DNA from: Patescibacteria group bacterium | GTDB taxonomy: Bacteria > Patescibacteriota > Patescibacteriia > UBA10025 > JAHIVO01 | NCBI GenBank assembly: GCA_043808365.1 | Contig: JAZDEZ010000016.1 | Coordinates: forward strand, 1 to 53,146 | Direction of reading: 5' to 3' | Length of the DNA stretch: 53,146 nt | Part shown: one piece after another, positions 1 to 53,146 of the stretch | How positions within the stretch are numbered: the stretch's first letter is position 1 | Layout of the letters: every line of letters starts with the position of its first letter | Program-made: the position numbers and the translations under genes | The notes under the pieces: model-generated | What the model saw: only the letters and a program-made list of their open reading frames with translations | The model's database searches: none | Told to the model about the DNA's origin: nothing

Positions 1-207
1 GAAGAACGCCTGGACAAAATCATCCACGTCGGGCTTAGAGGTAAATACTTAAATTACAAATTACTGCCCCAACGGCCAGCCAGGCATATGTCCATTAAAA
101 TGCCCTGGGTTCTGGCGGCCTCGAAAGCCCATATCCCGCCCTCTAATCATCCCTGGCGCCAAGCTGCTCGTGCAGCCGTCCTGGCTAAACAAAACGCCCA
201 GGTATGA
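1..207 (+). CDS. 3' end of a transposase, probably ISNCY-type (truncated by window edge)
   Basis: Frame 1 is open from base 1: EERLDKIIHVGLRGKYLNYKLLPQRP...HIPPSNHPWRQ..., TGA at 205-207. The C-terminal 'P..HPWR' motif resembles ISNCY transposases, and an IS-end-like repeat follows directly. Confidence 0.7.
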   Translation, partial: EERLDKIIHVGLRGKYLNYKLLPQRPARHMSIKMPWVLAASKAHIPPSNHPWRQAARAAVLAKQNAQV

Positions 208-253
208 CATTTTAACTTCCCTGAAAAGGGGACATTTTAACTTCCCGTTGACA
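206..253. mobile_element. IS right end: two 16-bp direct repeats ending in TTGACA
   Basis: GACATTTTAACTTCCC at 206-221 and 231-246; terminal TGACA ends at 253 (5'-TGTCA on the other strand). Confidence 0.7.
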
Positions 254-393
254 CATTATCTAACGGGATTGACATGGCAATACAATCATGATACTGTCTA
301 CAATCCCCATGCAGAAACCCTTTATTTAACGTATATTCTGTGATAGAATAGGTATTACCAGTTCAATATAATCTGCCTGGACATGGTTCCTGT

Positions 394-466
394 CGGGGAT
401 TGGCCTAATTGGTAAGGCGCACGCTTCGGGTGCGTGAGATTCCGGGTTCAAGTCCCGGATCCCCGA
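394..466 (+). tRNA. tRNA-Pro(CGG)
   Basis: Acceptor stem CGGGGAT/ATCCCCG, anticodon arm CACGC-TT CGG GT-GCGTG, T-arm CCGGG TTCAAGT CCCGG; CCA not encoded. Confidence 0.95.
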
Positions 467-502
467 CAAAGATCGAGTCCTATTATTTAACAATTATTTC
501 CA

Positions 503-800
503 GGGTTTCCGCCAGAGGCGGACCACGTTGAATGACGTGGCGAGTCCCACCACCCCGATTCTACCTTCAAAATCTATTCCGGGTTTGCCGCTCCACTATT
601 ATTCTCAAATGAAAGCGGCATCCCGCCTTCATGGCGGGACAAGTCCCACATCCCCGATTTAAAAATCAAATTTCTAAAGTGGGACTCGAAGGACGCGAAC
701 AGGTGAGCGTCCAGGCCGAGTGAAACGAGGGAGTCCCGGCCTGCCCTGAGCGAAGCCACCGAGTGAAATCGAGGTGGCGAAGCCGAAGGGATCCCCGACA
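503..800 (+). pseudogene. Three relic tRNA-Pro-like 3' ends interrupted by palindromic inserts
   Basis: GGGTT[508-540]CGAGTCCCACCACCCCGA; CAAGTCCCACATCCCCGA (640-657); GAGTCCCGG[740-790]ATCCCCGACA. The intact 3' end is AAGTCCCGGATCCCCGACA. Confidence 0.7.
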
Positions 801-1036
801 GAGAGCGTACCCTGTCGGCAGAACAATTATCGGCATGCAAGTGCGGAGCAGCATGCAGTTGCTCCCCAGATGCTTTCCGACCATCATAAAACCAAAAATC
901 TAAAACTGGGAAAGGAGTACTATTGTACCTTCTTAAACATCCTCACAGCCCTCCATCGCTCAAATAGGTTATCTGAAGACATTACGATATATTCTTCAAT
1001 TAACTAAACCTATTTTTTAGGAGCAGTGGAAAGATA

Positions 1037-1252
1037 ATGATTGATACACTCAGAAAACCTTTAGGTGCATTACTGACCAAAAAGGGCGACGGGGGCGTTG
1101 GAGAAACAAAAGTCATAGTTTTTCCAGACGGCGGAACGCCGATAAAAGCGACCTTGATCGGGCGCAACCACGAAAAAATGTTTTTAAGAGTGCCCGGGCA
1201 AGACAATATTGTTTCCATGTTGCCAGGCGTACCAGCCGAGCTAGCTCGATAA
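1037..1252 (+). CDS. Small hypothetical protein (71 aa)
   Basis: AGGAG upstream, hairpin in the leader (~962-1015), own terminator at 1272-1306. Confidence 0.5.
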   Translation: MIDTLRKPLGALLTKKGDGGVGETKVIVFPDGGTPIKATLIGRNHEKMFLRVPGQDNIVSMLPGVPAELAR

Positions 1253-1271
1253 CGAAGTACAAAAAAATAAA

Positions 1272-1306
1272 GCCGCCTCAAGCATAATACTCGAGGCGGT
1301 ATTTTT
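1272..1306 (+). terminator. Intrinsic terminator
   Basis: GCCGCCTC...GAGGCGGT stem followed by ATTTTT. Confidence 0.6.
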
Positions 1307-1367
1307 ATTAAAAAAAGACCCAGGGTAATTGACTCCCTGGGTATCAGACAAAAAAGCAATTTCTTGA

Positions 1368-2726
1368 CTACGCTTCCGGTGATATGTTTGACGGAAGCGC
1401 TTCACTCACATCAAGACCGAAGCGCTTAATCAAAATCCGCTGTGCGTTTTCAAGTTTACTGGCAAAATCGAAACATTCGTCCAGTTGGCCAGCGCTGACC
1501 ATTTCACTCAGCGGTTTGCCAGATGGTTCAAAAACAGCCGCCCACAGCACGTCACGGAACGGAGTCTTGGTATCCATCGCCACAAAAGCGCAGCCCTGCA
1601 CGAACTTATACACGTCGTCGTTGGCAAAACCCAGCTTGCCGATCATGGATTTGACGTTTTCTGAGGCCCAGCAGCCTAACGTACGGCCGATATTCTCGGC
1701 CATGCGCTTGGTATTGACCTCAAGGTTTTCCACGACCCAGGTCATCTTATCGAGCATATAATCGAGCAGGATAGTGGCATCCGGCAAGCAGATCCGCTCC
1801 ACGCTGGAATGGCAGATGTCACGCTCGTCCCACGTGCGGATGAGCTCCTGCCCCATCACGGCATAGCCGCGGAGAGCGATCGCCATGCCACACAGCCGCT
1901 CCAGTAAAATCGTGTTACGTTTATGCGGCATTGCCGACGACCCTTTTTGGCCGGGCTTGCGCGGTTCACGGTATTCGCCGCACGCCGTCATGGCATGAAG
2001 CCGCATGTCAGTGGCAAACTTTTCGAGCATTCCGCCGATCGTACTGATAACCGACATGAAATTCGCTATGTTGTCACGCAACGTGATCTGGCCGTTCGCC
2101 TGCCTGGTTTCCAGGCCGAGAATCGACACGACTTCAGTTTCCAGATCAGGAGATATGTTCAGCCAGTTCCCCATGGCACCGGAGAATTTGACCCGCCGGA
2201 CGCGCTTCACCGCATTTTGGAGAAGCTCTCGGGCCGAGATGACGGCGTCAAGGAAAACGCAGTACGTGTGGACGAGGACATCCGGTTCGCCGTCCTGCCC
2301 ATGGGTCAAGGCCATTTTGTATATCAGATAGTACTGACCGGCTTTGCGGCGCAGGATCGATTCAAGACCTTCCAAATCTTTATCAAGCAACGCGCCGACA
2401 TCCTTGAGAATCAGTCCGAGGGCTGGCTCTTCGGTATCGTAGGAAGTCATGTCCTCATGGAGGAAATGCTGATACGACGGCTCGATCTGGGCAGTGACGG
2501 ACATCAGGAAAGCCAGCAAGTCGTGTTCGATCTCCTTGTCAATTCGATTAATTTCATCCGCGTCGATTGTGATGTCCTCCTGAAACCGGTCAATCACATC
2601 AGGTTTGTAAAAGCCCAAATTAACTTTCGCCATGATAGCAGCTCGTTCAACGGTATACCATCGCCTGAATTTTGCCTCGTCTGTCCACAGGCAAGCTATG
2701 ACATCACGTGAATAACGTTTCAACAT
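1368..2726 (-). CDS. purB: Adenylosuccinate lyase
   Basis: Fumarate-lyase signature GSSAMPHKRN, plus THGQ, ERDICHSSVER and N-terminal RYSR; AAGGAG SD. Confidence 0.93.
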   Translation of the reverse strand: MLKRYSRDVIACLWTDEAKFRRWYTVERAAIMAKVNLGFYKPDVIDRFQEDITIDADEINRIDKEIEHDLLAFLMSVTAQIEPSYQHFLHEDMTSYDTEEPALGLILKDVGALLDKDLEGLESILRRKAGQYYLIYKMALTHGQDGEPDVLVHTYCVFLDAVISARELLQNAVKRVRRVKFSGAMGNWLNISPDLETEVVSILGLETRQANGQITLRDNIANFMSVISTIGGMLEKFATDMRLHAMTACGEYREPRKPGQKGSSAMPHKRNTILLERLCGMAIALRGYAVMGQELIRTWDERDICHSSVERICLPDATILLDYMLDKMTWVVENLEVNTKRMAENIGRTLGCWASENVKSMIGKLGFANDDVYKFVQGCAFVAMDTKTPFRDVLWAAVFEPSGKPLSEMVSAGQLDECFDFASKLENAQRILIKRFGLDVSEALPSNISPEA

Positions 2727-2823
2727 GTTTCTACTCCTTCTAATCTAAATTATGTTTCAAGGTTCTATTTACAAATTACACCACTTTATCATACAAAATC
2801 CACCTATGTCAACAATAAAAAAA

Positions 2824-2851
2824 GACCTCCGAGGCATATGCCAGGGAGGTC
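2824..2851 (-). terminator. Intrinsic terminator after guaB and the purA remnant
   Basis: GACCTCC/GGAGGTC stem with a T-run on the minus strand. Confidence 0.6.
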
Positions 2852-2876
2852 AAATAAAACGAGACAATGTACGATG

Positions 2877-3016
2877 TTATAGATCCAGACGGAAAATCTT
2901 TCCGTCCGTCTCGGCTGAGGTAGAGAGACTTACGCGTATCCCAGCAGACGTGATCTGGCAGAATTCGTCCCCAATTGGCAGCCGACGACTATCTGATTCT
3001 TGCTATTACTGGCCAT
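2877..3016 (-). pseudogene. Internally deleted adenylosuccinate synthetase (purA) remnant
   Basis: ATG follows GAGGT. Reads MASNSKNQIVVGCQ, then after a 1-nt shift GDE (cf. PurA VVGxQWGDEGKG), fused to ...SLSTSAETDGKIFRLDL*. Lies between guaB and purB. Confidence 0.55.
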
Positions 3017-3019
3017 CGT

Positions 3020-4522
3020 TTACCTCACACTCGGATAGTTGGGGGCTTCGTCCGTTATCTCGACATTGTGAACGTGGCTTTCGGCGACGCCCGCTTGCGT
3101 GACCAAAACGAATTTTTTTTCCCACAGAGATTGAATATCAGGAGCGCCTACCCGTCCCATACCAGAGCGTAAACCGCCGATTAATTGAAATATCACATCT
3201 GCTGTCGGGCCTTTGTAGGGCACTTTTCCGGCTATGCCTTCGGGCACCAGAGTGGATGGACCAGCATTTTTATCCTGGAAATACAGTTCTGCTGACCCAT
3301 CTACCATAGCCTGAATCGACCCCATGCCGCGATATATCTTCCAATACTGGCCTTTATAAAGCTTAGTTTCACCGGGGCTCTCCAGTGTGCCAGCTAAAAG
3401 GGAACCCACCATGACAGTATCAGCGCCGGCGGTCAAAGCCCTGACAATATCTCCGGAATAACGGATGCCGCCATCGGCAATTACTGTTATCCCGTGCTTT
3501 CTCGCTTCAAAGGCAGCCTCGGCAACCGCAGTTATCTGGGGCATACCGCAACCTGTAATAACGCGCGTCGTGCAAATCGAACCTGGACCAACGCCCACTT
3601 TTACCGCGTCAACGCCGGCCTCGATTAAAGCTCGGGCGCCTTCGGCTGTGGCAATATTGCCGCCGATCATTGGAATGTCTGGCCAAGCCTTCTTAATTTT
3701 TTCTATCGATACTAGGACGCCCTCGGAATGGCCGTGCGAAGAATCAAAACATAAAATATCCGCTCCAGCCTCGATAAGCAGCTCAACTCGGTGCATCAAA
3801 TCATCACCCACGCCAATGGCCGCGCCGACTAATAATCGCTTATTTTCATCAACAGCGGCACCGGGGTATTCAATTTTTTTGGTGATATCCTTGATGGTGT
3901 ACAAACCGGCTAAATTACCGTCTTGATCAACTAGCGGCAACCTTTTTACCCGCTCGTCTCTCATTTTCTGAAGCGCTTCGTCCATTGTCATGTCGGGTAT
4001 TCCGCAAACCAGCTTGCTCACCGGTTTCATGAAATCCCCGACAAGCTTGTCTTTTTCTTCCATCCACATTTCACAGTCGCTCTTGGTTACCAAACCAACC
4101 AGTTTCCTGCCCTCGACTATTGGCACGCTGGAAAATTTATATATTCCCATCAGTTCTTGCGCCTGGACAAGTGTATGATCCGGCCCTAGAGTCAGCGGAT
4201 TGGTAATTTTACCGCTTTGCGAACGCTTGACCAGAGAAACTTCCTTGGCCTGACGATCGGGCATCAAATTTTTATGGATTATTCCTATACCGCCTTGCCG
4301 AGCCAAGGCGATGGCCAGTTGGTGTTCAGTTACCGTATCCATTGCCGCGGAAATAATCGGAATTTTCAAACCAATCCCGGCTGTCAGTCTGGCCGTCAGG
4401 GTCACATCCTTTGGTAAAATTTTACTCTTAGCCGGCACTACCAATACATCGTCAAAAGTGAGCGCCGGTTCAGCATACCTAAAGCGCCGCATAAACTGTT
4501 CAATAAAGTCAGTTTTTTCCAT
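3020..4522 (-). CDS. guaB: IMP dehydrogenase with CBS pair
   Basis: [26 protein letters not shown] (catalytic Cys), IADGG, YRGMGS, PEG motifs. Confidence 0.97.
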
Positions 4523-4655
4523 GACTTTCTCCTTTGTTTTTAAGTTTTCAAGTTAACTGTTTTTATTTCTATATTCCATACACCTTACACCATTTATATC
4601 AGCAAAGTCAACCCCAGTTTGGCAACAGGGGGCGTACGGGCAGAACCAATGAATA

Positions 4656-5639
4656 TTACTGGGAGTGATACGGGATGTCGATGATATGCTGCTTGGTCCA
4701 ACGGTCGATCGGCTTGGCCAGGCTGACTTTCACGTATTTCGGCGCCAGGATGAAATCCTGGTATCCGCTTTCCTCGCTTGTCCCGCCATTGGAAAAAATC
4801 GTCACCAGCTTATTGCCGAACAAGAATTTATAACCGGCGGATACATACTCATGCGAACGGACCAAGACGGATCCGCCGATCGCCTCCATGAATTGGTCAA
4901 AGACCTGGCGTCCAAATAAATAATGGCTGCCACGCTGGTAATTGAACACGAAATTGTCAATATCCTCGCTCGGGTCATTCCACCGCATTTCTTCAGACGC
5001 TTCATCATCATTCAACTCACGTAATGAATTTACGGCAACCACCGGCAGCCCGCCATGGACCGCCACGATGCCATTGCCGGTAACGGCCAGGCTCGGCCAC
5101 CTCTCAAAAAGTCCGTTCAGCTGTTCAAAAATTTCCTGACCGCGGTCATAATCGAAAAATTTTAAACAGGATCCCAGGAGACCGAAATACTGGTTCATCT
5201 GCATTTCCTCATGGTTGCCGCGCAGGAGAAAAACATTATTCGGATGCTGTTTCTTCAGGCTGAGTAATAGTGAAATATTCTTAATATCCCCCTTGCCACG
5301 ATCCGACACGTCGCCAAGCACGACCAGAAATAACGGCTCTCCGGCCGTGACCCGTTCGACAAATCCCTCGGCCCGCACGACAGAAGATACCGCGAGAGAA
5401 TCCCCATGGGTATCGCCGACGAAAATCGCTTCTCCTTGAGACGGTAAAAAGACAATCGGCCAATCGGTAAATGGCCCGGACGCATGTATATCGCGGACCG
5501 TTGCCCCGAGCTTGCCCTGGCCGGCTTTTTGTTCTGCTATCATCTTGCGGGTTACGGCATCAATCAATCGGGACAGCGTCGACGCCGCCTCCTTTCCCGC
5601 TAATCCGATTTTTCCCTCTGTCTTCTCTTTGAGTGTCAT
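4656..5639 (-). CDS. PPP-family Ser/Thr protein phosphatase (metallophosphoesterase)
   Basis: GDTHG, LGDVSDRG, LRGNHE, VHGG, WNDP, RSHE and TIFS motifs; ATGA overlap with the upstream kinase. Confidence 0.88.
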   Translation of the reverse strand: MTLKEKTEGKIGLAGKEAASTLSRLIDAVTRKMIAEQKAGQGKLGATVRDIHASGPFTDWPIVFLPSQGEAIFVGDTHGDSLAVSSVVRAEGFVERVTAGEPLFLVVLGDVSDRGKGDIKNISLLLSLKKQHPNNVFLLRGNHEEMQMNQYFGLLGSCLKFFDYDRGQEIFEQLNGLFERWPSLAVTGNGIVAVHGGLPVVAVNSLRELNDDEASEEMRWNDPSEDIDNFVFNYQRGSHYLFGRQVFDQFMEAIGGSVLVRSHEYVSAGYKFLFGNKLVTIFSNGGTSEESGYQDFILAPKYVKVSLAKPIDRWTKQHIIDIPYHSQ

Positions 5640-6526
5640 GGGACAATGATCTTTAATTGTTTTGGTAAAATTCGTATTGAGTGTTTTTTTCCCGGCGGCA
5701 GTATTTCCCCATCCACATGCGCGGACAGTCCGCAGTCAGACTCTATCTCCACCTTGCAACCGGTGTACATATGCACTTCCGGCATGCTCAAATGCGTCCC
5801 TTTTAAAAACTTAGGCAGATTACGCAGCGCGTACCAACGGCCGGTCTTCTCGACCAGGCAAACGTCAAATTGCCCATCGTCAATCTTTGCCATCGGCGTG
5901 ACACGGAATCCGCCGCCGTAGCTCGTACCATTGCAGGTAGCCACTAAAAATAATGGGCCATTATATATTTCCCGTCCGTCAATAGTCACGCGCGCCTGCT
6001 GGAAACGGTATGTGACTAATGTCCTGAGTACGGCGATTAAATAAGCCCAAAATCCTCCGAAAAATTTCAAATACTGCCTGACCCGGCCGGCCGCTTCGCC
6101 GTCAAACCCGATACCGATGCCATTTATAAAATAGCGATTACCGTCTACTTGCCCCAGGTCAATAGTCTTGAGAGTAGCCGACTTAAGTATTTCCAGACCC
6201 TTCTTTGCGTTTTTTGACAAGCCAATGGTGAGGGCAAAATCATTGCCAGACCCCGCAGGGAGAATGCCTAAAATCGCGCGTGAACCGATGATGCCAGTTA
6301 CCACTTCATTGACCGTGCCATCGCCGCCGACGGCCACAATCACTTCATACTTTCCGGCAGCCTGGCGAGACAGCGTAACCGCCTCACCCGGACCGTTTGT
6401 GATGACTGTTTCAAATGTCCAACCCTGTGCGCGGCAAAAAGACTGAATCTGGCCGATAGCATGCATCTGCTTGCCATTGCCGGCAATGGGGTTGAGGATG
6501 AAGTAATACTTGGCATACCTTGTCAT
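5636..6526 (-). CDS. YegS/diacylglycerol kinase family lipid kinase
   Basis: NPIAG, GGDGTVNEV, PAGSGNDFA, YGGG, DDG and VDGE motifs. Confidence 0.92.
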   Translation of the reverse strand: MTRYAKYYFILNPIAGNGKQMHAIGQIQSFCRAQGWTFETVITNGPGEAVTLSRQAAGKYEVIVAVGGDGTVNEVVTGIIGSRAILGILPAGSGNDFALTIGLSKNAKKGLEILKSATLKTIDLGQVDGNRYFINGIGIGFDGEAAGRVRQYLKFFGGFWAYLIAVLRTLVTYRFQQARVTIDGREIYNGPLFLVATCNGTSYGGGFRVTPMAKIDDGQFDVCLVEKTGRWYALRNLPKFLKGTHLSMPEVHMYTGCKVEIESDCGLSAHVDGEILPPGKKHSIRILPKQLKIIVP

Positions 6527-6587
6527 AGACTAAGTATAGGCCAAATCAAACAGGTTGATAAGAAATAAAAGCATCTTTTATAAATGG

Positions 6588-6740
6588 CTAATTTCTTCAG
6601 CCAGAGGCTGATCCGCCTATGGCGGAAATTGCTAATTCCTAATTTCTAATGAATATCTCATTCCCGAATGTCCAATTGACCATTGAATCATTGGTTATTG
6701 ATACGTTATTTGTAATTTTGGATTTGATATTTTGGATTTG
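6588..6740. repeat. 7-nt-periodic AT-rich palindromic element with an embedded CAGCCAGAGGCTGA/TCCGCC..GGCGGA doublet
   Basis: AATTTCT/AATTCCT-type units, then ATTG..-type inverse units; homologous to 23086, 32924, 33508 and 51616. Confidence 0.7.
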
Positions 6741-6779
6741 TTTCGTGCTTCGAAATACGGATGTCGGATCAGGGGTTGT

Positions 6780-6945
6780 ATCGTATCCGGCATATATAAT
6801 GCCCTAGCACGCTATACCAAGTAGCTTCATTTTTGAGTACGTATACTTCGCACTATCCCAGATCGTAATCTGAAGATATTCTGGAATGTATAAATACTGG
6901 ATTCGGTAGTCCCGACGATACGTCGGGACGTATTCACCTACTACC
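6780..6945 (-). ncRNA. Candidate structured non-coding RNA (unknown family)
   Basis: Extended -10 TGaTAAAAT (6952-6960) lies 7 nt upstream; 5' GGTAG/CTACC hairpin; long closing stem; two internal stems capped by UACG loops. Confidence 0.4.
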
Positions 6946-6971
6946 ATTCTTATTTTATCAGAAAAAAATAA

Positions 6972-7016
6972 ACCCTGCATCCATCATTCGCATGTTGCGA
7001 AGACGAGGTGCAGGGT
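6972..7016 (-). terminator. Long hairpin/terminator downstream of the putative DGR target
   Basis: ACCCTGCA...TGCAGGGT with inner TTCGCA/TGCGAA, followed by TTATTTTTTT on the minus strand. Confidence 0.7.
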
Positions 7017-7119
7017 CATACGTTTGTCCAAGGACTAAAGCCGCGCCTGCTTCGCCCATGCAAAGCATGGCGGGCGGGCCAAGGGTCTAAGAAGACTAAA
7101 GGTTAGAAGCCCAAAGGAC

Positions 7120-7773
7120 TTATTTGCTACTTGCGAAGCGAACCGCAGGATCGTTGTCATGCCAGTCGTTGCCGAGCCAGCCCCAGCCCAGCACCACCTC
7201 GCCGTCGCTCACATACAGATACGGGACGAGGAGGCCGCCATCATTGCGGTTCAGCACGACCGACTTCCAGAAGTAAACGACCTTATTGCCGAATGCTTTC
7301 TTGAAAGCGGCGACCCCCAGTTTTTGAATGGCCAGGGCATCTTGCAGGTTTCCGCAGGACTCGAGCATGTTGTTCTTCTTGAGATGGTCGTAGATGACTT
7401 TGTCGGTGGTCACACCGCCGTTTTTCTGCTTATCGTGCAGCCACAGCGACACGTCCTTAGCCAAGTCATACTCGGCAAGTCCTGTGCATTCCAGCTCGGG
7501 ATGCATGACCTTGCCCACCCAGTCGGGATAAACAGGTCGGATCAAGCGGTCTACATGGACGACGGTACTGATAGAAGTTTCCTCCTTCGGTCCGGCAAGC
7601 CCCATAATCAGTTTCGTAAATCCGGTTTGGAGTTCCCAGCCACGATGCACGACACGCTGCAACTGCGCTTCATCGAGTCCACAGTCGTCAAGCGCGATCC
7701 CGCATGTTTGCCGAATGATCTCACGACCTTTCCGGCTCTCGGATGCGATCAATGTTTTTAACATCGCCATCAT
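7120..7773 (-). CDS. Putative diversity-generating retroelement (DGR) target protein with C-terminal variable region
   Basis: C-terminus NRNDGGLLVPYLYVSDGEVVLGWGWLGNDWHDNDPAVRFAS: fixed hydrophobic scaffold alternating with NNC/NNT codons, as expected from mutated AAC/AAT template codons; AAGGAGG SD. Confidence 0.65.
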   Translation of the reverse strand: MMAMLKTLIASESRKGREIIRQTCGIALDDCGLDEAQLQRVVHRGWELQTGFTKLIMGLAGPKEETSISTVVHVDRLIRPVYPDWVGKVMHPELECTGLAEYDLAKDVSLWLHDKQKNGGVTTDKVIYDHLKKNNMLESCGNLQDALAIQKLGVAAFKKAFGNKVVYFWKSVVLNRNDGGLLVPYLYVSDGEVVLGWGWLGNDWHDNDPAVRFASSK

Positions 7774-7839
7774 CCTCCTTCTTGAATTGAGGTTATTACC
7801 TGACTACCACCCTTCGACTTCGCTCAGGGTAAACTCATG

Positions 7840-7964
7840 ATAGCCCTAGCAAACAAACTCCTACATTTAAGAGCCTATTTGCTAGGGCTATTTTAGATAT
7901 ACGCAAGTAGCTGTTAAGGTACTAAATAACAGGGCATATTAGCATGGGATAGCGGTTTTGTCAA
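7840..7964 (-). promoter_or_regulatory. Sigma70 promoter and 14-bp leader inverted repeat of the 7120-7773 gene
   Basis: TTGACA (7959-7964)-17 nt-TAATAT (7936-7941); perfect IR ATAGCCCTAGCAAA (7840-7853)/TTTGCTAGGGCTAT (7878-7891). Confidence 0.7.
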
Positions 7965-8054
7965 GCCTCCGGGGAGGGCGCCAACCCTAAAAAGACGATA
8001 TTTCATCGTTTCTTTGCCCTCTGCCCGCTTGTGCCTCGCATGGCAGGCGAGTGC

Positions 8055-8394
8055 TGGCTGCGAGACCTGCCCCGCCCTACTTTAATATATTTAATTAATT
8101 GTGGCGGGGGAACCAGGATTAACGGATTCAGCCCGCCCCGCCTGCTTCGCGCATGCGCGATCCTCTTCTATTCTCCGAGGCTTGGAATCGAACCAAGATT
8201 GCATGATTCAGAGTCATGCGTCCTACCGTTAGACGACCTCGGAGAGCAGCAGAGGAATTGGTTGTTTGATATTAGTTATAATTAAGGGCGGCGAAGCGGG
8301 CCGGGGAGTCCGTCGTCCTACCATTCCCGCCCAAAGGGTGGGTCCGCCTCTGGCGGAAGACCTGCCCTGAGCGAAGTCGAAGGGCGATCTCGCA
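8055..8394 (-). pseudogene. Full-length tRNA-Gln(CTG) relic interrupted four times; the intact tRNA lies inside one insert
   Basis: Removing 8070-8109, 8132-8306, 8326-8357 and 8361-8384 gives TGCGAGA TC GTCT AATGGT AGGAC G ACGGA CTCTGAA TCCGT TAAT CCTGG TTC-----CAGG TCTCGCA G CCA. Confidence 0.85.
8173..8243 (-). tRNA. tRNA-Gln(CTG), intact
   Basis: Acceptor TCCGAGG/CCTCGGA, anticodon arm CATGA-CT CTG AA-TCATG, T-arm CTTGG TTCGATT CCAAG. Confidence 0.95.
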
Positions 8395-8430
8395 GCGCTG
8401 TGTTCAATTATCAAATAATATATCCTACAT

Positions 8431-8593
8431 TGTATGATTCAGCCTGCCCCGTCAATTTCGAACGAAGTGAGAAATTATACGGGGAGTCATGCGTCCCCGC
8501 CTCTCCGGCGGGTCGCCGATGAGGCGACTACAATTCTTCAGTCCGCCTCTGGCGGAAGACTTACCCTGAGCGAAGTCGAAGGGCGATCTCGCA
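8431..8593 (-). pseudogene. Second tRNA-Gln relic (5' two-thirds) with four palindromic inserts
   Basis: Removing 8443-8484, 8496-8527, 8536-8556 and 8560-8583 gives TGCGAGATCGTCTAATTGTAGGACGCATGACTCTGAATCATACA. Confidence 0.8.
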
Positions 8594-8606
8594 ATAAGGT
8601 CAGCCA

Positions 8607-8635
8607 ATATTACAAAGAATCCTGAAATTTATCAA
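8607..8635 (-). promoter_or_regulatory. Sigma70 promoter of the tRNA-Gln locus
   Basis: TTGATA-17 nt-TAATAT just upstream of the relic 5' end at 8593. Confidence 0.6.
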
Positions 8636-8649
8636 GTTTCTATAATCCA

Positions 8650-10218
8650 TTAATCTTTTGCCGCGGTTTCGCCAAACACCTGCATCGCCTGGTCCCACAG
8701 GCTTCCTCCCTGCTCTGTTTGATGCGCCGGTTGAAGCTTGCTGAATTCATCGCTAGGCAGCACTACAGTTGCCAGTGCCAACTTTTCTCCGAAAAGGTGT
8801 GCACAAGCATCTTCAATAATCGAACGGATTGAGCGTTCTTTCAAGCGTTCAGCGTGTAATTTATGCTGGAACGCTATGATCAGCTGGTCCTTATCAAATT
8901 TATAGGGATGGCCCATTTTAAGGGATAATCCGGCTGAATGGTTGTGCGTCCTGACTGACGTAACGAGTTCTGCCCATGCTGATTTGATGGAATCCATGCT
9001 GACTTTACCAGGAGGCTTATTGCCAGTGGCCGGTTTTGGATGCTTGGCCGGTACGTCGGGAGTCTCGATGCTTTTTTGGCCGGACGGATTACCGGGCGGC
9101 GTCCGCTTATCATCCGGACGAGCTTCCTGATCCGTACACAATTCAACAACTGCCAATTCCAGCGGCAGCTGGACAATCTGGCTGTACCGCGCATCCCGCG
9201 ACTTGGCCATGAGCTTTTCGATGATCTCAACGAGCCGACGGGCTGTTACCTGGGCAGTGAGCTCTACCACCTCTATCATGAGATCTTTCCCCATTTCCAG
9301 ATTTTCCAGCTCATCTTTTATTGAGCTGATTTTATACACCAGCGCCTTTCTAAAAAATTCAATGGCATCCTGCGAAAAATCCACAATATTAATCCCCTCG
9401 TCAACGAGGCGATTGATCACCAGGAGTCCGGCGGCCGCATCGCGGACTACCAGCGATCGGTAAAATTCCATGATCAAACTAAAGTTTGAGTGAGGGATAA
9501 TGAGTGACGACACTTCTGCCGTAATATGCTTCTCCCCGAGCGAAAGCAATTGCCCGAGGAGCACTTCGGCGTCGCGGACCGAGCCTTCGGCGCGCCGGGC
9601 GACCGAACGCAACACGTCTTCGTCCGCATCCGCCTTTTCCTCCTTGGCGATAAACCGCATGCGGGTCAGCATGTCATCGATGCGCGCGCGCTTGAAATCA
9701 AACCGTTGGCAACGGGAGATGATCGTCTCTGGCACGCGATGGATCTCCGTCGTCGCCATAATGAAGATAACGTGGTCCGGCGGTTCTTCCAGCGTTTTGA
9801 GGAGCGCATTAAACGCCGAAATAGACAGCATATGCACTTCATCGATAATAAACACTTTATACGCGAAGCGCTGCGGCGTGAAACGGGAATTTTCGATAAT
9901 ATTTTCCCTGACATTGTCCACGCCGGTATGCGAAGCGGCGTCAATCTCGATCAAATCAAGCGCCCGTCCGGCGGCAATTTCCCTGCAGGCATCGCATGTA
10001 CCGCATGGCTCGCTCTTTTTTTTATCCGTACAATTCACGGCCTTTGCCATCAGCCTGGCCATAGTCGTCTTGCCGACCCCGCGCGGACCGGAAAACAGGT
10101 ACGCATGGGCAATGCGCTTATGTTCGATCTCGTTTTGGAGCGTGACGACAATCGGCCGCTGGCCAACTACCTCAGCAAAGCGCTGCGGACGGTATTTTCT
10201 GTATATTGCCTGTGACAT
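8650..10218 (-). CDS. dnaX: DNA polymerase III subunit gamma/tau
   Basis: YRKYRP, GPRGVGKTT, Zn-binding cysteines, EIDAAS, IIDEVHML, SRCQ; start reassigned to MSQAIY at 10218. Confidence 0.96.
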   Translation of the reverse strand: MSQAIYRKYRPQRFAEVVGQRPIVVTLQNEIEHKRIAHAYLFSGPRGVGKTTMARLMAKAVNCTDKKKSEPCGTCDACREIAAGRALDLIEIDAASHTGVDNVRENIIENSRFTPQRFAYKVFIIDEVHMLSISAFNALLKTLEEPPDHVIFIMATTEIHRVPETIISRCQRFDFKRARIDDMLTRMRFIAKEEKADADEDVLRSVARRAEGSVRDAEVLLGQLLSLGEKHITAEVSSLIIPHSNFSLIMEFYRSLVVRDAAAGLLVINRLVDEGINIVDFSQDAIEFFRKALVYKISSIKDELENLEMGKDLMIEVVELTAQVTARRLVEIIEKLMAKSRDARYSQIVQLPLELAVVELCTDQEARPDDKRTPPGNPSGQKSIETPDVPAKHPKPATGNKPPGKVSMDSIKSAWAELVTSVRTHNHSAGLSLKMGHPYKFDKDQLIIAFQHKLHAERLKERSIRSIIEDACAHLFGEKLALATVVLPSDEFSKLQPAHQTEQGGSLWDQAMQVFGETAAKD

Positions 10219-10446
10219 AATGAGGCACCCTGGTAATCCTGCGCTCAGGCGCAGGAGATCCATTTATACTCATTCTCCATAGCCTAACCTCCTATCCTCC
10301 TTCACTGACTTCTTTGCTTCAATAAATGCAACAGTATGAATCCATGAAGGCAGCTTCGGAGGATTCTCTTCGCCCTAATTTATATACTCAGATGCAAACC
10401 ATTTCGGCGAAGGAGAATAAAAAATCGCCAAAATTCATGCGATTAT

Positions 10447-10475
10447 ATTGTATCCCACTTTATTTATTTAAGCAA
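10447..10475 (-). promoter_or_regulatory. Promoter upstream of the long dnaX leader
   Basis: TTGCTT-17 nt-TACAAT. Confidence 0.5.
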
Positions 10476-10486
10476 CCAACGCCCGC

Positions 10487-11122
10487 CTATGAGCTCAACT
10501 CCTCAATATCTTCAATCGGCTGGGCTGGTTTCTTGTCCGCCTCCGCCTCAGGGGCAGTCACCGGAACAGTGCCGTCAGCCGGTATCTTGATGATGTTTTC
10601 AACTGCCGCCCAAACGCTCTCCTTGTCTTTCGGCGTCAGGATCACCACTTCATCGCCAGACTCGCCCTTGAAATACGTGATACTAGCCAGCAAGACTTTA
10701 TAGAATTTTTCACCGACGATGACCCGGTATTCGTCCGTCGCTTCGTCTCGTGCCAGCAAACCAACCAGGCGGTTCCGTTCTACCGGTCCGATCTGTTTGT
10801 ACATGAATGACCCGTCCGCCATGATGGTCAGCTTCAAGGTATCCCCCTGCACTAATTTTGACTTGGATGCGTAATTTGCCGGGATGCTGTATTGCTTGCC
10901 ATCGGGTCCGACCATATTCTGGCCGTCAAAGACTCCCTCGATAATTTTTTCGTTTCCAGTCGCCACCACCTTGCCCACTTCTTTTGCTTTGTCCGCCACG
11001 TCTATTGAAACCTCTTCATCACCGCCGACCAGCGTGCGTAAAAGTCGCCTCGCGCTCTCCAACGAGACGTGGGCCGTTTCTATCAATTTGTTGATTTGCT
11101 GTAATTTATTTTGTTTCGCCAT
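10487..11122 (-). CDS. Conserved hypothetical protein (CPR-type)
   Basis: 211-aa ORF with IIEGVFDGQNMVGPDGKQYSIPANYASKSKLV motif, which I recognise as typical of CPR conserved proteins. Confidence 0.8.
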   Translation of the reverse strand: MAKQNKLQQINKLIETAHVSLESARRLLRTLVGGDEEVSIDVADKAKEVGKVVATGNEKIIEGVFDGQNMVGPDGKQYSIPANYASKSKLVQGDTLKLTIMADGSFMYKQIGPVERNRLVGLLARDEATDEYRVIVGEKFYKVLLASITYFKGESGDEVVILTPKDKESVWAAVENIIKIPADGTVPVTAPEAEADKKPAQPIEDIEELSS

Positions 11123-11302
11123 ATTTTTCTTCTTTATTTTTTGATGTATCTTTGTATTAATGCTTTTTGGGTTTATTTTTATTAATGCGTGTTTACCGGC
11201 ATTTTCCTTTGTTTTTGGGTCTATTTTTTACGTATGCAGTTTATCGCACTCTAGCTGGTTAGTCAACCCCTTCGGCTCGCCTCGCGGCGAAGCGGGCGAA
11301 GC

Positions 11303-11875
11303 TTAGGGTTGACGCCGAGAGCCGCCTGCCGGGATCGAAGCGCCAACCCGATAGGAATAGATAGCCATGCGGTCCGGCTGGGGCTTATCAACCGCTTCTG
11401 GAATAAAATCAGGGATCGAAAAACTGTATGAAATGATGCGTGTGCCCGGTTTTAGTTCTGCCTTGAACTTCGGCGCCAGCTTTTTCATGGCCATCGGCGT
11501 CAGGAAACAGAAAATGACGCTGGCCTGCCCGAGGTCCCGCCGCAAAAAATCACTGAATGCCACCTCTACCCGCCGCGACAACCCTCGAAAAATGATCCTC
11601 CCTTTTGTCCATAGGTACGGTAAAACTGAAATTTCAAATCCGATCAGCCGCTTCGCCGGCGTGCTGTTCGCCATCGCGACCAAAACTCTCCCGTCGCCGC
11701 ATCCGAGATCATACACGATGTCATCGTCTTTGATGTCCGCTAATTTTATGATGCGAGGGATGTCGCGCTTAAACACGGGCACCCACGGCGCCGCTTTCAG
11801 TCCGGCGTACGCGGCCGTGCCGAAAAAAACTATGATCCCGAGTAAAATAAGAATAGGCAAAATAGATTCAACCAT
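11303..11875 (-). CDS. Class I SAM-dependent methyltransferase with N-terminal TM helix
   Basis: APWVP, YDLGCGDGR, ELKPGTRIIS; start reassigned to MVESIL after TATACT/TACTAT. Confidence 0.88.
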   Translation of the reverse strand: MVESILPILILLGIIVFFGTAAYAGLKAAPWVPVFKRDIPRIIKLADIKDDDIVYDLGCGDGRVLVAMANSTPAKRLIGFEISVLPYLWTKGRIIFRGLSRRVEVAFSDFLRRDLGQASVIFCFLTPMAMKKLAPKFKAELKPGTRIISYSFSIPDFIPEAVDKPQPDRMAIYSYRVGASIPAGGSRRQP

Positions 11876-12023
11876 GTGATAATAGTATAACTTTGTCTTA
11901 AGGTTGTCTACGGTCAACAGTCTACAGGCTACAGCAAAATCCCAGCAAATTGCCGGTCATGATCTACGTATTCCTAATTACTTGTAACTAATTATCAATT
12001 ACTAGTTACCAGTAACCAGCTCC

Positions 12024-14576
12024 CTACATATTCCTGGTCCCAGTCGCCACGCCCTGCGATGGTGTCGGCTCGCCCAACCGTGACCGTTCCATGATCTCGG
12101 ATTCTACACTGGTACGGTCACGACCGTACTTTACCTGTGACAATTCGACAATCTGACTGCCTAATGCAGGATCGCCGGGAGTCGGCGGGTAGGTCATCAT
12201 GTTGAAAGGCTTTGAGGCAGTGTTGTCGATCAGCAACTTCACGTTTGCTGTATACATTTCTACATTGATAACGTCATACTCATTAAATACAGGCTCAAAC
12301 TCCTTGGCCAGCGTTTCCGCGTCTTCAACGCCGGAGCGGAACGCGATAATAGTGCCGGCATTGCCGAAAACAGCATCGCGAATTTTAGTATCATTGTTCT
12401 CGCGGACTAACTGGCTGATATATTGGTGGGCCATAGTCAAATCCAGCCGGTATTTCCGGGCTTCGGACAAGATTGTCGCAATCGAATCAGTGACAAAGTT
12501 CTGGAACTCGTCGATATAGAGGTAGAAATCATTGCGCTGGTCTTCTGGGACGGAGACGCGTTTCATCGCGGCCATCTGGAGCTTTGAAACGATAATGAGC
12601 CCGAGCAGGTTGGAGTTCACTTCACCGGTCGTGCCCTTGGACAGGTTGACCAGCAGGATTTTTTTCTTGTTCATGATATCGTCAAAACTGAAACCCGACC
12701 GCGGTTGGCCGATGATGTTGCGCATCATGGCATTTTCCACGAACCGGCCGACTTTGGAAATCAGGTACCCGAGCATCTCTGACTTATGGAAATCGGACGT
12801 CTTGGCCATTTCCTTTTCCCAGAACGCGCGCACCACCGGATCCTTTACTTTACTTAACTTATATTTCTGGAATGCCAGGTCAGTGAACATGCGCGGAATT
12901 TCCACGATGGTACCCGGATCTTGTTCGTCTTCCATCAGGGTCAGCATGACATTGCGCATATTGTGCTCGAACATCGGGCCGATCATTTCTGGAGGGAACA
13001 GCTTATAAAAAATGGCGATCATTTCCTGCACGGCAAAATCTTTTTCCTCAGGTGTCCGCGCCTCCAGCATGTTCAGGCCGACCGGACGCTCCATGTCACC
13101 CGGGTTGAAAATAATGACGTCATCCGCCCTCTCTTTTGGGATGTGGGGCAAGACGGCGTTGATCAAATCCCCGTGCGGATCCACCACGCCGACGCCTTCA
13201 CCATTCACAATATCCTGAATGATCATATTGGAAAGCAGGACCGATTTTCCGGTGCCTGATTTACCGATTGCATACACATGCCGTCGGCGGTCGCCTTTTT
13301 TAATGTAAATTGGAACGTCAACGCCACGGTATGCATTGTGCCCCAACAGTAAGCCTTCTTTCGGCACGTTCATCGGCGCGGCCGCCTTGCGCGCCTGCAG
13401 CCACCGGATGTTCGGCGTCTCCGTTTCTGGCAATGGAAAATGGAAAAGGCTGGCCATTTCTTCCGTATTCAACACGCAATGATATTTATTATTATAATGC
13501 CGATAAATGAAATCATAAATGATCTTATCCTGGCGCCACGGGCCTTTCCGCTGGAAACCATTCCCGTATTCATATAATGTGTATTGGCTGAATGAATCTG
13601 TCACATTCGTCATATATGCCTTGGCACGCTCAGCGGACCGCGCTGAAACGACAACCCGGATGTTGACGTCCATGCCGGCTTTTGAAGTTTTCTCCTCAAT
13701 GCTTTTGGCAATCTCCTCTTCACGCGGCGACAATTGGCGCATCGGCTGGCCGTCAAGAGGTTTTTTCTTCGGGAAAAAAGTCCGGAACAGCTCAAAAATG
13801 AACCCATACGCGCCGCGCCGCCCCACGGCTTCCTTGACCGTTTTGCCTTGGTGCATCTCGCGGGCCACCCGAGCTCCCCAGTTATGCCAGTCGGCTTTGG
13901 CCGAACGCACGATATACTGGATGGCGATCCCCTCGTCCGGCTCAACTTTTGACAGGACGTTAGTCAAAGAATTCAACGGATCAATATCCAGCTGACGGAA
14001 TGTCCGGATGGGAAATATGTATGGTTTTTTGAAAACCAGCGATGTCGCTAAAACACTGCTTTGCGGACGGAACAGGTTATAATCGCCCATTTCCTCGATC
14101 TGGGCCTGCGGGTACTGGGCATGGATATGCTGTTCCATGTAGGCTTGGAAATATTTCGGCACAACCACATAAAATGAAATCAAGCCTTTGTCCGCCACGA
14201 TCTCCAAGGAAAAATGGTCAGACCGTCCGCCGACCATCGCTCCCAGCCCGCGCTGGGCCCGCATGCCGCCCAAGACGGAAAACCATGCTTCCGCCGACGC
14301 CAGCAATTCCGCTACCGGCCGGACGCCTTCTTTTTCAGTGGCCTTGAGTGAAGATTCCTTTGGGACCGTTATCAGCAGGATAACCTTTTTCAATGCCTCA
14401 GGCACCTGTTTGCCCTTCCGCATCCGTATCACCAACAGGGTTAATGCGCCGCTCACCACCAAAACGACTGACACCACGACTAAAATAATCGGGAAACTTG
14501 GTTTCCCGACAATGCTGGACCAAACACCGGTTGACCCGCTAGTTGCCGCCACGGTTGTCGCGAGGGCGATGATCAT
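12024..14576 (-). CDS. TraG/VirD4 (type IV coupling protein)-like ATPase with N-terminal TM
   Basis: RRRHVYAIGKSGTGKS (Walker A), VDPHGD, LYIDEFQNF (Walker B), SEARKY, HQYISQL, VFGN. Confidence 0.9.
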   Translation of the reverse strand: MIIALATTVAATSGSTGVWSSIVGKPSFPIILVVVSVVLVVSGALTLLVIRMRKGKQVPEALKKVILLITVPKESSLKATEKEGVRPVAELLASAEAWFSVLGGMRAQRGLGAMVGGRSDHFSLEIVADKGLISFYVVVPKYFQAYMEQHIHAQYPQAQIEEMGDYNLFRPQSSVLATSLVFKKPYIFPIRTFRQLDIDPLNSLTNVLSKVEPDEGIAIQYIVRSAKADWHNWGARVAREMHQGKTVKEAVGRRGAYGFIFELFRTFFPKKKPLDGQPMRQLSPREEEIAKSIEEKTSKAGMDVNIRVVVSARSAERAKAYMTNVTDSFSQYTLYEYGNGFQRKGPWRQDKIIYDFIYRHYNNKYHCVLNTEEMASLFHFPLPETETPNIRWLQARKAAAPMNVPKEGLLLGHNAYRGVDVPIYIKKGDRRRHVYAIGKSGTGKSVLLSNMIIQDIVNGEGVGVVDPHGDLINAVLPHIPKERADDVIIFNPGDMERPVGLNMLEARTPEEKDFAVQEMIAIFYKLFPPEMIGPMFEHNMRNVMLTLMEDEQDPGTIVEIPRMFTDLAFQKYKLSKVKDPVVRAFWEKEMAKTSDFHKSEMLGYLISKVGRFVENAMMRNIIGQPRSGFSFDDIMNKKKILLVNLSKGTTGEVNSNLLGLIIVSKLQMAAMKRVSVPEDQRNDFYLYIDEFQNFVTDSIATILSEARKYRLDLTMAHQYISQLVRENNDTKIRDAVFGNAGTIIAFRSGVEDAETLAKEFEPVFNEYDVINVEMYTANVKLLIDNTASKPFNMMTYPPTPGDPALGSQIVELSQVKYGRDRTSVESEIMERSRLGEPTPSQGVATGTRNM

Positions 14577-14586
14577 GTGATGGGGA

Positions 14587-15117
14587 TTATATATTTTTGT
14601 GTTTTTGCTCGTGCAGGGCGATGATCCGGTCCGTCTTGATCTTGGCTTCCTGTTCCAGGAAAAATTTATTGACGCCGGGGATCAACTTCAGCCAGTCGCG
14701 TATCAAATCCAAAATTGACTTTACTTTTACCTTTACGTCCAGGAGTAATGTGGCAATGGCCGAAGCGGTCTCCTCTCCCTTTTTCTGGAACGCCGCCTGT
14801 TCCGCCGGATTCATCTGCAAGAATATTTCTTCCAGATGGTCGGACAATATCGCTTCTACCCGCTTTTCTTCTTCGCTCTTTTCCCGAATAACGGGTTCAG
14901 GAACTGCCATGGCGGGAGGCGGCGCATACTGCCGGCGAGACTGTTCGTCCTCTGGGGACTGTTCAGCTCGCTTCTCAGGAGCCTGTTCCTGCATTACTTC
15001 AACATGGACTTCGCGCTGTTCCGGTAATGGCGCGGTTTCAGGCGTTGATTCGGCAAAGATATCCTCTACATGCTTAGGTTCAATTTCAGGGTTGATTGGA
15101 TTTGGCTGAATAGCCAT
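14587..15117 (-). CDS. Conserved hypothetical protein upstream of the coupling-protein-like ATPase
   Basis: Acidic N-terminus, C-terminal WLKLIPGVNKFFLEQEAKIKTD; 10-bp gap to the next gene. Confidence 0.8.
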   Translation of the reverse strand: MAIQPNPINPEIEPKHVEDIFAESTPETAPLPEQREVHVEVMQEQAPEKRAEQSPEDEQSRRQYAPPPAMAVPEPVIREKSEEEKRVEAILSDHLEEIFLQMNPAEQAAFQKKGEETASAIATLLLDVKVKVKSILDLIRDWLKLIPGVNKFFLEQEAKIKTDRIIALHEQKHKNI

Positions 15118-15203
15118 AAAAAGTAAGATATTCTCTTAAACTGGCTGAATTATATCATTTTTTTATATAAAATGCAAATATTCCAGGTAGTGCATAACTA
15201 CCC

Positions 15204-15232
15204 TTGACATAGTTTTTGCTTGATGGTAGTAT
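15204..15232 (+). promoter_or_regulatory. Sigma70 promoter
   Basis: TTGACA-17 nt-TAGTAT. Confidence 0.65.
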
Positions 15233-15288
15233 TGTTTGTTACTTAATTGAGGAAATTCAACAATCATATATATTGGAGGAATGTTGCA

Positions 15289-15771
15289 ATGAAAAAGCAT
15301 CTGCTGTTCTTTGTAATTTTAGCTGTCATCATGATGGCTACCCAGGGATGCAGTGTTGGGAGGTTTATAAAAACTGCATATGAATCGCCAGATTCGAATT
15401 CGGATTCATATACAGCATATATTTCCCTGAATGGCACAACGTTGCTTGGATGTCCTGATCCGTACAGCAATGTCCAGGTCACTAGCCTGAAAATCGCTGG
15501 GACTAGTGCGTCCGTTTCCACGATGCAGCCGGACGGAATGCTCCCGACTGCATACCGCTGGTCCAACGGAAAATCAGGTAGCACCACCTGGTTTACAAAT
15601 GTCCAAAGGGCAAAGACCACGCCGATCGAACTGCAGTATTCCGTCCAAATTACATTTCGCTATTATGCGAATGTGCAACTGAAGGACGGAACCTACAGGG
15701 AACAGCCGGTTGGGAAGCCCATCGTCAAGACGTTCTTCTTCGGAATTGAACATGTCAATGGGAAATTTTGA
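15289..15771 (+). CDS. Putative lipoprotein
   Basis: GGAGG SD; MKK, hydrophobic stretch and TQGC lipobox-like Cys; terminator at ~15832-15868. Confidence 0.7.
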   Translation: MKKHLLFFVILAVIMMATQGCSVGRFIKTAYESPDSNSDSYTAYISLNGTTLLGCPDPYSNVQVTSLKIAGTSASVSTMQPDGMLPTAYRWSNGKSGSTTWFTNVQRAKTTPIELQYSVQITFRYYANVQLKDGTYREQPVGKPIVKTFFFGIEHVNGKF

Positions 15772-15991
15772 TTCCCTGGACAAAAAAATTATCGAAAGGA
15801 TGAGAAATACATCCGATCGATATCACACACGAAAGCGCCATAGAGTTCTACTCTCTAGGCGCTTTTTTCATTCTTAACCGATCTTGCCAAAATCCAAAAT
15901 ATGTGCTACAATATATTTATGGAATATCCGCCAAAGGCGGATCCGCCTTCGGCGGAAAATAAAACTTAAACAAAACCAAAAACAACAAAAT

Positions 15992-16936
15992 ATGGCCATC
16001 CAAGAGCTCCAGGGAAAACACATGCGATGGGTCAGTCTCACCAACGTGAGGCAGATTTCTGATCCGGAAATTTCATTCATAAAAAAGAATTTCAAGTGCC
16101 ATCCGCTTAACCTGAAAGACTGCATCATCAACGGCCAGCGGCCGAAAATCGACGTCTATGACGACTACCTGTTCCTGGTCATGCTGTTCCCGCTCTACAA
16201 CCGCCCGACCGGCGAGATCGTGTCGGCGGAAATCGATTTCTTTGTCGGCAAAGAGTACCTGGTCATGGTCCATGACGGCAAGCTTGAACCGATCGTCAGG
16301 CTTTTCAACCATTTGAAAAAAACCGGACGCGAAAAAGAACGCGATGCGTTCCTGAACCGCAACGTCATCCTGATCCTCCATGACCTCCTGAACATGCTCC
16401 TCATGCACACCTTCCCGATGCTCGACCACATCAGCCTGGATATCCACCAGACGGAAAAGCGCATTTTCCGGGGCAAGGAAAAAGAAATGGTCGGCGCCAT
16501 CCTGGCCTCGCGCCGCAACATCGTCAATTTCCGAAAATTCATGCAAGCGCATAAGAATATTTTGAAAAAATTGGAACATGCCAACCGCGACCTGAATCTG
16601 TACGAGCCTGGGAAGGCGGACGTGTATTTCAACAGCCTCATCGACCGCAGCAAGGAAATCTGGGATTCGCTCGAAAGTTTCAAGGAATCAATCGACGCGC
16701 TCTACGACACCAATGAATCGCTGATATCGTTCAACCTGAACCAGATCATGAAGATGTTCACCAGCATTTCCGTGGTCATATTCATCTTAACGCTGGTCGC
16801 CACCATCTTCTCCGTCAAATTGCCACATACGCCATTTTTACATTCAAATGGCGGATTTTGGTGGCTGGTACTTGTAGAAATTTTCGTCGCCTCAATAATT
16901 ATTTTTATCTTCAAAAAGCGCCGCTGGATGGAATAA
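15992..16936 (+). CDS. CorA-family divalent cation transporter (non-canonical signature)
   Basis: HPLNLKDC, QRPKIDVYDDY, LNQIMK and two C-terminal TMs; FSVK replaces FGMN. Confidence 0.88.
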   Translation: MAIQELQGKHMRWVSLTNVRQISDPEISFIKKNFKCHPLNLKDCIINGQRPKIDVYDDYLFLVMLFPLYNRPTGEIVSAEIDFFVGKEYLVMVHDGKLEPIVRLFNHLKKTGREKERDAFLNRNVILILHDLLNMLLMHTFPMLDHISLDIHQTEKRIFRGKEKEMVGAILASRRNIVNFRKFMQAHKNILKKLEHANRDLNLYEPGKADVYFNSLIDRSKEIWDSLESFKESIDALYDTNESLISFNLNQIMKMFTSISVVIFILTLVATIFSVKLPHTPFLHSNGGFWWLVLVEIFVASIIIFIFKKRRWME

Positions 16937-16946
16937 AACAATTTTT

Positions 16947-17390
16947 ATGGCCCGCATCGACACGCAGATTGGAATCAAACAGCAGGTAAAAACCACTACT
17001 AAAATTACCCTAGTTATCGGGATGATCACCGCGGGGTTTGTCGGATTGACGTTATTTTCCAATGCTTTCCTGGCCGGTCCGATCAGCCGCAACCGGCCGC
17101 CCGTGGACACAAACCCGCCCTTCATCCGCTTGCAAACGCCTTTCGCGTCAATTACCGCGGGTACAAAAATCCTTTCTATCAGCCTGATGGATTATTCGGA
17201 AATCAGTCTTGCGACATTGTCAATCGACGGGAAAGTTGAATACCGCGAGAATAATCCAAAATCCCAATGGTTGTTCGTCCTCAACACTAATTACCTGACC
17301 AGCGGAAAGCACGTCATTTCATTCACCGCGACAGACAGCGCCGGCAACTCCGCCGCGTCCGAACCTATCTCATTTATTGCGGCAAACTAA
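16947..17390 (+). CDS. Membrane-anchored Ig-like domain protein
   Basis: N-terminal TM; DTNPP...GKHVISFTATDSAGNSA beta-sandwich motif. Confidence 0.75.
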   Translation: MARIDTQIGIKQQVKTTTKITLVIGMITAGFVGLTLFSNAFLAGPISRNRPPVDTNPPFIRLQTPFASITAGTKILSISLMDYSEISLATLSIDGKVEYRENNPKSQWLFVLNTNYLTSGKHVISFTATDSAGNSAASEPISFIAAN

Positions 17391-17393
17391 CCC

Positions 17394-18365
17394 ATGAACC
17401 TCACCCCAACATCCTCATCAATTCTCGTGCTCATTCTGACCGTTGTCGGATTCATTATTTTTTGGCTGTACCGCGAAAACATCAAGGCGCGGACCAACTT
17501 CCGCGTACTCGACCTGTATTCAAAAGATCTGACCCACTTGGCGCAAATCGGCAAGCTTGATCCGGTCATCGGGCGCGAGCATGAAATCGACCGGGTCATC
17601 CAGATACTTTCCCGCCGGACAAAAAATAACCCGGTGCTGATCGGCCAATCGGGCGTCGGCAAGACGGCGATTGTCGAGGGCTTGGCTGACCAGATCGCGA
17701 AAAAAAACGTCACGCCATCGCTGATCGGGAAGCGCGTCCTGGCCCTGGATCTGTCCGGCCTGGTCGCCGGGACGAAATACCGCGGGGAATTTGAAAAACG
17801 CCTGAAATCATTAGTCGATGAAATAATCGCCGCTGAGCGGAAAATCATCCTCTTCATCGACGAGATGCATACCCTCGCTGAAGCTGGCGAAGCGACCGGC
17901 GCTATTGATGCCGCCGACATATTGAAGCCAGCCCTGGAGCGCGGCGAGCTCCAAGTAGTCGGCGCCACCACTATGGAAGATTATAAGAAATACGTGGAAC
18001 GCGACCCGACCCTGGAACGGAGATTTCAGCCAGTCATGATTGACGAACCGACCAAAGCCAACACTCTCTTGATCCTGAAAGGCATACGGCCAAAATACGA
18101 AATTCACCACCAGGTTAAAATAACGGATGAAGCTCTGCAAGAAGCCGTAAATCTCTCCGACCAATTCATTCGCGACCGCGTGTTCCCGGACAAGGCCATT
18201 GACCTGATGGACGAAGCCGCGGCCAAAGTGAAGCTCCAGAGCATCAGCGGCAAAGCCACCATCCGAAAACAGCAAATTGTCGAGCCCCAGGACATCCAAA
18301 CGGTGATGTCAGAATGGAAAGAAATCGGCCTGGACATAATAAAATCCGAAAACACCAAAGGATAA
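17394..18365 (+). CDS. ClpB/ClpC first-AAA-domain-only ATPase with N-terminal TM anchor
   Basis: [55 protein letters not shown]; no Clp-N domain and no second AAA domain. Confidence 0.9.
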
Positions 18366-18475
18366 TTTTTTAGTACAAGGGCCCGTTTGGGACTTTTTTT
18401 ATTTGAAAAAAAATCGCAAAACAACTACAATGAAGCTATAAATATATACGCCTTAAGCCACCGGCCACGCGCCAT

Positions 18476-19885
18476 ATGCTCACCATCTACAACACATTAA
18501 CCCGGAAAAAAGAGAAATTTATCCCATTGCATGACAAGCGGGTGACGTTTTATCATTGCGGACCGACGGTGTATTGGACACAGCATCTCGGTAATATGCG
18601 GGCTAATATGGCTGCCGATGTCGTTGTCCGTACATTAGAATACCTTGGTTACACAGTTAAGCTAGTCCGTAATTATACGGATGTCGGGCACCTCACCAGC
18701 GACCAGGACGAGGGCGAGGACAAACTGGACAAAGGCGCGCGCCGGGACCATACCACCCCGCAGGCAGTTGCCGATAAATACATCGACACTTTCAACCATG
18801 ACCTAGACTTGCTTAATGTCCGCCTGCCGGATATCCGGCCACGCGCCAGCGAACAGATCAAGGAAATTCAAGCTATGGTAGCTGACCTCCTGACCAAAGG
18901 CTTTGCCTATGAAACTGACTTAGCTGTGTATTTCGACGTCACTAAGGCGAAGGAATACAACCGGTTGTCGCGCCAAAAAATGGACTCAAACATTTCCGAG
19001 GCCGGGAAAGGGACAGTGCATGACCCGTCCAAACGCCACCCGGCAGATTTTGCATTGTGGTTCTTCAAGGCTGGCACCCACAAAAATGCCCTCCAGACCT
19101 GGCCGTCCCCGTTCCACTCCATATTGGTCCAGGACGGCGAAGGATTTCCCGGCTGGCATATTGAATGTTCCGTCATGTCCCAAAAATACTTGGGCGATAC
19201 CATTGACCTTCACTTGGGCGGCGTGGAACATATTCCCGTCCACCATACGAATGAAATTGCCCAATCTGAAGCGGCCACCGGCAAGCCTTTTGTAAAGTAC
19301 TGGCTGCACAACGAGCATCTGATAGTCAACGGCGGCAAGATGGCCAAGTCAGCAGGGACGTCGTATACCTTGCACGACGTGATAGATAAAGGTTTCGACC
19401 CATTGGCATTTCGCTATTTGTGCCTGGGAGCACAGTACCGGTCAAAAATTAACTTCACCTGGGAAGCATTAAAAGCGTCGCAAAACGCTTATGAAAATTT
19501 ATTAGCTATTACCGCAAGTCTAGGCGAACCCAAAATCGGCTGTGCTGAATTTGAACAGCGTTTTTCCGACGCTTTATCCGACGACTTCAACTCGCCAAAA
19601 GGCCTGGCCATCGTCTGGGATCTATTGAAATCCGATTATCCTTCTTCAGCTAAAAAAGCATCATTGCTCAAATTCGATGAAATCCTGGGCTTGAAACTGG
19701 CTGAGGTGCGACCAATCATTATCCCTGATGAAATTAACAAATTGGCCGAACAACGTGAAATTGCCCGAAGGAATAAAGATTGGACTGGCGCCGATAAGAT
19801 ACGTGCTGTTTGTGCTCAAATGGGCTATGACATTGAAGATACTCCCAGCGGTCCAATAGTGAAACGTCGTAAAAAATCAAAATAA
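18476..19885 (+). CDS. cysS: Cysteine--tRNA ligase
   Basis: CGPTVY, HLGN (HIGH-type), DFALW, PGWHIECS, HHTNE, KMAKS. Confidence 0.97.
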   Translation: MLTIYNTLTRKKEKFIPLHDKRVTFYHCGPTVYWTQHLGNMRANMAADVVVRTLEYLGYTVKLVRNYTDVGHLTSDQDEGEDKLDKGARRDHTTPQAVADKYIDTFNHDLDLLNVRLPDIRPRASEQIKEIQAMVADLLTKGFAYETDLAVYFDVTKAKEYNRLSRQKMDSNISEAGKGTVHDPSKRHPADFALWFFKAGTHKNALQTWPSPFHSILVQDGEGFPGWHIECSVMSQKYLGDTIDLHLGGVEHIPVHHTNEIAQSEAATGKPFVKYWLHNEHLIVNGGKMAKSAGTSYTLHDVIDKGFDPLAFRYLCLGAQYRSKINFTWEALKASQNAYENLLAITASLGEPKIGCAEFEQRFSDALSDDFNSPKGLAIVWDLLKSDYPSSAKKASLLKFDEILGLKLAEVRPIIIPDEINKLAEQREIARRNKDWTGADKIRAVCAQMGYDIEDTPSGPIVKRRKKSK

Positions 19886-19979
19886 AGACGAGCCTACGAG
19901 TCTCGCGGGCCCCGGGCCGAGCAATACAATTATTTGCGGAAAGCGTCGAAAACCGCTTTCCCAAAGGGGTTTTCGAAAC

Positions 19980-20045
19980 TTATTCCGCCTCCTCGGTATA
20001 CTGCCTTTTCTTTTTCTCAGAAGCGCTGCCTTTGAAAAAAAGCAT
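19980..20045 (-). pseudogene. Relic copy of the 3' end of the 20730-21344 gene
   Basis: Encodes MLFFKGSASEKKKRQYTEEAE* versus MLVFKGGASEKKKRQYTEEVE* in the intact gene. Confidence 0.85.
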
Positions 20046-20073
20046 CACCGACAAGGCTGCACTTGATATTATT

Positions 20074-20646
20074 TTAGCCTATCCTTCTGCGAACTTCCTT
20101 TGCCCGTTCGTAATCCTCTATACTTTGTTGAACCTGCGCAATACGATTTTCAAGCCCGTTAAGAATACCGATTTCCTGCATCCTACGCATCGCCGCCACA
20201 TTCCCCTTGTACGTTTCAGTACCCATCCGGTCAAAAAGCTGATCCGAGGTCTCATTTTCTTTATTACCGCCAGAAAGCTGATCTAGCCTCTTTTCAGTTA
20301 TACCTCTCAACACACCAACTGCTTTTTGTGCATCTGGACTTGACTGGCCGCGCGAGAGGGCATCAAGTATGGTATTAAGATCTCTGGATGTAATTGTATT
20401 GAACGACCGATAATCAAACTGCGCCTCATTGCCCCACTGCGCATTAAATTCTCGCAATACGGCTTTGTCCAATTTCGCTTGTTCAGTCTGTGATTCCTGC
20501 TGCAATTGTGTGTCCGCCTCCTCCTTGGGCGTTTCCGTGTCAACTACATTTCCGGATCCAATACCAGTTTCTTGTATTGCAGTAACGTCCGGAGCCTTAA
20601 AATCTTTAGTTCCACCCGGTATCGAATTCTCATTTTCAATTCCCAT
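20074..20646 (-). CDS. Hypothetical protein lying between the duplicated gene ends
   Basis: 190-aa charged, helical-looking ORF. Confidence 0.7.
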   Translation of the reverse strand: MGIENENSIPGGTKDFKAPDVTAIQETGIGSGNVVDTETPKEEADTQLQQESQTEQAKLDKAVLREFNAQWGNEAQFDYRSFNTITSRDLNTILDALSRGQSSPDAQKAVGVLRGITEKRLDQLSGGNKENETSDQLFDRMGTETYKGNVAAMRRMQEIGILNGLENRIAQVQQSIEDYERAKEVRRRIG

Positions 20647-20729
20647 ATTCTTTACTTAGTGGTTTATGATTACGTAACACACAACCCCATACTTAATAGG
20701 GTTCTATGTCAATGCCATATATCAACAAC

Positions 20730-21344
20730 CTACTCAACCTCCTCAGTATACTGCCTCTTTTTCTTTTCAGAGGCGCCGCCTTTGAAGACAAGCATGGCCA
20801 GAACCGGACCGATGATCCAGACTGACTGGGCGAATTGGGTCGTGAAAACTTGGCGGGTCAGCGGCGCCAACACGTTATTGACGGCGTCTGTCGGCAAATA
20901 AGATAATATAATGCTAACAAGAAGGCCGACATGCAGGATGCTGAAAATGAACACCTGCCACCACGGGCCGGCCTTGTCCGATGACGCAATGGTTTTTATC
21001 AGCGCGGAACGGCTGATGATCAGGAACAGAACGATGAACAGGAAAACAAAAGCTGAAATTTGGAAAACGAAAAATTGGCTGGTCACTTTATTGATTGAAT
21101 CCTGGAATGCCGCTGATTTCAGGAATGGCGCATGCTCGATAATCGCCAATGACATATAAATGCTCACGAGGATGGTGATGATCCGGTCACGGCCAAGGGA
21201 TAAGCCGTACAAAAACGCCGCCACCACAAAAAACAGGATGATGAACAAATCCCAGGTTGGCCGGGTCCAATCGATGTTCTGCATGAAATTTGCTGATTGG
21301 GCCGCGGTGTTTGTCACTTCTGCCGCCCAGGCGACTGGTATCAT
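20730..21344 (-). CDS. Conserved 4-TM membrane protein
   Basis: Hydrophobic helices; WDLFIILFF...YGLSLGRDR. Confidence 0.8.
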   Translation of the reverse strand: MIPVAWAAEVTNTAAQSANFMQNIDWTRPTWDLFIILFFVVAAFLYGLSLGRDRIITILVSIYMSLAIIEHAPFLKSAAFQDSINKVTSQFFVFQISAFVFLFIVLFLIISRSALIKTIASSDKAGPWWQVFIFSILHVGLLVSIILSYLPTDAVNNVLAPLTRQVFTTQFAQSVWIIGPVLAMLVFKGGASEKKKRQYTEEVE

Positions 21345-21431
21345 ATGATTTTGTTGGTGTTTTTATTCCCTCCATCATCAGTATATCACAAATGAACGAT
21401 TTTTTCAAGAGCAATTAAAAAACCGGATAGC

Positions 21432-21884
21432 CTATCTACCCGGTGTTTTTGCGTCTGAAGAGTGCAGCACAATGATCCTGGCGATTTTCCTGGTAATGAC
21501 CTGCCCGGTTTCAGTCTGACAAAGGATCGACTCGCCTTTTTTCAGGAGGCCAACTAACATTCTGCCGGCCTTGACGATCCCTATGACAGGCGCCCGCCTG
21601 AATGTCAGATTAAAATGCTTGCCAAAGATATCATGCGTTGCAAACGAACGGACCTGGTCCAGTACCTGCTGTTCAGTCAGCTCGGTATCCATCGGCTGGC
21701 AGCCAATGGAGACCAAGCCTTTATCATCTTCCACGATAACGTAGAGCGCGTGCCCGTGGTGGAATCCGGCCGTGGTGACCAGGATAATTCCGCGGCACTT
21801 GCCTCCAGCCAGGCATGATAAATTACATTCATCGGGATATTCGGCAGAGATTTTGTCTATGATCAAACGTTCGATATTACCCAA
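21432..21884 (-). CDS. Hypothetical protein
   Basis: TTG start preceded by GGGAGG SD; 150 aa. Confidence 0.65.
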   Translation of the reverse strand: MGNIERLIIDKISAEYPDECNLSCLAGGKCRGIILVTTAGFHHGHALYVIVEDDKGLVSIGCQPMDTELTEQQVLDQVRSFATHDIFGKHFNLTFRRAPVIGIVKAGRMLVGLLKKGESILCQTETGQVITRKIARIIVLHSSDAKTPGR

Positions 21885-21958
21885 TCTAACCTCCCTTTGG
21901 AAAATAAAAAGGACTTAGCGCCAATAGTACGCCCATTCATGCGGTTTGTCAATCATTT

Positions 21959-23077
21959 TCACAAGCCATTTTGCCGCAACTCTTCCAGTAATCTCTTTTG
22001 CTCGCGTGAGAGGTGCGGCGGCGTCACCACGGTGACGGTGACCAGGTGGTCGCCGCGGCCGCGCGACCGCAGGTGCGGCACGCCCTTATCGTTCAATTTG
22101 AAAACCTTGCCTGACTGCGTACCGGACGGGATGTGCAGCATTACTTCACCATCCAGCGTCATAATCGGCACCTTGGTGCCCAAAGCCGCCTGGGAAAAAG
22201 CAATGGAAACATCTGAGAGAATATCATCCTTTTCACGCGTGAAGTCCGGATCGGGCTTCACCCGCATCGTAATGTATAAATCGCCGGCAGACGATCCTCG
22301 CGTTCCCGCTTCACCCTTGCCTGACAAGCGGATGGTCTCTCCTTCGGAAATGCCGGCCGGAATCTGGACCTTGATCTGCTCAGTCGCTTTCGAGCGGCCG
22401 CTGCCGCCGCACTCCCTGCACTTCTTGGAGGCTTTCTTGCCCTCGCCCTGGCATTCCGGGCATACGCCGACTGACTGGAACGCACCCAAGATGGTCTGCT
22501 GCACCTGGCGAACCTGGCCGCTGCCATCACAGGTTGAGCATGTCTCAATTTTTGTCCCCGGCTCGGCGCCATTGCCACGGCAATGCGCGCATACGGATAA
22601 TTTATATAAATCAACAAGCTTCTCCACGCCGAATACGGCCTCACGGAAATCAATCTTCATTTCAGTTTGGATATCGCCGCCCTGCTTGGCGCGCCGGGAC
22701 CGGCGCGAGCGCGATGACCCGCCAAAACCGAACAGGTCGCCGAACACGTCGCCCAGGTCGCCGAAATCAAAATTGGCGTTCTGCCCCTGGAATCCGCCGC
22801 CGGCACGGGCAAAATCATCCCACGAAAAACCGCCGCCGCCGCCAAACCCGCCCTGCCGCTGGGCCTGGTCAAACGTCTGGCCGTATTGGTCGTACTGCTG
22901 GCGCTTTTGGGGGCTGGACAGCACCTGGTACGCTTCATTTATCTCCTTAAACTTGGCCTCATCGCCTCCAGACTTGTCCGGGTGGTGCTGGTGCGCCAAT
23001 GTCCGGTACGCTTTCTTGATTTCCTCGGCGGAAGCGCCCTTTGACACGCCTAGTATATTGTAATAGTCCTTAGTCAT
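21959..23077 (-). CDS. dnaJ: Chaperone DnaJ
   Basis: J-domain HPD, G/F-rich region, four CxxCxGxG repeats. Confidence 0.98.
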
Positions 23078-23085
23078 GTAATGAG

Positions 23086-23190
23086 TAATTTTTAATTCCT
23101 AATTTTTACTCAATGTCTAATCACGAATGTCCAATTAGTCATTGATGCATTGGGATATGATTAGAAATTAGGAATTCGTCATTAGGAATT
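23086..23190. repeat. 7-nt-periodic palindromic element
   Basis: TAATTTTTAATTCCTAATTTT...AATGTCCAATTAGTCATTG...ATTAGAAATTAGGAATT. Confidence 0.7.
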
Positions 23191-24268
23191 ATAAAGAAAT
23201 CTTTTCAGCCTCTATCTGCACTTTTTTCATATGTAAAAACTTCACCCAGACCAGGATGGTAAATGCCAAAAAACTTAGCGACTTGATCAGTTCCCGGTAA
23301 ACGAAGGTGAATATCTTCAGCAGGAAGAATATCGACAGAGCCAGCAAACCCGGGATGAATTTCATGTATTCTCCCAGGTACCTGTCCGTATTATGCCGCA
23401 CGAGTTTCCGCACCACTGACTGCATCTCTTCGTCGCCCGTCGCCTGGATTTTAAACGTGTCCAGGAACTCGTCCCTGGCGATGGCCACGGCTTCCGCTTC
23501 GGCCTGGTCAACCCCACGGGTAATGACCCTGTCCAATTCAACCTGGCCGGTCTTGATATCCGCCTTTTCAGCCGTCAAATTACCGACATTGGCGATGAAC
23601 GTGTCCAGAGGCATGTGCGCCGAAAACTTGTCCCGATAGTACATGTCCAGGATATTCTGCACTGCCCGCGCGCCGCCGTCAATAATCCGTTCCGCGAACT
23701 CCGCCTCGCTATCCGTTCTCTGCACCAGAAAACTATAATAGCACAATGAGACCGCCAGCAACAGGATGGTGATCGTCGTGGACAATCCTGCCGCCGCGGC
23801 TCGCTGGGGCGAAAATTTCAGCTGATTTTTGCTCTCCAGCCTGACCTGGCGGCGCCAATAAATCCAGCCGAACATGACGACCAGCGCCCCGAGCAGTGTC
23901 CAGATGTTCACCCGGAAAAAACCGAATAGGGTAAAGCCGGACGCCGCTACTATCATCAGGGCGGCCCAAAAATTACGCACCATCACGTTCACTAACGCGA
24001 AAAACACGAACATCAGACAGAACGCCAACAGGGTGCTGACCACGGCCACGGCGCTTTTCGCCCCGAAGTGGAAATCCAGGCCCTGTTGCAGGATACGGCT
24101 CCAAGCGTACCAAAACAGCGCGCTGCCCGCCACGGCCATAATGCCGAGCATGGCGATTTTACCCATGGGTTGCGGGGCGGCAAATGGCTCGGGTTTTTTC
24201 TCTTCTACTGGCTTATCTGTGCGCATATGGTTATCTACGATTCCCCTAGGGTTTACTATTATTGCCAA
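23189..24268 (-). CDS. Multi-pass membrane protein, unknown function
   Basis: At least 6 hydrophobic segments over 359 aa. Confidence 0.8.
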   Translation of the reverse strand: MAIIVNPRGIVDNHMRTDKPVEEKKPEPFAAPQPMGKIAMLGIMAVAGSALFWYAWSRILQQGLDFHFGAKSAVAVVSTLLAFCLMFVFFALVNVMVRNFWAALMIVAASGFTLFGFFRVNIWTLLGALVVMFGWIYWRRQVRLESKNQLKFSPQRAAAAGLSTTITILLLAVSLCYYSFLVQRTDSEAEFAERIIDGGARAVQNILDMYYRDKFSAHMPLDTFIANVGNLTAEKADIKTGQVELDRVITRGVDQAEAEAVAIARDEFLDTFKIQATGDEEMQSVVRKLVRHNTDRYLGEYMKFIPGLLALSIFFLLKIFTFVYRELIKSLSFLAFTILVWVKFLHMKKVQIEAEKISL

Positions 24269-24316
24269 GTATGATTAAATGATTTCACTTTGCACTTTTA
24301 ACACATGGAGGTAAGC

Positions 24317-24538
24317 GTGCCTGATCCCAGTATTCAGACAGAATTGCACTTTCCGGCGCAATTCCAAGCTAAATGTGTCAAGGCCGTGCCTGGAGCGGCT
24401 GAGTATGTCGTCGGGAAAATTTACATCGTTTCCGCCCTGCCATTCGACCGTGCGTCATTCGAATTTTCAGTAAACTTTCAAAATGGCTGGAGAACATTCA
24501 ATTCAACTGAATTTTATCAGCGTTTCATGAAATTATAA
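24317..24538 (+). CDS. Small hypothetical protein
   Basis: GGAGG SD before GTG; terminator GCCGTTCT/AGAACGGC-TTTTTT downstream. Confidence 0.55.
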   Translation: MPDPSIQTELHFPAQFQAKCVKAVPGAAEYVVGKIYIVSALPFDRASFEFSVNFQNGWRTFNSTEFYQRFMKL

Positions 24539-24589
24539 CCCTGGGAACTCCCCAGCTTCCGTACGCCGTTCTTGCGAGAACGGCTTTTT

Positions 24590-24886
24590 TTATGACGTTT
24601 TGAATCCGATTTCGCCTGTCGAAGGCGCCTGGGCTGCCTCGATCTTGCCGAACTTATCCTCGTATTTCTTGATGTTCTCCTGGAGCGCCAGGTAAATGCG
24701 TTTCATGTGCCCAGGGGAAGTGATGACGCGGCTGGTCACGATGCCGGCCCGCTGGAACGGGTACACATTCATGAAATCCACGGTAAATTCTTCCTTGGTG
24801 TGCGACACGCCCATGGCGTTGGCATACACGCCTTTCATGGTCGCGTCATCCATTTTGATGTTGATTTGCTGGTTCTGGTCTGTCAT
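24590..24886 (-). CDS. DUF3467-like protein, copy 1
   Basis: GVYAN...HTKEEFTVDF...SRVITSPGHMKR...YEDKFG; near-identical to 29623-29925. Confidence 0.85.
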   Translation of the reverse strand: MTDQNQQINIKMDDATMKGVYANAMGVSHTKEEFTVDFMNVYPFQRAGIVTSRVITSPGHMKRIYLALQENIKKYEDKFGKIEAAQAPSTGEIGFKTS

Positions 24887-24999
24887 ATAAAATATTTATT
24901 AATTAATGACGTGTATTTTAACGTATCGCTCGCTCTTGACGGGTATGGGCAGTACGATACACTAATAGTGAATATTGCTCTTCACCGATGGAGGTACGT

Positions 25000-25140
25000 A
25001 TGCAACTGAATACGCCGGAACATTGGGGAATCATTGTCAGTGTCATACTCGCACTGATCGGCTTTGCCGCCTGGCTGTCAAGATTCTTATCAGCGATGAA
25101 TAAGCCTGATAATCCGGCCAAATCCCCGACAAAGAAGTAA
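25000..25140 (+). CDS. 46-aa single-TM peptide (below the ORF-track cutoff)
   Basis: GGAGG SD; MQLNTPEHWGIIVSVILALIGFAAWLSRFLSAMNKPDNPAKSPTKK*; TTGACG promoter upstream and AGACCCG/CGGGTCT terminator downstream. Confidence 0.65.
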   Translation: MQLNTPEHWGIIVSVILALIGFAAWLSRFLSAMNKPDNPAKSPTKK

Positions 25141-25187
25141 CGGCTTCCCTAACCATTGCCTTAGACCCGCCATAAACGGGTCTTTTA

Positions 25188-25736
25188 TTATTTTCCAACT
25201 TTCTGTCTGAATATCTCAAAGTGCTTTTTTGCTTCTTCCAGCAGCGGATGCGACCACCCAGTCCCTATGGCTTTGATCAGTTCTGTATATTTCCAAAGGT
25301 ACTCCTGAGGTTCGTGCAAATTGACCGTTTTACTCCCCTCGTCCAGCTGTTCATTGCATAATATCAGGTGATGGAGGAAATCAGCGGTCTTGATGGCCTT
25401 GGCCTCCGCGCTTACCGTCCGTAACCGGACCTGGGCTTCATGCTGCCTTTCTTTCCATGCCACTGCCTGGTCAAATGTCACTTCTTCAACAAGCCCGGCA
25501 ACTCGTGAGCCAAATTGCGTACGCACTTCATCCAGTGTCATATCCGTATCCTCGACCGCGTCATGGAGCAAGCCGGCGATGACCGCGTCCTCATCAAATC
25601 CGTACTGGATCAATACGCTAGCCACGAAAAACGGGTGCGCAATGAACGGCGTGTCATTGTCAGAATTATACTTCTGGTGCCGATGCGTGTGGCTGGCCGC
25701 CTTGATCGCCTTGTTGTAGCGCACAAAACCCATCAT
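25188..25736 (-). CDS. HD-domain hydrolase, RelA/SpoT (Mesh1/small alarmone hydrolase)-like
   Basis: H..Q...PFIAHP, AGLLHDAVEDT, VEEVT, IKTAD. Confidence 0.85.
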   Translation of the reverse strand: MMGFVRYNKAIKAASHTHRHQKYNSDNDTPFIAHPFFVASVLIQYGFDEDAVIAGLLHDAVEDTDMTLDEVRTQFGSRVAGLVEEVTFDQAVAWKERQHEAQVRLRTVSAEAKAIKTADFLHHLILCNEQLDEGSKTVNLHEPQEYLWKYTELIKAIGTGWSHPLLEEAKKHFEIFRQKVGK

Positions 25737-25947
25737 ACTGTCTTGCGATTCTGTTTAAAAATTTATTTAAGTATATCCTGACTCCTATTTCCTGTCTAAC
25801 CTTGCTTACTAGGAAGGGAATGAATTAATCCGGTGAACCCGGAAAGAGTACGACCCAACAAGCAGGCGATGCCTTGACGTTCATATATAAACAATGTTAA
25901 AGTAGTCTGAAATATCGAAACACATGTTCTTTTCCAGAAGATAATGA

Positions 25948-26208
25948 ATGAAAGCCTGCAATAATCCAAGGAGGATTGTATTGAAAACCAAGCAGTATCC
26001 GATTGACAGGATCATCTATGGCTTTGAAAGCGTCAGCTTTGAATGCCCCAGCCAGAGAACCTTTGTCGTAACCAAAGGTGATACTAGTGTCATCAAGCTG
26101 ATCTCCGACCGCCGGCAGCAGCACATAGCCAAATCGAGTGATGCATTCACCGTGCGTCTCAGAACTAAAGATTATATCGAAACTACGAACTGGCTCGCTT
26201 CCTCATGA
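25948..26208 (+). CDS. Small hypothetical protein
   Basis: TTGACG..TAAAGT promoter upstream; hairpin with T-run downstream. Confidence 0.45.
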   Translation: MKACNNPRRIVLKTKQYPIDRIIYGFESVSFECPSQRTFVVTKGDTSVIKLISDRRQQHIAKSSDAFTVRLRTKDYIETTNWLASS

Positions 26209-26267
26209 CATTCGATCATTTTCACACTTTTCAAGTCTATACCGGCACCCCCTGTGGTACCGGTTTT

Positions 26268-26735
26268 TTATTTCTTCCGCTTCAGATAATAGTCGTCAAT
26301 GGCCCGTACCAGCTCCACCGGCTTCTCATCAAACGGCCACTCATGCTTGGCGCGGCTGGCGTCATTTTCGACAATGAGCGTATAATGTTCTGACATAGCG
26401 AGGAAACAGTTCGGCGTGGCGATATGGAAATGCCAGCGCGTCCCCTTCTTTGAGTACTGCTTCGCCAGGTCCAGCGCCTCATGCTTGATCGGCTTCCGCT
26501 TGCCCTTGCGCGGATTGGTCAGCTGATAAGCATGCTTCTCCAGCTCCTCGCGCAATTCCTTGGTGCTCGGGCAGTAATACATGTCGTCCCGCTCTTCCAG
26601 CAGGATGATTTCCTCTCCCGTGTCGTTCACGTAGCATTCCGGCGACAGGCAATGGTGGTGCCAGCTGGTGCCGGCGTTCATCACCCGGTCGCGGAGCTCC
26701 TGTTCACTGATCTTCTTCCCGTGTTTTTTAATCAT
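26268..26735 (-). CDS. Hypothetical protein with a tandem duplicated WHxH..PxC domain
   Basis: GTSWHHHCLSPEC and GTRWHFHIATPNC repeats. Confidence 0.75.
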   Translation of the reverse strand: MIKKHGKKISEQELRDRVMNAGTSWHHHCLSPECYVNDTGEEIILLEERDDMYYCPSTKELREELEKHAYQLTNPRKGKRKPIKHEALDLAKQYSKKGTRWHFHIATPNCFLAMSEHYTLIVENDASRAKHEWPFDEKPVELVRAIDDYYLKRKK

Positions 26736-26803
26736 ATGGTTGTATTATTGATTGGCGGCTGTTAGTGGTATATTTTACTCTCTTTTTAGCTTCTCCGCAA
26801 GGC

Positions 26804-26995
26804 CTAGATGACGTCGACATGACGCTCTTTTTCCTCGCGGTCCCGGTCAGGTCCAATGTCATCACTGGCTGGGATAGAATTGCCATCCTGCTTTTTAGGG
26901 TCCTTGCCCAGCATGCCCATCCCGTTGCCCAGGCCGATCATCAGGCTGACAATCCACCGCTTGAACATGTTAGGTTTTTTCATTTGTTCAACCAT
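26804..26995 (-). CDS. Small hypothetical protein (63 aa)
   Basis: ATG start; a diverged copy of its 3' half at ~27123-27205 supports it being a gene. Confidence 0.55.
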   Translation of the reverse strand: MVEQMKKPNMFKRWIVSLMIGLGNGMGMLGKDPKKQDGNSIPASDDIGPDRDREEKERHVDVI

Positions 26996-27010
26996 AGTTT
27001 TAATTCTTTA

Positions 27011-27088
27011 TTGTCATCGCGAGCCGGAGCGGAGCGATGGCGTGGCGATCTCGAGATTGCTTCGTCGATTCTCTCCTCGCAATGACAA
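27011..27088. repeat. REPIN-like palindromic element
   Basis: TTGTCATCGCGAG...GATCTCGAGATTGCTTCGTCG...CTCGCAATGACAA; homolog at 28047-28205. Confidence 0.75.
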
Positions 27089-27224
27089 TGTAAAGTGCAC
27101 TACACCAACGTCACTCCCAGCGTCTCGGCATGGCCTAGATGATCGTTGGTTCGCACTTTACCTTCACGTTCTTCATCCAGGTCAATATCCCGGCTGACCG
27201 GGGATTCATTATTACCTTGTTTAT

Positions 27225-27253
27225 TTGACATTTAAAAGAATTTGCGCTACTAT
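27225..27253 (+). promoter_or_regulatory. Sigma70 promoter with no downstream ORF
   Basis: TTGACA-17 nt-TACTAT. Confidence 0.65.
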
Positions 27254-27259
27254 TCCATC

Positions 27260-27378
27260 AGTGTTGGGTAGTTTCTTTTTTGCCCAGACCCAGAAACTGC
27301 CTGACCTCTTAACATTTTCTTCATTCAATCGGCTGCATGGTTAGCGTTATCGCTCCCAGACAGCCGATTTTTTATTTT
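27260..27378 (+). ncRNA. Candidate ~120-nt small RNA
   Basis: Lies between the promoter and the terminator AATCGGCTG/CAGCCGATT-T run; 14-bp 5' hairpin (27263-27276/27292-27305). Confidence 0.5.
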
Positions 27379-27500
27379 TAAATACCCAAACGGGCTGTCA
27401 ACTATTTTCCTATAAAATCATTCGGGGGCTTGACAAATATAAAAAAATTGTATATACTTTTAAATCGTAAAATTAAACATATAAACAAAAGAGGCTTATT

Positions 27501-27824
27501 ATGGGAACCGATCGCTCAAGCATTATTAATGAGTTCATAAAAAACCAATCTAGGGTACATCTTATCGAGGAGTTCTGCCCAACCGGCAGCGGACCGCGAA
27601 TTATTTTAAGGACACGCTCATATTGGCACACTCTGGATTACTTTCAGTTTCTTTTCAAAGTAGCACTGAATGATTTTCCGGAAATCAAACCTGAAGATGT
27701 TGAAATAATTCAGTATGGCGGCGGATGTGTCAAGAGGACATTTGGCATTGAATTCAATGTCAAAGATGGGACCGCCATCCCTGGAAACTACAAACAGATT
27801 GCTCAGGTAGAACTCACAATATAA
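27501..27824 (+). CDS. Hypothetical protein (stand-alone unit)
   Basis: TTGACA-17-TATACT (27430-27458), AGAGG SD, ATCCCC/GGGGAT terminator. Confidence 0.75.
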   Translation: MGTDRSSIINEFIKNQSRVHLIEEFCPTGSGPRIILRTRSYWHTLDYFQFLFKVALNDFPEIKPEDVEIIQYGGGCVKRTFGIEFNVKDGTAIPGNYKQIAQVELTI

Positions 27825-28046
27825 AATGAACTCTTTTCACTATGATCCCCTGGTGCGTAACGCCTAGGGGATTATTTTATTTCCCAGCGCTTCTTTCTTG
27901 GTGGTATGTAAACATTTCAGCCGTTGTGCTTGTCTAACAATTTCCCGAAATTCCACCCAGCATACCTTTTTCTCTAATTTTTAAGATTATATATTATTAA
28001 TATCCCTTTTAATCCGTTCACCCGCCCATTGGCAGGCACCTCTATC

Positions 28047-28205
28047 TTGTCATTGAGAGCCCGGAGGGCGTGACGATCTGATGCGTAGCACCACCCTGAG
28101 CGCAGTCGAAAGGTCTCTTTGTTAATGGCTATAGGATCCCTCGGTAAGCCTCGGGATGGCCCGTTGGGCCAGATTGCTTCGTCGCTCCTCTCCTCGCAAT
28201 GACAA
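28047..28205. repeat. REPIN-like element with nested palindromes
   Basis: Same arms as 27011-27088; contains CCCTGAGCGCAGTCGAAAGG and ATCCCTCGG..CCTCGGGAT. Confidence 0.75.
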
Positions 28206-28213
28206 TTGAAGTG

Positions 28214-28687
28214 TTACACCAAATCCACCCCTATCACCTCCCCCAGCGTCGGATGCGAGAAATACGCCAGCACGTCAAATTTAGTATCTTTTAATTCAAT
28301 CATCTCCATGTCCGGCCGAGTGATCAGTTTGAATCCCGGCTCTTTCAGGTGGGCCGCCTTGAACGCCGGATAATCCGCCAAGGTAAAATCCGCATCCCCT
28401 TGCTCGGGCCGTTTGGGATCGGGTTTCCGCACCTTAACGATCCTCAATGGCCCGGCCGCAGTCTCTATCGCCTCGTGCAACAGGAACACATTCCCCATCT
28501 TTGCCTCTTTGGCAACCGAGCCGAGAGTCGCTACTTCCTTGTCCATCAGCTGGTACTCCTCATCCGAATGTGTAAAAATGCAGGAATAATTCACCACCGC
28601 TTTCCACTCTTTGGTGTGGCTGTTTTTCAATTCCATCGCACGTTGGACGATGTTACTGACGAGTTGTTTGAAAAGGTGGTTGTTCAT
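28214..28687 (-). CDS. Hypothetical protein, possibly YecM/VOC-like
   Basis: Start reassigned to MNNHLF; KVRKPDPKRPEQGDADF...AYFSHPTL pattern. Confidence 0.7.
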   Translation of the reverse strand: MNNHLFKQLVSNIVQRAMELKNSHTKEWKAVVNYSCIFTHSDEEYQLMDKEVATLGSVAKEAKMGNVFLLHEAIETAAGPLRIVKVRKPDPKRPEQGDADFTLADYPAFKAAHLKEPGFKLITRPDMEMIELKDTKFDVLAYFSHPTLGEVIGVDLV

Positions 28688-28991
28688 AATATACTTCTTG
28701 ACTTTATTAAAAAAATAATTTATTATTAATGCGTGCTGGAAAGCTTCTCTGCGAAGTAATTCAGCCGGTAAACAACAGGATTTCTTAAATACATGACCTG
28801 CTTTGGATGCGTAACATAATCTCGCGCCCAAGCAAATTTTTTTTACCTATATATATTTTCCAACCTCATATCTAAATTCTCGAAGACCCCGAGCGAAGTC
28901 GAGGGGTAAAACCTAACACTCAATGACTAAATCAACCCCCGCTGGACGATATTCTGAATGAGTTGTTTGAAATTATTATAATGCACCTTTT

Positions 28992-29234
28992 TTAGATAGA
29001 AATTTTTATTGTTCCTGAAATTACTAATGATAGAGCCATTATTATTATTGCAGCAATAATTCCCATAAACCACCATTTCCATTTCTCTAAATCGCTAACC
29101 TGGTCTTTCAAGTGATGATTTTCAATTTTTAAATCCTGATATTCTTTATTACTTAGAGTAACCCCCCCATCATATTGGGTTGTAGCTCGTGTAACCTCTA
29201 CTTCTTTAGTCTTATTCTTTTTTTCCGTTGACAT
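28992..29234 (-). CDS. Small coiled-coil protein with C-terminal TM
   Basis: MSTEKK start overlaps the upstream gene; KWWFMGIIAAIIIMALSLVI helix. Confidence 0.65.
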   Translation of the reverse strand: MSTEKKNKTKEVEVTRATTQYDGGVTLSNKEYQDLKIENHHLKDQVSDLEKWKWWFMGIIAAIIIMALSLVISGTIKISI

Positions 29235-29604
29235 GTCTTTCGAGCTTAAAAATATCAATCTTTTCTTTTCGACCGCTATCTTCAATTTCTAAAAAATAAG
29301 CTCCAAATTTTGGTAAGGCTATCATCCCCAGCTTCAAAATATGACCGATGTTTTTCTTACCTTCCGTAATATCAGATTCCCAAACAGACCCCTGACCTAA
29401 ATAATTACCTTCAGGATCAATTAATCTTAAGTATACTTTATGATGGCCTATTTCACCTGTTGCGTTAATGACTAGGTAAAAAAATCTACTTAGTGTTGGG
29501 ACTCCGTCAGAATACATTATGTCAAATATATTAATGACCGAAACTTTACCATCATTGGATATATGCGCATGCTCAGCAGTATGAACAAAATTAACTTTTA
29601 GCAT
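29212..29604 (-). CDS. DUF6941-like beta-sandwich protein
   Basis: AEHA..SNDGKVSVINIFD...LRLIDPEG...GAYFLEI pattern. Confidence 0.65.
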   Translation of the reverse strand: MLKVNFVHTAEHAHISNDGKVSVINIFDIMYSDGVPTLSRFFYLVINATGEIGHHKVYLRLIDPEGNYLGQGSVWESDITEGKKNIGHILKLGMIALPKFGAYFLEIEDSGRKEKIDIFKLERHVNGKKE

Positions 29605-29622
29605 AGAATTTCTTAGAATTAA

Positions 29623-29925
29623 TTATGATACTTTAAATCCAATCCCATCGGACGATGGGGCCTGAGCCGCTTCGATCATACCAAACTTGTCCTCGTACTT
29701 CTTGAGGTTGTCCTGGAGCGCTAGATAAATGCGCTTCATGTGGCCCGGGCTGGTAATGACTCGGCTGGTGACGATACCGGCTTTTTGAAACGGGTAGACA
29801 TTCATGAAATCAACGGTAAACTCCTCCTTTGTATGCGATACGCCCATGGCGTTTGCATAGACGCCTTTCATGGTTGCGTCATCCATTTTGATATTGATCT
29901 GCTGCTCATTCGATGGTCCATTCAT
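29623..29925 (-). CDS. DUF3467-like protein, copy 2
   Basis: Near-identical protein to 24590-24886, with mostly synonymous differences. Confidence 0.85.
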   Translation of the reverse strand: MNGPSNEQQINIKMDDATMKGVYANAMGVSHTKEEFTVDFMNVYPFQKAGIVTSRVITSPGHMKRIYLALQDNLKKYEDKFGMIEAAQAPSSDGIGFKVS

Positions 29926-29951
29926 ACAATTTTTAAAAATAATTATTATAT

Positions 29952-30452
29952 TTATAAAATTTGAGTGTAATAATCTCGATTAACTTCACCTACCCTTTCA
30001 CCCAATAATTCCATTTGCTTGGCAATATTATAGGCAGTTTCGGGATCAATTATTTTTCGTTCAACAAGTTTTTTTAAAACCCATTGCGTCCCGTGTGTTT
30101 CAATATTTTTACGATTTGCACGATTTCTTAACTTTTTATCATTTGAGAGTATTACGCCATGGGTACTACCAGCAGCGAAAATTAATGATTCATCTGGATC
30201 CTCAAATAAATGCCCAAGCTCCGCGATACCAACAGAATATTCATACTTAACTGGATTTGTAATAGTTCTATTTAATTCTTCGTTACTATTCGATATAATT
30301 TTTGAATTTGAATAAAATTGATCCTTGATCTGAGATGTTGTAATTAATATTGATTCTCCGTTAGTTTGCAACGAATAAAGTATATTCAGTTTATCTACTT
30401 TTCTAAATGTTTCGAAAACATCATTATCACACCAATATTCTTTTATAATCAT
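29952..30452 (-). CDS. PIN-domain-like protein
   Basis: Acidic motifs CDNDVF, DPDESLIFAA and LSNDKKLR, plus GTQWVL; very AT-rich. Confidence 0.7.
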   Translation of the reverse strand: MIIKEYWCDNDVFETFRKVDKLNILYSLQTNGESILITTSQIKDQFYSNSKIISNSNEELNRTITNPVKYEYSVGIAELGHLFEDPDESLIFAAGSTHGVILSNDKKLRNRANRKNIETHGTQWVLKKLVERKIIDPETAYNIAKQMELLGERVGEVNRDYYTQIL

Positions 30453-30561
30453 ACAAAATCATATCGATTGAAACATTGTGCTAAAGAGCGGGTTCTAGAC
30501 TAGAAACCCGCTCAATGTTGTTTATTTAAATGTTATATTAACTGTAGCTGAGATAATCATC

Positions 30562-30972
30562 TTACATATTCTTAAGTGCTGAAATTGAATCAAGTACCCA
30601 TGGGTCGCGAAGTTTATCTTTCATCTTCATGATCTCGTCATAGGTAAACCACTTTACGTCCAGCACTTCATCTTTTTTTACATGTAATGTATCGCCTATC
30701 ACTTTCGCGGAAAAAGCGTGCTTGACTGCGCCCTCGCCATCATTGTGGAAAACCCCGATCTTGCGGATAATTTCCACATCCAATCCCGTTTCTTCTTTTG
30801 CCTCACGAACTGCCGTATCGGCAAAGGTATCATTTCCCTCAACCTTCCCGGCCGGCAAGTTCCATAAGCCATAGGCTACTTTTTTCTTCTCCTGGATCAA
30901 GAGGTACTTACCGTCTTTTTCAATCAATACGCCTGCAGCAACACCCACCCTAAGTGGTTCGCGGTTAGGCAT
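30562..30972 (-). CDS. Nudix hydrolase
   Basis: Nudix box GKVEGNDTFADTAVREAKEETG; start MPNREP lies 1 nt after the dnaK stop. Confidence 0.92.
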   Translation of the reverse strand: MPNREPLRVGVAAGVLIEKDGKYLLIQEKKKVAYGLWNLPAGKVEGNDTFADTAVREAKEETGLDVEIIRKIGVFHNDGEGAVKHAFSAKVIGDTLHVKKDEVLDVKWFTYDEIMKMKDKLRDPWVLDSISALKNM

Positions 30973-30973
30973 A

Positions 30974-32878
30974 CTATTTCTTAACTTCTTCGTACTTTGC
31001 ATCAACAGGTCCTTTATCGTCTTTGGGCGCTTCTTTCTTGTCGTCCGGCTTTGCGCCCGGCTGACCTTCAGGCGGCTTTTGGTCCTTATACATATCTGAT
31101 CCGATCTTCTGGATGGTAGTGGACAGTTCCTCAGTCGCCTTTTTGATGGCCGCTGAATCATCGCCGTCTTTCACCTTTTTCACGGCTTCGATCTTTTCCT
31201 CAACCTCTTTCTTCACCTTGGCATCCAGCTTGTCGCCCGCGTCCTTGATGGCTTTTTCGGCAGTGTAAGACAAAGTTTCTGCTTGGTTGCGGATGTCGAT
31301 CAGCTCCTTCTTTTTCTTGTCCTCGTCAGCGTGCTTCGAGGCGTCCTGTTTCATTTTCTCCACTTCGTCCTTGGACAATCCGGATGAGGCGGTAATGGTG
31401 ATGGACTGCTCCTTGCCCGTGGCTTTCTCTTTGGCTTTCACATTGAGGATGCCATTGGCATCAATGTCAAACGTAACCTCAACCTGAGGTACGCCGCGCG
31501 GTGACGGCGGGATGCCGGACAGGATGAACCGCCCAAGCGTCTTGTTGTCGCCTGCCATTGGCCGCTCACCTTGTAATACATGAATTTCAACCGAGGTCTG
31601 ATTATCTGCCGCTGTTGAGAACACCTGCGATTTGGAAGTCGGGATGGTGGTGTTGCGTTCGATCAATGGAGTGGAAACACTGCCTAGTGTTTCAATGCCT
31701 AATGTCAAAGGGGTCACGTCGAGCAGTAACACGTCCTTCACTTCACCCTGGAGTACGCCGCCCTGCACGCCTGCGCCGATAGCCACCACTTCGTCAGGAT
31801 TGACGGAGATGTTCGGTTTCTTGCCGAAGAATTTCTCAACTGTTTCAAGGACTTTCGGCATGCGGGTCATGCCGCCGACCATGACGACTTCGTCGATGTC
31901 AGAGGTTTTTACATTGGCATCAGCCATCGCCTTTTTAACCGGTTCGATTGTCTTTTCAATCAGGTCGCCGACTAAATCTTCCAGCTTGGCGCGGGTCAGT
32001 TTCAGGTTCATGTGTTTTGGGCCCGATGAATCCGTAGTGATGAACGGCAGGTTGATTTCCGTCTCCATGGCCGTGGACAGTTCTATCTTAGCTTTCTCAC
32101 CGGACTCTTTCAGCCGCTGTAATGCCATGACGTCTTTGGACAGGTCGATGCCCTGGTCTTTCTTGAATTCATCCACTAACCAGTCAATGATGCGCTTGTC
32201 AAAATCGTCTCCGCCCAGGTGCGTATCGCCGTTGGTAGATTTCACTTCAACAGTATCAGAAGCCACATCTAATATCGAAATATCAAACGTACCGCCACCT
32301 AAATCATAAACGGCAATTTGCTGGTCCTTTTTCTTTTCAAAACCATACGCTAACGCAGCTGCGGTCGGTTCATTGATGATACGGCGGACTTTGAGACCTG
32401 CTATTTCACCGGCATCTTTGGTGGCCTGGCGCTGTGAATCGTCAAAATATGCAGGCACAGTAATTACGGCCTCTTCGATCTTTTCCCCAAGGCGGGATTC
32501 GGCATCAGCCTTCATTTTTTGTAATATCATGGCTGACACCTCTTGCGGCGAATAATCCTTGCCGGACATGGTCACTTTAACGCCCGTACCGGCCTGTACG
32601 ATCTTGTACGGCATGGTGTCATGGTCGCGCTGGACTTCCTGGTCGTCCCAGTGCCGGCCGATCAGCCGTTTCACCGAATAAATGGTGTTGGCCGGATTGG
32701 TGACTGACTGGCGCTTGGCGATCTGCCCGACTAGGCGTTCGCCCGTCTTGGAGATGGCCACCACGGACGGCGTGGTCCGGTTGCCTTCCTTGTTTTCCAG
32801 CACCTTCGGCTCCCCGCCTTCGATAATGGACATGCAGGAGTTGGTGGTACCTAAATCTATGCCTAATATCTTGCTCAT
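30974..32878 (-). CDS. dnaK: Chaperone DnaK
   Basis: [40 protein letters not shown]. Confidence 0.99.
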
Positions 32879-32923
32879 ACGTGATATTCCTTTCTTATGC
32901 GATTAAATAATAGTTAATACTAT

Positions 32924-33105
32924 AAATTTCTAATGACGAATTCCTTCGGCCAGAGGCTGATCCGCCTCCGGCGGAAATTTCTAATCAATGTCTAATTCTT
33001 GAATGCCCAATTGGTCATTAAATCATTACGGATTTGCCTGCCCGCCTCTGGAGGGACCCGGAATCTCTGTTTGACCGAGACCCTGAATCAAGTTCAGGGT
33101 GACAA
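32924..33105. repeat. 7-nt-periodic element plus REP-like palindromes
   Basis: AATTTCTAATGACGAATT[CGGCCAGAGGCTGATCCGCCTCCGGCGGA]AATTTCTAATCAATGTCTAATT; ACCCTGAATCAAGTTCAGGGT. Confidence 0.7.
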
Positions 33106-33115
33106 AGATGTGCTG

Positions 33116-33463
33116 CTATTCGATACTTTTTAGAAAATTATCCTTTTTATCCATCGCTTCATGCAGGTCCAGCACTTCTTCGCTGTTCACTTTCGGCGCG
33201 TCCTGGAACCGCATCACTTCTTCCTGCTCCAAATCAGTAAGCGTACTTGCTACTTTAACTCCAAACGAACCAAGGGCGATGATGGACAGCGCCGCCGACT
33301 GGCACACGGAGCATTTGATGTACATGAGCGAGGCGCCTTCCTCCTCCTGGATCACTTCCAGCTTGCCGAAATCGTACAGGCTGCCGCAGACCGGGCATTT
33401 GGCCTCGATCTTGATGCGCTCTGGTTTGCCGAATTTTCCCGGGAAACTTGGAATAGCGTTCAT
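33116..33463 (-). CDS. Zn-ribbon hypothetical protein
   Basis: CPVC...CSVC; lies within the heat-shock locus. Confidence 0.8.
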   Translation of the reverse strand: MNAIPSFPGKFGKPERIKIEAKCPVCGSLYDFGKLEVIQEEEGASLMYIKCSVCQSAALSIIALGSFGVKVASTLTDLEQEEVMRFQDAPKVNSEEVLDLHEAMDKKDNFLKSIE

Positions 33464-33494
33464 ATAAGTATAAATTTGTTGGGTTGATTAGGAC

Positions 33495-33742
33495 GAAGTG
33501 AGAGAATAAATATCCAATTGACTAATATCCAATATCCAATGAATGCCTAATTCCCAAATTTCCAATTGGTCCTTTTGTCATTGGGATTTAATTGGAAATT
33601 GGTAATTGGTTATTGGTAATTTATCCAATTACCTTGCTTATTCACTCACTTCGGCTGGTCAGTACAGAGCCTGACCAACCTCGACCCTTCGGCGTAGCTC
33701 AGGGTCGACACTGAGTCCCGTTATCCGGGACCGAAGTGTCGA
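33495..33742. repeat. 7-nt-periodic palindrome enclosed by a larger inverted repeat, plus nested REP-like units
   Basis: GAAGTGAGAGAATAA...TTATTCACTCACTTC enclosing AATATCC units and inverse ATTGGTA units. Confidence 0.7.
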
Positions 33743-33743
33743 T

Positions 33744-34175
33744 TTATTTCTTGCCTTTTTTCACCGCGACCTTGATGGTCTTCGGCTTCACCTCTTCCGC
33801 TTTCGGGATGACGACTTTCAGCAATCCGTTCTCGAATGAGGCATTGGCTTTGTCCGACTTCACGTGGGTCGGCAGGGCGACGGCGCGGTAGAAGCTGCCG
33901 TAGCGGACCTCTTTCCGGTAGTAGTTCTGCTCGTCCACTTCGGACTGGTGCTCTGATTTGCCCTCGATCTTCAGGACGTCGTTCTCCACCGAGACGCTGA
34001 CTTTATTGGGGTCTACGCCCGCGAGCGGCGTTTCGACAATGACATTGTCCTTATCCTGGTAAACGTCCACGGCCGGAGTGAAATTGGCCATTTGGGACGT
34101 CATACTCGGCATGTCCTCCATGAACTTGTCCGAGTCAAACGGGTCCCACATCGGCCGCCATCTGATGATTGACAT
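33744..34175 (-). CDS. Hsp20/alpha-crystallin small heat-shock protein
   Basis: PAVDVYQ, EVRYGSFYRAVALP, FENGLLKVVIPK. Confidence 0.95.
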   Translation of the reverse strand: MSIIRWRPMWDPFDSDKFMEDMPSMTSQMANFTPAVDVYQDKDNVIVETPLAGVDPNKVSVSVENDVLKIEGKSEHQSEVDEQNYYRKEVRYGSFYRAVALPTHVKSDKANASFENGLLKVVIPKAEEVKPKTIKVAVKKGKK

Positions 34176-34240
34176 ATGTTATTTACTCTTAAATTAATTA
34201 TTACTATTTATATGACCTTTGTTAAGTATTTTGTGCGCTT

Positions 34241-34362
34241 TAGGATGTGAGTTTCGGAAGTGTGATGCGAGTCGGGAAGCTAGTTGTGGGATGTGGGGGG
34301 TAAAATCACACATCACACTTCACACATCTCGACATGCATCCCACCTCCAATACCCACTTCTC
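34241..34362. repeat. 7-nt-periodic GATGTGA/TCACA(C/T) inverted element
   Basis: GGATGTGAG..GTGTGATGCGAG..GGGATGTGG followed by TCACACATCACACTTCACACATCTC. Confidence 0.6.
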
Positions 34363-34368
34363 TCTTAC

Positions 34369-34917
34369 TTACTCCGCTACTTTCACTTTCGCGTGCTCCA
34401 GCACTTTGTCATACAGCTTATAACCGCCTTTTATTTCAGCGATGACGGTACCGCTCTCTTTCCCTTCGGCCTTTTCCTTGGCGACTGCTTCATGGAATTC
34501 CGGGTTGAATGGCTCGCCGACAGTCGGGATTTCCTCGATGTTCATGGTCTTCAATAAACCCTTGAATTGATTTTTGATGTGCTCGACGCCTTTCAGCCAC
34601 TCATCGTTCTTCCGGTGCTCCTCGGGGATGTGCTGCCAGGCCAGCTTGAAGTTGTCATAAATCGGGAGCATCTCCAGGATCAGGGCGGCGTTGGCATACT
34701 GCACCATTTGTTGCGCTTCCTTCTCATGGTCTTTTTTCAGGTTGATATAGTCCGCCTTAGCCCGCTTCCAGCCGTTCAGGTATTCATCCGCCTTTTTCTT
34801 TAACAGCTCCAGCTCACTCAGCGGCGGACTGACTGACTTGTCCGGCCCCACTGGGCTGGCTGGCGGACTGGCTGACTTGCCATCTGACTGACTTGCCATC
34901 TTGCCGTCATCATTCAT
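34369..34917 (-). CDS. grpE: Nucleotide exchange factor GrpE
   Basis: WKRAKADYINLKK, LPIYDNF, GEPFNPEFHEAV, GYKL...AKVKV. Confidence 0.96.
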   Translation of the reverse strand: MNDDGKMASQSDGKSASPPASPVGPDKSVSPPLSELELLKKKADEYLNGWKRAKADYINLKKDHEKEAQQMVQYANAALILEMLPIYDNFKLAWQHIPEEHRKNDEWLKGVEHIKNQFKGLLKTMNIEEIPTVGEPFNPEFHEAVAKEKAEGKESGTVIAEIKGGYKLYDKVLEHAKVKVAE

Positions 34918-34918
34918 A

Positions 34919-35635
34919 TTACGCGATCCCTGTTTTTTTACTGATAATATTGTTGACGTATTTCACTAGCGCGATGTTATTCTCATAATCCATGCGCATC
35001 GGCCCGAGGATGCCGAACAGTCCTTCTCCGCCAGCGTTCTTATACCGGCTGATGATGGTACTGCATTCTATGCCGAATGGGTTGTCCTTGCCGACCAGTA
35101 TCTGCGTGCCTTGGAAATCTTCGTCAAACAACTTGTTAATGACTTCATCCAGGTGGTCCACTACCTCGGAAATGTGCCTGACTAAATCAACCTTTTCGAA
35201 TTCCGGATGTTTGAACAGCTGGGACAGTCCGGTGTAATAAAAATTATCCTCTGAAAAGCCGACAAACACCGCGTCGCGGGACAAGTCCGCCAGGTTCTTG
35301 GCCACGTTTTTCACCGCGCCTTCATAGGTCAGGCCGTGCGCCTGCAATGCCTTGTCCAGTACGCCCTGTTGCTGCGGTGTCAGGCTGATATCCTGCATGT
35401 AATTGTCTATATAGAATTTCCAACCCTTCTCTGTGGGGATGCGTCCGGCCGAGGTATGGGGCTGGTAAATGAAACCTTCCTTTTCCAGGTCAACCATTTC
35501 GTTGCGGATGGTGGCTGGGGACACCTTGAATTGGTACTTATCCACAATAGCCTTGGATCCCACGGAGTCCGCGGTTTGCACGTGTTCCTTGATTATGGCG
35601 CTAAGTAAAGCGCTTTTTCTCTGTTCCAATTTCAT
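34919..35635 (-). CDS. hrcA: Heat-inducible repressor HrcA (short form)
   Basis: VGSK, SPATIRNEM..LE..G...QPHTSAGRIPT, GILGPMRMDY. Confidence 0.95.
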   Translation of the reverse strand: MKLEQRKSALLSAIIKEHVQTADSVGSKAIVDKYQFKVSPATIRNEMVDLEKEGFIYQPHTSAGRIPTEKGWKFYIDNYMQDISLTPQQQGVLDKALQAHGLTYEGAVKNVAKNLADLSRDAVFVGFSEDNFYYTGLSQLFKHPEFEKVDLVRHISEVVDHLDEVINKLFDEDFQGTQILVGKDNPFGIECSTIISRYKNAGGEGLFGILGPMRMDYENNIALVKYVNNIISKKTGIA

Positions 35636-35656
35636 ACATTATCCATTATAAATCAA

Positions 35657-35683
35657 TTAGCACTCTCAGGTCAAGAGTGCTAA
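35657..35683. promoter_or_regulatory. CIRCE operator
   Basis: Perfect TTAGCACTC-N9-GAGTGCTAA; overlaps the TTGACC-18-TATAAT promoter of hrcA. Confidence 0.97.
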
Positions 35684-35712
35684 TCATTGAATGCGTTTAA
35701 AGTTATCCCCTG

Positions 35713-36969
35713 CTAGGGTGTTGCGGTAATGACATCCTTATACGCCTGTCGACTCCGTTCCATATCCTCCTCTGTGGGGATGTATTTTTGGCTCATGTCC
35801 GTACGCGTGTCGCCGAAATCATACCGGGTGAAAAATATTTTTTTCGCACCGGCCGCCAGGGCATTGGCCACGGATGTCTGGATCCGGGACACGTTTTGGT
35901 CGAAGGTTTTACCGTCCATTTGCTCCGCCTCTGTCACCCAGATCGATTTATCGGTAATGCCAGCTGATGTCAGCATGGCTTTGTAGTCAGCGACGTTGAA
36001 GTCCGGAGTATTCCTATCGTTGGAAATGCAGTGCACGTTGCCGATGTCGAATGAGGACTTAGACGCAGGCACGCCCGCGAACACCGATGAATAAAACCCT
36101 AAAAAAGTCTCACCGCCACCGGCCGCGCCGGCGATCAATACATTGGCAGTACTATCAGCCGCTTTGACTGCAGTATATGTCCTAACCAGTAGTTCGCCAT
36201 ACGCAGCCGCGTCCTGCTTGTAAAAATCTAAACGGCCATCTCCCATATCAATCAGATCCGGTTCATTCATAACTTCCCAATATTTGATCGGGTACAGCAA
36301 ACCAGTCATGTCACCCAGGCCGTCTCCGTCATACCGCTCAACTACAGCCGATATCCATCCTTGGTATTCTTTCCAGTCGTATGGGTTACAGCGATGCAGG
36401 GGTAAATACGACGGACGCCCTTTCTTATCATTTGAAGGCAGAAATTCATCATTGGATGAAACCGCGCAACTGGCCGCGTCAGCCCTTCCTAGCTGGTCCC
36501 ACTCGGCAAACGGCCACAGAGTGATTAAAAGGTTCAGGCCGTACGATCCCGTCAAGGAAACCAACTCGTCCATTTTAGTGAAATCGTATTGCGCCGACGA
36601 CGACGCCTGGACCATGTCCCACACCGCCGGGCCAGGATGAGGCCGCATCCATCCGCCGCCGGCATTCCTGATGAAATCCATGTCAGTCCCGTCTTCGCCG
36701 GCTCCCAGCCATCCGAATTTGTTCGTTGCGGCAACTTGCGCCAAAACTTCACCGGACTTTTGCGCTTTATCCTTTGATTTATCAGTCCCGGTGTTAGTTG
36801 CCGATGAAGAACATCCGGCGGTCGGCTTGTCAGCGCTCGGATTGCCGTGTTTCACCCACTGCCCGTTGTCGCATATCCAGGTGTCCTCCGGAATGAAAAC
36901 CCGAAGGGCGAGAATTACTACTGCGGCCACGACTATCACGATGCCGACACCGATCAAGACTTTTTTCAT
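35713..36969 (-). CDS. Membrane-anchored clan GH-A glycoside hydrolase-like protein
   Basis: N-terminal TM, small WICDNGQWVKHGNP domain, WEVMNEPD (acid/base) and IWVTE (nucleophile) motifs. Confidence 0.8.
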   Translation of the reverse strand: MKKVLIGVGIVIVVAAVVILALRVFIPEDTWICDNGQWVKHGNPSADKPTAGCSSSATNTGTDKSKDKAQKSGEVLAQVAATNKFGWLGAGEDGTDMDFIRNAGGGWMRPHPGPAVWDMVQASSSAQYDFTKMDELVSLTGSYGLNLLITLWPFAEWDQLGRADAASCAVSSNDEFLPSNDKKGRPSYLPLHRCNPYDWKEYQGWISAVVERYDGDGLGDMTGLLYPIKYWEVMNEPDLIDMGDGRLDFYKQDAAAYGELLVRTYTAVKAADSTANVLIAGAAGGGETFLGFYSSVFAGVPASKSSFDIGNVHCISNDRNTPDFNVADYKAMLTSAGITDKSIWVTEAEQMDGKTFDQNVSRIQTSVANALAAGAKKIFFTRYDFGDTRTDMSQKYIPTEEDMERSRQAYKDVITATP

Positions 36970-36987
36970 TAAAATATAAATTAATGA

Positions 36988-37413
36988 TTATTTCTCATAC
37001 GGGAATTGCACCCAACCGGTCATCATTTTTACGTAATAATCCGGATTGAATGCACTAGTCAATTTTCCGTACAAAACTGCCGACAGTACTCTTTTTACCT
37101 TTGGCAGGCGCAAGAGGCACTTTTTCACCTCTGCCATGGATTTTCCTGAATCAACCAGGTCATCGACCAGCAGAATCGTGCCGGCAAGCGGAATGGCTGA
37201 GGAAAATGAACCCATGCTACATTTGCCGCGCTTTTTCCCTTTATAACTTTGCACGGCTACAACAGCCAATGGCTTATTTAATATATGCGACAACAAACAG
37301 CCGACCACCAAACCTCCCCGGCTGATGGCGACGATAATATTCGGCTTGACGGGAATACGCCGTGCCAATTTTCTTGCGTCCTGTTCATATTTTTTCCAGC
37401 CGATCCTGATCAT
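36988..37413 (-). CDS. Type I phosphoribosyltransferase (purine salvage-like)
   Basis: AISRGG and PRPP-binding LLVDDLVDSGKS; WVQFPYE. Confidence 0.9.
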   Translation of the reverse strand: MIRIGWKKYEQDARKLARRIPVKPNIIVAISRGGLVVGCLLSHILNKPLAVVAVQSYKGKKRGKCSMGSFSSAIPLAGTILLVDDLVDSGKSMAEVKKCLLRLPKVKRVLSAVLYGKLTSAFNPDYYVKMMTGWVQFPYEK

Positions 37414-37419
37414 GGAAAA

Positions 37420-37818
37420 TTATTTTGTGTTACAAATGAGCTTTTCACAACGGTCAAACCCGCCCTGGATGCAATTGCACACGCCCGTGGGAGTCTGGCC
37501 GCACCGGCGCTCGCGCTCATCCTCAGTCGTACAGCCGCATTTGTCCACCGGCAGGCAGTCGCTCCTGCTATCACAGGCTTCGTACAAGACGATCTTACTG
37601 CATACGTCCTGATTAGATGGTTGGCCGCGGTTAACCGCAGTATTTGTCGAAATATTGGCATTAATGGACTTCTTATACAACCCGCCATCTTTGATGAACA
37701 CGAAATACACCAGCACCGCGGAACCGATCACCATCAATACGAACACTACGGTCCACATGAACACGCGCTGTTTCATGACCGTCAGGTCGTCGTGAGGATT
37801 TTTTGGCTGGATGGCCAT
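37420..37818 (-). CDS. Single-TM protein with Cys-rich extracellular domain
   Basis: TM helix, then a cluster of about 10 Cys. Confidence 0.75.
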   Translation of the reverse strand: MAIQPKNPHDDLTVMKQRVFMWTVVFVLMVIGSAVLVYFVFIKDGGLYKKSINANISTNTAVNRGQPSNQDVCSKIVLYEACDSRSDCLPVDKCGCTTEDERERRCGQTPTGVCNCIQGGFDRCEKLICNTK

Positions 37819-37821
37819 CGT

Positions 37822-38697
37822 TTACTGCACAGTAAATGATTTCTCAATGCTTTGCAAAGGCGCCACTTTGGCAATAATGTCGATGTTTTTTGTTTCATCA
37901 GTGTTTGAACAGGACCCTTTCAGCTTTTTCTCCACATCGGCGCAATCGAATACCGAGAACACCACTTTATACTCCCCGGCCCTAGTGAACTTCTGGTCAT
38001 AGGAAAAAACGCCGGCATCATATCCGGAAGCGATGGCCACTTCTTTGGCAAAACTGGAGGTAACCGGATCGGGAAAACGCATGTCAGTGGTATACCAGAC
38101 CTGGCCGTCGACAAACACCTGCCACAATAAAAGTATGTGAAGCTGATTAGCGTCGGCACTGGCGATATGGCAACGGCCCAAACCTACAGGCTGGCCATCC
38201 GAATCCGGTTTTGCTCCGGTGTCATCGCCGAGTTTGAACGCACCGGAAGCCAGGGTGCAATCCAGATTGAACGGATTACGGACAATGGCGGCGTTCGCGT
38301 CTACCGCCTGGGCATTTTCCTTTTCACCCCGGATGCACACCGCGGCGCAGTCTGCCTGTGAAACGAACGGCGGCTGGGAGCATGCCGGGCCGCCGGAAAA
38401 TGCTAGGCATCTATCTGACTGCGGGTCAAAGTAAAAACCGCCGCCACTGCCGTCTTCGCAGGCACCGGCTGTCCAGGTTTGGCAGCGCGGGTCATCTGCG
38501 CCTATAGCTATGACCTGAGCGCTGGAAGGATTTTTTAAAAAAATAAAATAAACCGCTATACCGAGTCCGACGGCGATAATGCCGACTAAACCAAGCCAAA
38601 ATTGAAGCTTAACCATCATAAGCTTACGCGACACGCGCGGGTCATGGTTCATGCCGCCAGTTTGAATTGGCTCCTCTGATTTTTTTTGTTCTTCCAT
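37822..38697 (-). CDS. Single-TM surface protein with BPTI/Kunitz-like domain
   Basis: RC......AC......FYFDPQSDRCLAF....AC...PF.SQADCAAVC six-Cys pattern; start reassigned to MEEQKK. Confidence 0.7.
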   Translation of the reverse strand: MEEQKKSEEPIQTGGMNHDPRVSRKLMMVKLQFWLGLVGIIAVGLGIAVYFIFLKNPSSAQVIAIGADDPRCQTWTAGACEDGSGGGFYFDPQSDRCLAFSGGPACSQPPFVSQADCAAVCIRGEKENAQAVDANAAIVRNPFNLDCTLASGAFKLGDDTGAKPDSDGQPVGLGRCHIASADANQLHILLLWQVFVDGQVWYTTDMRFPDPVTSSFAKEVAIASGYDAGVFSYDQKFTRAGEYKVVFSVFDCADVEKKLKGSCSNTDETKNIDIIAKVAPLQSIEKSFTVQ

Positions 38698-38814
38698 AAA
38701 CACCCCTTCTATCTCCAATAATAGGCCATATTAATTTTTTTTACCAGTCCGCCGTACCTCGTGCCGATAGCCGCGCTGGTCATATGTTCCGCCAAGTCGT
38801 GCGCACGTAGTCTG

Positions 38815-39867
38815 TCAGGAAACTATCGTCGGTTCTTTGGGAGACGCCTCTCCGTTAGTGGCGGCTGACGACGGCTTACTGAAAAGCATTGCCCCAATTT
38901 TAATCCCGAAATGAGACAAAAATAACAGCCCAATCACCACTTTGAGGAAATCAACGGACCGGAAAATCAACGAAAACGCCACCCCGCTCTCCGGGGAATA
39001 GCCGATCATGGAAAAAATGAGCGCCTCGCCCGTTTCCGTGCTCCCCAGCGATCCGGGGATTGGCAGGAGAAAGGTTATGATGGTCAGGGTGGAAACGAGT
39101 ATGACGTCCAGTAACGTGGCCGGCAGTCCCAGAAAAATCATGATCATCCACATCGCCGATAAGGTTAATAAGCCGCCAAGCACCGACAAACCAAGCGCTT
39201 TATACAGCGTTTTGCGATCATGCTGGAAAAAACGGATGACGACCAGCTCAAATTCGCCGATCTTGTCCATGACCTTGGCGATAAACGACAGCCGATGCAG
39301 ACGGAAAAACCTGATAATACTGCCGAAAAAATCCCGCGACCGCAGGGTCCGATAATAAAAATAAACGATCAGAAAGACGAAAAGCAAACTGATAAACAGC
39401 AGTCCGGCGATAAGTTTCCATGACAGGCTGAATTTAATCAGGATGTAAAAAATGGAAAACAGCAGAAAAGGCAGGGCGTAGCTGAAATCCATCACCTTAT
39501 CGATGATGACCGAGGCCAGGCCTTCGGAAAACGGCACCTGGGCGTCTTTTTTCAGGACCATGGCCCTGATCGCCTCACCGCCGACGTTCGGCGAGGGTGT
39601 AATATAGTCAACCGAGAAACCGACGATCTTAGCCGGGAATATCTGCCCCAGCCTGACCGGGTGGCCCTGGCTCCGCAGAATCATGCACCAGCGGTATTGG
39701 GAGATGAAAAACGACAGCGCGTACAGGATCAGAATCACGAACCATTTGGCGAACGAAAAATCGATAATCGTCTGCCAAATATTCGGCAGACCGACTTTCA
39801 GCATCACTCCGACGAACAGAGCGGCGCCGATTACGGCTGAAATAACAAAAAAAATGATTTTTTTCAT
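38815..39867 (-). CDS. Lysylphosphatidylglycerol synthase TM / flippase-like (UPF0104) protein
   Basis: YRW, ITPSPNVGGEAIR, IIDK, PIPGSLGSTE, LIFR motifs. Confidence 0.85.
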   Translation of the reverse strand: MKKIIFFVISAVIGAALFVGVMLKVGLPNIWQTIIDFSFAKWFVILILYALSFFISQYRWCMILRSQGHPVRLGQIFPAKIVGFSVDYITPSPNVGGEAIRAMVLKKDAQVPFSEGLASVIIDKVMDFSYALPFLLFSIFYILIKFSLSWKLIAGLLFISLLFVFLIVYFYYRTLRSRDFFGSIIRFFRLHRLSFIAKVMDKIGEFELVVIRFFQHDRKTLYKALGLSVLGGLLTLSAMWMIMIFLGLPATLLDVILVSTLTIITFLLPIPGSLGSTETGEALIFSMIGYSPESGVAFSLIFRSVDFLKVVIGLLFLSHFGIKIGAMLFSKPSSAATNGEASPKEPTIVS

Positions 39868-39948
39868 GGGGTGTCGAAAAGCCTAAAGCAAAACAGGTTT
39901 ACTACCCTTCCAGTATACCAGCCAAATGCCCAATTTTCAACTCATTCT

Positions 39949-39990
39949 GTTCCTGGTTCCAAGTCCAGAGTTCCAAGTTCGCAGTTCAAA
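39949..39990. repeat. GTTC-NNN heptamer array (6 units)
   Basis: gttcctg gttccaa gtccaga gttccaa gttcgca gttcaaa. Confidence 0.7.
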
Positions 39991-40066
39991 TCCTGAGCTA
40001 GATTATTCAATCATCCCCTGCTAACATTCTATCTTGCAAGCTTGCCGATTTGCAAAAATACCTATA

Positions 40067-40858
40067 TCAATCATTCGGCCAGACCACGATCATGGCCTTT
40101 TGGCCGTTATCCACGTCACCGCTGTTCCAGTCATGGATGGCGTTCATGATTACTTCAGGGGTATATTGGTAGCCTTCGCCTTTCCGGGTGCCGGGGTCAT
40201 TGGTAATGATCATGTCTTTAGTCCAGCCGCGGATGACGATCATGTGGTACAGCGGCCCGGGTGATTTAAAATTCGGGTTTCCCAGCATCCGACCGGCTGT
40301 CGGGACAATGACCGGGCGTCCTTGGGCGATTTCCTTCTTGATGTCGTCAAGCGTAAAATCGTATTTCACTGCCACCTTCTTATACCCCCAGAGGCCGCGG
40401 ATGAATTCAGCCGTCTGCTCCGCGGTCGTATCCTTGTAAAAACCCAAGTTCGCGTTTTCATAATCAACAATCGTCTGCAGTTCCTTATTGGCGATGGTCG
40501 GCGTAAAAGTTTTTTTCTGCCAATAATAATGCACGATCAAAGCAGCCGCCTCTTCGCATGATTCCTCGTGCTGTTCGTCCCAATTGACGAGCGGCGCCTG
40601 GGTGGTGAATGGCACGGCCAGGTTGAATTCATCCGGGATAGCGGCAACCGGTTCCTGGTTGGTATTTTGGTTCACCACTAAATTCGCATTTTGGGTAATG
40701 CGCTTGTTGATGATCTGCTCATACGTCAACGCGGCCGGCGCCGGTTCGGTAATCCAGTCATGCCAGATTGTCTCGATCCGATGCCGGCCGAGATAACCGA
40801 GTCCGGCTACGATCAGGAGTATGAGGAAGATATTGAATAGTAATGCTTTTGTCTTCAT
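40067..40858 (-). CDS. Membrane-anchored C39-like peptidase
   Basis: VPFTTQAP, ESCEEA (Cys), YHMIVIRG (His), NDPG (Asp); start MKTKALL. Confidence 0.85.
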   Translation of the reverse strand: MKTKALLFNIFLILLIVAGLGYLGRHRIETIWHDWITEPAPAALTYEQIINKRITQNANLVVNQNTNQEPVAAIPDEFNLAVPFTTQAPLVNWDEQHEESCEEAAALIVHYYWQKKTFTPTIANKELQTIVDYENANLGFYKDTTAEQTAEFIRGLWGYKKVAVKYDFTLDDIKKEIAQGRPVIVPTAGRMLGNPNFKSPGPLYHMIVIRGWTKDMIITNDPGTRKGEGYQYTPEVIMNAIHDWNSGDVDNGQKAMIVVWPND

Positions 40859-40960
40859 ATTGTTAGCGTAGAAGTATACCCCCATGGCGTCACCGCGTCA
40901 ATGTTCCCCTGTATAAAAACCAGCTCCGGATATGCAAACCGGCGCCTGTCTGCCCATGAT

Positions 40961-41917
40961 TTATAACCAGTCCCTTCTCTTGAAATAAATCACCATCACG
41001 CTCACTGACACGACCATGACGGCTAATGATAGGTAAAAACCCGCCGGAGAATCCAGCGAGGGGATGTGCTGGAAATTCATGCCAAAGATGCCGGCGATCA
41101 GGCTGGGCACCAGGATCAACGCGCCCCAGGAAGTCACCTTTTTCATGATGACATTCAGATTGTTCGAAATTGCGGTGAGATGGATTTCAATGGCGGACGT
41201 CAGGATATCCCGGTACGTAGTAACCATTTCCGACAACTGGGTGGTGTCCATGGATATATCGCGCAGCTGGTCCATGGCCGCGACGCCCAAGTGACTGCCG
41301 AATTCTTTTTGGACCGTAAACGTCACTTCCCGGTTCGCCACCAGGCCTTTATGCGCGTAAATCAAGCTTTTTTTCACAGCCAGCGTCTCGCGCATGACCG
41401 CGTTGCTGTGCTTGTAGTCAAACATCCGTTTTTCTACATTCTCGATCTTGTCGCTGAGCGCGTCTGCCGCACCGAAAAATTCGTCGGTCGCTTCGGTACA
41501 CAATGATGTCAGCAATTCCGTGACACCGGCATGCAGAAGTTTTTTTAATGGCTCCGGCCCATACGCAGCCACCTTGGACACCGCCGTGCAAGGTTCGCGA
41601 TGTAATGTGATGATGGATTTTCGCAATTCGGGTATCAGCATGACCAGCGGCTGAGTTTCGAAAATATCGCCTTTCGCCACGATCGAGGTAAAAATGACAA
41701 TAATAAACTTCCCGATGCGATAAAGCATTGCCCGTTGCGATGGGCGCATCAGTTCAGTTAGTTCATTCTCGCTAATACCGGATACCTGCCGTAAAATAGC
41801 CAGCTCGGCTGCTGTCGGACCGGTAAAATCCGCCCAGGCGTATTTACCCGCTTTAAAGTCACCCAGATTGGCGTCCTTGAGGCTGGCCTTGTCAGCTGTC
41901 AATATGTTGTTTGCCAT
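40961..41917 (-). CDS. corA: CorA-family Mg2+/Co2+ transporter
   Basis: NNLNVIMKKVT, GIFGMNF signature, two TMs, RRDWL. Confidence 0.9.
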   Translation of the reverse strand: MANNILTADKASLKDANLGDFKAGKYAWADFTGPTAAELAILRQVSGISENELTELMRPSQRAMLYRIGKFIIVIFTSIVAKGDIFETQPLVMLIPELRKSIITLHREPCTAVSKVAAYGPEPLKKLLHAGVTELLTSLCTEATDEFFGAADALSDKIENVEKRMFDYKHSNAVMRETLAVKKSLIYAHKGLVANREVTFTVQKEFGSHLGVAAMDQLRDISMDTTQLSEMVTTYRDILTSAIEIHLTAISNNLNVIMKKVTSWGALILVPSLIAGIFGMNFQHIPSLDSPAGFYLSLAVMVVSVSVMVIYFKRRDWL

Positions 41918-42056
41918 ATGGACATAGTATAGCGCGGATTATAACAATAATCTATTTTATGAATACCGAATTATTGGTTGCTGGCAGTTGCGCCCATGTC
42001 ACGCGCGACGTAGCAATTGTTGGTCATATCATAGTGGTCGCATCACACGGGTTCTT

Positions 42057-42175
42057 GCTCATTGTTCATGGTTCCCCGTTCTGCGTTCAAAGTCTTGAGT
42101 CCCATGTTCAAGGTTCCCAGTTCTACGTTCATAGTTCTGAATCCAGAGTTCCTGGTTCCAAGTCCAAAGTTCTAA
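42057..42175. repeat. GTTC-NNN heptamer array (17 units)
   Basis: Strict 7-nt phase with a conserved G-T-T/C-C core and variable last 3 nt. Confidence 0.8.
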
Positions 42176-42181
42176 GTTGAG

Positions 42182-44080
42182 TTACTCCACCACCACTCCG
42201 CTGTTCCCCAGCAGGCCCCAATTCCACTCAAAACTGGAGCGAGTGAAATATTTTTCACCGTATAACGGATCCATGGTGATAATCTTGGTCGGATTTTCCG
42301 CCGGTCCGATAAAGCCGATGGCCACGCGCGCGTGCTCGCCGCTGACTGCGACAACATTGCCGCCTTGGGGCGTTTTCCAATCAATCCGTTTTCCGGATCC
42401 CGCCGTTCCCCACACTACAACTGGGTTGCCTTTTTTAATCTCTGCGGTCAGGTCAGCTACCTTCCACCCGGAAAAAGCCCGAGCCATACGGTATGCTTTC
42501 GCCGCAATGGCGATCGGATCCCAATATACGCCGTAACCGGTAGACGGCTGATGGCCGTCAATGTCGCCGACAAAAGCCACGTTCGGGTTGCCCCAGACGC
42601 CATTGCTTTTCAGCGTCGGGTCAAAGCCGACAATGTTGATTAACGGCGCTTCGCCGATATTGGCCCCCTTATATTTCAAGGCCATGGACAGTGAGGCGAA
42701 TTCACAGCTTAACTTATGGTCCTGCCGGTCGAAAGCTACAGTCAATTTTGTAATTGACTGCTCCGTTGAAAAACTGAATGAATAATCCTTTTCCATCTCG
42801 AATCCAGCAGACGTGCCACTGACATCTTTTGAAATTAAAACACTATAGGAAAAATTAAATGCCAATGGAGAGGTTGGCTTGAACAGCATTGTATTGCCAT
42901 CCCAGGAAAAATCGCCGGCCACGGCCGGTGATATGGAGAAGTGCGCTTGGGCGGAATTGCGGTCCACCGGCTGGTCGAAGGCGATCCGGACCGTACTGTC
43001 CACCCCGATACCGGCGCTCTTGTCCACCGGAATCGTCTGACTGACATCAACCGGCCCCAAAGTCGTAAACTCATAGGTCGCATCTTCCGTCAGGAATCCT
43101 CCCGACGTATTTTTTGTGCCCTTGGCCACGGTCAGGTGGTAATTCGTATCCAGCGCGTACTGGCTTGGCTTGAAAACAAAGTTAGCGGCGCTGATCGCGG
43201 TCCATGTACCTGATGCTGACGGACTGATGCTGATGTTTTCCTTGAATGAAACAAAATCCATCGGCTGGGTAAACGCGATGTCAATCGGTTCCTGCAAACC
43301 CACGGCTGTCCCGGCCGGCGCCACTTTTTCCACGCCCGGCGCTTCTTTGACCGTCCAAGTCTCTTTCTTCACCAACTGCGGTTCGCTCTGGTAGGCGATG
43401 TCTTGGGTATTAAAATTATACCGTATGGTCTTTTGGTATACGGATAGCGCGTAAGAAGTCCCCTGGGCCAGCTGTTCGGTCGGTTTCAACGCTGTCGTTT
43501 TACCATCGGCGCCGGTCTGGATAACGAATTTTATGGCAGGGGAAAACTCATAAGAAAATTCTACCCCCGGCTGGCGGGGGGCATCATAAGCAAAAACCCA
43601 GCTGGAGTCAGGCGATAATTCGTCGGAAGCTTTCGGCGATACGGACACTAAGGATGGAATGGCGGCAGTGGTAAAACTGAACATGGCGGCCCGCGGCTGG
43701 CGGTAAGTCGGCCACGCGCTGCGGATGCCGCTGATTTTTATCTGGTATGTCGTATCCGGCAGCCAGGTCACTTCCGGCTGGAATGTTATGGTCCTGGCTA
43801 AATGATTTTGCGTAACAAACCGTGAATACGCCACCTCGCCAAAAGTTTCTGGTGCCATAGTTACTGAAATTTCCCTCGATATTGGCACGCTGAAATCAAT
43901 CTGAATCGCCGCATCGAGTGGCACGCGATTATCCCGCAGCTGGACATTCAGGGTCGGCTGGGGTACATAGCTCCACAAGACAGTGCCGACGGCCAATGCC
44001 AAAAAAACGCCGGCACAGATGATCCACGCGACGCGATGCGATGTAGGGATGTTTTTGTTATTTTTATTTTTGAAGAACAT
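42182..44080 (-). CDS. Surface protein: TM, repeated Ig-like (SbsA/Big_5-type) domains and C-terminal C39-like peptidase
   Basis: Repeated 'I.I.F.QP.D' Ig motifs; LSCEFAS (Cys), EHARVAIG (His), MDP (Asp). Start uncertain (44080 or 44125). Confidence 0.85.
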   Translation of the reverse strand: MFFKNKNNKNIPTSHRVAWIICAGVFLALAVGTVLWSYVPQPTLNVQLRDNRVPLDAAIQIDFSVPISREISVTMAPETFGEVAYSRFVTQNHLARTITFQPEVTWLPDTTYQIKISGIRSAWPTYRQPRAAMFSFTTAAIPSLVSVSPKASDELSPDSSWVFAYDAPRQPGVEFSYEFSPAIKFVIQTGADGKTTALKPTEQLAQGTSYALSVYQKTIRYNFNTQDIAYQSEPQLVKKETWTVKEAPGVEKVAPAGTAVGLQEPIDIAFTQPMDFVSFKENISISPSASGTWTAISAANFVFKPSQYALDTNYHLTVAKGTKNTSGGFLTEDATYEFTTLGPVDVSQTIPVDKSAGIGVDSTVRIAFDQPVDRNSAQAHFSISPAVAGDFSWDGNTMLFKPTSPLAFNFSYSVLISKDVSGTSAGFEMEKDYSFSFSTEQSITKLTVAFDRQDHKLSCEFASLSMALKYKGANIGEAPLINIVGFDPTLKSNGVWGNPNVAFVGDIDGHQPSTGYGVYWDPIAIAAKAYRMARAFSGWKVADLTAEIKKGNPVVVWGTAGSGKRIDWKTPQGGNVVAVSGEHARVAIGFIGPAENPTKIITMDPLYGEKYFTRSSFEWNWGLLGNSGVVVE

Positions 44081-44158
44081 AGTAAGTTCAGCTCCTATTA
44101 TAACAAAAAAAATGGAAATAGTCAACCCGAAACTACCTCCCGCTTTTTTTAAACCTTA

Positions 44159-44380
44159 CTATTGTGTTTGCCTGGGTATTTCCAAATTGTCTTTTTCCTT
44201 AGGCTGGGACTGTTTCCGAATGCCGACCAACCCGAGGATAATTCCCACAACGCCTATAATGAGCAGGACGCCCAAATACCAATTCGGGAAATTGAAAGTA
44301 TCCATCGGGAAAATTAGGAAAATTATCCCGTTGAGACTGAGAATGATGCCGACCACGAGCGTGTACCAGGTTGTGACCAT
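44159..44380 (-). CDS. Small 2-TM membrane protein
   Basis: Two hydrophobic helices and a charged tail. Confidence 0.65.
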   Translation of the reverse strand: MVTTWYTLVVGIILSLNGIIFLIFPMDTFNFPNWYLGVLLIIGVVGIILGLVGIRKQSQPKEKDNLEIPRQTQ

Positions 44381-44556
44381 ACTATTAGCCGTTAATGTTA
44401 TATGGAATAAGTATATACTGAATCACGCCGTCACGGCAATATACTACCCGCCACTTTCGTCCCAAGCCAAGTCGAGGGCAGGCGGATGGTTTTTACTGGT
44501 AATAAAAAGCTGCCCTCGTGAAAGAAGGCAGCGATGACATGAAACATGAACAATGT

Positions 44557-45819
44557 TTATTTTTTCTGAAATTGGGGTAAGTCCCGTCCGCCCCATTCTA
44601 TAATGACGCTGCACCAGGAAAAACCACCGCCGTAAGCCGCCAACATCACCCTCTTGCTCGGGACTATTATACCAAGTTCACAAGCTTCATAAACTGACAG
44701 CGGGATGCTGGCCGAGGTAGGATTGCCGAAGCGTTCGATGTTATTGTAGCAAATGATTATATGCTTAGCTTCGGTCTGGTCTTTCATTCCTCTGGGTAAA
44801 ATCCACTCTTTAACTATTAGTTCCAGAGCCGTATAGTCACGGGAAACCATAGCTACGGCCAGGCCTTCATTGGCCTTGACGATGCGCTTGATGATTGCCT
44901 CCGTCATGCGCAGGTTAGCTTGATGTAAAATCAACACCTCGATGTCAAACCAGCTCAAGCCAGCATTTACCAGCGCTCCGGGCATGATTTCATTTGCCAC
45001 CCTCGGCACGATATTTTCATAAACTGCCCGGCCATCCATCATCATGAGATGCGCATCGACTAACGGATCAAGATGTTCTGGTTTAATGGGGACGGCGGAA
45101 CCACCGGCCCGATTGATAATCATTCGCTCGAATTCACCGCCTGGACCTCCATCAACACCGGAAAAAAAGGCCCGCGGACCGAACCAAGATTTCTCCTCTA
45201 CAGTCGCCTCTACGGCAAAAGATCCTCCGGCATCACCGAGAATGACAAATGGCGAGCGGCGGTTCCGGCTAATGACCCGGAACATCAGATCCGCACCAAC
45301 TACCCAGCCGCGCTCCGCTTTACCACTCCTGATCAGGGAATCAGCGTCATCCAGCGCCACCAAAAAGCTGGTGCAGGCCTGGGTAATATCTCTCCCTTTA
45401 AAATTCCGCATGATAGGTTTCCCGGAAAGTTTTGAAAAAACCGGAATTGCCAGCTTGCGGTGCGCCGCCACATTAGTCGGCGGGGTGGTGAAATAATCCG
45501 GACTGACTGTGGCCATATACAGGAAATCTGGAATTTCCAAACCATCGCCATAAGCATCGGTCCATGCTTCAGCCGCCGCTCTGGCTGCATAATCACTGGT
45601 GCATTCATGGTCTTCCGCGATGCGGCGCTCCCGAACTCCGACGCGCGAAAGTATCCATTCGTCACTCGTTTCATACTCAGCCATCTGTTCAGGTGTCATC
45701 TTGACGCCGCTTTTTAGCAGATTATCCCGTCGCTCCAGCAAAATTCTGGCGAGGTCTTCGTTAGTTAAAACTCTTCTGGGCAGGGCAATCCCGATTCCGG
45801 CAATTTTTACGCCTTTCAT
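44557..45819 (-). CDS. FabH/KAS III-like ketoacyl synthase
   Basis: TSDEWI..RVGVRERR, QACTSF (Cys), GDAGG, MDGRAVY, HQANLR (His), FGNPTSASIPL (Asn), GGGFSW. Confidence 0.88.
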   Translation of the reverse strand: MKGVKIAGIGIALPRRVLTNEDLARILLERRDNLLKSGVKMTPEQMAEYETSDEWILSRVGVRERRIAEDHECTSDYAARAAAEAWTDAYGDGLEIPDFLYMATVSPDYFTTPPTNVAAHRKLAIPVFSKLSGKPIMRNFKGRDITQACTSFLVALDDADSLIRSGKAERGWVVGADLMFRVISRNRRSPFVILGDAGGSFAVEATVEEKSWFGPRAFFSGVDGGPGGEFERMIINRAGGSAVPIKPEHLDPLVDAHLMMMDGRAVYENIVPRVANEIMPGALVNAGLSWFDIEVLILHQANLRMTEAIIKRIVKANEGLAVAMVSRDYTALELIVKEWILPRGMKDQTEAKHIIICYNNIERFGNPTSASIPLSVYEACELGIIVPSKRVMLAAYGGGFSWCSVIIEWGGRDLPQFQKK

Positions 45820-45939
45820 TTCACTCTCCTTTATTGTGAATGTTCAATTTTATCTCCTTTAATTTATTATCTCATCCTACGACAAAAAGCCCTGCAGCGT
45901 CAAGCTAAAGTCAGTTACTATAAAATCCGGGATAATTTT

Positions 45940-46278
45940 TTACTTTTTCGTAATGGCGCTCGTGAACCAGGAAAAAACCCAGAGGATAACGCCACCGATC
46001 AGCGCAGTGATAAAACCATCGACGGTGAATCCCTTAACGACCGTTGACACCAACAGAATCAATCCAGCGTTGATGACGAACGTGAACAAGCCAAGGGTCA
46101 GGATGTTGATCGGTAATGTAAGGATGACGATCACTGGCTTAATGATCGCATTCAAAATGCCCAGAACCAAAGCCACAATTAAGGCCGTGTAAAAACTGCT
46201 GGCATGGAACCCCGGCACGAGATAGGCCACCGCCATCAGCGCCAAGGCGTTTAATAACCAACGTAGAAGTATGAACAT
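45940..46278 (-). CDS. YvlD-type 4-TM 'phage holin family' protein
   Basis: LNAIIKPVIVILTLPINILTLGLFTFVINA. Confidence 0.9.
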   Translation of the reverse strand: MFILLRWLLNALALMAVAYLVPGFHASSFYTALIVALVLGILNAIIKPVIVILTLPINILTLGLFTFVINAGLILLVSTVVKGFTVDGFITALIGGVILWVFSWFTSAITKK

Positions 46279-46287
46279 AATTATTTA

Positions 46288-46477
46288 TAGCGCCTACCGG
46301 ATTCCCCCGCTATTAAGCGGGGTCCGCCCTCATTTGAATTAATATCGGTGGGCGGAGAACCCGAGTTTCTTGGATGACCTGCCCGCCGCAGGCCGTAAAT
46401 AGCGCGTGTGGGATTCTCCGCCAGAGGCGGACCCCGCCCTACCTTGATTTACAATATTTTTTTGTGGCGGGGGAACC
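46288..46477 (-). pseudogene. Two relic tRNA-Glu-like 3' ends, both interrupted in the T-loop
   Basis: On the + strand: TAGCGCCTACCGGATTC[46305-46356]GAACCCGAGTTTCTTGGATGA and TAGCGCGTGTGGGATTC[46417-46472]GAACC. Confidence 0.8.
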
Positions 46478-46484
46478 GATGAAA

Positions 46485-46557
46485 TAGTCCCATGGGGATT
46501 CGAACCCCAGTTTCATCCATGAGAGGGACGTGTCCTAACCAACTAGACGATGGGACC
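46485..46557 (-). tRNA. tRNA-Glu(CTC)
   Basis: Acceptor GGTCCCA/TGGGACT, anticodon arm CGTCC-CT CTC AT-GGATG, T-arm TGGGG TTCGAAT CCCCA. Confidence 0.95.
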
Positions 46558-46711
46558 ACATAACATCCCTCCTATTGTATACGAGCCAGGGGAAAAAAAT
46601 CAAGAAACAAACAGCCAACTCCCAATATATGCCGTGCATGACAGGCATTCTTCGACCAACATGTCGGTCGAATGCTGCCCTGCAAGTAAAGCCGGGGTTG
46701 GCGGTTTATGT

Positions 46712-46891
46712 TTAGTTCTTCCGATAATTCTCGAAAAAAATTGCCGCTAGGAAGGAAACCATGGCCATCTGGAGATAGAATGTCGATGAGATAAGAACGA
46801 TCGTATCGCGCACTTCATTGAAAAAACCGAAGACGCCACACATCAGGCCAAAAATGGCAAATGCAATCGGGATATATTTGTGTTTTATCAT
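46712..46891 (-). CDS. 59-aa 2-TM protein (below the ORF-track cutoff)
   Basis: AAAGGGGGTGA SD; MIKHKYIPIAFAIFGLMCGVFGFF...FYLQMAMVSFLAAIFFENYRKN*. Confidence 0.6.
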   Translation of the reverse strand: MIKHKYIPIAFAIFGLMCGVFGFFNEVRDTIVLISSTFYLQMAMVSFLAAIFFENYRKN

Positions 46892-46951
46892 GATTTCACC
46901 CCCTTTCTACACGCTATCCAAGCCTGGATAGCTAAAAAATCACCGTATCTA

Positions 46952-47956
46952 TTATATCTTTTTACCGATTGACTGGCAAATGCGGACCAGGGTATTTGAA
47001 TATCCCCATTCATTGTCATACCAGGCGACGACTTTCAGCAAATCCCCGTCAACAACATTGGTCAGCGATAAATCAACGATGGAAGCATGGGAATTGCCGA
47101 TAAAATCAGATGATACTAGCTCCTCTTCCGTCACATCCAGGACACCCTGATACCTTGGCTCATCTTTTGCCGCTTTGAACGCCGCATTTACTGCATCAAT
47201 TGTCACCGGCTTGCCAACCACCATCGTGATATCAGAGAGAGAGACAATGGGTGTCGGGACGCGGATTGATATGCCGTCAAACTTACCTTTGACCTCTGGC
47301 ACCGTTTCTCCCGTCGCAATCGCCGCGCCTGTTGAGGTGGGGACGATATTCGCCGCGGCTGCGCGGGCCCGGCGGAGATCTTTATGCGGCCCATCCACCA
47401 AATTCTGGTCGGCCGTATATGAATGGATCGTGGTCATCATCGCTTTTTTGATCCCAAATGAGCGATTCACTATTTCAATGACCGGAGCGATGCAGTTAGT
47501 GGTACAGGATGCGTTAGAAATTATTTTTTGGCCCTTAAGTTTCGCGTCATTGACGCCGAGGACGAACGTATCGACACCGCCGCCTTTGGCTGGCGCGGAA
47601 ATCACCACGCGCTGCGCGCCGGCGGCCAGGTGCGACGCCGCCTGTTCCTGTTTGACGAACCGGCCGGTCGACTCTATCACCACGTCAATCTTTAAATCCT
47701 TCCAGGGCAATTTATTCGGCTCCTTCTCCGCCAGGACAGGATACTCTTTCCCGTCGATCACCAATGATTTGCCGTTTGATTTCACCAGCTTTTCGTATTT
47801 GCCGTACACGGTGTCGTACTGCAGCAGATGCGCCAGCGTGGCCGTGTCCGTCAAATCATTGATCGCCGCCACCTCGACGTCAGGCTTGGTCAGGGCGATT
47901 TTGAATGCGGCCCGGCCGATCCGGCCGAATCCGTTAATGGCTAATTTTGTTGTCAT
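46952..47956 (-). CDS. gap: Type I glyceraldehyde-3-phosphate dehydrogenase
   Basis: INGFGRIGR, SNASCTTNC, RRARAAA, WYDNEWGY. Confidence 0.98.
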   Translation of the reverse strand: MTTKLAINGFGRIGRAAFKIALTKPDVEVAAINDLTDTATLAHLLQYDTVYGKYEKLVKSNGKSLVIDGKEYPVLAEKEPNKLPWKDLKIDVVIESTGRFVKQEQAASHLAAGAQRVVISAPAKGGGVDTFVLGVNDAKLKGQKIISNASCTTNCIAPVIEIVNRSFGIKKAMMTTIHSYTADQNLVDGPHKDLRRARAAAANIVPTSTGAAIATGETVPEVKGKFDGISIRVPTPIVSLSDITMVVGKPVTIDAVNAAFKAAKDEPRYQGVLDVTEEELVSSDFIGNSHASIVDLSLTNVVDGDLLKVVAWYDNEWGYSNTLVRICQSIGKKI

Positions 47957-48080
47957 AGTTTTCGTCTATATAAGTCTAATAAATCATTCATAAACGCACA
48001 CGCCCCGTTACTCCGACCCCGTATCCACAATTTCGCTCCGCAAAACGGGGCAGGCAAGTCCGGGGGAGGAGTCATACGGG

Positions 48081-48215
48081 GCCAAAACCATTGATCGCTA
48101 ATTTAATTGGCATAGATATACATTTAAATTGTTTAATAATTCGTTCCCAGTTGCGCCGAGCGTAAACAAGGTGTTATCCAGGGCCGAATCCGTTAATGGC
48201 AAGTCTGATCGGCAT
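48081..48215 (-). pseudogene. Two relic gap 5' ends (11 codons each)
   Basis: 48183-48215 = MPIRLAINGFG; 48081-48113 = MPIKLAINGFG; the live gene starts MTTKLAINGFG. Confidence 0.9.
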
Positions 48216-48233
48216 ACATGTATAAATTACTCA

Positions 48234-49118
48234 TTAAATAATATGTGATTTCTTGACAATGCCGGCACTGCCGAACATTTTGACTTTTTTCTCAACAATC
48301 TCCTGGATGGCCACAATCGACGGGGACAGGAGTTCGCGCGGATCAAATATGGAGGGATCATTATCAAGCGTTTCACGCAATGTTTTGGTAAAAGCAATGC
48401 GCATTTCCGTATCAATGTTTATGATCGTGATGCCGAGCTTCACGCCCTGCTGGATCTGGTCCGCGGCCAAACCGGACGCGCCATGAAGCACCAGCGGGGT
48501 ATGTGGAATCAAACTGTGGATTTTTTGCAGCCGTTCCAGGTCCAGGCCAGGCATCCCCTTCCTCATTTTAATAATGCCATGCACGTTCCCGACCGCGACT
48601 GCCAGGGTATCAACCACAGTTTTCGTGACGAATTCCAGAGCTTCTTCTGGCTTGGTCATGAGTTTGACTCGCTCTTCAGGATCGACTTCTTCCAAGCCTT
48701 TGACCACGCCCAGCTCGCCCTGGGCCAGGACGTTGCGGCGATGGGCGAAATCCACCGACTGCTTGGTCAAAATTATATTTTCAATCAATGGCATTTCGGA
48801 CGCATCCATCATGATCGAAGAAAAACCGGCACGGACGCATTCGGCAACCGACCGGAAACTTCGGCCATGGTCCAGGTGCAATGCGACCGGGACGTTGCCG
48901 GATTCGGCCGCGACCACATTCTGGACAATCGAAGTGATAGCCTTCAGCCCGCCGTATTCAATGCTGGTTTCTGATACCTGCAAAATGACCGGCGACCGCT
49001 GGCGGGCAGCGGCCCGGACCACCCCGAGTGTTGTTTCCAAATTCTCAATATTGAATGCCCCGAGGGCATAGCCCTTGGCCCGGGCATCTTTCAAAAGTTC
49101 CTGGAGGTGTACGAGCAT
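48234..49118 (-). CDS. fba: Class II fructose-bisphosphate aldolase
   Basis: GAFN, LHLDHG, MMDAS, GNVHG, LVLHGASG, INIDT. Confidence 0.95.
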   Translation of the reverse strand: MLVHLQELLKDARAKGYALGAFNIENLETTLGVVRAAARQRSPVILQVSETSIEYGGLKAITSIVQNVVAAESGNVPVALHLDHGRSFRSVAECVRAGFSSIMMDASEMPLIENIILTKQSVDFAHRRNVLAQGELGVVKGLEEVDPEERVKLMTKPEEALEFVTKTVVDTLAVAVGNVHGIIKMRKGMPGLDLERLQKIHSLIPHTPLVLHGASGLAADQIQQGVKLGITIINIDTEMRIAFTKTLRETLDNDPSIFDPRELLSPSIVAIQEIVEKKVKMFGSAGIVKKSHII

Positions 49119-49122
49119 ACGA

Positions 49123-49905
49123 TTACGTATTAACGACTTGGTTTAATATTTTTTGAAAGCTGGCCGCATCCTTGCTGGCGCCGCCAACCAAAATTCCATC
49201 GATATCATCCATCCTGGTAAAACCGTTCACGTTGTCCGGACTGACCGAGCCGCCATAAACGATCACCTGCGTAACTGCCGTATGTTCATCATAGAGATCA
49301 CGGATGACCGTACGGACATACCGGTGCACCACCTGCGCTGATTCCGGAGTGTCCGCCACGCCGCCGGGATTATCCGGGCTGGTGCTGATCGCCCACACCG
49401 GCTCATAAGCAATCAGGATGCGCCGGATCTCATGGCTGCGTACTTCCGCGAGGCATTGATGCAGCTGGCGTTCGACAACCTTCTTAGTCAGGCCGTCTTC
49501 CTTCTCCTGCGCATTTTCACCGATACACAGTATCGGAGACAGTCCGAATTGGAGGGCGAGTCGGACTTTTTGGTTGATCATCTCATCTGTTTCATGAAAA
49601 TAATACCGCCGTTCCGAATGCCCGATGATGACCTGCGAGGCCCCGGCAGTCTGCAACTGTTCGGCGCTCACTTCACCCGTAAACGCGCCGCGAATGTGGA
49701 GGGAAATATCCTGGCCGCCAACGGCGATAGGACGGCCACCGATGAGCCGCTTTACTTTATCAATAAAAACAAACGACGGGCAGATGACTATTTGCGCCGA
49801 CTCCAGCTGGCCGGCGGTCGGCTGGAAATGGCCAAAAAAACGCTCCACGGAGCGGCCTTCGAGGTTCATTTTCCAATTGGCGATAATGTAAGGCTTCTTA
49901 GGCAT
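49123..49905 (-). CDS. tpiA: Triosephosphate isomerase
   Basis: ANWKMN, GAFTGEVS, IGHSERR, AYEPVWAI, YGGSV. Confidence 0.97.
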   Translation of the reverse strand: MPKKPYIIANWKMNLEGRSVERFFGHFQPTAGQLESAQIVICPSFVFIDKVKRLIGGRPIAVGGQDISLHIRGAFTGEVSAEQLQTAGASQVIIGHSERRYYFHETDEMINQKVRLALQFGLSPILCIGENAQEKEDGLTKKVVERQLHQCLAEVRSHEIRRILIAYEPVWAISTSPDNPGGVADTPESAQVVHRYVRTVIRDLYDEHTAVTQVIVYGGSVSPDNVNGFTRMDDIDGILVGGASKDAASFQKILNQVVNT

Positions 49906-50034
49906 AGTCAGATATCAAAAAGTTTACCATTTTCCTCCAGTTTTTACCAGCAAACCTATTAGATATAAAATCAAATAATAAAAAAATAATTTAATGAATT
50001 CTTGATTTTATATCTCTGATATTTGATTTTAAGT

Positions 50035-50967
50035 CTAAATGTACCAGCGCCAATACATCTGCGCCCATTGTAACAAGGATCGCGCCTCCGAAAATCGCGC
50101 CTCGCTGGATGCGCTGCCAAAAAGAACAAGTATTATGTCACGCCCGTTCGCATCAGCCAATGATACGAAATTGTATCCGGACTCATCGATGAACCCTGTC
50201 TTGGCCGCCTTGACAGACACTGTTGCGTCGGATAAAAGCTGGTCAGTGTTAAAAAGCCGGTGAGAGGCTTTAATGCCGGTTGTCGTAAATGAATACTCTT
50301 TTGTGGTTAAAGCTTCCTTGATGCGCGGCTGGTTAAACGCGACCTGTGCCAGCCGGCTGTAATCCCGGACTGTGGAAACATTTCCCGCATCTAGGCCGGT
50401 CACGTCAGCAAATGTAGTCATCCATAAATTAAGGAATTTCGCCTTGTCATTCATGCGCCGGATAAAATCCGTCTCAGGCAGTCCGGTTGACCTCGCTAAT
50501 GCTTTAGTCGCGTTGTTCGCGGAAGAGACCAGGCTGGCCATGAACAGGTCGCGCACTTTTGCCTGTTCGCCGGGCCTGACGATAAGCGTATTGCCGGCTG
50601 TCGTATCAATGTCGATTTTTTCAAACGCCACCTCGCGCTCCCACTCCGGCTGCGTATCCAAAAAAACCAGCGCGGTCATCAGCTTAGTCAGGCTGGCGAG
50701 CGGATGCGGTTCATCAATATTTTTCTTCCATAGTGCGAGCCCGCTGCCGACGTCGAGAACAATCCCCGCATCGGCTGTCAATGGTACCGACGGCCTAGCC
50801 AACGGCGATGTTGCGATTGGGCCGACAAAATCAGCCGCAGTCACCCGCCCCAGGCTAAGCAAAGAATCGGCAACGGCCAGCTGGACGCACTCTGGCTGGA
50901 TGGCCACCGGCCCCTGATACGCCAATCCAAAAATATGTAAAATCACAGCCAATAAAAATACAGGCAT
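50035..50967 (-). CDS. D-alanyl-D-alanine carboxypeptidase/endopeptidase (peptidase S11)
   Basis: ASLTKLMT (SxxK), SAN (SxN), KTG; signal peptide. Confidence 0.92.
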   Translation of the reverse strand: MPVFLLAVILHIFGLAYQGPVAIQPECVQLAVADSLLSLGRVTAADFVGPIATSPLARPSVPLTADAGIVLDVGSGLALWKKNIDEPHPLASLTKLMTALVFLDTQPEWEREVAFEKIDIDTTAGNTLIVRPGEQAKVRDLFMASLVSSANNATKALARSTGLPETDFIRRMNDKAKFLNLWMTTFADVTGLDAGNVSTVRDYSRLAQVAFNQPRIKEALTTKEYSFTTTGIKASHRLFNTDQLLSDATVSVKAAKTGFIDESGYNFVSLADANGRDIILVLFGSASSEARFSEARSLLQWAQMYWRWYI

Positions 50968-50975
50968 AAATATTT

Positions 50976-51569
50976 TTATTTCTCTTCAGTTTTTTCTGCG
51001 GCAGGCGGTGCGGGTTCGTCATTGGACTGCTCAATTTTCTGTTCCAGCAATTTCCTCAAATTCTCGTCAGCATTAAGTTTTTGGTAATCTGGCAATGCCT
51101 CGACCCGATTGACGCCGAGGAATTTCAGCAGATCAAAGGTAATCGTATAAACGGCTGCCATCTTGGCCTGGTCCTCATGGGCTTCGACAAGTCCTTTGAT
51201 CAGCAGATTCCTTAAAATCAAGCTGCAGTTCACCCCTCGGATCTGTTCCAGTTCGGCTTTGGTAATCGGCCCTCGATACGCGACGATGGTCAATGTTTCC
51301 AGGGACGGGCGTGAAAGCTCCCCGCTTTGCTCGGCTTTCACGAAATCCTTGACTAGATAAGCCAGCGCTGGATTAGTGGCCATTTGGTAGGAAGTTCCGG
51401 TTTTAATGATATGGACGCCGCGAGCCGGAATATTCCATTCAGTCATTAATTCCTCTGCCGCAGTCCGCACTTCTTTCGCGTCTTTATTAACAATTTCCGA
51501 CAATTTCGATTCTGACATCGGCCGGCCGGAAATGAAGAGAAGTGATTCGATGAGTTGTTTGGTAGTCAT
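50976..51569 (-). CDS. scpB: SMC-Scp complex subunit ScpB
   Basis: IESLLF, LSRPSLETLTIVAYRGPITKAELEQIRGVN. Confidence 0.95.
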   Translation of the reverse strand: MTTKQLIESLLFISGRPMSESKLSEIVNKDAKEVRTAAEELMTEWNIPARGVHIIKTGTSYQMATNPALAYLVKDFVKAEQSGELSRPSLETLTIVAYRGPITKAELEQIRGVNCSLILRNLLIKGLVEAHEDQAKMAAVYTITFDLLKFLGVNRVEALPDYQKLNADENLRKLLEQKIEQSNDEPAPPAAEKTEEK

Positions 51570-51615
51570 GGTAGTGTTTAATAAACATTAAGTGATTTCC
51601 ATACGATCGAAACAA

Positions 51616-51760
51616 AATTTCTAATGACGAATTTCTTCGGCCAGAGGCTGATCCGCCTCCGACGGAAATTACTAATAAATTTCTAATCCCTGAATGTCTA
51701 ATTGGTCATTAAAATCATTGGAGCTTAATTAGTAATTAGAAATTAGGAATTGGTCATTTC
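51616..51760. repeat. 7-nt-periodic palindromic element between scpA and scpB
   Basis: Very similar to the 32924 copy, including the CGGCCAGAGGCTGATCCGCCTCC..CGGA insert. Confidence 0.75.
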
Positions 51761-51790
51761 TGTTTAGACTATTTCAAACATAAACACTGG

Positions 51791-52522
51791 CTAGATTGTA
51801 TCTTTTACAACTTCTCCCTCTGCGCCCTCAATCTTTTTCACGACAATATCATCAAATACTTTTTCCTGGACCACGGCGACCCAGCGCTGTTTCACCAGCT
51901 CGAGGATGGCTAAAAAGGTGATAATGACCTCTGTCTTGTTCTTGGCCGTTTTCATCAGCTCATTGAACCGTAACGTCGCTTTTGTACTGATCATCTCCTG
52001 GATATTACTGATCCGTTCCCGGATGGAAATGGTTTTAACGATGACATCATGCTCCATGCTGACCCAGACCTCCAGGCTGGCCAGGATATCGGAGAATAGT
52101 TCGTGTAATTTTTCTGTCGTAAGATTTTTTGGGGGATTGAAAACTTTGTCAAACTTCACCACCATCTTTTCCCGTGTGTATGAAAAATGCTTTTTCAATA
52201 TCATCTTATGCAGGACCTTGGAGGCATCGAAGAATTCCTTGTACATCTTCAACTGGCGCTCCAGGTCGGTCCCCTCGTCATCATCGACCGGCAATCCAGG
52301 TAATAATGATTTTGACTTGATCAGCAGGAGTTTTGCCGCGACCACGAGGAAATCCGCCAGCTCCTCCGGCAAGATGCCTTTTGTCTCATTCAGGTACCGC
52401 AGGTACTGGTCAGTCACGTGCGCCAGGGCAATCTGGTTGATGTCCATCTCCTCCTGCTCGATCAATTGCAATAATAAATCCAGCGGCCCTTCGAATTGCT
52501 GTAATTTGAACTTATACGCCAT
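51791..52522 (-). CDS. scpA: Segregation and condensation protein ScpA
   Basis: FEGPLDLLLQLI, ADFLVVAAKLLLIKSKSLLP, TFLAILELVK. Confidence 0.96.
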   Translation of the reverse strand: MAYKFKLQQFEGPLDLLLQLIEQEEMDINQIALAHVTDQYLRYLNETKGILPEELADFLVVAAKLLLIKSKSLLPGLPVDDDEGTDLERQLKMYKEFFDASKVLHKMILKKHFSYTREKMVVKFDKVFNPPKNLTTEKLHELFSDILASLEVWVSMEHDVIVKTISIRERISNIQEMISTKATLRFNELMKTAKNKTEVIITFLAILELVKQRWVAVVQEKVFDDIVVKKIEGAEGEVVKDTI

Positions 52523-52525
52523 GGG

Positions 52526-52993
52526 TTAGGCAATAGTAAATATGAAAACGCCCACGACCGCGATCGTCGCCCAATTCGCGATCGAAATCCAATTATACCG
52601 CCACCAATCAAACCCTTCAAAATGGAAATCCGATACCGGATAAAAAATCCGCGTCGCCCATCTGCCCCGGTGAGTGAATATATCCAAAAAAATATGCAGA
52701 TAATACGGGGCGGCCAACATCCACCCGGTCGGGGTAAAGATAGACACGATAATCGTGACGAATGAAATAGGCAATAAGCTATGCGCCCAATGGTATATAT
52801 GGAGATAGGCGTCACTCGGGTTGTCCCCGAGGCTTTTGCTGACCAGGCCACGGATATATTTCCTTGGATGCCGGACTAATTCATACAACGCCGGGATAAT
52901 ATCCGGCAGGGCGCCCGTCAGCACCGCCCATCCGACCAATCCTGCTTTTCTAACCACGAGCGCCCCCCAGGCGCCATGCGATGCTGTATCCAT
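52526..52993 (-). CDS. Membrane-bound metal-dependent hydrolase (YdjM-like)
   Basis: MDTASH, LPD, HSLL and HIFLDIFTH motifs. Confidence 0.8.
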   Translation of the reverse strand: MDTASHGAWGALVVRKAGLVGWAVLTGALPDIIPALYELVRHPRKYIRGLVSKSLGDNPSDAYLHIYHWAHSLLPISFVTIIVSIFTPTGWMLAAPYYLHIFLDIFTHRGRWATRIFYPVSDFHFEGFDWWRYNWISIANWATIAVVGVFIFTIA

Positions 52994-53146
52994 AAAAAAT
53001 ACTCAATTTTTAAGGCCTCTATTTGGGTTGGGTGAATTCCCTCGGCTTCCAGCCGATAACTTCCAGTGCGTAGCAGACGTGGTAAAATGAAGGCATGACC
53101 AATGAATACCGCAAATCCTCTCATACGCTCTTTAGCATCCAGCTCC

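Follow-up and report, generated by a model that had tools for sequence, protein, structure and literature searches.

Stem-bounded hairpin modules and relics of gene ends beside intact tRNA and protein genes of a Patescibacteria genome: a tentative case for loop-targeted insertion

Introduction

How an intact gene comes to lie beside diverged copies of its own end is the question raised by the stretch of DNA analysed here (53,146 nucleotides of a Patescibacteria group bacterium, referred to as the window), in which tRNA-Pro, tRNA-Gln, tRNA-Glu and gap are each accompanied by such relics and by hairpins. An initial annotation had proposed a cycle of palindrome insertion and repair coupled to terminus replacement, driven by a trans-acting enzyme encoded elsewhere, with Y1/RAYT or GIY-YIG genes to be searched for, and possibly using DNA from relatives. 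We followed this proposal in the window's genome (G000; 1.03 Mb, 24 contigs, 88% complete), for which a crude longest-ORF gene map was used, and in related genomes.

Results

The four loci are as the initial annotation had described them (Table 1). Downstream of tRNA-Pro lie three diverged copies running from the T-loop to the 3' end; the first has the 3' end of tRNA-Pro(GGG) as its nearest match (15/17), and the third is split by a module CCCTGAGCGAAG..CGAAGCCGAAGGG (740-790, ending GAAGGG) that itself holds a nested hairpin. At tRNA-Gln, the downstream fragment starts directly after the adjoining hairpin, and the upstream relic is split first beside the anticodon by CCTGCCCCGT..ACGGGG (8443-8484) and a second time by CCCGCCTCTCCGGCGGG (8496-8512). 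On the downstream side of tRNA-Glu there are two hairpin modules (46323-46356 and 46417-46473), each followed by GAACC, and the segment 46411-46478 together with the DNA below it to ~46395 duplicates, in diverged form, the T-arm, 3' end and trailer of this tRNA.

Both gap relics end at the identical base (..GGCC). Relic 1 is the most diverged of the three gap copies, while relic 2 adjoins fba at the ancestral fba-gap junction, and its allele resembles those of same-genus genomes. In the interval from relic 1 to the live start codon, about 35 nt are weakly similar to the other two stretches upstream of gap copies, a marginal similarity that was reached by 14-15 of 300 shuffles for two pairs and was non-significant for the third. 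No gap relics were found in the three same-genus genomes compared.

Table 1. Features of the four loci (positions in the window)
Feature	Position	Strand	Remarks
tRNA-Pro(CGG), intact	394-467	+	ARAGORN; Rfam, 64.7 bits
Adjacent hairpin pair TCCGCCAGAGGCGGA and CCACGTTGAATGACGTGG	508-522 and 523-540		Abutting tRNA-Pro relic 1
tRNA-Pro relic 1, T-loop 3' half to 3' end	542-561	+	
Hairpin TCCCGCCTTCATGGCGGGA	621-639		Abutting tRNA-Pro relic 2
tRNA-Pro relic 2, 3' end	641-660	+	tRNA positions 56-73
tRNA-Pro relic 3, 3' end	731-800	+	17/18 against live gene
Hairpin CCCGCCCTAC..GTGGCGGGGG (hpA), CCGCCCT family	8071-8110		AACC follows directly
tRNA-Gln fragment, anticodon loop to T-loop 5' half	8111-8131	-	Downstream of live gene
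tRNA-Gln(CTG), intact	8172-8244	-	ARAGORN; Rfam
Composite module TCCGCCTCTGGCGGA + CCCTGAGCGAAGTCGAAGGG	8342-8394		
tRNA-Gln relic	8431-8528	-	Upstream of live gene; split by two hairpins
Composite hairpin module, copy two	8541-8593		96% identity with 8342-8394
Hairpin TCCGCCCTCATTTGAATTAATATCGGTGGGCGGA (hpB)	46323-46356		GAACCC follows
hpA module TCCGCCAGAGGCGGA + CCCCGCCCTAC..GTGGCGGGGG	46411-46478		Within T-loop remnant GGATTC^..^GAACC
tRNA-Glu(CTC), intact	46484-46558	-	ARAGORN; Rfam
gap, intact	46952-47956	-	334 aa; both GAPDH domains
Stretch of 123 nt, gap relic 1 to live start codon	47957-48079	-	Nested CCCCGT..ACGGGG hairpins
gap N-terminal relic 1, MPIKLAINGFG	48080-48114	-	77% against first 34 nt of gap
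gap N-terminal relic 2, MPIRLAINGFG	48182-48216	-	80% against first 34 nt of gap

The pattern reaches far beyond these loci, since 24 of the 44 tRNAs of G000 carry relics nearby and seven protein genes, including gap, have relics of their own N- or C-terminus. Among the tRNA fragments with a score of at least 26 and a parent gene no more than 1200 nt away, 33 are on the parent's strand and one is on the opposite strand, although some may derive from neighbouring related tRNAs rather than from the assigned parent; 5' pieces lie upstream of the parent and 3' pieces downstream. The ratio of same to opposite strand is 17:1 and 18:2 in the complete, single-contig relatives G053 and G005. The search of adjacent intergenic DNA with protein-gene ends, suggested at the outset, gave eight matches of at least 40 bits on the same strand and one on the opposite strand (1662 termini tested). 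One of the eight was rejected as a relic, being a DGR template repeat.

That concatenated strain variants of a metagenome bin produced this picture is extremely improbable. G000 is indeed in 24 contigs, and just one public run contains 9% of the sampled words, so that independent read support is lacking; however, the same architecture recurs, at loci both orthologous and not, in several further assemblies besides single-contig G005 and G053, and the relics are diverged and their flanks differ.

The hairpins belong to true repeat families: TCCGCC-N3-GGCGGA has 32 copies in G000 versus none in one third-order Markov simulation, CCCGCC-N3-5-GGCGGG has 24 versus one, and 49/62 hairpins of the type [TC]CCGCC..GGCGG[GA] are intergenic in a genome with 16.5% intergenic DNA. 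Their targets are specific. The CCGCCCT family, noted earlier to lie just before GAACC, occupies the T-loop position in 9/9 copies in G000 and 2/2 in a relative; the T-loop motif (G)AACC follows hpA in all six copies in G000 and both in G009, and follows hpB in 3/3 copies in G000. In relics of tRNA-Gly and tRNA-Cys (G000, G001, G002, G005), modules of the form TCCCGC..GCGGGA occupy the N^CAA site of the anticodon loop, and many of the 23 copies of CCGAC..GTCGG are found in relic D-loops after CTCAG. Hairpins also nest in hairpins, as at 740-790 and in GCCACTT..AAGTGGC. The absence of an obvious target-site duplication holds for simple hairpin insertions, and the hairpins are thus repeated, site-selective elements that insert without duplication.

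Breakpoints of the relics concentrate at the loop sites of hairpin insertion. Of 66 fragment ends, 20 are no more than 3 nt away from a strict hairpin edge, compared with 8.8% of the intergenic positions in the vicinity of tRNAs, and 10 of 27 local duplications have a hairpin at the copy boundary, compared with a null mean of 2.5 (maximum 7, 300 trials). The relics of two HMA-domain paralogues end at ATGCA, followed by an identical 47-nt module. At C7:124132-124314, two perfect 74-nt copies enclose a 35-nt module, with a parallel event at a second locus.

These observations bear on a rather unlikely alternative, in which local tandem duplications of 30-110 nt arise first, when replication slips or switches template at a stable hairpin, for instance a tRNA arm or an intergenic stem. 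Duplications spanning gene ends would be harmless and so be kept, and hairpin elements would land later in the usual loop targets of the dead copy, uncoupled from the duplication. Local repeats within 600 nt are direct in 53 cases and inverted in one, with spacings mostly of ~80-250 nt, as this order of events would have it. It also agrees with the GatB relic, which contains its hairpin 10 nt ahead of the duplication joint, where a hairpin that landed in already dead DNA could be expected. In some cases hpA is simply inserted into a long or full-length dead tRNA copy, for example a full-length dead tRNA-Val, the tRNA-Glu relic reads as a 33-nt tandem unit with hpA in its T-loop, and one of the genomes with relics has no Y1 genes. 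On the other hand, one base is reused as a breakpoint in independent events with a repeat-family module next to it, perfect or near-perfect duplicates already hold one to three modules, hairpins stand at copy boundaries at four times the null frequency, and layers with unrelated leader/trailer pairs cannot arise by copying the resident gene.

Such layers are seen at several loci as "Russian dolls", in which the old tRNA encloses a new one that has a leader/trailer stem of its own. The tRNA-Lys of G053 consists of three concentric layers, and every layer has a separate matched leader/trailer inverted repeat; in G005, the old anticodon is split by a TCCCG..GCGGGA module that contains a complete tRNA-Gly; and for tRNA-Asp of G010 and G013, a new leader/trailer pair surrounds the live gene, the old trailer tctgttttg having stayed with the relic. 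tRNA-Gln(TTG) of G000 is nested likewise. Exact leader/trailer brackets of at least 7 nt were found for 9/44 tRNAs versus 18/1892 shuffled leader/trailer pairs. At tRNA-Asp of G000, old and new flanks are alike, so that the resulting map would be identical after a nested insertion and after two end duplications made separately. No nesting was seen at protein genes, which show end duplication only. What was proposed as terminus replacement is, at tRNAs, often more aptly called the nesting of a whole new tRNA unit in the old gene.

Small or decayed integrative elements, moved by a tyrosine recombinase whose gene lies elsewhere, might instead enter tRNA T- and anticodon loops or protein-gene ends, each bringing a replacement end, with the displaced fragment as an att relic and repeated integration stacking the relics; we regard this as clearly unlikely. 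The breakpoints, in T- and anticodon loops, agree with known integrase crossover zones of tRNA genes. PMC4383910 describes how islands and prophages with tyrosine integrases split and regenerate a tRNA gene and leave the displaced fragment as a direct repeat, and PMC4482086 describes integration at the 5' end of the protein gene dusA with restoration. Tyrosine recombinases were found in 5/5 relatives tested. Four different tRNAs of G053 have a conserved ~135-nt core ~50 nt downstream. At tRNA-Glu(TTC), tRNA-Glu(CTC) and tRNA-Leu, a perfect 19-nt copy of the respective T-loop-to-CCA segment comes after the core, and at tRNA-Gln a 13-nt 3'-end fragment is found past it. However, G000, at 88% completeness, has no PF00589 match, G053 has one recombinase only, and the inserts measure only 9-190 nt, so that each gene would need its own miniature element. 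Unlike islands and prophages, these inserts of tens of bases to ~190 are gene-free, and whole tRNAs with new flanks are nested in old ones; duplicated upstream flanks and the protein-gene cases with variable outer ends also fit poorly.

Several relics represent a different allele from the live gene: both tRNA-Cys types are present at one locus, the D-arm of the G053 tRNA-Lys relics differs from that of the live gene, and tRNA-Pro relic 1 and gap relic 1 belong here too. Together with the presence of ComEC in G000, this speaks for the earlier suggestion of repair by DNA taken up from relatives, here taken as replacement of gene ends or whole tRNAs through one homologous anchor and one illegitimate joint, preferably at a hairpin, with the resident end left as relic. 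We nevertheless judge it improbable, because a donor sequence was not identified, the breakpoints are site-specific instead of scattered, old tandem copies with differential loss explain the allele differences equally well, and competence is at most predicted. Insertion with long target duplication was reportedly described by Nobusato et al. in 2000. Furuta et al. 2010 (PMC2853133) report inserts bordered on both sides by direct repeats of 46-420 bp where the relative lacking the insert has one copy, with restriction-modification genes as cargo and an occurrence mostly in naturally competent species. Two of the present cases fit this, namely the perfect 74-nt repeat on C7 and the gap locus set against that of G001-G003, but here the cargo is 30-120 nt of hairpin DNA, one base is reused and the duplications run across gene ends.

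As for the enzyme, Y1 genes do exist in G000, namely one IS200/IS605 TnpA, three RAYT genes above the NCBIfam cut-off and two RAYT-like genes below it. Contrary to the expectation that relic-type hairpins would flank them, two of the RAYT-like genes, and likewise the IS200 copy, have hairpins of different families beside them, and no flanking hairpin is evident at the other three RAYT-like genes of G000. The IS200 end hairpin TGCCGAC..GTCGGCA is present at seven contig ends, so the element is multi-copy. The complete genome of G053 has no PF01797 or RAYT match, yet it contains the same relics and the same hairpin families (TCCGCC-type); G080 and G070, with no PF01797 match, have 73 and 34 copies of TCCGCC-N3-GGCGGA, respectively. 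Across 60 genomes of the class, hairpin count and Y1 count correlate weakly (rho 0.26). Y1 HUH transposases are candidates in G000, and the relics elsewhere do not require them. The cycle of insertion and repair itself found no support: among the loci analysed, no live gene was seen that had been hit and then repaired, and at GatB the hairpin is in the relic.

Discussion

The best explanation, to which we give slightly less than an even chance, is a loop-targeted insertion of stem-bounded modules, some bearing a replacement gene end or a whole tRNA. Two linked processes would act on G000 and its relatives. In the first, non-coding modules of 15-75 nt with GC-rich stems (REP- or MITE-like, several families) would copy themselves without target duplication into unpaired loops of other DNA hairpins, preferring the D-, anticodon- and T-loops of tRNA-gene DNA, and would also nest in one another. 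In the second, larger replacement-bearing modules would enter those loop sites in the same orientation, the replacement being an entire tRNA between the two arms of a leader/trailer stem of its own or, for protein genes, a fresh copy of the gene end plus some flank. The gene would stay intact, and the displaced old end or ends would remain alongside as relics, which would afterwards gather further hairpins because only dead copies tolerate them. We infer that insertion and replacement are one enzymatic event with single-stranded intermediates. Relic blocks still identical to the live gene are probably due to gene conversion.

Several observations count against this explanation. In the multi-relic arrays (tRNA-Pro, C21:79056-79430 and gap), the farthest relic is closest to the live end, which simple serial insertion beside the gene does not predict. 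A hairpin may postdate the duplication, as in the GatB relic and the long or full-length dead tRNA copies with hpA. G053 combines relics, TCCGCC-type hairpins and the tRNA-3'-end element but has no Y1 match; the modules are not tied to any enzyme, and protein genes are without nesting.

Among known systems, REP/REPIN sequences with their RAYTs resemble the present case as short extragenic GC-stem hairpins in many copies, and G000 has genes above the NCBIfam REP_Tyr_transpos cut-off, two RAYT-like genes having their own flanking hairpins. The relic hairpins differ from these, though, and relics also occur in a relative without any RAYT match. To our knowledge, neither insertion of REPs into tRNA-gene loops nor a link with gene-end relics has been described. 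The IS200/IS605 family, which inserts 3' of a fixed short target, and its non-autonomous derivatives (PATEs) share with G000 a multi-copy Y1 TnpA, and the position of hpA, always 3' of GGTT(C) and without target duplication, appears from sequence to resemble their mode of insertion. In contrast, the modules here are palindromic instead of having asymmetric left and right ends, and the IS200 end hairpin differs from them in sequence. Hairpin or tRNA loops are also the insertion sites of IS elements that target REP loops and in the transposing tRNA introns and split tRNAs of archaea, and Rickettsia tolerates palindromic elements within or close to essential genes. The present loci likewise show loops that are hit and palindromes that are tolerated, but the modules appear not to be spliced, and the copies that were hit are truncated, with an intact copy always adjoining.

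Relics of gene ends in the window and across its genome

The genome to which the window belongs (G000) comprises 1.03 Mb in 24 contigs, with 49% G+C and 44 tRNA genes, the genomes of its class relatives ranging from 0.7 to 1.6 Mb; it probably belongs to a small-genome bacterium of the candidate-phylum type. The window is the entire 53-kb contig C16, and its genes are bacterial housekeeping genes such as those for DnaK, DnaJ, GrpE, HrcA, DnaX, gap, fba and tpi. The initial annotation had described relics, i.e. dead same-direction copies of gene ends, beside intact tRNA-Pro, tRNA-Gln, tRNA-Glu and gap, and each of these four loci matched that account (table). The tRNA-Pro relics at 542-561 and 641-660 each lie immediately 3' of a hairpin, and the third is interrupted at 740-790 by a CCCTGAGCGAAG..GAAGGG module (a short GC-stem hairpin insert) that holds a further hairpin, an example of module-in-module nesting. 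The upstream fragment of tRNA-Gln is broken beside the anticodon and again in the D-region.

At gap, the single gene start of the same-genus genomes G001, G002 and G003 adjoins fba, which is the place of relic 2 in the window, and both repeats align to the one copy of these insert-free relatives. The allele of relic 2 (MPxRLAINGFG) is also that of the same-genus relatives, relic 1 (MPIKLAINGFG) is an outlier, and the live gene starts with MTTKLAINGFG. Position and allele together indicate that approximately 260 nt were gained in the G000 lineage. The ~35 nt 5' of each gap start codon were weakly alike in two pairs (14-15 of 300 shuffles reached the score), and the similarity of the third pair was not significant in 300 shuffles.

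When each tRNA was aligned to its own 1200-nt flanks after masking of every annotated tRNA, 33 fragments were found on the strand of the gene versus one on the opposite strand, affecting 24 of the 44 tRNAs, although some fragments may derive from adjacent related tRNAs. Upstream fragments were 5' parts and downstream fragments 3' parts, many of the latter starting at position 56-60 in the T-loop. Twenty of the 66 fragment ends lay at most 3 nt from the edge of a strict hairpin, compared with 8.8% of intergenic positions near tRNAs (1854/21148) and 5.2% genome-wide. A search of adjacent intergenic DNA for gene ends, as proposed in the initial annotation, also showed an excess on the same strand: the 25 residues at either end of 831 long ORFs (1662 termini) gave eight same-strand matches and one opposite match at 40 bits or more, one of the eight (C1:261-917) being the template repeat of a diversity-generating retroelement (DGR) that was struck from the relic count, and seven versus none at 50 bits or more. 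This comparison was limited to intergenic DNA; with unmasked neighbours, tandem paralogues dominate. The proteins with relics are a PEP-utilising enzyme, an AddA/UvrD-type helicase-nuclease, a DsbD-HMA protein, a P-type ATPase, gap, two proteins of no family and GatB, whose relic was detected as a local direct repeat outside the terminus scan at 40 bits or more.

Our preferred reading of these loci, to which we give a little less than an even chance, is that stem-bounded modules insert into loops and in some cases bring a replacement gene end or a whole tRNA. The dead pieces would then be invaded by further hairpins, and patchy gene conversion may take place between relic and live copies. The same-orientation rule might reflect the need for transcription from the old promoter.

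That duplication came first and hairpins invaded the copies later is a rather improbable order of events in our judgement. Local repeats within 600 nt in G000 comprise 53 direct versus one inverted, and 32 of them involve intergenic DNA. The relic of GatB extends 10 nt past its own hairpin, which counts against a coupling of insertion and duplication. A strict hairpin abutted the copy boundary in 10 of 27 non-overlapping pairs (null mean 2.5, maximum 7 in 300 trials), the freshest duplication is a perfect 74-nt copy around a 35-nt module with a parallel event on the same contig (C7), and the relics of two HMA-domain paralogues stop at ATGCA and are followed by an identical 47-nt module. The ~74-nt intergenic unit of C7 stands after terminator-like sites, is tandemly doubled at both loci and could fold into a long stem (TTAGCTTAGC..GCTAAGCTAA); it may represent a small RNA missed by annotation, or another element.

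Features of the window, of other contigs (C) of its genome and of the complete genome G053 from another family of the class
Feature	Location	Strand	Description
tRNA-Pro	window 394-467		three same-strand copies of the T-loop-to-3'-end segment 3' of the gene: 542-561, 641-660, 731-800
tRNA-Gln	window 8172-8244	minus	downstream fragment 8111-8131 directly after hairpin 8071-8110; upstream fragment 8431-8528
tRNA-Glu	window 46484-46558	minus	two CCGCCCT-type hairpins downstream, GAACC after each
gap	window 46952-47956	minus	two copies of the first 34 nt, 48080-48114 and 48182-48216, with a common end base
AT-rich repeat with double hairpin	window 6575-6742, 23087-23183, 32924-33022, 33517-33614, 51615-51758		between genes including dnaJ, dnaK and hsp20
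Tandem TCCGCC hairpin pair	window 15927-15956		within 5' end of the longest ORF of the CorA gene (15884-16936)
850-aa protein	window 12024-14576		weak matches to type IV secretion coupling proteins (VirD4/TraG/TrwB type)
Two DUF3467 genes	window 24590-24871, 29623-29904		DNA identity 82%, 5 kb between them
7-nt-period arrays	window 39949-39990, 42050-42189		beside minus-strand gene starts
LPG-synthase-like gene	window, ending 39867	minus	adjoins array
Peptidase C39-like gene	window 42182-44125	minus	647 aa, adjoins array
74-nt duplications	C7:124132-124314, C7:89898-90072		freshest copy and parallel event
RAYT genes	C8:22379-22963, C17:32244-32840, C3:11284-11883		NF047646 (cut-off 80): 110.6, 103.0 and 102.4 bits
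IS200/IS605 TnpA	C13:83-523		NF033573, 145.4 bits (cut-off 55)
IS200/IS605 end hairpin	C2:6892, C6:30884, C8:65039, C13:555, C14:113, C15:115130, C23:6443		at contig ends
ComEC	C3:9821-10615		match inside a 502-aa ORF; adjoins the C3 RAYT gene (region C3:9821-11883)
DGR	C1:261-2975		target C1:261-917, reverse transcriptase C1:1761-2975
Second reverse transcriptase	C15:42772-43350		
~135-nt core	G053:C1:126902-127035, 329632-329815, 666582-666692, 711068-711202, 768256-768390		five copies

Hairpin families and their targets

TCCGCC-N3-GGCGGA was present in 32 copies in G000 versus none in one third-order Markov simulation, and CCCGCC-N3-5-GGCGGG in 24 copies versus one. Such hairpins were intergenic in 49 of 62 cases, intergenic DNA making up 16.5% of the genome by a crude gene map. 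The former pattern, often a tandem pair with AAA/TCT loops, occurred in 48 of 61 class genomes sampled with up to 74 copies each, reversed-pattern controls being close to zero; such wide conservation of a 15-nt hairpin points to a functional role or to a highly successful element. A tandem pair of this kind lies within the longest ORF of the CorA gene of the window, whose true start codon is probably downstream of it. An AT-rich repeat family (AATTTCTAATGA.., ..CAATTGGTCATT..) is joined to a TCAGCC..GGCTGA and TCCGCC..GGCGGA double hairpin and might be regulatory.

The CCGCCCT family, which had been placed immediately before the T-loop GAACC in the initial annotation, consists of two types, hpA and hpB, and the placement was confirmed on a wider basis. 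(G)AACC directly followed hpA in 6/6 copies, with GGATTC-like bases kept on the other side in four of them, and GAAC directly followed hpB in 3/3 copies; every one of these G000 copies has an intact tRNA at most a few hundred bases upstream. G009, a genome of another genus, has two hpA copies near tRNA-Thr and tRNA-Arg, each occupying the T-loop of a 3' relic. The exact hpA pattern was restricted to G000 and G009 in a set of 22 genomes from the order, and looser matches (79-85%) were found in G001, G002 and G014. As the flank is always a T-loop, with GGTT(C) preceding hpA in 8/8 copies and no duplication, a short fixed target of 4-5 nt, as for IS200/IS605 elements, and a structural target are indistinguishable here. 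Dead copies of tRNA-Gly and tRNA-Cys in four genomes carry TCCCGC..GCGGGA modules in the anticodon loop, at N^CAA, and many of the 23 copies of the CCGAC..GTCGG family are in relic D-loops after CTCAG. No target duplication was seen at simple hairpin insertions, for which this part of the original description holds. Centres of short palindromes or restriction sites (TTC^GAA, GGCC, ATGCA^T) were considered as breakpoints and set aside, given that the boundary bases are ambiguous.

Candidate enzymes

A trans-acting enzyme had been proposed, with Y1 transposases of the HUH class (IS200/IS605 TnpA, RAYT) among the genes to look for, and genes of both kinds do exist in G000, which contains an IS200/IS605 TnpA, three RAYT genes and two further RAYT-like genes scoring below the NCBIfam cut-off. 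The IS200/IS605 end hairpin (TGCCGAC..GTCGGCA plus ~25 shared bases) was found within ~130 nt of seven contig ends, and a multi-copy IS is therefore breaking the G000 assembly. The expectation that the same hairpins flank these genes was not supported: the 260-nt flanks of the Y1 genes of G000 showed no TCCGCC, CCGCCCT or CCCTGAGCG modules on either side. Two RAYT-like genes and the IS200 copy have flanking hairpins of families other than the relic-associated ones, and none was evident at the other three RAYT-like genes. The C8 RAYT gene is flanked by CCTCAAC..GTTGAGG, with only two copies genome-wide, and the C1 RAYT-like gene by cccgactgaagtcgg-type and GCCACTTAAGTGGC hairpins. The CCGAC..GTCGG family resembles these C1 flanks, and a link may therefore exist for that one family. 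Counts of TCCGCC-N3-GGCGGA and of Y1 genes correlated with a Spearman rho of 0.56 in 17 genomes of the family and 0.26 in 60 genomes of the class, relatives not being independent samples; G080 and G070 carry 73 and 34 copies without a PF01797 match. G053 has relics despite lacking any Y1 or RAYT match, and contains a single recombinase. The link from Y1 genes to the relic hairpins is consequently weak.

Miniature integrase-type elements would explain why the target is regenerated and the displaced fragment left as a direct repeat, as seen in the 3' relics starting at T-loop positions 56-60 of many tRNAs in G000, G053 and G005 (a complete genome of another genus). However, no tyrosine recombinase (PF00589) match was obtained in G000, which is 88% complete, and the inserts encode nothing; one to three such recombinases are present in each of five relatives. 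We regard this explanation as unlikely. That the new DNA came from uptake followed by illegitimate recombination, in line with the uptake repair proposed initially, appears very unlikely; ComEC is present in G000. Three arrays hold at least two relics, and in each of them the relic most similar in sequence to the live end is the one farthest from it, a trend that is accounted for by none of the four readings.

Nested tRNA genes in relatives

The syntenic loci of tRNA-Gly, tRNA-Cys and tRNA-Asp in eight other genomes have relics of their own, and a few are clean. The same tRNA scan yielded 18 same-strand versus two opposite fragments in G005 and 17 versus one in G053, and the occurrence of relics in these two single-contig genomes argues against an assembly artefact. 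From public reads, one run with 9% of the sampled words gave short low-depth contigs, one of them spanning 48167-48359 of the window; these contribute neither independent support for the loci nor information on expression.

At many tRNA loci the order is nested, an old 5' part and an old 3' part enclosing an intact tRNA that has a leader and trailer of its own. The clearest nest is tRNA-Lys of G053, where three concentric layers each have their own matching inverted repeat (aaccgccccg/cggggcggtt, ataatcacttcg/cgaagtgattat and gctgccccca/tgggggcagc) and the D-arm of the relics is unlike that of the live gene. New flanks cannot arise by local copying of a resident gene, which implies that a new unit entered the old gene at this locus. 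In G005, the old anticodon is split by a TCCCG..GCGGGA module within which a complete tRNA-Gly lies, and in G010 and G013 the tRNA-Asp relic retains a trailer still used in G002, the leader/trailer pair of the live gene being new. Exact leader/trailer brackets of at least 7 nt were present at 9 of 44 tRNAs of G000 versus 18 of 1892 shuffled pairs. The old and new flanks of tRNA-Asp in G000 are alike, so that nesting and two separate end duplications look the same there. The 84 nt after the tRNA-Asp trailer were rejected as evidence for nesting, as they are not significantly tRNA-like (score 14, reached by 608 of 1000 shuffles).

G053 additionally contains an element with a conserved ~135-nt core, four copies of which follow a tRNA (Leu, Glu, Glu, Gln) at a distance of ~50 nt. 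In three of these four, at tRNA-Glu(TTC), tRNA-Glu(CTC) and tRNA-Leu, the core is followed by a perfect 19-nt T-loop-to-CCA copy of the same tRNA. The core was not found in G000 or G005. TCCGCC- and CCCGCC-type hairpins are borne by breakpoints of G053.

Self-compensating mobile modules, which we consider a less probable account, would be stem-bounded units carrying a complete tRNA, or a gene end together with its flank, that insert into a loop of the resident copy of the gene concerned, destroying and replacing it. The host would come to depend on the incoming unit, loci would build up as Russian dolls, and the plain hairpins would represent such units without cargo. The flanking old half-genes could act as homology arms into naive relatives by natural transformation.

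Relation to known systems

REP/RAYT elements share some features with these loci, although the hairpins round the RAYT genes are not the genome-wide relic families. The same applies to IS200/IS605 derivatives, a TnpA of this type being present in G000, and to tRNA-targeting islands (PMC4383910, PMC4482086), although no integrase was found in the 88% complete G000. The alignment of both gap repeats to a single copy in relatives resembles the 'insertion with long target duplication' described in PMC2853133. Insert size, whole-tRNA nesting and the lack of a linked enzyme set the present loci apart from all of these systems. Our literature search found no account of hairpin-bearing tRNA-end relics in bacteria with small genomes, although a published description may exist.

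If insertion and replacement are coupled as our preferred reading proposes, very small elements could colonise essential genes of streamlined 1-Mb genomes while the host survives, and a hidden route of tRNA-gene turnover would exist. Even on the plainest reading, local duplication and hairpin invasion concentrate at the tRNA loci of this class, where many pseudo-fragments and spurious small ORFs are to be expected from tRNA scans and gene callers. The spread of TCCGCC-N3-GGCGGA across the class demands an explanation by function or mobility.

Some further features were observed. The DGR of G000 lies outside the window; its target is a 218-aa protein with a variable C-terminus at the gene end, and an asparagine-codon-rich template copy is situated ~480-545 nt downstream. 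RNA-mediated copying as the source of relics was set aside, since one of the two reverse transcriptase genes belongs to this DGR and neither is near relics, none being found near the loci of the window. The 850-aa protein of the window might have a bearing on DNA traffic. The window also carries two similar DUF3467 genes and 7-nt-period arrays of GTTCnnn (e.g. GTTCCTGGTTCCAAGTCCAGAGTTC).

What the first reader, a model, noticed from the sequence alone, without database searches (positions are those of the whole stretch)
7120..7773. Probable remote DGR target gene with no RT or template repeat nearby
Seen: the last ~40 codons (about 7135-7255) alternate scaffold residues with NNY codons (GGC TGG GGC TGG CTC GGC AAC GAC TGG CAT GAC AAC GAT CCT GCG). 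They are followed by a short CTTAG/CTTTG-periodic tract and a strong hairpin. The gene has its own promoter, 14-bp leader IR and AAGGAGG SD. Established: DGRs mutate template adenines, mostly in AAY codons, into a C-terminal variable region, and CPR DGRs often have dispersed targets. Inference: diversified in trans; the template should read roughly ...CTG AAC TGG AAC TGG CTC GAC AAC GAC TGG AAT GAC AAC AAT CCT GCG.
Basis: partly seen in the sequence, partly recalled or inferred. Interest (0 to 1): 0.7.

Follow-up and report, generated by a model that had tools for sequence, protein, structure and literature searches.

The report
Orphaned DGR target gene, template lost
This small gene of an ultra-small bacterium belongs to a family whose tips are rewritten by a known mutagenic retroelement, but at this locus the template and enzyme genes that should follow it are missing, so it is most likely a frozen relic.

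Summary
Window 7120-7773(-) ends in a 127-nt adenine-poor block (7131-7257) of conserved scaffold codons alternating with NNY codons.

The gene belongs to a large Patescibacteria family (883 cluster representatives). In eight related cassettes, members are textbook DGR targets: 11-21 mismatches at template adenines and 0-5 elsewhere. The usual layout is target, ~330-nt spacer with a structured leader RNA, TR, Avd(-), RT(+).

The window keeps the promoter region, target, VR, GC-rich VR end, terminator and an intact leader. Homology to the other cassettes stops at about 6772, exactly where the TR begins in them.

The assembly is 88% complete. It holds one DGR RT and one Avd, on contig C1, and that TR is not cognate: 51 non-adenine mismatches in 133 nt. 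No cognate TR was found anywhere.

The closest species-level homologue (L004) has its TR cut in the middle, an independent truncation.

Best reading: a beheaded cis cassette with a frozen VR (0.7). A live trans target is possible only if a cognate TR lies in unassembled DNA (~0.1). No sequencing run holds this organism, so hypervariability was untestable.

The scan has reported orphaned VRs on other DNA before.

The parts
7120..7764 (-). DGR variable-protein (target) gene, 214 aa from the conserved Met. The open frame reaches 7773, giving 217 aa.
   Evidence: ORF. No Pfam or NCBIfam hit. Family of 141 proteins at E<=1e-3 and 883 cluster representatives. AF2 pLDDT is 85.9 for the full length and 93.1 for residues 62-217. 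Start codon reasoning rests.
7131..7257 (-). Variable region (VR), 127 nt, encoding VLNRNDGGLLVPYLYVSDGEVVLGWGWLGNDWHDNDPAVRFA
   Evidence: Gapless 127-nt match to the L006 TR (102 identical) and the L038 TR (99 identical), with mismatches enriched at TR adenines. 20 A in 127 nt. The same span is the TR/VR homology segment in 8 related cassettes.
7131..7149 (-). GC-rich VR 3' end (CCTGCGGTTCGCTTCGCAA), the IMH-like boundary where VR and TR homology ends in related cassettes
   Evidence: Conserved in window, L004 and L006. In L006 the VR and TR are identical up to ...CGCAA and then diverge. Its function is inferred from the BPP-1 IMH (abstract of PMC3240598).
7085..7121 (-). Post-stop CTTAG/CTTTG-type tract with two short hairpins: AAGTCC-TTT-GGGCTT at 7121-7107 and GTCT-TCTT-AGAC at 7096-7085
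   Evidence: A comparable tract with a GGGTC-loop-GACCC hairpin follows the VR in many homologous cassettes. A role as a homing hairpin is inference only.
7043..7080 (-).
   Evidence: Absent from L004, L006 and C1 in the 4-way alignment. Look-alikes of 82-91% over 22-45 nt at C1 2873-2916, C7, C5 and window 8135-8156. Fold shown.
6962..7016 (-). Intrinsic terminator of the target gene: stem ACCCTGCA...TGCAGGGT followed by a T-run
   Evidence: Fold. An equivalent hairpin plus T-run sits at the same place in the 30-sequence alignment. The consensus scanner did not list it, as its loop is too long for that scanner.
6952..6960 (-). Extended -10-like box TGATAAAAT, about 7 nt ahead of the conserved leader start
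   Evidence: A TGnTAnAAT-like box occupies the same column in most of the 30 aligned cassettes. Promoter function is inferred.
6772..6945 (-). Structured 'leader' RNA element of this DGR clade. It is intact here, but in other cassettes it runs directly into the TR.
   Evidence: nhmmer E 1.1e-50; one of only two copies in the genome. 41 pairs, 97.7% of cells paired against 37-45% when partners are slid, and 139 both-side changes against 14-30. No Rfam hit.
6527..6771 (.). DNA beyond the breakpoint. It is unrelated to TR, Avd or RT and is made of dispersed short repeats plus native intergenic sequence.
   Evidence: 4-way alignment. Repeats of 6583-6734 occur at many genome sites. 6632-6677 matches the dgk-tRNA spacer of a congener.
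7774..7970 (-). Upstream region: SD 7780-7774, leader inverted repeat 7840-7891, two sigma-70-like sites 7917-7890 and 7964-7936
   Evidence: 7966-7905 and 7811-7739 are conserved with the region upstream of the C1 paralogue.
8172..8244 (-). tRNA-Gln(CTG) bordering the insertion. Degenerate tRNA-Gln fragments lie at 8055-8069 and 8110-8131.

Best explanation
The gene encodes a variable protein of the Patescibacteria (CPR) clade of diversity-generating retroelements. Its last 42 codons are a VR that was written by adenine-mutagenic retrohoming from a template repeat.

In intact cassettes of this clade the order is: promoter, target gene with 3' VR, terminator, a second promoter, a ~170-nt structured leader RNA, TR, Avd on the opposite strand, RT.

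At this locus everything up to the last base of the leader is present. The TR, Avd and RT are gone, and the DNA continues into ordinary intergenic repeats.

The genome's one assembled DGR (contig C1) carries a template of a different length and sequence, so it cannot rewrite this VR by the normal homology-guided route.

The VR is therefore most likely frozen. The gene still looks functional: intact frame, SD, terminator and a confident fold. It would make one fixed variant of a small, probably C-type-lectin-like binding protein.

Shown: family membership, cassette anatomy, the truncation point, and absence of a cognate template from the assembly. Inferred: that the VR was once rewritten at or before arrival at this locus, that it is no longer rewritten, and that the protein binds a ligand.
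For: (1) Family and mechanism. L006 carries a 62%-identical homologue followed by TR, Avd(-) and RT(+). That RT is 68% identical to the own-genome C1 RT. Eight distinct homologous cassettes have TR/VR segments of 106-129 nt with 11-21 mismatches at TR adenines and 0-5 elsewhere; five of the eight have 0.

(2) Truncation. Window 7588-6774(-) aligns to L006 8496-9271, and window 7042-6773(-) aligns to C1 963-1226. In the 4-way alignment the window leaves the others right after ...GATACAACCCC, where they enter the TR.

(3) The spacer motif belongs to the cassette. Of 37 metagenome loci found with it, 19 have at least 1.8 kb downstream. Of those 19, 14 have Avd plus a full RT, 2 have Avd only and 3 have neither.

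(4) No cognate template. Adenine-tolerant gapless scans of all 24 contigs, in both directions, found none. tblastn finds only the C1 TR (E 1.8e-4). The best gapless match to the C1 TR has 59 identities, 23 TR-A mismatches and 51 other mismatches in 133 nt. The genome has one Avd, one DGR-type RT and two leader copies. The second RT, on C15, is retron-like.

(5) Independent decay in the closest species-level homologue. L004 (77% identity) keeps only the first ~106 nt of its TR, which is cut by a NUDIX gene. L038 (66% identity) keeps the TR but has no Avd or RT within 3.5 kb, and shows 5 non-A mismatches.

(6) The window VR fits the L004 TR remnant: 7 of 17 A sites differ against 6 of 52 other sites.

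(7) The locus is an insertion. Three same-genus genomes have dgk, a ~70-aa ORF, tRNA-Gln and dnaX, with no target gene.
Against: The assembly is only 87.8% complete in 24 contigs, so a cognate TR could lie in missing DNA.

No sequencing run holds this organism: the best share of words was 0.06, and only relatives' contigs could be laid. Present-day hypervariability was therefore neither shown nor excluded.

The gene, its leader RNA and both promoter-like boxes are intact, which would also fit a module still in use.

A DGR RT and Avd are present in the same cell, and trans action of avd-TR-brt is established for BPP-1 (passages of PMC5758913).

It cannot be told whether the TR, Avd and RT were lost here or whether only the truncated piece ever arrived.
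Confidence: 0.7

Rival explanations
1. Live remote target. The VR is still rewritten in trans by the C1 RT and Avd, or by another DGR, using a cognate template that lies in the unassembled ~12% of the genome.
For: DGR-type RT and Avd are present on C1. The C1 TR has no cognate VR in the assembly either, so at least one TR/VR partner may be missing from the assembly. The target gene, the GC-rich VR end and the post-VR tract are intact. Non-adjacent targets are documented for other DGR lineages (PMC5758913).
Against: No cognate TR in 1.03 Mb. The locus is a truncated cis cassette, not a stand-alone VR. In this clade every TR seen sits directly behind a leader, and the genome has only two leaders, at C1 and in the window. 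[quoted passage not shown] Relatives show the same kind of decay.
Confidence: 0.1
2. Population or assembly artefact. Full cassettes with TR-Avd-RT exist at this locus in the sampled population. The contig shows a deletion variant, or it was mis-joined across the TR/VR repeat.
For: TR and VR are ~80-90% identical repeats about 450 nt apart in intact cassettes, which is a known source of assembly trouble. No reads were available to check the junction.
Against: The junction is not inside the TR/VR repeat. It lies about 15-20 nt upstream of where that homology would begin. The DNA beyond it carries sequence shared with the native dgk-tRNA spacer of a congener, and it continues into dgk. A mis-join would have to skip 1.7 kb and land in the correct neighbourhood.
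Confidence: 0.1
3. The C1 DGR rewrites this VR despite the mismatch, for example by using only the last few shared bases (TCGCAA) and the internal TGGCTCG...GACTGG stretch.
For: The window C-terminus is the best match in the genome to the C1 TR pseudo-peptide (E 8.9e-6). About 30 nt around TGGCTCGACAATGACTGG align with mostly A-site differences.
Against: If the C1 TR had been copied in, the VR would have its length and non-A bases. Instead there are indels and 51 non-A mismatches, including the whole GC-rich end.
Confidence: 0.03
4. Not DGR-related at this gene. The family simply has a fast-evolving C-terminal loop region, and DGRs captured only some members.
For: Five species genomes with a family member were searched as whole genomes. 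Four of them (G042-G045) show no cognate or TR-like copy, and one (G043) shows no RT at all.
Against: The window locus itself carries the DGR-specific leader RNA and spacer. Its VR matches real TRs gaplessly over 127 nt, with an A-site bias. Its A content is VR-like.
Confidence: 0.04

Closest known systems
CPR/Patescibacteria DGRs: the 'CPR set' of Wu et al. 2018 (PMC5758913, passages read) and DGR clade 2 of Roux et al. 2021 (PMC8144416, passages read)
   Same: Host phylum by the names sources give to homologues. A small target with no recognisable transmembrane or Pfam domain, as those papers describe for CPR targets. A C-terminal VR. The RT and Avd of the related cassettes.
   Different: This copy has no TR, Avd or RT. 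In the passages I read, neither paper describes the spacer/leader RNA or the Avd-on-opposite-strand layout of this sub-clade. Their supplements were not opened.
Bordetella phage BPP-1 DGR (mtd-VR, IMH, hairpin, avd, TR, Sp, brt); Guo et al. 2011, PMC3240598 (abstract read)
   Same: VR at the 3' end of the target gene. A GC-rich end of homology. Short inverted repeats just downstream. Adenine-specific TR-to-VR differences in the related cassettes.
   Different: Here Avd is antisense, between TR and RT. A ~170-nt covarying RNA lies 5' of the TR, whereas in BPP-1 the known structured spacer lies 3' of the TR. The window copy lacks the donor half entirely, like an engineered recipient-only construct.
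Non-adjacent or remote DGR targets, e.g. Treponema denticola, as defined in Wu et al. 2018
   Same: A VR-bearing gene far from the genome's DGR RT.
   Different: The definition requires only A-to-N differences to a TR in the genome. That was tested here and not met.
Solved DGR variable proteins Mtd (1yu0) and TvpA (2y3c), C-type lectin fold
   Same: The domain model aligns to both over 115 and 130 residues. The hit list is dominated by C-type-lectin-like domains. The VR maps to the last three strands, as expected for this fold (recalled).
RT-10 and other 'RT' RNA motifs near reverse-transcriptase genes (Weinberg et al. 2017, PMC5737381, passages read)
   Same: A structured RNA that is part of a DGR cassette.
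   Different: [quoted passage not shown] The leader here lies upstream of the TR, and it gave no Rfam match at E<=1.

Membership tests
DGR variable (target) gene | Homology to genes that are demonstrable targets, i.e. adjacent to TR, Avd and RT with A-only TR/VR differences | tested here: met
   L006 and 7 further cassettes: 11-21 A-site mismatches and 0-5 others. The window protein is 48-66% identical to several of these targets.
DGR variable (target) gene | A template repeat in the same genome that differs from the VR essentially only at its adenines | tested here: not met
   None in 24 contigs. The only TR, on C1, has 51 non-A mismatches in 133 nt plus indels. The assembly is 87.8% complete.
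DGR variable (target) gene | DGR-type RT, with Avd, in the genome | tested here: met
   C1 RT: PF00078 at 77 bits, with LGNLTSQ in its sequence; that this motif marks DGR RTs is recalled. It is 68% identical to the L006 DGR RT. Avd hits NF033474 at 66 bits, below the cut-off of 80. Both are on another contig.
DGR variable (target) gene | GC-rich end of VR (IMH) followed by a hairpin-forming inverted repeat | tested here: inconclusive
   The GC-rich end is conserved with L004 and L006. Only 4-6-bp hairpins lie downstream in the window. The stronger hairpin is a repeat insertion.
DGR variable (target) gene | Hypervariability of the VR within a population | not testable with these tools
   No run holds the organism. 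Only contigs of relatives could be laid.
C-type lectin (CLec) fold of DGR variable proteins | Structural similarity of the VR-bearing domain to CLec or FGE-type domains | tested here: inconclusive
Remote (non-adjacent) DGR target in the sense of Wu et al. 2018 | Only A-to-N differences to a TR elsewhere in the genome, and not part of another DGR | tested here: not met
   Definition from the passage. There is no such TR. The gene is part of the remnant of its own cassette.
Known Rfam RNA families (for the leader element) | Match to a curated covariance model | tested here: not met
   cmscan of 6400-8700 at E<=1 gave only tRNA-Gln and three chance-level hits elsewhere.

The most novel reading that the evidence does not exclude
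The locus is not dead but half of a modular system.

In this CPR DGR clade the covarying leader RNA, which always sits immediately 5' of the TR, would be the element that the RT-Avd complex recognises. It would also be a recombination hinge at which [target-leader] and [TR-Avd-RT] halves are exchanged between cassettes.

That would explain two things in one genome: a cassette with a non-cognate 'swapped' template (C1), and a target with a promoter-equipped, intact, TR-less leader (this window).

The window module could then regain a template by recombination, or it could still be served by a cognate TR in unassembled DNA.
Probability: 0.1. Interest if true: 0.6.

Novelty: new member of a known kind. 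Interest (0 to 1): 0.3.

Why it matters
It is a worked example showing that a DGR-looking variable tail with an RT elsewhere in the genome is not thereby a remote target. The test is a cognate template, and here the neighbourhood shows a cassette cut off at the template. This matters for censuses of DGR activity and of 'remote targets' in candidate-phyla bacteria.

Decay looks recurrent. It was seen independently in L004, in L038, and in 5 of 19 metagenome loci with enough flank.

As a by-product, the comparison exposes a strongly covarying RNA element directly upstream of the template in this DGR clade. It is not in Rfam. It is a concrete candidate for the RNA part that the RT-Avd complex needs in these uncultured bacteria.

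Tried and rejected
Pfam and NCBIfam scans of the protein gave no family.

A BLAST-type DNA search of the own genome with 7100-7300 found only itself. I replaced it with adenine-tolerant gapless scans.

The first related-loci run, with the 34-sequence alignment, was rejected as too diverse. A 12-sequence alignment worked.

Sequencing runs: five runs held at most 0.06 of the sampled words. Laying four of them showed only relatives' contigs and dispersed repeats, so there is no population data, no habitat claim and no variability test.

Foldseek against the PDB gave nothing at E<=1e-3 for either model. VIA-align 2 on the full model was swamped by the N-terminal helices, so I folded the domain alone.

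The idea that the C1 template is the window's lost template, moved by recombination, is rejected.

The idea that the GC-rich hairpin is the DGR homing hairpin is rejected, because it is a window-only insertion with look-alikes elsewhere in the genome.

I looked for a cognate TR for homologues in five other genomes, near their RTs and genome-wide by family profile. None was found beyond the L004 remnant. These are draft MAGs of unknown completeness, so this is weak evidence.

Paul et al. 2017 (Nat Microbiol 2:17045) is not held. What I say of it is recalled, or taken from the reference list of PMC8144416. The supplements of the DGR surveys were not opened, and they may list this target family or cassette layout.

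Two script errors were fixed.

Full report
**The object.** Window 7120-7773 on the minus strand is an open frame of 217 codons. An AAGGAGG box at 7780-7774 abuts the first ATG. The Met conserved in the family is the fourth residue. In the paralogous cassette on contig C1 the first ATG is out of frame. The likely start is therefore 7764, giving 214 aa. The protein has no Pfam or NCBIfam family.

**The genome.** The window is contig C16 of a 1.03-Mb, 24-contig assembly estimated 87.8% complete. A Pfam RVT_1 search finds two RTs, on C1 and C15. The C15 enzyme scores best against retron RT models.

The C1 enzyme is DGR-type. It carries LGNLTSQ (that this motif marks DGR RTs is recalled). It is 68% identical to the RT of a cassette with a perfect TR/VR pair. 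It lies next to an antisense four-helix-bundle gene that hits the NCBIfam Avd model at 66 bits, below the cut-off of 80. It follows an AAC-rich pseudo-ORF, which is a template repeat, and a 218-aa paralogue of the window protein.

My own alignments, made before I read that note, agree: the C1 TR matches neither the adjacent gene nor any other place in the assembly.

**Is the window block a VR?** The family is large. There are 141 proteins at E<=1e-3 in the 90% clusters and 883 representatives in the 50% clusters, 576 of them at E<=1e-10. All those named by a source are Patescibacteria hypotheticals.

In a 34-sequence alignment the last ~45 residues show a fixed scaffold, WKSVV..R..G.L.VP.L....G.VV..W.WL...W....PA.RFAS, with variable residues between. 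Against the two closest homologues, the VR differs at 14 of 42 and 13 of 42 residues. The rest of the domain differs at 16 of 108 and 18 of 110.

One of six species-level loci (L006, a Kerfeldbacteria MAG) has a 62%-identical homologue followed by a TR, Avd(-) and RT(+). Its TR/VR differences fall at adenines only. With seven further cassettes from metagenomes, the TR/VR segments are 106-129 nt with 11-21 adenine-site mismatches and 0-5 others; five of the eight have 0.

The window block 7131-7257 matches the L006 and L038 templates without gaps over 127 nt, with 102 and 99 identities. Mismatches are enriched about five-fold at template adenines (p 1e-3 and 3e-4). The block has 20 A, as VRs do (11-22), whereas TRs have 29-36.

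**The cassette and where it stops.** blastn and a 4-way MAFFT alignment of window (minus strand), L004, L006 and C1 show shared features in this order: an upstream region with the SD, the gene, the GC-rich VR end, a CTTAG/CTTTG-type tract, a terminator hairpin with T-run, and a very conserved ~170-nt block that ends ...ATGCCGAATACGATACAA(C/T)CC. In L004, L006 and C1 the TR follows within about 20 nt. In the window, unrelated AT-rich DNA follows from about 6771.

A 31-letter pattern from the conserved block found 37 metagenome loci. Nineteen of them have at least 1.8 kb downstream. Of these, 14 have Avd(-) and a full RT(+) at the expected distances, 2 have Avd only (L030, L055) and 3 have neither (L038, L045, L063). 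L046, with 1.5 kb, has a broken RT. Several loci are copies of the same element from different samples, so these are not independent counts. The block is thus part of the donor side of the cassette.

In the own genome an nhmmer profile of the block finds exactly two copies, at C1 and in the window. tblastn finds one Avd and one DGR-type RT.

**No cognate template.** I slid 50-nt pieces of the window VR over all contigs on both strands, accepting a mismatch only where the genome has A. Only the VR itself was found. The reverse scan with the C1 TR found only the TR itself. tblastn with the protein finds only the C1 TR pseudo-ORF (E 1.8e-4).

The best gapless placement of the VR on the C1 TR has 59 identities, 23 mismatches at template adenines and 51 at other bases in 133 nt. 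The GC-rich ends differ in length. A VR written from that template would carry its non-adenine bases, and this one does not.

**Relatives decay in the same way.** The closest species-level homologue (L004, 77% identical, an Uhrbacteria MAG) keeps the leader and the first ~106 nt of a TR. The TR is then cut off by a NUDIX gene on the other strand. This is a different breakpoint from the window's, hence an independent event.

The window VR fits that TR remnant well: 7 of 17 adenine sites differ against 6 of 52 other sites over 69 nt.

L038 (66% identical) keeps the TR but has no Avd or RT within 3.5 kb, and has 5 non-adenine mismatches.

In five other draft genomes with a family member, RTs are present in four. 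No cognate or TR-like copy was found near the RTs or genome-wide, apart from the L004 remnant.

The scan's notebook lists several orphaned-VR cases in other genomes. I did not test those.

**Locus history.** Three same-genus genomes (79-83% complete) lack the gene. They have dgk, a ~70-aa ORF, tRNA-Gln and dnaX at the syntenic place. The window instead has the cassette remnant between dgk and tRNA-Gln, plus degenerate tRNA-Gln fragments at 8055-8069 and 8110-8131.

Across 41 genomes searched (40 relatives plus this genome), 3 have a match, this genome among them. The piece was therefore probably acquired. Whether it arrived whole or already truncated cannot be told.

The DNA beyond the breakpoint (6583-6734) consists of short repeats found at many places in the genome.

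The CTTAG/CTTTG tract is conserved in other cassettes. It contains short hairpins, and a GGGTC-loop-GACCC hairpin recurs in many loci. By analogy with the BPP-1 element immediately downstream of the VR (abstract of PMC3240598), it may help homing, but that is inference.

The 'strong hairpin' at about 7080-7043 is absent from the other three aligned cassettes, and it has 82-91% look-alikes elsewhere in the genome.

The leader inverted repeat at 7840-7891 is real. The two promoter-like sites are not more than shuffles give, although the region is conserved with C1.

**The protein.** AlphaFold2 gives pLDDT 85.9 for the whole protein: two N-terminal helices, then an alpha/beta domain. Residues 62-217 alone give pLDDT 93.1 and pTM 0.88. 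Foldseek finds nothing.

There is no signal peptide or membrane helix by eye. This agrees with what Roux et al. say of CPR targets (PMC8144416, passage).

**The leader RNA (side result).** Thirty distinct sequences of the block were aligned. RNAalifold predicts 41 pairs, 20 of them with compensatory changes. On that structure:
- 97.7% of cells pair, against 37-45% when partners are slid by 1-3 columns.
- 139 cells changed on both sides, against 14-30 in the slid controls.
- The covariation score is 0.451, against at most 0.136 in the slid controls, and 0 of 500 shuffles reach it.

Helices 6 and 7 overlap the search pattern and are invariant by selection. The support comes from helices 1-5. Frequent G-U pairs fix the strand as that of the target gene and TR.

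A TGnTAnAAT-like box about 7 nt upstream suggests that the RNA starts at GGTAGTAGG. No Rfam family matches. The RT-10 motif of Weinberg et al. lies on the other side of the TR in BPP-1 (PMC5737381).

Two literature searches turned up no description of such an element: (diversity-generating retroelement, covariation, template repeat, RNA structure). That is not proof that none exists.

**Verdict.** Its mechanistic claim of present-day diversification in trans is not supported.

- Beheaded cis cassette with a frozen VR: 0.7.
- Live trans target with an unassembled cognate TR: 0.1.
- Population or assembly variant: 0.1.
- Remaining readings together: under 0.1.

It is a new member of a known kind. 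Interest is modest, raised a little by the leader RNA.

Noticed in passing
window 6772-6945 (-); also G000 C1 1014-1230, L004 1140-1318, L006 9095-9276 and 26 metagenome loci: A ~170-nt strongly covarying RNA element lies directly upstream of the template repeat in this CPR DGR clade, preceded by an extended -10-like box. 97.7% of cells pair, against 37-45% in slid controls. It has no Rfam match. The window keeps an intact copy although the TR is gone.
   Followed up: yes
G000 contig C1 1-3000 (L002): The genome's only DGR cassette has a TR with no cognate VR in the assembly, including the adjacent 218-aa paralogue (indels and non-A mismatches). Its RT reading frame runs on through a GC-rich repeat element at 2873-2958.
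   Followed up: partly
window 8055-8131 and 8417-8442, beside tRNA-Gln 8172-8244 (-): Degenerate partial copies of tRNA-Gln sit next to the functional gene. In three congeners the same dgk-tRNA-Gln interval holds a ~70-aa ORF instead of the DGR remnant. This looks like a repeatedly used insertion spot.
   Followed up: partly
window 8342-8394 and 8541-8593; 7810-7832; 6594-6630: Dispersed short GC-rich palindromic repeats, which read as ...FDFAQGK... in spurious ORFs, are scattered around the locus and over many contigs of the genome. One of this kind (7043-7080) has inserted into the cassette spacer.
   Followed up: partly
window 7186-7213 (-) against L004 904-933: The window VR and the L004 VR share the same derived bases (…GTG AGC GAC GGC GAG…) at three sites where the L004 TR remnant has A. 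They differ at A sites on both sides. This is odd if each homing event rewrites the VR from its 3' end. It may be chance, selection, or later change in the remnant.
   Followed up: no
L004 1391-1801 (-): In the closest species-level homologue a NUDIX hydrolase gene ends inside the template repeat, cutting it after about 106 nt. No Avd or RT is present on the 4.2-kb contig.
   Followed up: partly
P0123 (792 aa) and P0165 (658 aa): Some family members carry three tandem copies of the ~150-aa domain in one protein.
   Followed up: no
G000 contig C15 42580-43569 (L003): A retron-type reverse transcriptase gene. The best NCBIfam hit is the retron St85 RT model at 161 bits, below its cut-off. Its ncRNA and effector were not looked for.
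   Followed up: no

Follow-up and report, generated by a model that had tools for sequence, protein, structure and literature searches.

Palindromic elements of Rickettsia are tolerated inside genes and carry no cargo, unlike the tRNA cassettes described here, and the synthetic cleave-and-rescue and home-and-rescue drives, which are man-made and nuclease-based, disrupt an essential gene and carry a recoded rescue copy of it. Integrating islands and prophages target tRNA genes, often in the anticodon or T loop (PMC9897764, citing Williams 2002 and Reiter 1989). The same paper describes islands that repair the tRNA with element-borne sequence and leave a partial tRNA copy, and it names integrating elements and CRISPR as the known source of tRNA fragments (PMC9897764). 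Group I introns in the anticodon loops of bacterial tRNA genes are reported as host-neutral inserts (10.1101/2020.01.27.920355, PMC3984707). In archaea, multi-intron, split and permuted tRNA genes are described with inserts in the D-loop, anticodon loop and T-loop and with GC-rich pairing segments adjoining the breaks (PMC4090602, PMC4390854, PMC4033280). SegB of phage T4, a free-standing GIY-YIG enzyme encoded beside tRNA genes, has been tied to duplication or replacement of the tRNA region (PMC13096335, PMC2988022). Finally, REP palindromes are described as bearing GTAG/CGTC tags at one end (PMC3733652), and RAYTs as typically single-copy (PMC5581495).

Here, we describe a locus at which damage to a tRNA gene appears to be neutralised in an undescribed way, namely by a whole replacement gene carried inside the broken gene. 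Introns splice out and integrating islands rebuild the end of their target; the cassette does neither. A full-text search of the published literature found no tRNA gene nested in a cognate tRNA gene, and no link of GIY-YIG enzymes or REP sequences to tRNA genes in Patescibacteria, in agreement with an earlier note on this DNA that knew of no such element. The observation of that note, a working tRNA-Gln gene set within a palindromic insert in the anticodon loop of an older tRNA-Gln gene, is confirmed, and its core reading is supported. Our preferred reading, to which we assign a probability of about 0.6, is that a REP/REPIN-like hairpin element with a tRNA as its cargo breaks the cognate gene and replaces it.

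Architecture of the tRNA-Gln locus

The window, i.e. the whole 53,146-nt stretch of DNA that was analysed, is contig C16 of a 1.03 Mb genome in 24 contigs that is 88% complete. The host is a bacterium, as evidenced by a dnaX gene whose relatives belong to Patescibacteria (CPR) genomes, at no more than 52% amino-acid identity. dnaX is the conserved neighbour upstream of tRNA-Gln (dnaX is followed by tRNA-Gln at 30 of 80 related loci) and anchors the orthology of the locus. All features of the nested arrangement are carried by the minus strand:

8650-10263, minus strand: dnaX (DNA polymerase III gamma/tau; Pfam)
8607-8635, minus strand: promoter-like site TTGATA-17-TAATAT, 9/12, a consensus match only
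8420-8594, minus strand: third, truncated tRNA-Gln relic, 5' part to just past the anticodon loop
8307-8394, minus strand: 5' half of the outer tRNA-Gln, positions 1-33
8394-8385, minus strand: 5' strand of the outer acceptor stem
8384-8361, minus strand: insert 1, 24 nt, after G10
8360-8358, minus strand: outer-gene piece between inserts 1 and 2
8357-8326, minus strand: insert 2, two small D-loop hairpins
8325-8307, minus strand: outer-gene piece ending at U33
8306-8132, minus strand: insert 3, 175 bp at U33^C34 of the outer gene
8132-8150 and 8288-8306, minus strand: GC-rich pairing arms of the 175-bp insert
8161-8166/8251-8256, minus strand: second inverted repeat of the 175-bp insert
8173-8243, minus strand: inner, working tRNA-Gln(CUG) (ARAGORN; Rfam tRNA)
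8055-8131, minus strand: 3' half of the outer tRNA-Gln, C34 to GCCA
8131-8110, minus strand: outer-gene piece, C34 to the TTC of the T-loop
8109-8070, minus strand: insert 4, a 40-nt GC-clamped, AT-looped hairpin
8069-8055, minus strand: last piece of the outer gene, ending in GCCA

The outer tRNA-Gln(CUG), at 8055-8394 (-), is broken by four inserts and by the loss of 5 nt from its T-loop. Once the inserts are taken out, its acceptor stem is fully paired (7/7; TGCGAGA/TCTCGCA), as is its anticodon stem (5/5; ACGGA/TCCGT), which bears out the broken tRNA-Gln(CTG) of the earlier note. The bases missing from the T-arm had been given as GAATC; five T-loop bases are indeed gone, but the relatives are of the GACTC type at this point. 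Because of this gap, the joined outer gene is not called by ARAGORN, even at a relaxed setting. The hairpin of insert 4 stands in place of the five lost nucleotides, and copies of it adjoin other tRNA genes. The whole 340 nt folds concentrically, with the outer acceptor stem, the outer anticodon stem, the arms and the inner cloverleaf one within the other (-150.1 kcal/mol, z = -6.4), and none of 100 shuffles was as stable.

The 175-bp insert is likewise layered: from the outside in, it consists of GC-rich pairing arms, an AT-rich leader, a second inverted repeat and the inner tRNA. The complementarity of its arms, already remarked upon in the earlier note, amounts to 87% over 15 nt for 8136-8150/8291-8305, while the inner arms (8161-8180/8237-8256), which hug the inner tRNA, are 85% complementary over 20 nt; as folded single-stranded DNA, the insert has a z of -3.7. 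One arm matches at 15/15 an arm of three solo hairpins of ~40 nt elsewhere in the genome, and the other is a shortened version. Insertion at U33^C34 neither duplicated the target nor cost it a base.

Integrase islands measure kilobases, carry an integrase gene, replace only the 3' part of their target and have direct repeats at their ends. In contrast, the cassettes described here are 105-175 bp in size, have no ORF and no direct repeats, bring a complete tRNA and leave both old halves in place; at the 175-bp insert there is no room for an ORF, integrase or other, and no repeat common to the two junctions. An integrase att site was ruled out, there being no core repeat, as was a single crossover with a circular cassette, which would yield tandem hybrids and not a nest. 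Rfam covariance models, applied to 7700-8800 at gathering scores and at E<=10, found tRNA only, with no partial tRNA, no intron family (including a group I intron core) and no other credible family. Group I introns owe their neutrality to self-splicing, whereas neutrality here would come from a second gene copy.

The inner tRNA-Gln(CTG) is called by ARAGORN at 8172-8244 and by the Rfam tRNA model at 8173-8243 (62.7 bits); it has U1-A72 and G73, and its CCA is not encoded. It is identical to the outer type at 56 of 71 positions, and the changes in its acceptor, anticodon and T stems are paired, so the earlier description of a divergent gene with the same anticodon was accurate. It is the sole intact tRNA-Gln(CTG) found in this 88%-complete genome. 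A tRNA-Gln(UUG) gene is also present, and the label 'essential' that had been given to the interrupted tRNA is unsupported. A third congener, G002, has a working gene identical to the inner one at 70 of 71 positions; there, an older-type relic lies beside the inner-type tRNA-Gln and not around it, and the arms of the window are absent.

A promoter of its own in the AT-rich stretch, in which the earlier note had remarked on a TATAAC, is unsupported, and a promoter scan found no promoter-like site inside the 175-bp insert. The only such site upstream of the array is that at 8635-8607, which precedes the third relic. Read-through from this site, together with normal 5' and 3' end processing, is therefore the probable source of the inner tRNA.

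It is extremely improbable that the nest is an assembly artefact, i.e. a chimera of the tRNA-Gln alleles of two strains. The genome is a draft, the contigs of G003 break inside a similar Arg locus, and the window stretch was found in no public sequencing run (at most 0.10 of the sampled words in any run). However, the same design occurs in independent assemblies, including the closed genomes G011, G013 and G043, and the junctions lie exactly at loop positions and have the arms typical of the family. Furthermore, a 151-nt contig of run X2 equals 8268-8325 with no mismatch and crosses 8306|8307, though with 19 nt on one side it is formally no bridge. This contig hints at a strain variant. The public-run contigs that match the window comprise repeats and tRNA only and carry no evidence on habitat, expression or assembly.

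The uninterrupted gene in sister genomes

Two genomes of the same genus, G001 and G003, possess a TGCGAGA-type tRNA-Gln that is uninterrupted and lies directly after dnaX; an intact relative of this kind had been named in the earlier note as a thing to look for. The five kept outer pieces are identical to these genes (69/69 in G001 and 67/67 in G003), although the dnaX DNA is only 69-75% identical, and the sole difference in kept sequence is the 5-nt gap. Agreement of this kind does not arise by chance. As the kept pieces match intact sister genes at the orthologous locus, the insert is a derived, precise addition of a foreign allele. The sister genomes also show a single gene where the window has two halves, which refutes the possibility, raised beforehand, that the relic halves came from separate events.

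Having lost its T-loop, the outer tRNA-Gln is now dead, and it later gained three more small hairpin inserts. Its pieces carry no substitution despite five indels, an observation that counts against our preferred reading and that requires either a very recent event or some constraint. More generally, the slow evolution of outer genes may mean that hairpin insertion is far more frequent than point mutation, or that nests are continually re-made from live genes, or that constraint is at work.

The third relic shares with the 5' end of the outer gene a repeat of 53 nt (8541-8593 and 8342-8394, 96%), and it is interrupted by a 42-nt hairpin (8443-8484) at the corresponding U33^C34 position. This hairpin is present at the same site in G015, a member of another genus (97% over 62 nt), and in G012 (87%). 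At the dnaX-tRNA-Gln locus of 30 distant Patescibacteria, relics were detected at p<0.01 in one case only.

The 53-nt direct repeat is what tandem tRNA duplication and decay could leave behind, with the hairpins as later passengers and the nested look a product of rearrangement. Tandem units of leader plus truncated tRNA, which lie upstream of the Cys, Gly-TCC and Asp genes of this genome and of the Gln gene of G021, point in the same direction. Yet in sister genomes the insert alone accounts for the difference between filled and empty sites, the inner allele (as judged by its divergence from the outer type) is of foreign origin and not a local copy, and the same arms enclose cognate nests across 66 genomes. 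Duplication, a reading already disfavoured, is thus very improbable.

Recurrence of nested tRNA genes in the same genome

Palindromic inserts carrying a tRNA, which had been suggested as something to seek at other loci, were found in this very genome, where at least five other tRNAs are nested alike (Arg-CCT, Ala-CGC, Gly-GCC, Pro-TGG and Ser-TGA). On contig C7, excision of one arm-bounded 109-bp insert restores a tRNA-Arg(CCT) around an intact tRNA-Arg(CCT); similarly, excision of an arm-bounded 108-bp insert and two D-loop hairpins restores a tRNA-Ala(CGC) around another tRNA-Ala(CGC) (both by ARAGORN). The outer-type Arg gene is uninterrupted in G001 and the outer-type Ala gene in G003, while the Arg nest is shared with G002. 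The Gly-GCC, Pro-TGG and Ser-TGA nests were judged by eye. The Arg, Ala and Gly inserts have the common ends CCTGCCCGCC...GGCAGGCGGG, which, with about 9 variable nt on each side, constitute the canonical arms; those of the window are a diverged variant.

Arm-type 10-mers number 65 in the genome. About 11 solo hairpins of 20-42 nt have the same or closely similar arms; some of them are located in intergenic DNA and two lie in frame inside long ORFs. GC-rich perfect 7-bp hairpins occur 741 times, against about 270 in shuffles.

In a census of relics, spliced alignment of 43 intact tRNAs against their own +/-450 nt, with 1680 non-cognate pairs as the null, placed cognate relics beside 17 of the 43 at empirical p<0.01 and beside 23 at p<0.05, a procedure that overlooks some of the cases seen by eye. 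Blind removal of all GC-rich perfect hairpins (121 kb) followed by ARAGORN gave no new tRNA; this procedure was too crude, and the stems are imperfect. BLAST with the genes of relatives found no hairpin-interrupted Asn-GTT, Ile-GAT, Ser-GGA or Leu-TAG, tRNAs that are absent from the draft; it did uncover the nested Ser-TGA.

An element family across the class

The 175-bp cassette is one member of a large group of elements with hairpin arms in this class of Patescibacteria, most of which enclose a single tRNA gene. We searched the class with the exact arm ends separated by a gap of 85-115 nt, using the reversed pattern as a control. The exact arms are present in 9 of the 22 genomes of the order and in 66 of the 401 class genomes sampled; the control matched none of them. 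We examined 43 distinct inserts, of which 38 contain a tRNA and five carry other cargo; irrespective of cargo, the terminal 10 nt of the arms are strictly conserved. Once the insert is simply cut out, ARAGORN recognises an outer tRNA spanning the junction in 15 of the 38, in 13 cases with the same anticodon; the other two are a Pro gene with an 8-nt loop and a miscalled Leu-like gene. By ARAGORN or by spliced alignment at p<0.05, 29 of the 38 tRNA cassettes are cognate-nested. Eight of the remaining nine have tRNA-like outer pieces by eye and one has none. A distant family is represented by G239, in which a canonical-arm tRNA-Gln(CTG) occupies the T-loop of a tRNA-Gln(CTG).

The earlier note had the arms travel with the inner tRNA. 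The 38 cassettes found in other genomes of the class are in accordance with this, whereas the inner-type tRNA of G002 stands without these arms. The inner and outer genes of most pairs share 51-62 of ~75 nt, which suggests that the inner genes are of foreign origin.

Within the gene for the same tRNA, a cassette occupies the junction of D-loop and D-stem, the anticodon loop or the T-loop, and insertion points cluster behind outer nt 20-24 (where the D-loop meets the D-stem), 30-39 and 54-55. Among the 38, none was found inside a non-cognate tRNA; selection alone should also leave some in dispensable tRNAs of that kind, and this counts against our preferred reading. One cassette, L118, is inverted relative to its host gene, and in about 13 class-wide matches, as read from those listed, the arms are antisense to the tRNA. 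The targets were not seen to share a conserved tetranucleotide; the ..AGA/..ATA of the D-loop is enriched in the left flanks without being fixed, and inspection by eye showed no relation between the flanking bases and the variable portion of the arms.

The closed genome G011 encodes 41 intact tRNAs, which cover all 20 amino acids; relics accompany 11 of the 41 at p<0.01, and a search there for orphan dead copies of Pro-GGG/CGG, Val-CAC, Ala-CGC or Arg-CCG found none. In G002, the outer Arg gene carries changes at G18 and T54, and its 3' end is gone. Two congeners share a nested Pro-CGG in which conservation of the outer halves is close to that of the inner gene (108/113), while the flanks are about 60-70% alike.

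These data bear on the reading in which the inserts are removed from RNA, as a new kind of bacterial tRNA intron with functional outer genes. Such removal would suit the conservation of the outer halves of Pro-CGG and of the outer tRNA-Gln pieces, the location of inserts in loops with precise ends and conserved arm ends, and the 15 outer genes that are still called as tRNA after excision. Nevertheless, we regard it as quite improbable: the outer gene of the window is without five T-loop bases, the outer Arg of G002 is mutated and truncated, the antisense arms do not fit it, each relic has an intact cognate gene beside it, and G011 needs none of its relics. In addition, neither PF01974 (splicing endonuclease) nor PF01139 (RtcB) gave a hit in the 88%-complete genome. 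In contrast to the archaeal tRNA genes, the host is a bacterium, no splicing endonuclease was found, and the interrupted genes are redundant and partly broken. From the T-loop loss in the window, the mutated outer Arg of G002 and the complete intact set in G011, the outer genes of the nests would appear, on sequence grounds, to be dead.

GIY-YIG genes beside tRNA genes

The 1 Mb genome contains 16 GIY-YIG hits, 15 of them above the Pfam cut-off, and for six of these 15 a tRNA gene on the same strand begins 36-151 nt downstream of their end. Arg-GCG, Glu-TTC, Leu-CAA, Lys-CTT and Gln-TTG each have a cognate 5' relic that stops in or near a loop and is immediately followed by a GIY-YIG ORF, a leader and the intact tRNA.

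This serial order, together with the proximity of the six hits to tRNA genes, raises the possibility of nuclease-driven allele replacement (homing), in which an endonuclease, with the small GIY-YIG enzyme as the candidate, would cut the resident tRNA gene and repair would copy in a resistant foreign allele with its flanks. On this view, repair would have left the nests and relics as scars, and homology would account for the cognate specificity. Inner and outer alleles differ in the stems beside the break, as a cut-resistant allele would, and the locus after dnaX is fixed across the phylum while alleles change. At the window locus itself, however, the enzyme is missing: contig C16 has no GIY-YIG hit, no ORF fits in 175 bp, and tblastn with 13 GIY-YIG domains against 80 dnaX loci found none. 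The GIY-YIG cases lose the middle of the outer gene, whereas arm-bounded inserts keep all target bases, and neither the inverted L118 nor arm ends conserved regardless of cargo is expected from homing. The described SegB system belongs to a phage and involves no nesting, and the cassette of the window is without a nuclease gene. Homology-guided or nuclease-driven replacement is the main rival of our preferred reading; it accounts better for the strict cognate rule and the fixed locus, and less well for clean junctions, for the inverted cassette and for the conservation of the arm ends. Overall, we consider it unlikely.

Transposases and a proposed mechanism

The hairpin element of our preferred reading resembles the REP/REPIN-RAYT systems in several respects: imperfect palindromes that are short, GC-rich and numerous, a spacer bounded by two inverted arms, no target duplication, solo copies in intergenic DNA, and RAYT genes in the genome. 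It differs in having a whole tRNA gene at the hairpin tip, in landing in the loop of a cognate tRNA gene, and in the in-frame placement of some copies within ORFs. The arms begin with CCTG and end with CAGG, unlike the GTAG/CGTC tags described for REP (PMC3733652), and RAYTs are multi-copy here, with up to nine matches per genome, as opposed to the typically single-copy RAYTs of PMC5581495. Transposition of the IS200/IS605 type inserts 3' of a fixed tetranucleotide and duplicates no target; here, there is no duplication, and the left flanks show the enrichment given above without being fixed.

Six Y1_Tnp (Y1 transposase) hits were found in the genome, and with the NCBIfam RAYT model NF047646 (cut-off 80), of three ORFs tested, two score 110 and 103 bits and the third 63 bits. 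RAYT ORFs lie at 22382-22984 of contig C8 and at 32247-32849 of contig C17. Within the order, RAYT matches are present in all nine genomes with canonical cassettes and in seven of the 13 that lack them; there are none in the clean sisters G001 and G003, as against seven and five in the nested G000 and G002. These genomes are related, hence non-independent, and several are incomplete, which makes the co-occurrence a lead rather than a test. An arm-type hairpin stands 27 nt upstream of one RAYT-like ORF, and another such ORF is itself interrupted by one. Against the link, the RAYT genes examined are for the most part flanked by other palindrome families, as are two RAYT-like ORFs, and the RAYT-free G015, G016 and G021 still bear hairpin-laden tRNA-Gln relics. 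We infer that the cassettes are moved by the RAYT-type transposases of these genomes.

In the mechanism that we propose, the elements would be REP/REPIN-like and would move as folded single strands by means of multi-copy RAYT-type (HUH/Y1) transposases. A tRNA may suit the hairpin tip as cargo, as its acceptor stem would bring the two arms together, and insertion may favour the exposed loops of tRNA genes. When a single-copy tRNA gene is struck, the insertion would persist only if the element supplied a working copy, so the survivors would be cognate nests, whose loss would be impossible without loss of the tRNA. Nests may also spread among relatives by recombination, for which the conserved tRNA halves could provide the homology.

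A further idea, which we put forward tentatively and hold to be somewhat doubtful, is that these are class-wide, self-rescuing selfish elements that actively home in on loops in the gene of their own tRNA, kill that gene and assume its function, with the cargo and not selection as the guide to the target. If so, Candidate Phyla Radiation bacteria would undergo a continual turnover of tRNA alleles by horizontal means, and the elements would be a natural counterpart to engineered 'disrupt-and-rescue' gene drives.

Should our preferred reading hold, it would explain the tRNA debris that rings tRNA genes in these tiny genomes and would imply that core translation genes are often replaced horizontally in a lineage regarded as streamlined. 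It would likewise tie REP-like hairpins and multi-copy RAYT transposases to the transport of cargo, and provide a natural model of the 'disrupt and rescue' logic of inheritance. In practical terms, standard tRNA finders overlook the outer genes and may miscall overlapping pieces. ARAGORN miscalled overlapping pieces at C7 82785-82858.

Mosaicism and annotation at nested tRNA genes

In the nested tRNA-Arg(CCT) of the same-genus genome G002 (locus L095, 1520-1660), the inner gene is a mosaic, combining an inner-type acceptor and T arm with an outer-type anticodon arm, and because arms of both types are mixed within one gene, gene conversion between the inner and outer shells is suggested. Annotation can go wrong at nested tRNA genes; ARAGORN called a spurious tRNA-Ala on contig C7 (82785-82858) of G000, the genome that contains the window; this call is a composite of the 3' end of the inner gene, an arm and the 3' half of the outer gene.

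Arm-bounded elements outside tRNA genes

Arm-bounded inserts also occur without a tRNA. One such insert (C7 82506-82605) interrupts a palindrome of 14 nt, GTTCCACGTGGAAC, which lies 5' of tRNA-Ala(GGC), and brings an intact copy of this palindrome with it; the palindrome is unbroken in G001 and G003, two genomes of the same genus. Two 30-nt solo hairpins of G000, with the same arms as the cassettes (C7 37992-38021 and C21 158215-158244), lie in frame within long ORFs, one RAYT-like (230 aa) and the other of 351 aa, and in this they resemble palindromic elements that are tolerated within proteins. Genomes of the order, at ~1 Mb, contain several copies of RAYT-like genes (as many as nine matches per genome), and the palindrome families flanking them differ from copy to copy.

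Hairpin modules and short repeats around tRNA genes

Hairpins and short repeats in the window include:

394-800: tRNA-Pro(CGG), followed by hairpins and repeated pieces resembling a 3' end
7810-7832, 8361-8384 and 8561-8584: ~20-nt unit CCCTTCGACTTCGCTCAGGG and its complement
46415-46480 (-): T-loop-like module 3' of the intact tRNA-Glu that it adjoins (46484-46558)

The T-loop-like module runs from GGTTC through an AT-looped, GC-clamped hairpin and a second small hairpin to GAATCC, and is also found 3' of tRNA-Gln(TTG) on contig C22 and within relic Val-TAC and Ala genes. The cognate relic score of tRNA-Pro(CGG), based on spliced alignment, gave an empirical p of 0.02. The CCCTTCGACTTCGCTCAGGG unit, repeated on six other contigs, lies within relic tRNAs, in their D-stems and T-loops; it occurs in another genus too, at the same G10^T11 site.

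GIY-YIG ORFs and tRNA repertoire

Small GIY-YIG ORFs (~80-90 aa) in G000 are flanked by a 5' tRNA relic, which ends in or near a loop immediately before the ORF start, and an intact copy of the same tRNA:

C3 68181-68533
C7 2740-3260
C21 67970-68430
C21 163660-164050
C22 12900-13620

The tRNAs at these five loci are Leu-CAA, Arg-GCG, Glu-TTC, Lys-CTT and Gln-TTG. ARAGORN found no tmRNA gene in G000 or in the closed genome G011, and both possess a tRNA-Ile with anticodon TAT.

Follow-up and report, generated by a model that had tools for sequence, protein, structure and literature searches.

The window, by which we mean the whole stretch of 53,146 nucleotides analysed here, is contig C16 of a 24-contig genome (G000) of 1.03 Mb, 88% complete and with 0.3% contamination. 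A tRNA-Gln(CUG) locus in the window adjoins dnaX, and this neighbouring gene argues that the DNA is of bacterial origin. ARAGORN predicts three tRNA genes for the window, among them tRNA-Gln(CUG) at 8244..8172 on the - strand; this intact gene scores 62.7 bits in Rfam. The locus also contains two interrupted copies of tRNA-Gln(CUG), here called relic A and relic B. When the region 7700-8800 was searched with Rfam at E values up to 10, neither relic was called a tRNA and the intact gene alone was returned. The stretch as a whole was absent from every run in a sequencing-run search, with a best share of words of 0.12, and the contigs compared from run X1 (RNA) contain repeat elements and part of the tRNA only, within foreign flanks.

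A scan of 7780-8700 detected 4 promoter-like sites, against 0.8 expected from shuffles. One of these is a sigma-70-like promoter that ends 13 nt before the start of relic B. From 8600 to the working tRNA-Gln the scan detected no further sigma-70-like site, leaving this promoter as the sole upstream site within the locus, and the same promoter is present in nearly identical sequence in a sister genome, G001. A strong promoter-like sequence (TTGACA-17-TAATAT with a TG) was seen at 7936-7964 (- strand), upstream of an unannotated 217-aa ORF at 7120-7773; behind it lie an inverted repeat with 24-nt arms (7840-7891) and then, at 7810-7832, another copy of the element called X below. The promoter and relic B can be laid out as follows, with a caret marking each insertion point within the tRNA sequence:

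8635..8607, - strand: sigma-70-like promoter TTGATA-17-TAATAT, from the promoter scan, with 9/12 consensus matches
8593..8429, - strand: relic B, positions 1-47 of tRNA-Gln(CUG) with four inserts and the 3' third missing, from direct reading and alignment
8593..8584, - strand: relic B, tRNA positions 1-10
8583..8560, - strand: insert X, 24 nt, at G10^T11 of relic B, from a 20-nt repeat family
8559..8557, - strand: relic B, the TCT between X and Y
8556..8536, - strand: insert Y, at T13^A14 of relic B, a 15-nt GC hairpin plus a 6-nt tail
8535..8529, - strand: relic B, D-loop piece of seven bases
8528..8497, - strand: insert W, at A21^G22 of relic B, a nested hairpin of 30-32 nt
8496..8485, - strand: relic B, tRNA positions 22-33
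8443..8484, + strand (as written): insert Z, at T33^C34 of relic B, a 42-nt GC-clamp hairpin with a CCTG tag
8442..8429, - strand: relic B, tRNA positions 34-47, where the tRNA similarity stops

A first-pass annotation, made from the letters of the sequence, had described a promoter followed by the 5' two-thirds of a tRNA-Gln with four inserts, and this description is confirmed by the coordinates, by alignment and by an orthologous relic, promoter included, in G001. The inserts follow tRNA positions 10, 13, 21 and 33, and positions 48-76 are gone. Excision of each of the four inserts restores contiguous tRNA sequence, with zero duplication and zero loss in every case. A hairpin-aware alignment of the intact tRNA to relic B gave a score of 72, compared to 28-33 when the query was reversed. 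In its profile version, the same aligner has a null maximum of 132 and mis-parsed relic B with a score of 123, and so the identification of relic B rests on the exact-query runs and on direct reading. Spliced-alignment scans were set aside, since a cheap gap allowed 611 of 927 windows to pass by chance and a dear gap lost short exons such as TCT. The acceptor arm of relic B (TGCGAGA) is that of relic A, and its anticodon stem (CATGA) is one base apart from that of the intact gene, so that the allele pattern first noted (acceptor like relic A, anticodon stem like the intact tRNA) is accurate save for this one base.

Relic A begins 34 bases after the end of relic B and encloses the working gene:

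8394..8055, - strand: relic A, a complete outer tRNA-Gln(CUG) with encoded CCA, from direct reading
8394..8342, - strand: a 53-nt block (acceptor, X, TCT, Y) that is 96% identical to 8541-8593 of relic B
8306..8132, - strand: a GC-clamped cassette of 175 nt in the anticodon loop of relic A, which carries the working tRNA-Gln(CUG) at 8244..8172

The inserts of relic A are a copy of X at G^TCT, a copy of Y plus a second hairpin at TCT^AAT, and the 175-nt cassette at CT^CTG. The T-loop of relic A also holds a CCTG-tagged hairpin and has lost 5-9 nt. Direct reading of relic A thus bears out the earlier observation that the three sites G^TCT, TCT^AAT and CT^CTG are occupied in both relics, and likewise that the anticodon-loop inserts differ, being the 42-nt hairpin Z in relic B and the 175-nt cassette in relic A. 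The cassette has the form of a long GC-clamped stem around the working tRNA, with the leader and trailer of the tRNA pairing with each other (fold z -3.8). Its termini match those of a cassette at the same site in a relative, G020, at 14/16 and 20/22 bases, and the interiors of the two cassettes are unrelated. The nested arrangement of relic A and cassette also appears, at about 91% identity, in an independent contig, from run X5. An assembly artefact was considered as an explanation for the layout and rejected, because of this X5 contig and because analogous loci are present in genomes assembled into one to three contigs.

The four inserts of relic B are not of one kind. X belongs to a family with 14 copies in the genome at up to 3 mismatches (<=3), and the copy in relic B is identical over 23/23 bases to that at 7810-7832. 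Its G^TCT junction is ambiguous by one base, and X has no significant hairpin as DNA (fold z = -0.22). Y folds strongly (z = -4.82) and is interpreted as a twin-hairpin element whose second hairpin is mostly gone; a complete twin hairpin occupies TCT^AATGG of a tRNA-Glu(UUC) relic on contig C21. Adjacent twins of 15-nt GC hairpins, about 30 nt each, are also present in non-tRNA contexts of the window, at 6597-6626, 15927-15956, 32946-32975 and 51637-51666, and the junction motifs of these twin hairpins each occur 12-14 times in the genome. W (fold z = -4.21) has a single full copy in this genome by blastn-short. In metagenomes it is a dispersed repeat, with a summed depth of about 400 in run X2 and many unrelated flanks, and in the X2 contigs the unit ends at 8496/7 and 8529/31.

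Z (fold z = -4.05) carries a CCTG tag beside its GC clamp, as do the T-loop element of relic A and the copy of X in relic A. The ends of Z resemble those of the 175-nt cassette, with 80% identity over 25 nt, 7 of which are tRNA bases. None of the relic inserts, which range from 21 to 175 nt, contains an ORF. Precise ends, the lack of target duplication, hairpin form and multiple copies, together with the diversity of W flanks in metagenomes, argue that the inserts are mobile, non-autonomous elements.

Comparison with relatives indicates that the occupied sites are used repeatedly. Three unrelated palindromes are found at G^TCT in five genomes, namely X in G000 and G016, a second family in G001 and in a strain sampled by run X2, and a third in G021. 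In the relic of G001 that is orthologous to relic B, the palindrome at G^TCT is a different one of 38 nt and there is nothing at TCT^AAT. The CT^CTG site holds Z in 3 of the 401 genomes of the class (G000, G012 and G015), the three genomes being from one family, and the three tRNA-Gln alleles that bear it differ in their acceptor or anticodon stems. These Z copies have a common inner sequence, which argues that they derive from one source lineage rather than being three random members of the repeat family. In G000 and G020, two genomes from two families, CT^CTG is occupied by a tRNA-carrying cassette with GC clamps, and in G001 and G002 by other inserts.

The first-pass annotation had suggested that insertion positions be tabulated across tRNA relics and tested for enrichment. 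This was carried out on 31 tRNA-Gln loci and, genome-wide, on 35 insert junctions, and clustering was found in both. Among the 31 tRNA-Gln loci, 12 have a relic that scores above the highest reversed-profile null, and these relics together with relic B contribute about 32 insert junctions that, in alignments read by eye, fall mostly on five coordinates. The genome-wide automatic table of 35 junctions beside intact tRNA genes, which leaves out relic A and most of relic B as too diverged, has six junctions between positions 56 and 57 (56/57), six at 35/36, three at 21/22 and three at 13/14. A loop base is touched by 27 of the 35 junctions (null mean 12.3; 0 of 5000 permutations reach 27), and there are 38 same-site coincidences across different tRNA species (null mean 7.5; 0 of 5000 permutations reach 38), figures that are inflated somewhat by tandem duplicates and a few weak long gaps in the table. 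One T-loop element is found at 56/57 in relics of tRNA-Gln, Glu, Val, Ala and Arg.

Some of the hairpins are also concentrated near tRNA genes in general. Those with CCTG and a CCCCG clamp have an intact tRNA gene within 600 nt in 16 of 19 cases, and such ground makes up 3.7% of the genome; only 2 of 16 hairpins with CCTG and CCCGC are near tRNA genes. Among the three CCTG+CCCCG hairpins away from tRNA genes is one in the window, at 48003-48054 (- strand). A generic search for CCTG with any 5-bp stem was abandoned, since its 274 hits compare with 53-275 for control tetranucleotides, and the CCCCG-clamp subfamily was used instead.

The window contains two other tRNA loci with interrupted pieces. 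The 3' part of a tRNA-Pro(CGG) lies at 576-657 (+ strand), downstream of the intact gene at 394-467, and has two adjacent hairpins (54 nt) in its T-loop at 55/56. Downstream of tRNA-Glu(CUC), at 46350-46480 (- strand), there are two T-loop relic pieces, each interrupted after TTC by an AT-rich GC-clamp hairpin plus a 15-nt hairpin, and the same composite is present in Gln, Val, Ala and Arg relics elsewhere.

Recurrence of insertion at fixed tRNA sites is supported by these results. The initial suggestion that insertion is site- or structure-specific and recurrent gains its support from the unrelated palindromes at G^TCT and CT^CTG and from the genome-wide clustering. Of the three sites common to relics A and B, CT^CTG holds different inserts in the two relics; the two D-arm inserts lie within the 53-nt block of 96% identity and are not independent. 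We propose that the elements would insert without a footprint and would prefer a few coordinates in or beside the tRNA loops, at 10/11, 13/14, 21/22, 33-36 and 56/57, and that different palindromes would share spots across copies, tRNA species and genomes because of this preference.

Direct evidence for recombination between the tandem copies came from a contig of run X2. This contig has the promoter, the first ten bases of relic B, a relative of the G001 palindrome at G^TCT, TCT, and then, without Y, the body of relic A and its cassette; it matches the window over 58 and 55 nt with no mismatch on either side. It is the product expected of a crossover between B and A in the shared TCTAATGG stretch, and recombination between the tandem copies is thus real. 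The first-pass annotation had also held that the copies recombined, and this B/A chimera in a near-identical strain upholds the claim. The argument then offered for it, the mosaic makeup of relic B, does not stand. The pairing of an A-type acceptor with an intact-type anticodon stem is also found in the relic of G001, where the locus has no copy of the third, intact-type allele, and the relic of G002, which has lost its 5' acceptor arm, retains this anticodon stem together with the corresponding 3' strand of the acceptor. The recurrence of the combination in these two genomes argues that the mosaic is a genuine allele.

The X-TCT-Y block common to A and B is probably a copied block rather than the result of two separate insertions. 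The sister strains carry another palindrome at G^TCT of relic B, and the block in B is nearly that in A, and gene conversion is therefore the simplest origin for X and Y of relic B. It is possible, on the other hand, that the same conserved elements inserted independently at the X and Y sites of B.

The history of the locus can be followed in relatives that share the conserved dnaX-tRNA-Gln synteny. G013 and G003 have a single intact gene at the locus adjoining dnaX, with no relic B at the locus in G003. In G001, which belongs to the same genus, the same promoter precedes a B-type relic that is broken after position 33, and allele A comes next in intact form. Allele A is also intact and hairpin-free in G003 and G012, and is the working gene in all three of these genomes. 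In G000, B and A are both broken and a third allele is intact, and in G002 this third allele resides in another cassette, close to the 5' end of a B-type relic whose 3' half survives. Relic B is broken wherever it is found. These states argue that B was disabled before A, and A before the present gene arrived, and the locus is thus a stack of successive replacements in which the order of copy deaths can be read, with the order "B older than A" resting on the position and state of the copies.

The explanation that we favor, and consider probable as a whole, combines serial replacement with preferential, footprint-free hairpin insertion at tRNA loop coordinates and with exchange between copies. 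Relic B would be the dead remains of an older, promoter-proximal tRNA-Gln(CUG) copy beside dnaX. Serial overwriting would have begun when B was disabled and allele A took over, and in this genome A would then have been split in its anticodon loop by the GC-clamped cassette that brought in the present gene. The dead copies would have been colonised by small palindromic elements without proteins, namely X, the twin-hairpin Y, W, and the CCTG-tagged GC clamp Z, and the tandem copies would trade sequence by homologous recombination. Relic B may persist because the only promoter that can be recognised lies on one side of it and the working gene on the other, and if it does persist for the sake of the promoter, the wreck would belong to the leader.

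The reading as a stack of replacements also fits the paralogous tRNA-Gln(UUG) locus on contig C22, as well as many other tRNA loci of the genome. The C22 locus (C22:12900-13620) has three 5' relics with a hairpin at TCT^AAT, a downstream T-loop composite hairpin, and a small GIY-YIG ORF (C22:13091-13294) between a relic and the intact gene. In G021 (L005 1240-1697), a relic of the 5' half of tRNA-Gln with two hairpins is followed by a near-identical tandem duplicate, both upstream of an intact gene whose 3' end and trailer are duplicated downstream.

Two rival explanations would account for the shared sites without any targeting. The simpler of these supposes that a single hairpin-bearing tRNA-Gln was doubled in tandem after insertion, which would make the sites shared by A and B uninformative. 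The near-identity of the 53-nt X-TCT-Y block in the two relics is as this model predicts, and relic units have been tandemly duplicated elsewhere, both in G021 and on contig C22. A and B are nonetheless different alleles with different anticodon stems, A is intact and hairpin-free in three relatives, and B as found in G001 and the X2 strain has the other palindrome at G^TCT and none at TCT^AAT. Furthermore, the sequence directly after Y differs between A and B, as do the anticodon-loop inserts, and the same coordinates are occupied in other tRNA species. We regard a single duplication as quite improbable for the locus as a whole, and the duplication reading survives for the X-TCT-Y block only, in the form of gene conversion. 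The first-pass annotation had itself set its proposal against one duplication combined with random positions elsewhere, and as a full account that case is contradicted by G001, by the X2 contig and by the clustering. A second model, in which palindromes entered once at a random site and spread solely by homology through the conserved flanks of tRNA genes, would convert the clustering into a measure of spreadability. This model draws strength from the inner sequence of Z being the same in three genomes at the Gln site, from the presence of X at the same site in two genera, from the sharing of Y plus the second hairpin by relic A and a different allele in G002, and from the recombination between copies that is directly seen. 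It does not readily explain why sequences with no relation to one another share a junction, as three do at G^TCT and at least four do at or beside CT^CTG, nor the many unrelated flanks of W in metagenomes. The element at 56/57 is found in five tRNA species that share flanks of only about 5-6 nt, and flanks of this length are too short for ordinary RecA-dependent homologous exchange. Spread by homology as the sole process is unlikely, although we give it more credence than any of the other alternatives.

Two further models ascribe the fixed sites to RNA processing or to nucleases. If relic A or B were a multi-intron tRNA gene with inserts removed from the RNA, as occurs in some archaea, one would expect what is in fact seen, namely inserts at defined positions that form stems and whose removal yields an exact tRNA sequence. 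However, B is without its 3' third and A without part of the T-loop, an intact gene with the same anticodon lies inside A, and the junctions, by inspection, are without a bulge-helix-bulge arrangement. The 88%-complete genome also gave no match to the splicing endonuclease (PF01974) in a search in which 4 of 4 archaeal controls were positive, and we find the intron model scarcely credible. Cuts by tRNA-directed nucleases, for example small GIY-YIG proteins, could produce fixed sites at which palindromes are repair filler or captured DNA, and several GIY-YIG frames do lie beside tRNA genes or relics, including at the paralogous tRNA-Gln(UUG) locus. The genome has 15 GIY-YIG matches in 1 Mb, 14 of which are small open frames of 82-145 aa, and at least eight, by their coordinates, have a tRNA gene no more than a few hundred bases away (on C3, C7, C19, C21 with three, C22, and at the start of C5). 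None of the 15 is on this contig, however, and the inserts are conserved repeat families with precise ends rather than unique filler, which makes nuclease scars a very improbable origin. We are committed instead to structure-directed hairpin insertion plus recombination between copies.

Which enzymes might move the elements can be approached from the gene content of the genome, which encodes one IS200 transposase and five homologues of REP-type tyrosine transposases, three of the five scoring above the NCBIfam cut-off for REP-associated tyrosine transposase. Inspection of these six genes revealed none flanked by X, Y, W or Z. Two of the six, the REP-type homologues at C8:22382-22963 and C1:24358-24885, have obvious flanking palindromes of other families, each gene being flanked by its own small family. 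An integrase domain was absent from the 7 neighbouring ORFs scanned. Among relatives, a REP-type transposase match was found in 25 of 41, and the presence of such a gene (RAYT) does not track the presence of relics. The search gave no match in four genomes with hairpin-bearing relics (G001, G015, G016 and G021). The repeats could be old, and two of the four, G001 and G021, are incomplete; the listed completeness of G015 and G016 is 100%. No common target motif was found in the 5' flanks of the 16 tRNA-linked CCTG+CCCCG copies.

The preference for loops and stem-loop junctions suggests recognition of extruded or single-stranded tRNA-gene DNA. The elements may travel as hairpins of single-stranded DNA that enter tRNA-gene DNA in its folded state, and HUH tyrosine transposases are possible agents of this movement; we would hold the assignment to a transposase loosely, as something rather more apt to prove wrong than right. 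A more ambitious hypothesis, which we put forward tentatively and with well short of even confidence, is that a guild of protein-less hairpins in ultra-small, CPR-type bacteria reads cloverleaf-like tRNA-gene DNA and inserts at particular nucleotides in the D-, anticodon and T-loops, leaving no footprint. Members that carry a tRNA would be kill-and-replace drives that leave nested wrecks, empty members would riddle the wrecks, and the enzyme would be either an HUH transposase in a new mode or one as yet unrecognised.

Genes for tRNAs are among the most conserved and essential sequences of this genome of about 1 Mb, and yet they are the main playground of mobile DNA here. If the elements do read tRNA-gene structure and insert at single defined nucleotides, they would illustrate a new targeting principle for bacterial mobile DNA, and if tRNA-carrying relatives of these elements do replace the resident gene, they would provide a route for the turnover and horizontal spread of tRNA alleles. 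Wrecks of this kind confuse tRNA annotation, and the succession of gene replacements is recorded in their nested layers in datable form. The polymorphism among near-identical strains indicates that the process is recent enough to be studied in natural populations.

There are parallels with the REP and REPIN sequences that are mobilised by RAYT tyrosine transposases (PMC3116915, PMC3337134). Both are short, multicopy palindromes without proteins and with a tetranucleotide tag at one end, and the genome has RAYT-type genes. The published REP tags are GTAG and CGTC (PMC3733652), whereas the tag here is CCTG, and the same paper reports that transposase genes and repeat families are not clearly correlated. 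REP and REPIN sequences are extragenic and often form inverted doublets, whereas the present elements reside inside dead tRNA genes at fixed coordinates, with Z and W as singlets and the Y type as directly adjacent twins. A further difference is that no RAYT-like gene was seen flanked by these families and that four relic-bearing relatives gave no RAYT match.

Single-strand transposition of the IS200/IS605 type, including that of its miniature derivatives, depends on hairpins and leaves neither a footprint nor a target duplication. The footprint-free inserts, the hairpins and the IS200 transposase of the genome resemble this system, but no conserved target tetranucleotide was found 5' of the inserts here, and the elements have single hairpins instead of two different subterminal ones.

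Integrative islands and prophages target tRNA genes, and the SegB endonuclease of phage T4 is encoded within a tRNA cluster. As in those systems, the tRNA gene is the landing site, a working copy is restored or carried in, and a displaced fragment is left behind. The inserts described here differ in having no integrase or transposase, their cargo being a tRNA between GC clamps or nothing; in addition, the insertion points are single nucleotides in loops, and the layers are nested. A SegB-like cassette is further distinguished by its nuclease, as there is no GIY-YIG gene beside this tRNA-Gln(CUG). Among eukaryotic elements, the Dada transposons are described in the cited account as targeting tRNA genes (PMC8869645).

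Tiny GC-rich hairpins are also known from compact mitochondrial genomes, in the form of hairpin-forming and double-hairpin elements and of GC clusters, and in the portions of the literature cited these are often tandem and also enter RNA genes (PMC2800124, PMC4478555). The same portions place them in organelles, mostly in intergenic or variable rRNA regions rather than in bacterial tRNA relics, and make no mention of fixed tRNA coordinates or of gene replacement (PMC2800124, PMC4478555). The multi-intron and split tRNA genes of archaea (PMC4090602) likewise have several interruptions per gene at recurring non-canonical positions, but the present case is a bacterium without a splicing endonuclease match, in which neither interrupted copy is complete and an intact one exists as well. 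The openly accessible literature covered contained no account of hairpins inserted at fixed coordinates of tRNA genes, nor of bacterial tRNA genes replaced in nested fashion. The finding falls within the field of miniature palindromic mobile DNA, and there is a substantial chance that the targeting principle itself is new.

Follow-up and report, generated by a model that had tools for sequence, protein, structure and literature searches.

The spacer between fba and gap in a patescibacterial genome is, in our reading, made up of two REP-like hairpin cassettes, each of which inserted in gap and brought a replacement start with it; we give this reading a probability of roughly 0.6. The architecture of the insertions has good support; how they are catalyzed and how the duplicate start arises we infer. 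The window analyzed is the whole of a 53,146-nt stretch (positions 1 to 53,146 of contig JAZDEZ010000016.1, GenBank assembly GCA_043808365.1), from an 88%-complete genome of 1.03 Mb in 24 contigs, and coordinates are those of the window.

Results

Organization of the fba–gap spacer

On the minus strand, the genes run in the order tpi–fba–gap, with a 277-nt spacer between the last two. The fba gene, encoding a class II aldolase (48,234–49,118, minus strand, from the ORF list; stop codon TAA at 48,236–48,234), is the 5′ neighbor of gap in this operon, and live gap (46,952–47,956, minus strand) encodes a GAPDH of 334 amino acids with the Pfam domains Gp_dh_N and Gp_dh_C. Its start, ATGACAACAAAATTAGCCATTAACGGATTCGGCC (47,956–47,923), reads MTTKLAINGFG and continues into RIGR. 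In relatives, gap starts 20 to 30 nt 3′ of fba.

Two further copies of the gene start occupy the spacer, both on the minus strand. Relic 1 (A1; ATGCCGATCAGACTTGCCATTAACGGATTCGGCC, 34 nt, 48,182–48,215) begins 18 nt past the fba stop codon and encodes MPIRLAINGFG, and relic 2 (A2; ATGCCAATTAAATTAGCGATCAATGGTTTTGGCC, 34 nt, 48,080–48,113) encodes MPIKLAINGFG. The initial annotation had described them as two dead gap 5′ ends cut at the same point, and indeed each stops at the GGCC found in the live start, the divergence from gap setting in at one and the same nucleotide. Since CC is also how the inserted hairpin begins, the break can be placed only to within 2 nt. In a repeat search, the three gap starts come out as a single family of direct repeats, spaced 102 and 157 nt apart; direct repeats of the gap start thus lie at both junctions, and the insert supplies the new N terminus. 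Read on past the break, each relic is an open reading frame of 13 codons, relic 1 ending in GFGPG with a TAA at 48,174 and relic 2 in GFGPV with a TGA at 48,072.

That relic 2 runs into a nested palindrome, as had also been claimed, is borne out by folding: positions 48,081–47,957 form three nested stems (−40.5 kcal/mol). The outer element is a copy of the hairpin H described below (CCCCGTATGACTCC...GGAGTAACGGGG plus tail; 47,995–48,081, minus strand; cmsearch with model R1, E = 0.011), and its head is the last CC of relic 2. A further H, in the opposite orientation, is nested in the loop of the outer one (48,017–48,058, plus strand; cmsearch with R1, 37.6 bits, E = 1.9e-8). Going beyond the initial annotation, the inserts can be described as copies of a genome-wide hairpin family and the palindrome as one H inside another.

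Unit X (48,114–48,181, minus strand) fills the interval before relic 2 with a possible decayed H (48,183–48,138) and an AT-rich spacer (48,137–48,114). It scores weakly against model R1 (cmsearch E = 2.1, −0.3 bits), yet it sits exactly at the relic 1 break. By eye, its loop, TTTACGCTCGGCGC, resembles the inner-H loop. Two other origins were tried for this unit and rejected: as the relic of a foreign fba 3′ end, it offers no convincing reading frame (by eye), and when its spacer was compared with the native fba–gap spacer as a possible copy, 281 of 500 shuffles scored as high.

The interval from the H tail to the live ATG forms spacer S_Y (47,957–47,994, minus strand), the putative source of expression signals, which may include a promoter; a consensus scan of the gap strand of the fba–gap spacer returned no consensus sigma-70 promoter or terminator. 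An S_Y module (47,999–47,970; GTGCGTTTA..ATTTATTAGAC.TTAT) is common to the gap cassette and one at a TatD gene. None of 500 shuffles reached the score of the local alignment between S_Y and the TatD spacer, and the two-part pattern, which has 27 loose matches genome-wide, is by our reading good only at gap and TatD. The homology of these two spacers suggests that more than the hairpin travels. This genome has no other copies of the fba–gap spacer.

A 193-nt contig from run X3 spans 48,167–48,359 with 4 differences, reaching from the end of fba across relic 1 to 15 nt past its break. Independent contig support is limited to that interval, with 47,963–48,064 and 48,116–48,166 uncovered. We saw no circles, empty alleles or polymorphism in the read contigs (run shares ≤0.12), and no RNA run contained the stretch.

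Origin of the three gap starts

Relic 1 matches the gap start of a same-genus genome (G001) at 31 of 34 nt and occupies the same place relative to fba. In same-genus relatives, that place holds the sole gap start, and those relatives are without relics. Past the break, the gap body shares 91%, 88%, and 86% amino acid identity with same-genus genomes (91% with G001). Judged by sequence and position, relic 1 is the ancestral, native-like gap start, and the gap body downstream of the break is native as well. The central proposal of the initial annotation, namely DNA entering gap at a single site and bringing a new N terminus and start each time, is supported by the native-like relic, the native body and the relic-free relatives.

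Ten differences separate relics 1 and 2: eight at third codon positions (P = 0.0034 for at least 8 of 10), one synonymous first-position change in a Leu codon and one Arg/Lys difference. The live start differs from relic 1 at seven positions, all within the first 15 nt, which are relic-2-like; its remaining 19 nt (nt 16–34) are identical to relic 1, and it deviates in residues 2 to 4. The reported differences at synonymous sites therefore hold for the two relics and less so for the live start. Most of the changes between the relics fall at third codon positions, from which we conclude that relic 2 evolved in the working gap of another lineage. The relic and live copy at locus L195 differ at 11 of 46 positions, nine of them third codon positions, and this bias, seen at both loci, suggests that replacement starts evolved inside working genes elsewhere. 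In our reading, relic 2 and its spacer derive from a diverged lineage, and one gap unit or both therefore arrived by horizontal transfer. Among about 110 gap loci, the best match to relic 2 is 27/34, and none qualifies as donor of relic 2 or of the live start.

A survey of fba–gap regions, which had been proposed as a check, found no relic at gap in the loci of 29 relatives, in 80 metagenome loci or in 400 other genomes of the class; the metagenome loci, obtained with a protein query, are relatives at ≤64% identity, and 3 of the 80 lack the motif by regular expression. The larger element envisaged at this gap codon did not materialize: nothing of the kind lies between fba and gap in the 29 relatives or the 80 metagenome loci. 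Of the idea of two successive insertions at one site, the insertion core is supported and "successive" is unproven; the pattern would be matched just as well by a second unit that entered the relic and not the live copy, or by a double unit imported as a whole.

The H hairpin family

H is a GC-rich hairpin of about 45 nt, CCCCGTA..CTCACTNCGTTC..TACGGGG-CAGG. With an alignment built from 14 copies, cmsearch finds 22 copies at E < 0.01 in the 1.03-Mb genome. The base of the stem, CCCCGTA/ACGGGG, is invariant and the inner stem variable, and no Rfam family matches. By our reading, nine of the 22 copies lie in 5′ tRNA relics, four are reversed and lie in the T-loops of 3′ tRNA relics, four are at 5′ relics of protein genes (gatB, HMA-1, HMA-2 and TatD), one is nested at gap and four are unclear. 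The copies are found inside gene fragments, almost exclusively dead ones, as with that in the anticodon loop (position 33/34) of a dead tRNA-Gln fragment (8439–8484, minus strand, by cmsearch), which has the live tRNA-Gln downstream at 8244–8172.

Excision of H in silico restores tRNA-Asp, tRNA-Gln and tRNA-Thr exactly, with no target duplication. The CCCC head of the single hairpin directly adjoins the junction, without a GTAG/CGTC tag. H is preceded by no conserved target tetranucleotide, and its left flanks end variously in A, CT, TC or GG; the insertion site A|TTGC recurs only at HMA and GTPase genes. A near-identical H occupies the same tRNA-Gln site in a genome of a different genus (G015), and the stems are kept at the same tRNA site in different genera, the tRNA-Ile copies of G000 and G006 differing by a compensatory change. 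We regard H as a mobile family of single hairpins that is found lineage-wide in Patescibacteria.

Displaced starts at other genes

A scan for 27-mers that begin with ATG and are at least 20/27 identical to a gene start no more than 330 nt downstream gave seven matches genome-wide, as against none for a reversed-query control: two at gap, one each at gatB, two HMA genes and a PfkB kinase gene, and one internal protein repeat that we discounted. Flags raised on contigs C17, C8, C21 and C3 by a first protein-level scan for relics were discarded as hairpin or internal protein repeats. H adjoins the displaced starts of gatB, the two HMA-domain genes and a TatD gene, and in same-genus genomes the sites at gatB, TatD and the HMA genes are empty. 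Relic end and H head coincide exactly at gap relic 2, HMA-1, HMA-2 and TatD and, in other lineages, at L174, L181, L194, L195 and L196 (twice); the hairpin at which gap relic 1 stops scores weakly. By our reading, the relic ORFs of gatB and HMA-1 run through H to a stop a few nucleotides past the live ATG.

In other Patescibacteria, EF-G-like, LepA-like and YebC genes (identified by Pfam) are arranged in the same way, YebC with two tandem relics. At L196, two tandem relic units occur as at gap, here identical and with a 114-nt period. The initial annotation was confined to gap; the arrangement recurs at four more protein genes and many tRNAs of this genome and at other genes elsewhere. All instances, six relics at five genes here and six relics at five loci elsewhere, measure 60 to 170 nt and have the same hairpin, and neither set holds a gene or coding remnant inside its units. 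Compared with native upstream sequence, the new spacers score 12.1 for cognate and 11.1 for unrelated pairs (SD 3.1); since a new spacer is no likelier to match its native upstream sequence than an unrelated one, the copy does not appear to be a simple tandem duplicate. The HMA-2 spacer has an 11-nt match to the native gap upstream sequence (1 of 500 shuffles), possibly by chance among 28 comparisons.

Candidate enzymes

The genome has six ORFs matching PF01797 (Y1, IS200/RAYT-type) and, at 88% completeness, no match to PF00589 (tyrosine recombinase); a single large serine recombinase ORF (C21:66477) lies far from gap. Across 24 relatives, H and Y1 genes co-occur: 13 genomes have both, nine have neither, two (G005 and G015) have H without a Y1 match and none has Y1 alone (Fisher test, 4e-5, with shared ancestry ignored). 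No H lies in the 200-nt flanks of any of the six Y1 genes, and the clear repeats flanking the RAYT-like genes on C8 and C1 are hairpins other than H. Two RVT_1 ORFs are also present. A reverse-transcriptase route was rejected because these genes do not co-occur with H, being found in 4 of 15 H-positive and 3 of 9 H-negative genomes.

Discussion

We propose that each of the two cassettes combines a REP-like, GC-rich H with an AT-rich spacer and a replacement for the first 34 nt of gap, and that both inserted at nt 32–34 of gap, within the GFGRIG codons. Each cassette carries a copied gene start at its end, which keeps the downstream gene intact, and the old start stays behind as a relic with its end against the H head, making the insertion "self-healing." The targets of H are very conserved and probably highly expressed sequences, entered without target duplication: tRNA loops, 5S rRNA and the N-terminal motifs of GAPDH, GatB, HMA, TatD, translational GTPases and YebC. 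The likeliest engine would be a Y1 HUH transposase (IS200/RAYT-type) acting on single-stranded DNA. A unit of the form H-spacer-gene(1..p) would have the target sequence at either edge, so that it could leave as a circle and re-insert, or "home," at a naive copy in the same or another cell.

A broader proposal is conceivable, though we lean against it: that H cassettes constitute a novel type of mobile element, a protein-less, single-hairpin "homing cassette" whose right end copies the start or end of the target gene and whose circle a Y1 HUH transposase moves between cells. With the same gene sequence flanking the unit on both sides, the transposase could cut both alike, and since the target gene survives each insertion, the element could colonize essential genes across Patescibacteria. 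Its targets would be tRNAs, 5S rRNA, GAPDH, GatB, EF-G, LepA and YebC; starts and expression signals would be rewritten, and stacked relics would be the fossil record. Against the cassette model stand the lack of an H-flanked Y1 gene and of a fixed target motif, the two H-bearing relatives with no Y1 match, the weak likeness of unit X to H, spacers in which no promoter consensus was found, reads that showed neither circles nor empty alleles, and a duplicated stretch that starts at or near the ATG, yet is preceded by a new spacer unrelated to native upstream sequence.

Duplication may instead have come first, slippage or unequal crossing-over having copied the gene start, with H, as a site-specific element, arriving later and having no part in making the relics; H would then survive only in dispensable targets and so accumulate in dead copies. 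This we consider unlikely. It would suit tRNA-Asp, where the units are plain tandem copies with identical 21-nt spacers and H lies inside the relic rather than at its end, and the tandem full-length 5S copies with H beside an intact 5S. It would also suit H in tRNA loops, where, as in the 5S cases, the relic usually extends 6 to 24 nt beyond H, the identical, regularly spaced units of L196, and the derived synonymous states that the gatB relic and live copy have in common, which fit local duplication without need for transfer. Such duplication would leave unexplained the exact junctions of relic end and H head listed above for this genome and other lineages, the lack of special resemblance between new spacers and native upstream sequence, and the module common to the gap and TatD spacers, and in-place decay would not give the third-position differences of relic 2 and the L195 relic. 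We regard as highly improbable that the units are scars of large integrase elements (phage, ICE or island) whose attP carried the gap start and whose interior was later deleted. An attL/attR pair with a duplicated gene end has exactly this topology, such elements are known to form tandem arrays at a single att site, and a large serine recombinase is encoded; but tyrosine recombinase matches are absent from the 88%-complete genome, every unit is small, with the same hairpin and no gene remnants, nothing larger separates fba from gap in the relatives and metagenome loci surveyed, and H also inserts as a bare 45-nt unit.

More improbable still is a host regulatory device for gap, a leader/attenuator or terminator-promoter insulator made from the 13-codon ORFs and hairpins. 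The arrangement at gap is found in no relative, the relic ORFs at other genes vary in length and stop position, and unit X is decayed, even if both relics are intact as ORFs, H stems are kept across genera with compensation in tRNA-Ile, and the gatB and HMA-1 frames close just past the live ATG. Least probable of all is an assembly artifact of a mixed population, with gap-start variants from different strains joined one behind the other. The assembly is fragmented into 24 contigs and incomplete, and independent contigs support only the interval given above; however, the intervening sequences are unique and structured rather than allelic, the run X3 contig crosses the relic 1 break, and the same architecture occurs at five other loci here and in closed or near-closed genomes of relatives.

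If insertion of hairpin cassettes with replacement starts is correct, essential, conserved genes of ultra-small bacteria would routinely be re-headed by 100-nt mobile cassettes, and core genes would carry starts, N termini and, presumably, promoters that are mobile and in part foreign. This would bear on annotation (false starts, short "ORFs" and tRNA pseudogenes), on phylogenies based on 5′ ends and on core-gene regulation in streamlined genomes. It would give a selfish element a third way to exist inside an essential gene, beside splicing (introns and inteins) and integrase att duplications, and would offer a concrete, testable substrate for RAYT-like Y1 transposases, whose biological role is debated. 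Stacked relics would be a datable record of past events.

Comparison with known systems

A literature search, with subscription journals and supplements outside its scope, returned no description of such cassettes in Patescibacteria; 10.64898/2026.05.13.725050 and PMC3733652 were not relevant. According to PMC8409611, dusA islands (IMEVchUSA3) and the ICE SXT at prfC insert in the first codons, supply a diverged N terminus and expression signals, and leave the old gene start at the far junction; the prfC case is credited there to Hochhut and Waldor 1999. H units likewise sit in the first codons, bring a new N terminus and leave the old start. Whereas the dusA and prfC elements span kilobases and use a tyrosine integrase and excisionase in attP × attB recombination, the H units amount to hairpin and spacer only, 100 to 160 nt, with an integrase neither inside them nor as a PF00589 match in this 88%-complete genome.

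Like REPs and REPINs, H is a short, GC-rich, imperfect palindrome with many copies per genome, and its co-occurrence with Y1_Tnp genes across relatives (shared ancestry ignored) recalls the REP/RAYT pairing. REPs are extragenic and cluster around their own RAYT gene. H, in contrast, lacks the GTAG/CGTC tag, starts with CCCC and lies inside gene fragments, and the Y1 genes here are without H flanks. To our knowledge, REPs do not carry or displace gene ends. The absence of target-site duplication is shared with miniature elements derived from IS200/IS605 (PATEs), from which H differs in having no fixed tetra- or pentanucleotide 5′ of the insertion and no distinct left and right subterminal hairpins. 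Diversity-generating retroelements do not fit, as the differences between relics 1 and 2 are of all kinds rather than adenine-restricted and reverse transcriptase genes do not track H.

Islands and prophages that target tRNA genes regenerate an intact gene, leave a displaced fragment and can build up tandem or nested series. H units share with them a conserved RNA gene as target and a displaced fragment beside the intact gene; such islands are integrase-driven, large and mostly at 3′ ends, whereas H units measure tens of nucleotides and occur at both 5′ and 3′ ends. Homing elements such as group I and group II introns and inteins favor the best conserved motifs of essential genes, whose function they leave intact. 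No splicing signal or endonuclease is evident at the H units: unlike introns and inteins, which are removed at the RNA or protein level, the H cassettes would keep the function of the gene at the DNA level, by means of a spare gene end.

Three gap starts lie downstream of fba

The minus strand of the window carries tpi (49905-49123), fba (49118-48234) and gap (47956-46952, assigned by Pfam). The spacer between fba and gap is 277 nt long and unique within its genome, G000, the assembly of which comprises 1.03 Mb in 24 contigs and is 88% complete. A repeat search places the live gap start (A3, 47956-47923) and two dead copies of it, relic 1 (A1, 48215-48182) and relic 2 (A2, 48113-48080), in a single family of 34-nt direct repeats, all on the minus strand and all terminating in GGCC. 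Beyond this point the live gene continues into GGATCGGCCGG, encoding GRIGR, and both relics run into C-rich hairpin sequence, relic 1 into unit X (48181-48114) and relic 2 into unit Y (48079-47957). The initial annotation had described two dead gap 5' ends broken at the same codon, and its coordinates, peptides and breakpoint agree with both the sequence and the repeat search. Elsewhere, the genome encodes a further GAPDH paralogue (C7:114669-115676), which shares 47% identity with the gap product of the window.

The initial annotation had also proposed a survey of fba-gap intergenic regions in relatives. Among the gap loci of 29 relatives, none has a second start; 28 have a single NGFG start and one shows none by regex. 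In the eight nearest relatives gap begins 20 to 30 nt after fba. A1 lies 18 nt past the fba stop in gene orientation on the minus strand and matches the same-genus relative G001 at 31 of 34 nt. The gap body past the break is native, sharing 91%, 88% and 86% amino acid identity with the three same-genus genomes. Taken together, the position of A1, its match to G001 and the native body show that A1 is the ancestral start, with ≈260 nt inserted at nucleotides 32-34 of the gene. G000 has two instances of the peptide pattern AINGFG-P, compared with none across 400 other genomes of the class. No relic was found in 80 metagenome gap loci, all at most 64% identical, one of which has two whole gap genes and three of which lack the motif by regex.

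The spacer contains copies of a hairpin family

We defined a GC-rich hairpin family, H, by regex and alignment. Its ≈45 nt consist of CCCCGTA, a variable stem, the loop CTCACTNCGTTC, TACGGGG and the tail CARG, and no Rfam family matches it. A covariance model, R1, identifies 22 copies in G000 at E<0.01. In the gap spacer, R1 detects a plus-strand copy (48017-48058, E=1.9e-8) that lies innermost and, around it, a copy on the gap strand (minus) whose start coincides with the final CC of relic 2 (48081-47995, E=0.011). These matches and the predicted fold show that the nested palindrome noted initially is real, one H lying in the loop of another. A third, weak match (48183-48138, E=2.1) coincides precisely with the point where relic 1 ends, and unit X may at best be a decayed H.

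H is associated with displaced gene ends

By our own reading of the layouts, nine of the 22 copies in G000 sit in dead 5' tRNA fragments, each closely followed by a live tRNA of matching identity (Ile, Thr-UGU, Thr-GGU, Asp, Arg-like, Gln, Phe, Pro and Lys; the Gln copy is at 8439-8484 in the window). Four more are reversed within the T-loops of dead 3' tRNA fragments, four are at protein-gene relics, one is nested at gap and four have no clear setting. Excising H from the tRNA relics gives back the exact tRNA sequence, so H inserts without target duplication.

Several tRNA loci are more elaborate. At 8172-8484 (minus strand) of the window, the live tRNA-Gln(CUG) is preceded by two dead tRNA-Gln fragments that share a break at position 33/34 of the anticodon loop; one carries an intact H and the other a decayed H-like hairpin, with several more small CCGCC/GGCGG hairpins. 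At C22:3300-4250, a live tRNA-Thr(UGU) is enclosed by a 19-bp inverted repeat whose ends are of the H type. This repeat in turn interrupts the anticodon loop of an older tRNA-Thr, leaving its 5' half on one side and its 3' half on the other, with more fragments outside. The live tRNA-Leu(CAG) on C15 is also nested between old 5' and 3' fragments.

A whole-genome scan of G000 for gene starts repeated just upstream revealed a gap-like picture at gatB and at a PfkB kinase gene. The gatB relic is 43 nt long, and the insert opens with the CCCCGTAT...TACGGGG hairpin that is also present in unit Y. A single H subfamily interrupts two HMA-domain genes, in each case after GMH of the GMxCxxC motif, and at a TatD gene two H copies follow a relic of 12 nt. 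The corresponding sites of gatB, TatD and the HMA genes are empty in same-genus genomes, and the relic side keeps the ancestral upstream sequence. After the PfkB kinase relic (C22:25691-25900) comes an imperfect hairpin of 150 nt that belongs to a family other than H, so displaced gene starts are associated with at least two hairpin families. A nucleotide scan for upstream start copies gave seven hits in G000 versus none in a control; one of the hits, on C3, reflects a repeat within a protein and was rejected as a relic. At gatB (C24:26415-26530) and the first HMA gene (C14:1638-1770), the relic ORF runs through H and the spacer to a TAA that overlaps live codons 2-3, an arrangement that could permit termination-reinitiation coupling and that is absent at gap, the second HMA gene and TatD.

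More than the hairpin moves. The unit Y spacer after H is homologous to the TatD spacer after H (GTGCGTTTA..ATTTATWAGAC.TTAT; 0 of 500 shuffles score as high), and the two HMA cassettes have 12 nt in common past the hairpin. A loose two-part version of the spacer pattern matches 27 times in the genome, with only the gap and TatD sites good by our reading. Across 11 cases, new spacers are no more like their own native upstream sequence (12.1) than like that of other genes (11.1; sd 3.1), and the duplicated stretch thus begins at the ATG or within a few nucleotides of it. A consensus promoter scan of the spacers found none; the spacer would supply a putative promoter.

H occurs in other lineages

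R1 detects H in 15 of 24 relatives, comprising 11 of 15 from the same family, four of five from two sister families and none of four from other families of the class. A tRNA lies within the 840-nt piece at 18 of 20 H loci from relatives, and at all 20, by our reading, an H flank repeats part of a tRNA. Variable H stems are shared at the same tRNA site across different genera, as at tRNA-Gln of G000 and G015, where H is near-identical; the tRNA-Ile pair of G000 and G006 shows a compensatory change.

Searching one genome per prokaryote species with a strict H pattern yielded 30 stretches, assigned by record title to the Patescibacteria lineages Kerfeld-, Falkow-, Komeili-, Uhr-, Azam- and Magasanikii-bacteria and Peribacteria, with a few bins labelled otherwise. 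A tRNA is nearby in 20, and two involve 5S rRNA copies, one beside an intact 5S. In a Peribacteria-labelled genome (G410:C50:498-1161), an intact 5S rRNA (89.7 bits) is closely followed by two tandem 5S rRNA-like copies, each with H plus another hairpin. Five of the 30 are protein-gene relics terminating exactly at the H head: three GTPases broken in the RNIGIIAHID region (two EF-G-like, one LepA-like), one YebC, and one gene without a Pfam-based identity. The YebC locus contains two identical relic-H-spacer units in tandem, reproducing the gap picture in another lineage and gene.

Replacement starts appear to have different origins

Between A1 and A2 there are 10 differences in 34 nt, eight at third positions, one at a synonymous Leu first position and one exchanging R for K (P=0.0034), and A1 has hardly altered since the split from G001. 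Because in-place decay of a dead copy would hit all positions, this bias indicates that A2 diverged inside a working gap of another lineage, from which it was then imported. The best match to A2 among about 110 gap loci is 27 of 34 nt, and no donor was found. A GTPase relic in another genome (L195) has the same signature, differing from its live start at 11 of 46 positions, nine of them third positions. At gatB, relic and live start are separated by 2 differences in 43 nt and have in common synonymous states that are derived relative to the genus, pointing to an origin that was local or within the population. Mosaic in structure, the live gap start resembles A2 over its first 15 nt (12 of 15) and is identical to A1 over the remaining 19 nt, as would fit a crossover or conversion tract within the 34 nt.

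A model for insertion and its alternatives

H-bearing units have a displaced native gene end on one side and an intact gene on the other, with the H head adjoining the relic and the tail toward the spacer and new gene end; this rule holds for 5' ends and is mirrored for 3' ends. We propose that a unit consisting of H, spacer and gene positions 1 to p would have the same short gene sequence on both sides, so that a single recognition event could cut both and release a circle that re-inserts at position p of a naive copy, perhaps assisted by homologous pairing over the 12-46-nt gene stretch. The gene would survive and its old start become a relic. Repeated rounds, or unequal exchange between repeats, would stack relics cut at the same codon. 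The initial proposal of two successive insertions in gap stands as regards insertion at nucleotides 32-34, given the ancestral A1 and native body, and succession becomes one of three possible orders: units in succession, a second unit into the relic, or a double unit at once.

That duplication came first and hairpins later would suit the tRNA-Asp and 5S tandems, but seems rather doubtful given the exact coincidence of relic end and H head at protein genes, the foreign signature of A2 and the unrelated spacers. Decayed large integrative elements would produce the same topology; the lack of an integrase and the fact that all instances are tiny and made of H render them very improbable. A selected leader at gap is unlikely, since no relative has the arrangement there. 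Mis-assembly of the spacer, most of which has no independent reads, is likewise unlikely: the architecture recurs at other loci and in other genomes, and a contig from one sequencing run (X3, 48167-48359) spans the relic 1 break.

A Y1 transposase is the likely engine

For the proposed insertion of H units, a single hairpin, the absence of target duplication and a strong bias to folding (tRNA loops) or heavily transcribed sequences point to a Y1 HUH transposase (PF01797) acting on ssDNA as the likely engine. G000 has six Y1 ORFs: one encodes an IS200-like TnpA, of which the end of a second copy is also present, and the other five encode RAYT-like proteins (176-228 aa). Among the same 24 relatives, 13 of the 15 with H have a Y1 gene and none of the nine without H does (Fisher 4e-5 overall and 0.0014 within the order, both ignoring shared ancestry), compared with 4 of 15 and 3 of 9 for reverse transcriptase. 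G000 also encodes two reverse-transcriptase ORFs (412 and 330 aa; C1:2088-2699 and C15:42772-43350) and a large serine recombinase ORF near tRNA-Glu (522 aa; C21:66477-66914); no tyrosine recombinase matched in this 88%-complete genome. Counting against Y1, none of the six ORFs is flanked by H, no fixed target motif lies 5' of H, and G005 and G015 have H without Y1. Two RAYT-like genes (C8:22532-22864 and C1:24400-24708) have their own small non-H hairpins on both sides (CCTCAACNAGTTGAGG and CCGACTGAAGTCGG types), which also counts against the link; these look like classical REP/RAYT modules distinct from H. A distinct MITE-like element of ≈104 nt, with terminal inverted repeats CCCCGTTAGAAAATGTACA and flanks TCAA...TTGA, has five copies by regex (C8:32250, C15:106524, C21:22069, C21:125507 and C21:132976).

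Comparison with known systems

We found no description of such cassettes in Patescibacteria in open-access full text and preprints, and there is a fair chance that they represent a distinct class of self-healing homing cassette. Integrase-driven elements are defined by an integrase, whereas H cassettes have none. IS200/IS605-type miniature elements have a fixed target, which H lacks, and H has neither the GTAG/CGTC tag nor the flanked RAYT gene of REP/RAYT systems. In substance, REP/RAYT and IS200/IS605-derived miniature elements are nonetheless the closest to H cassettes.
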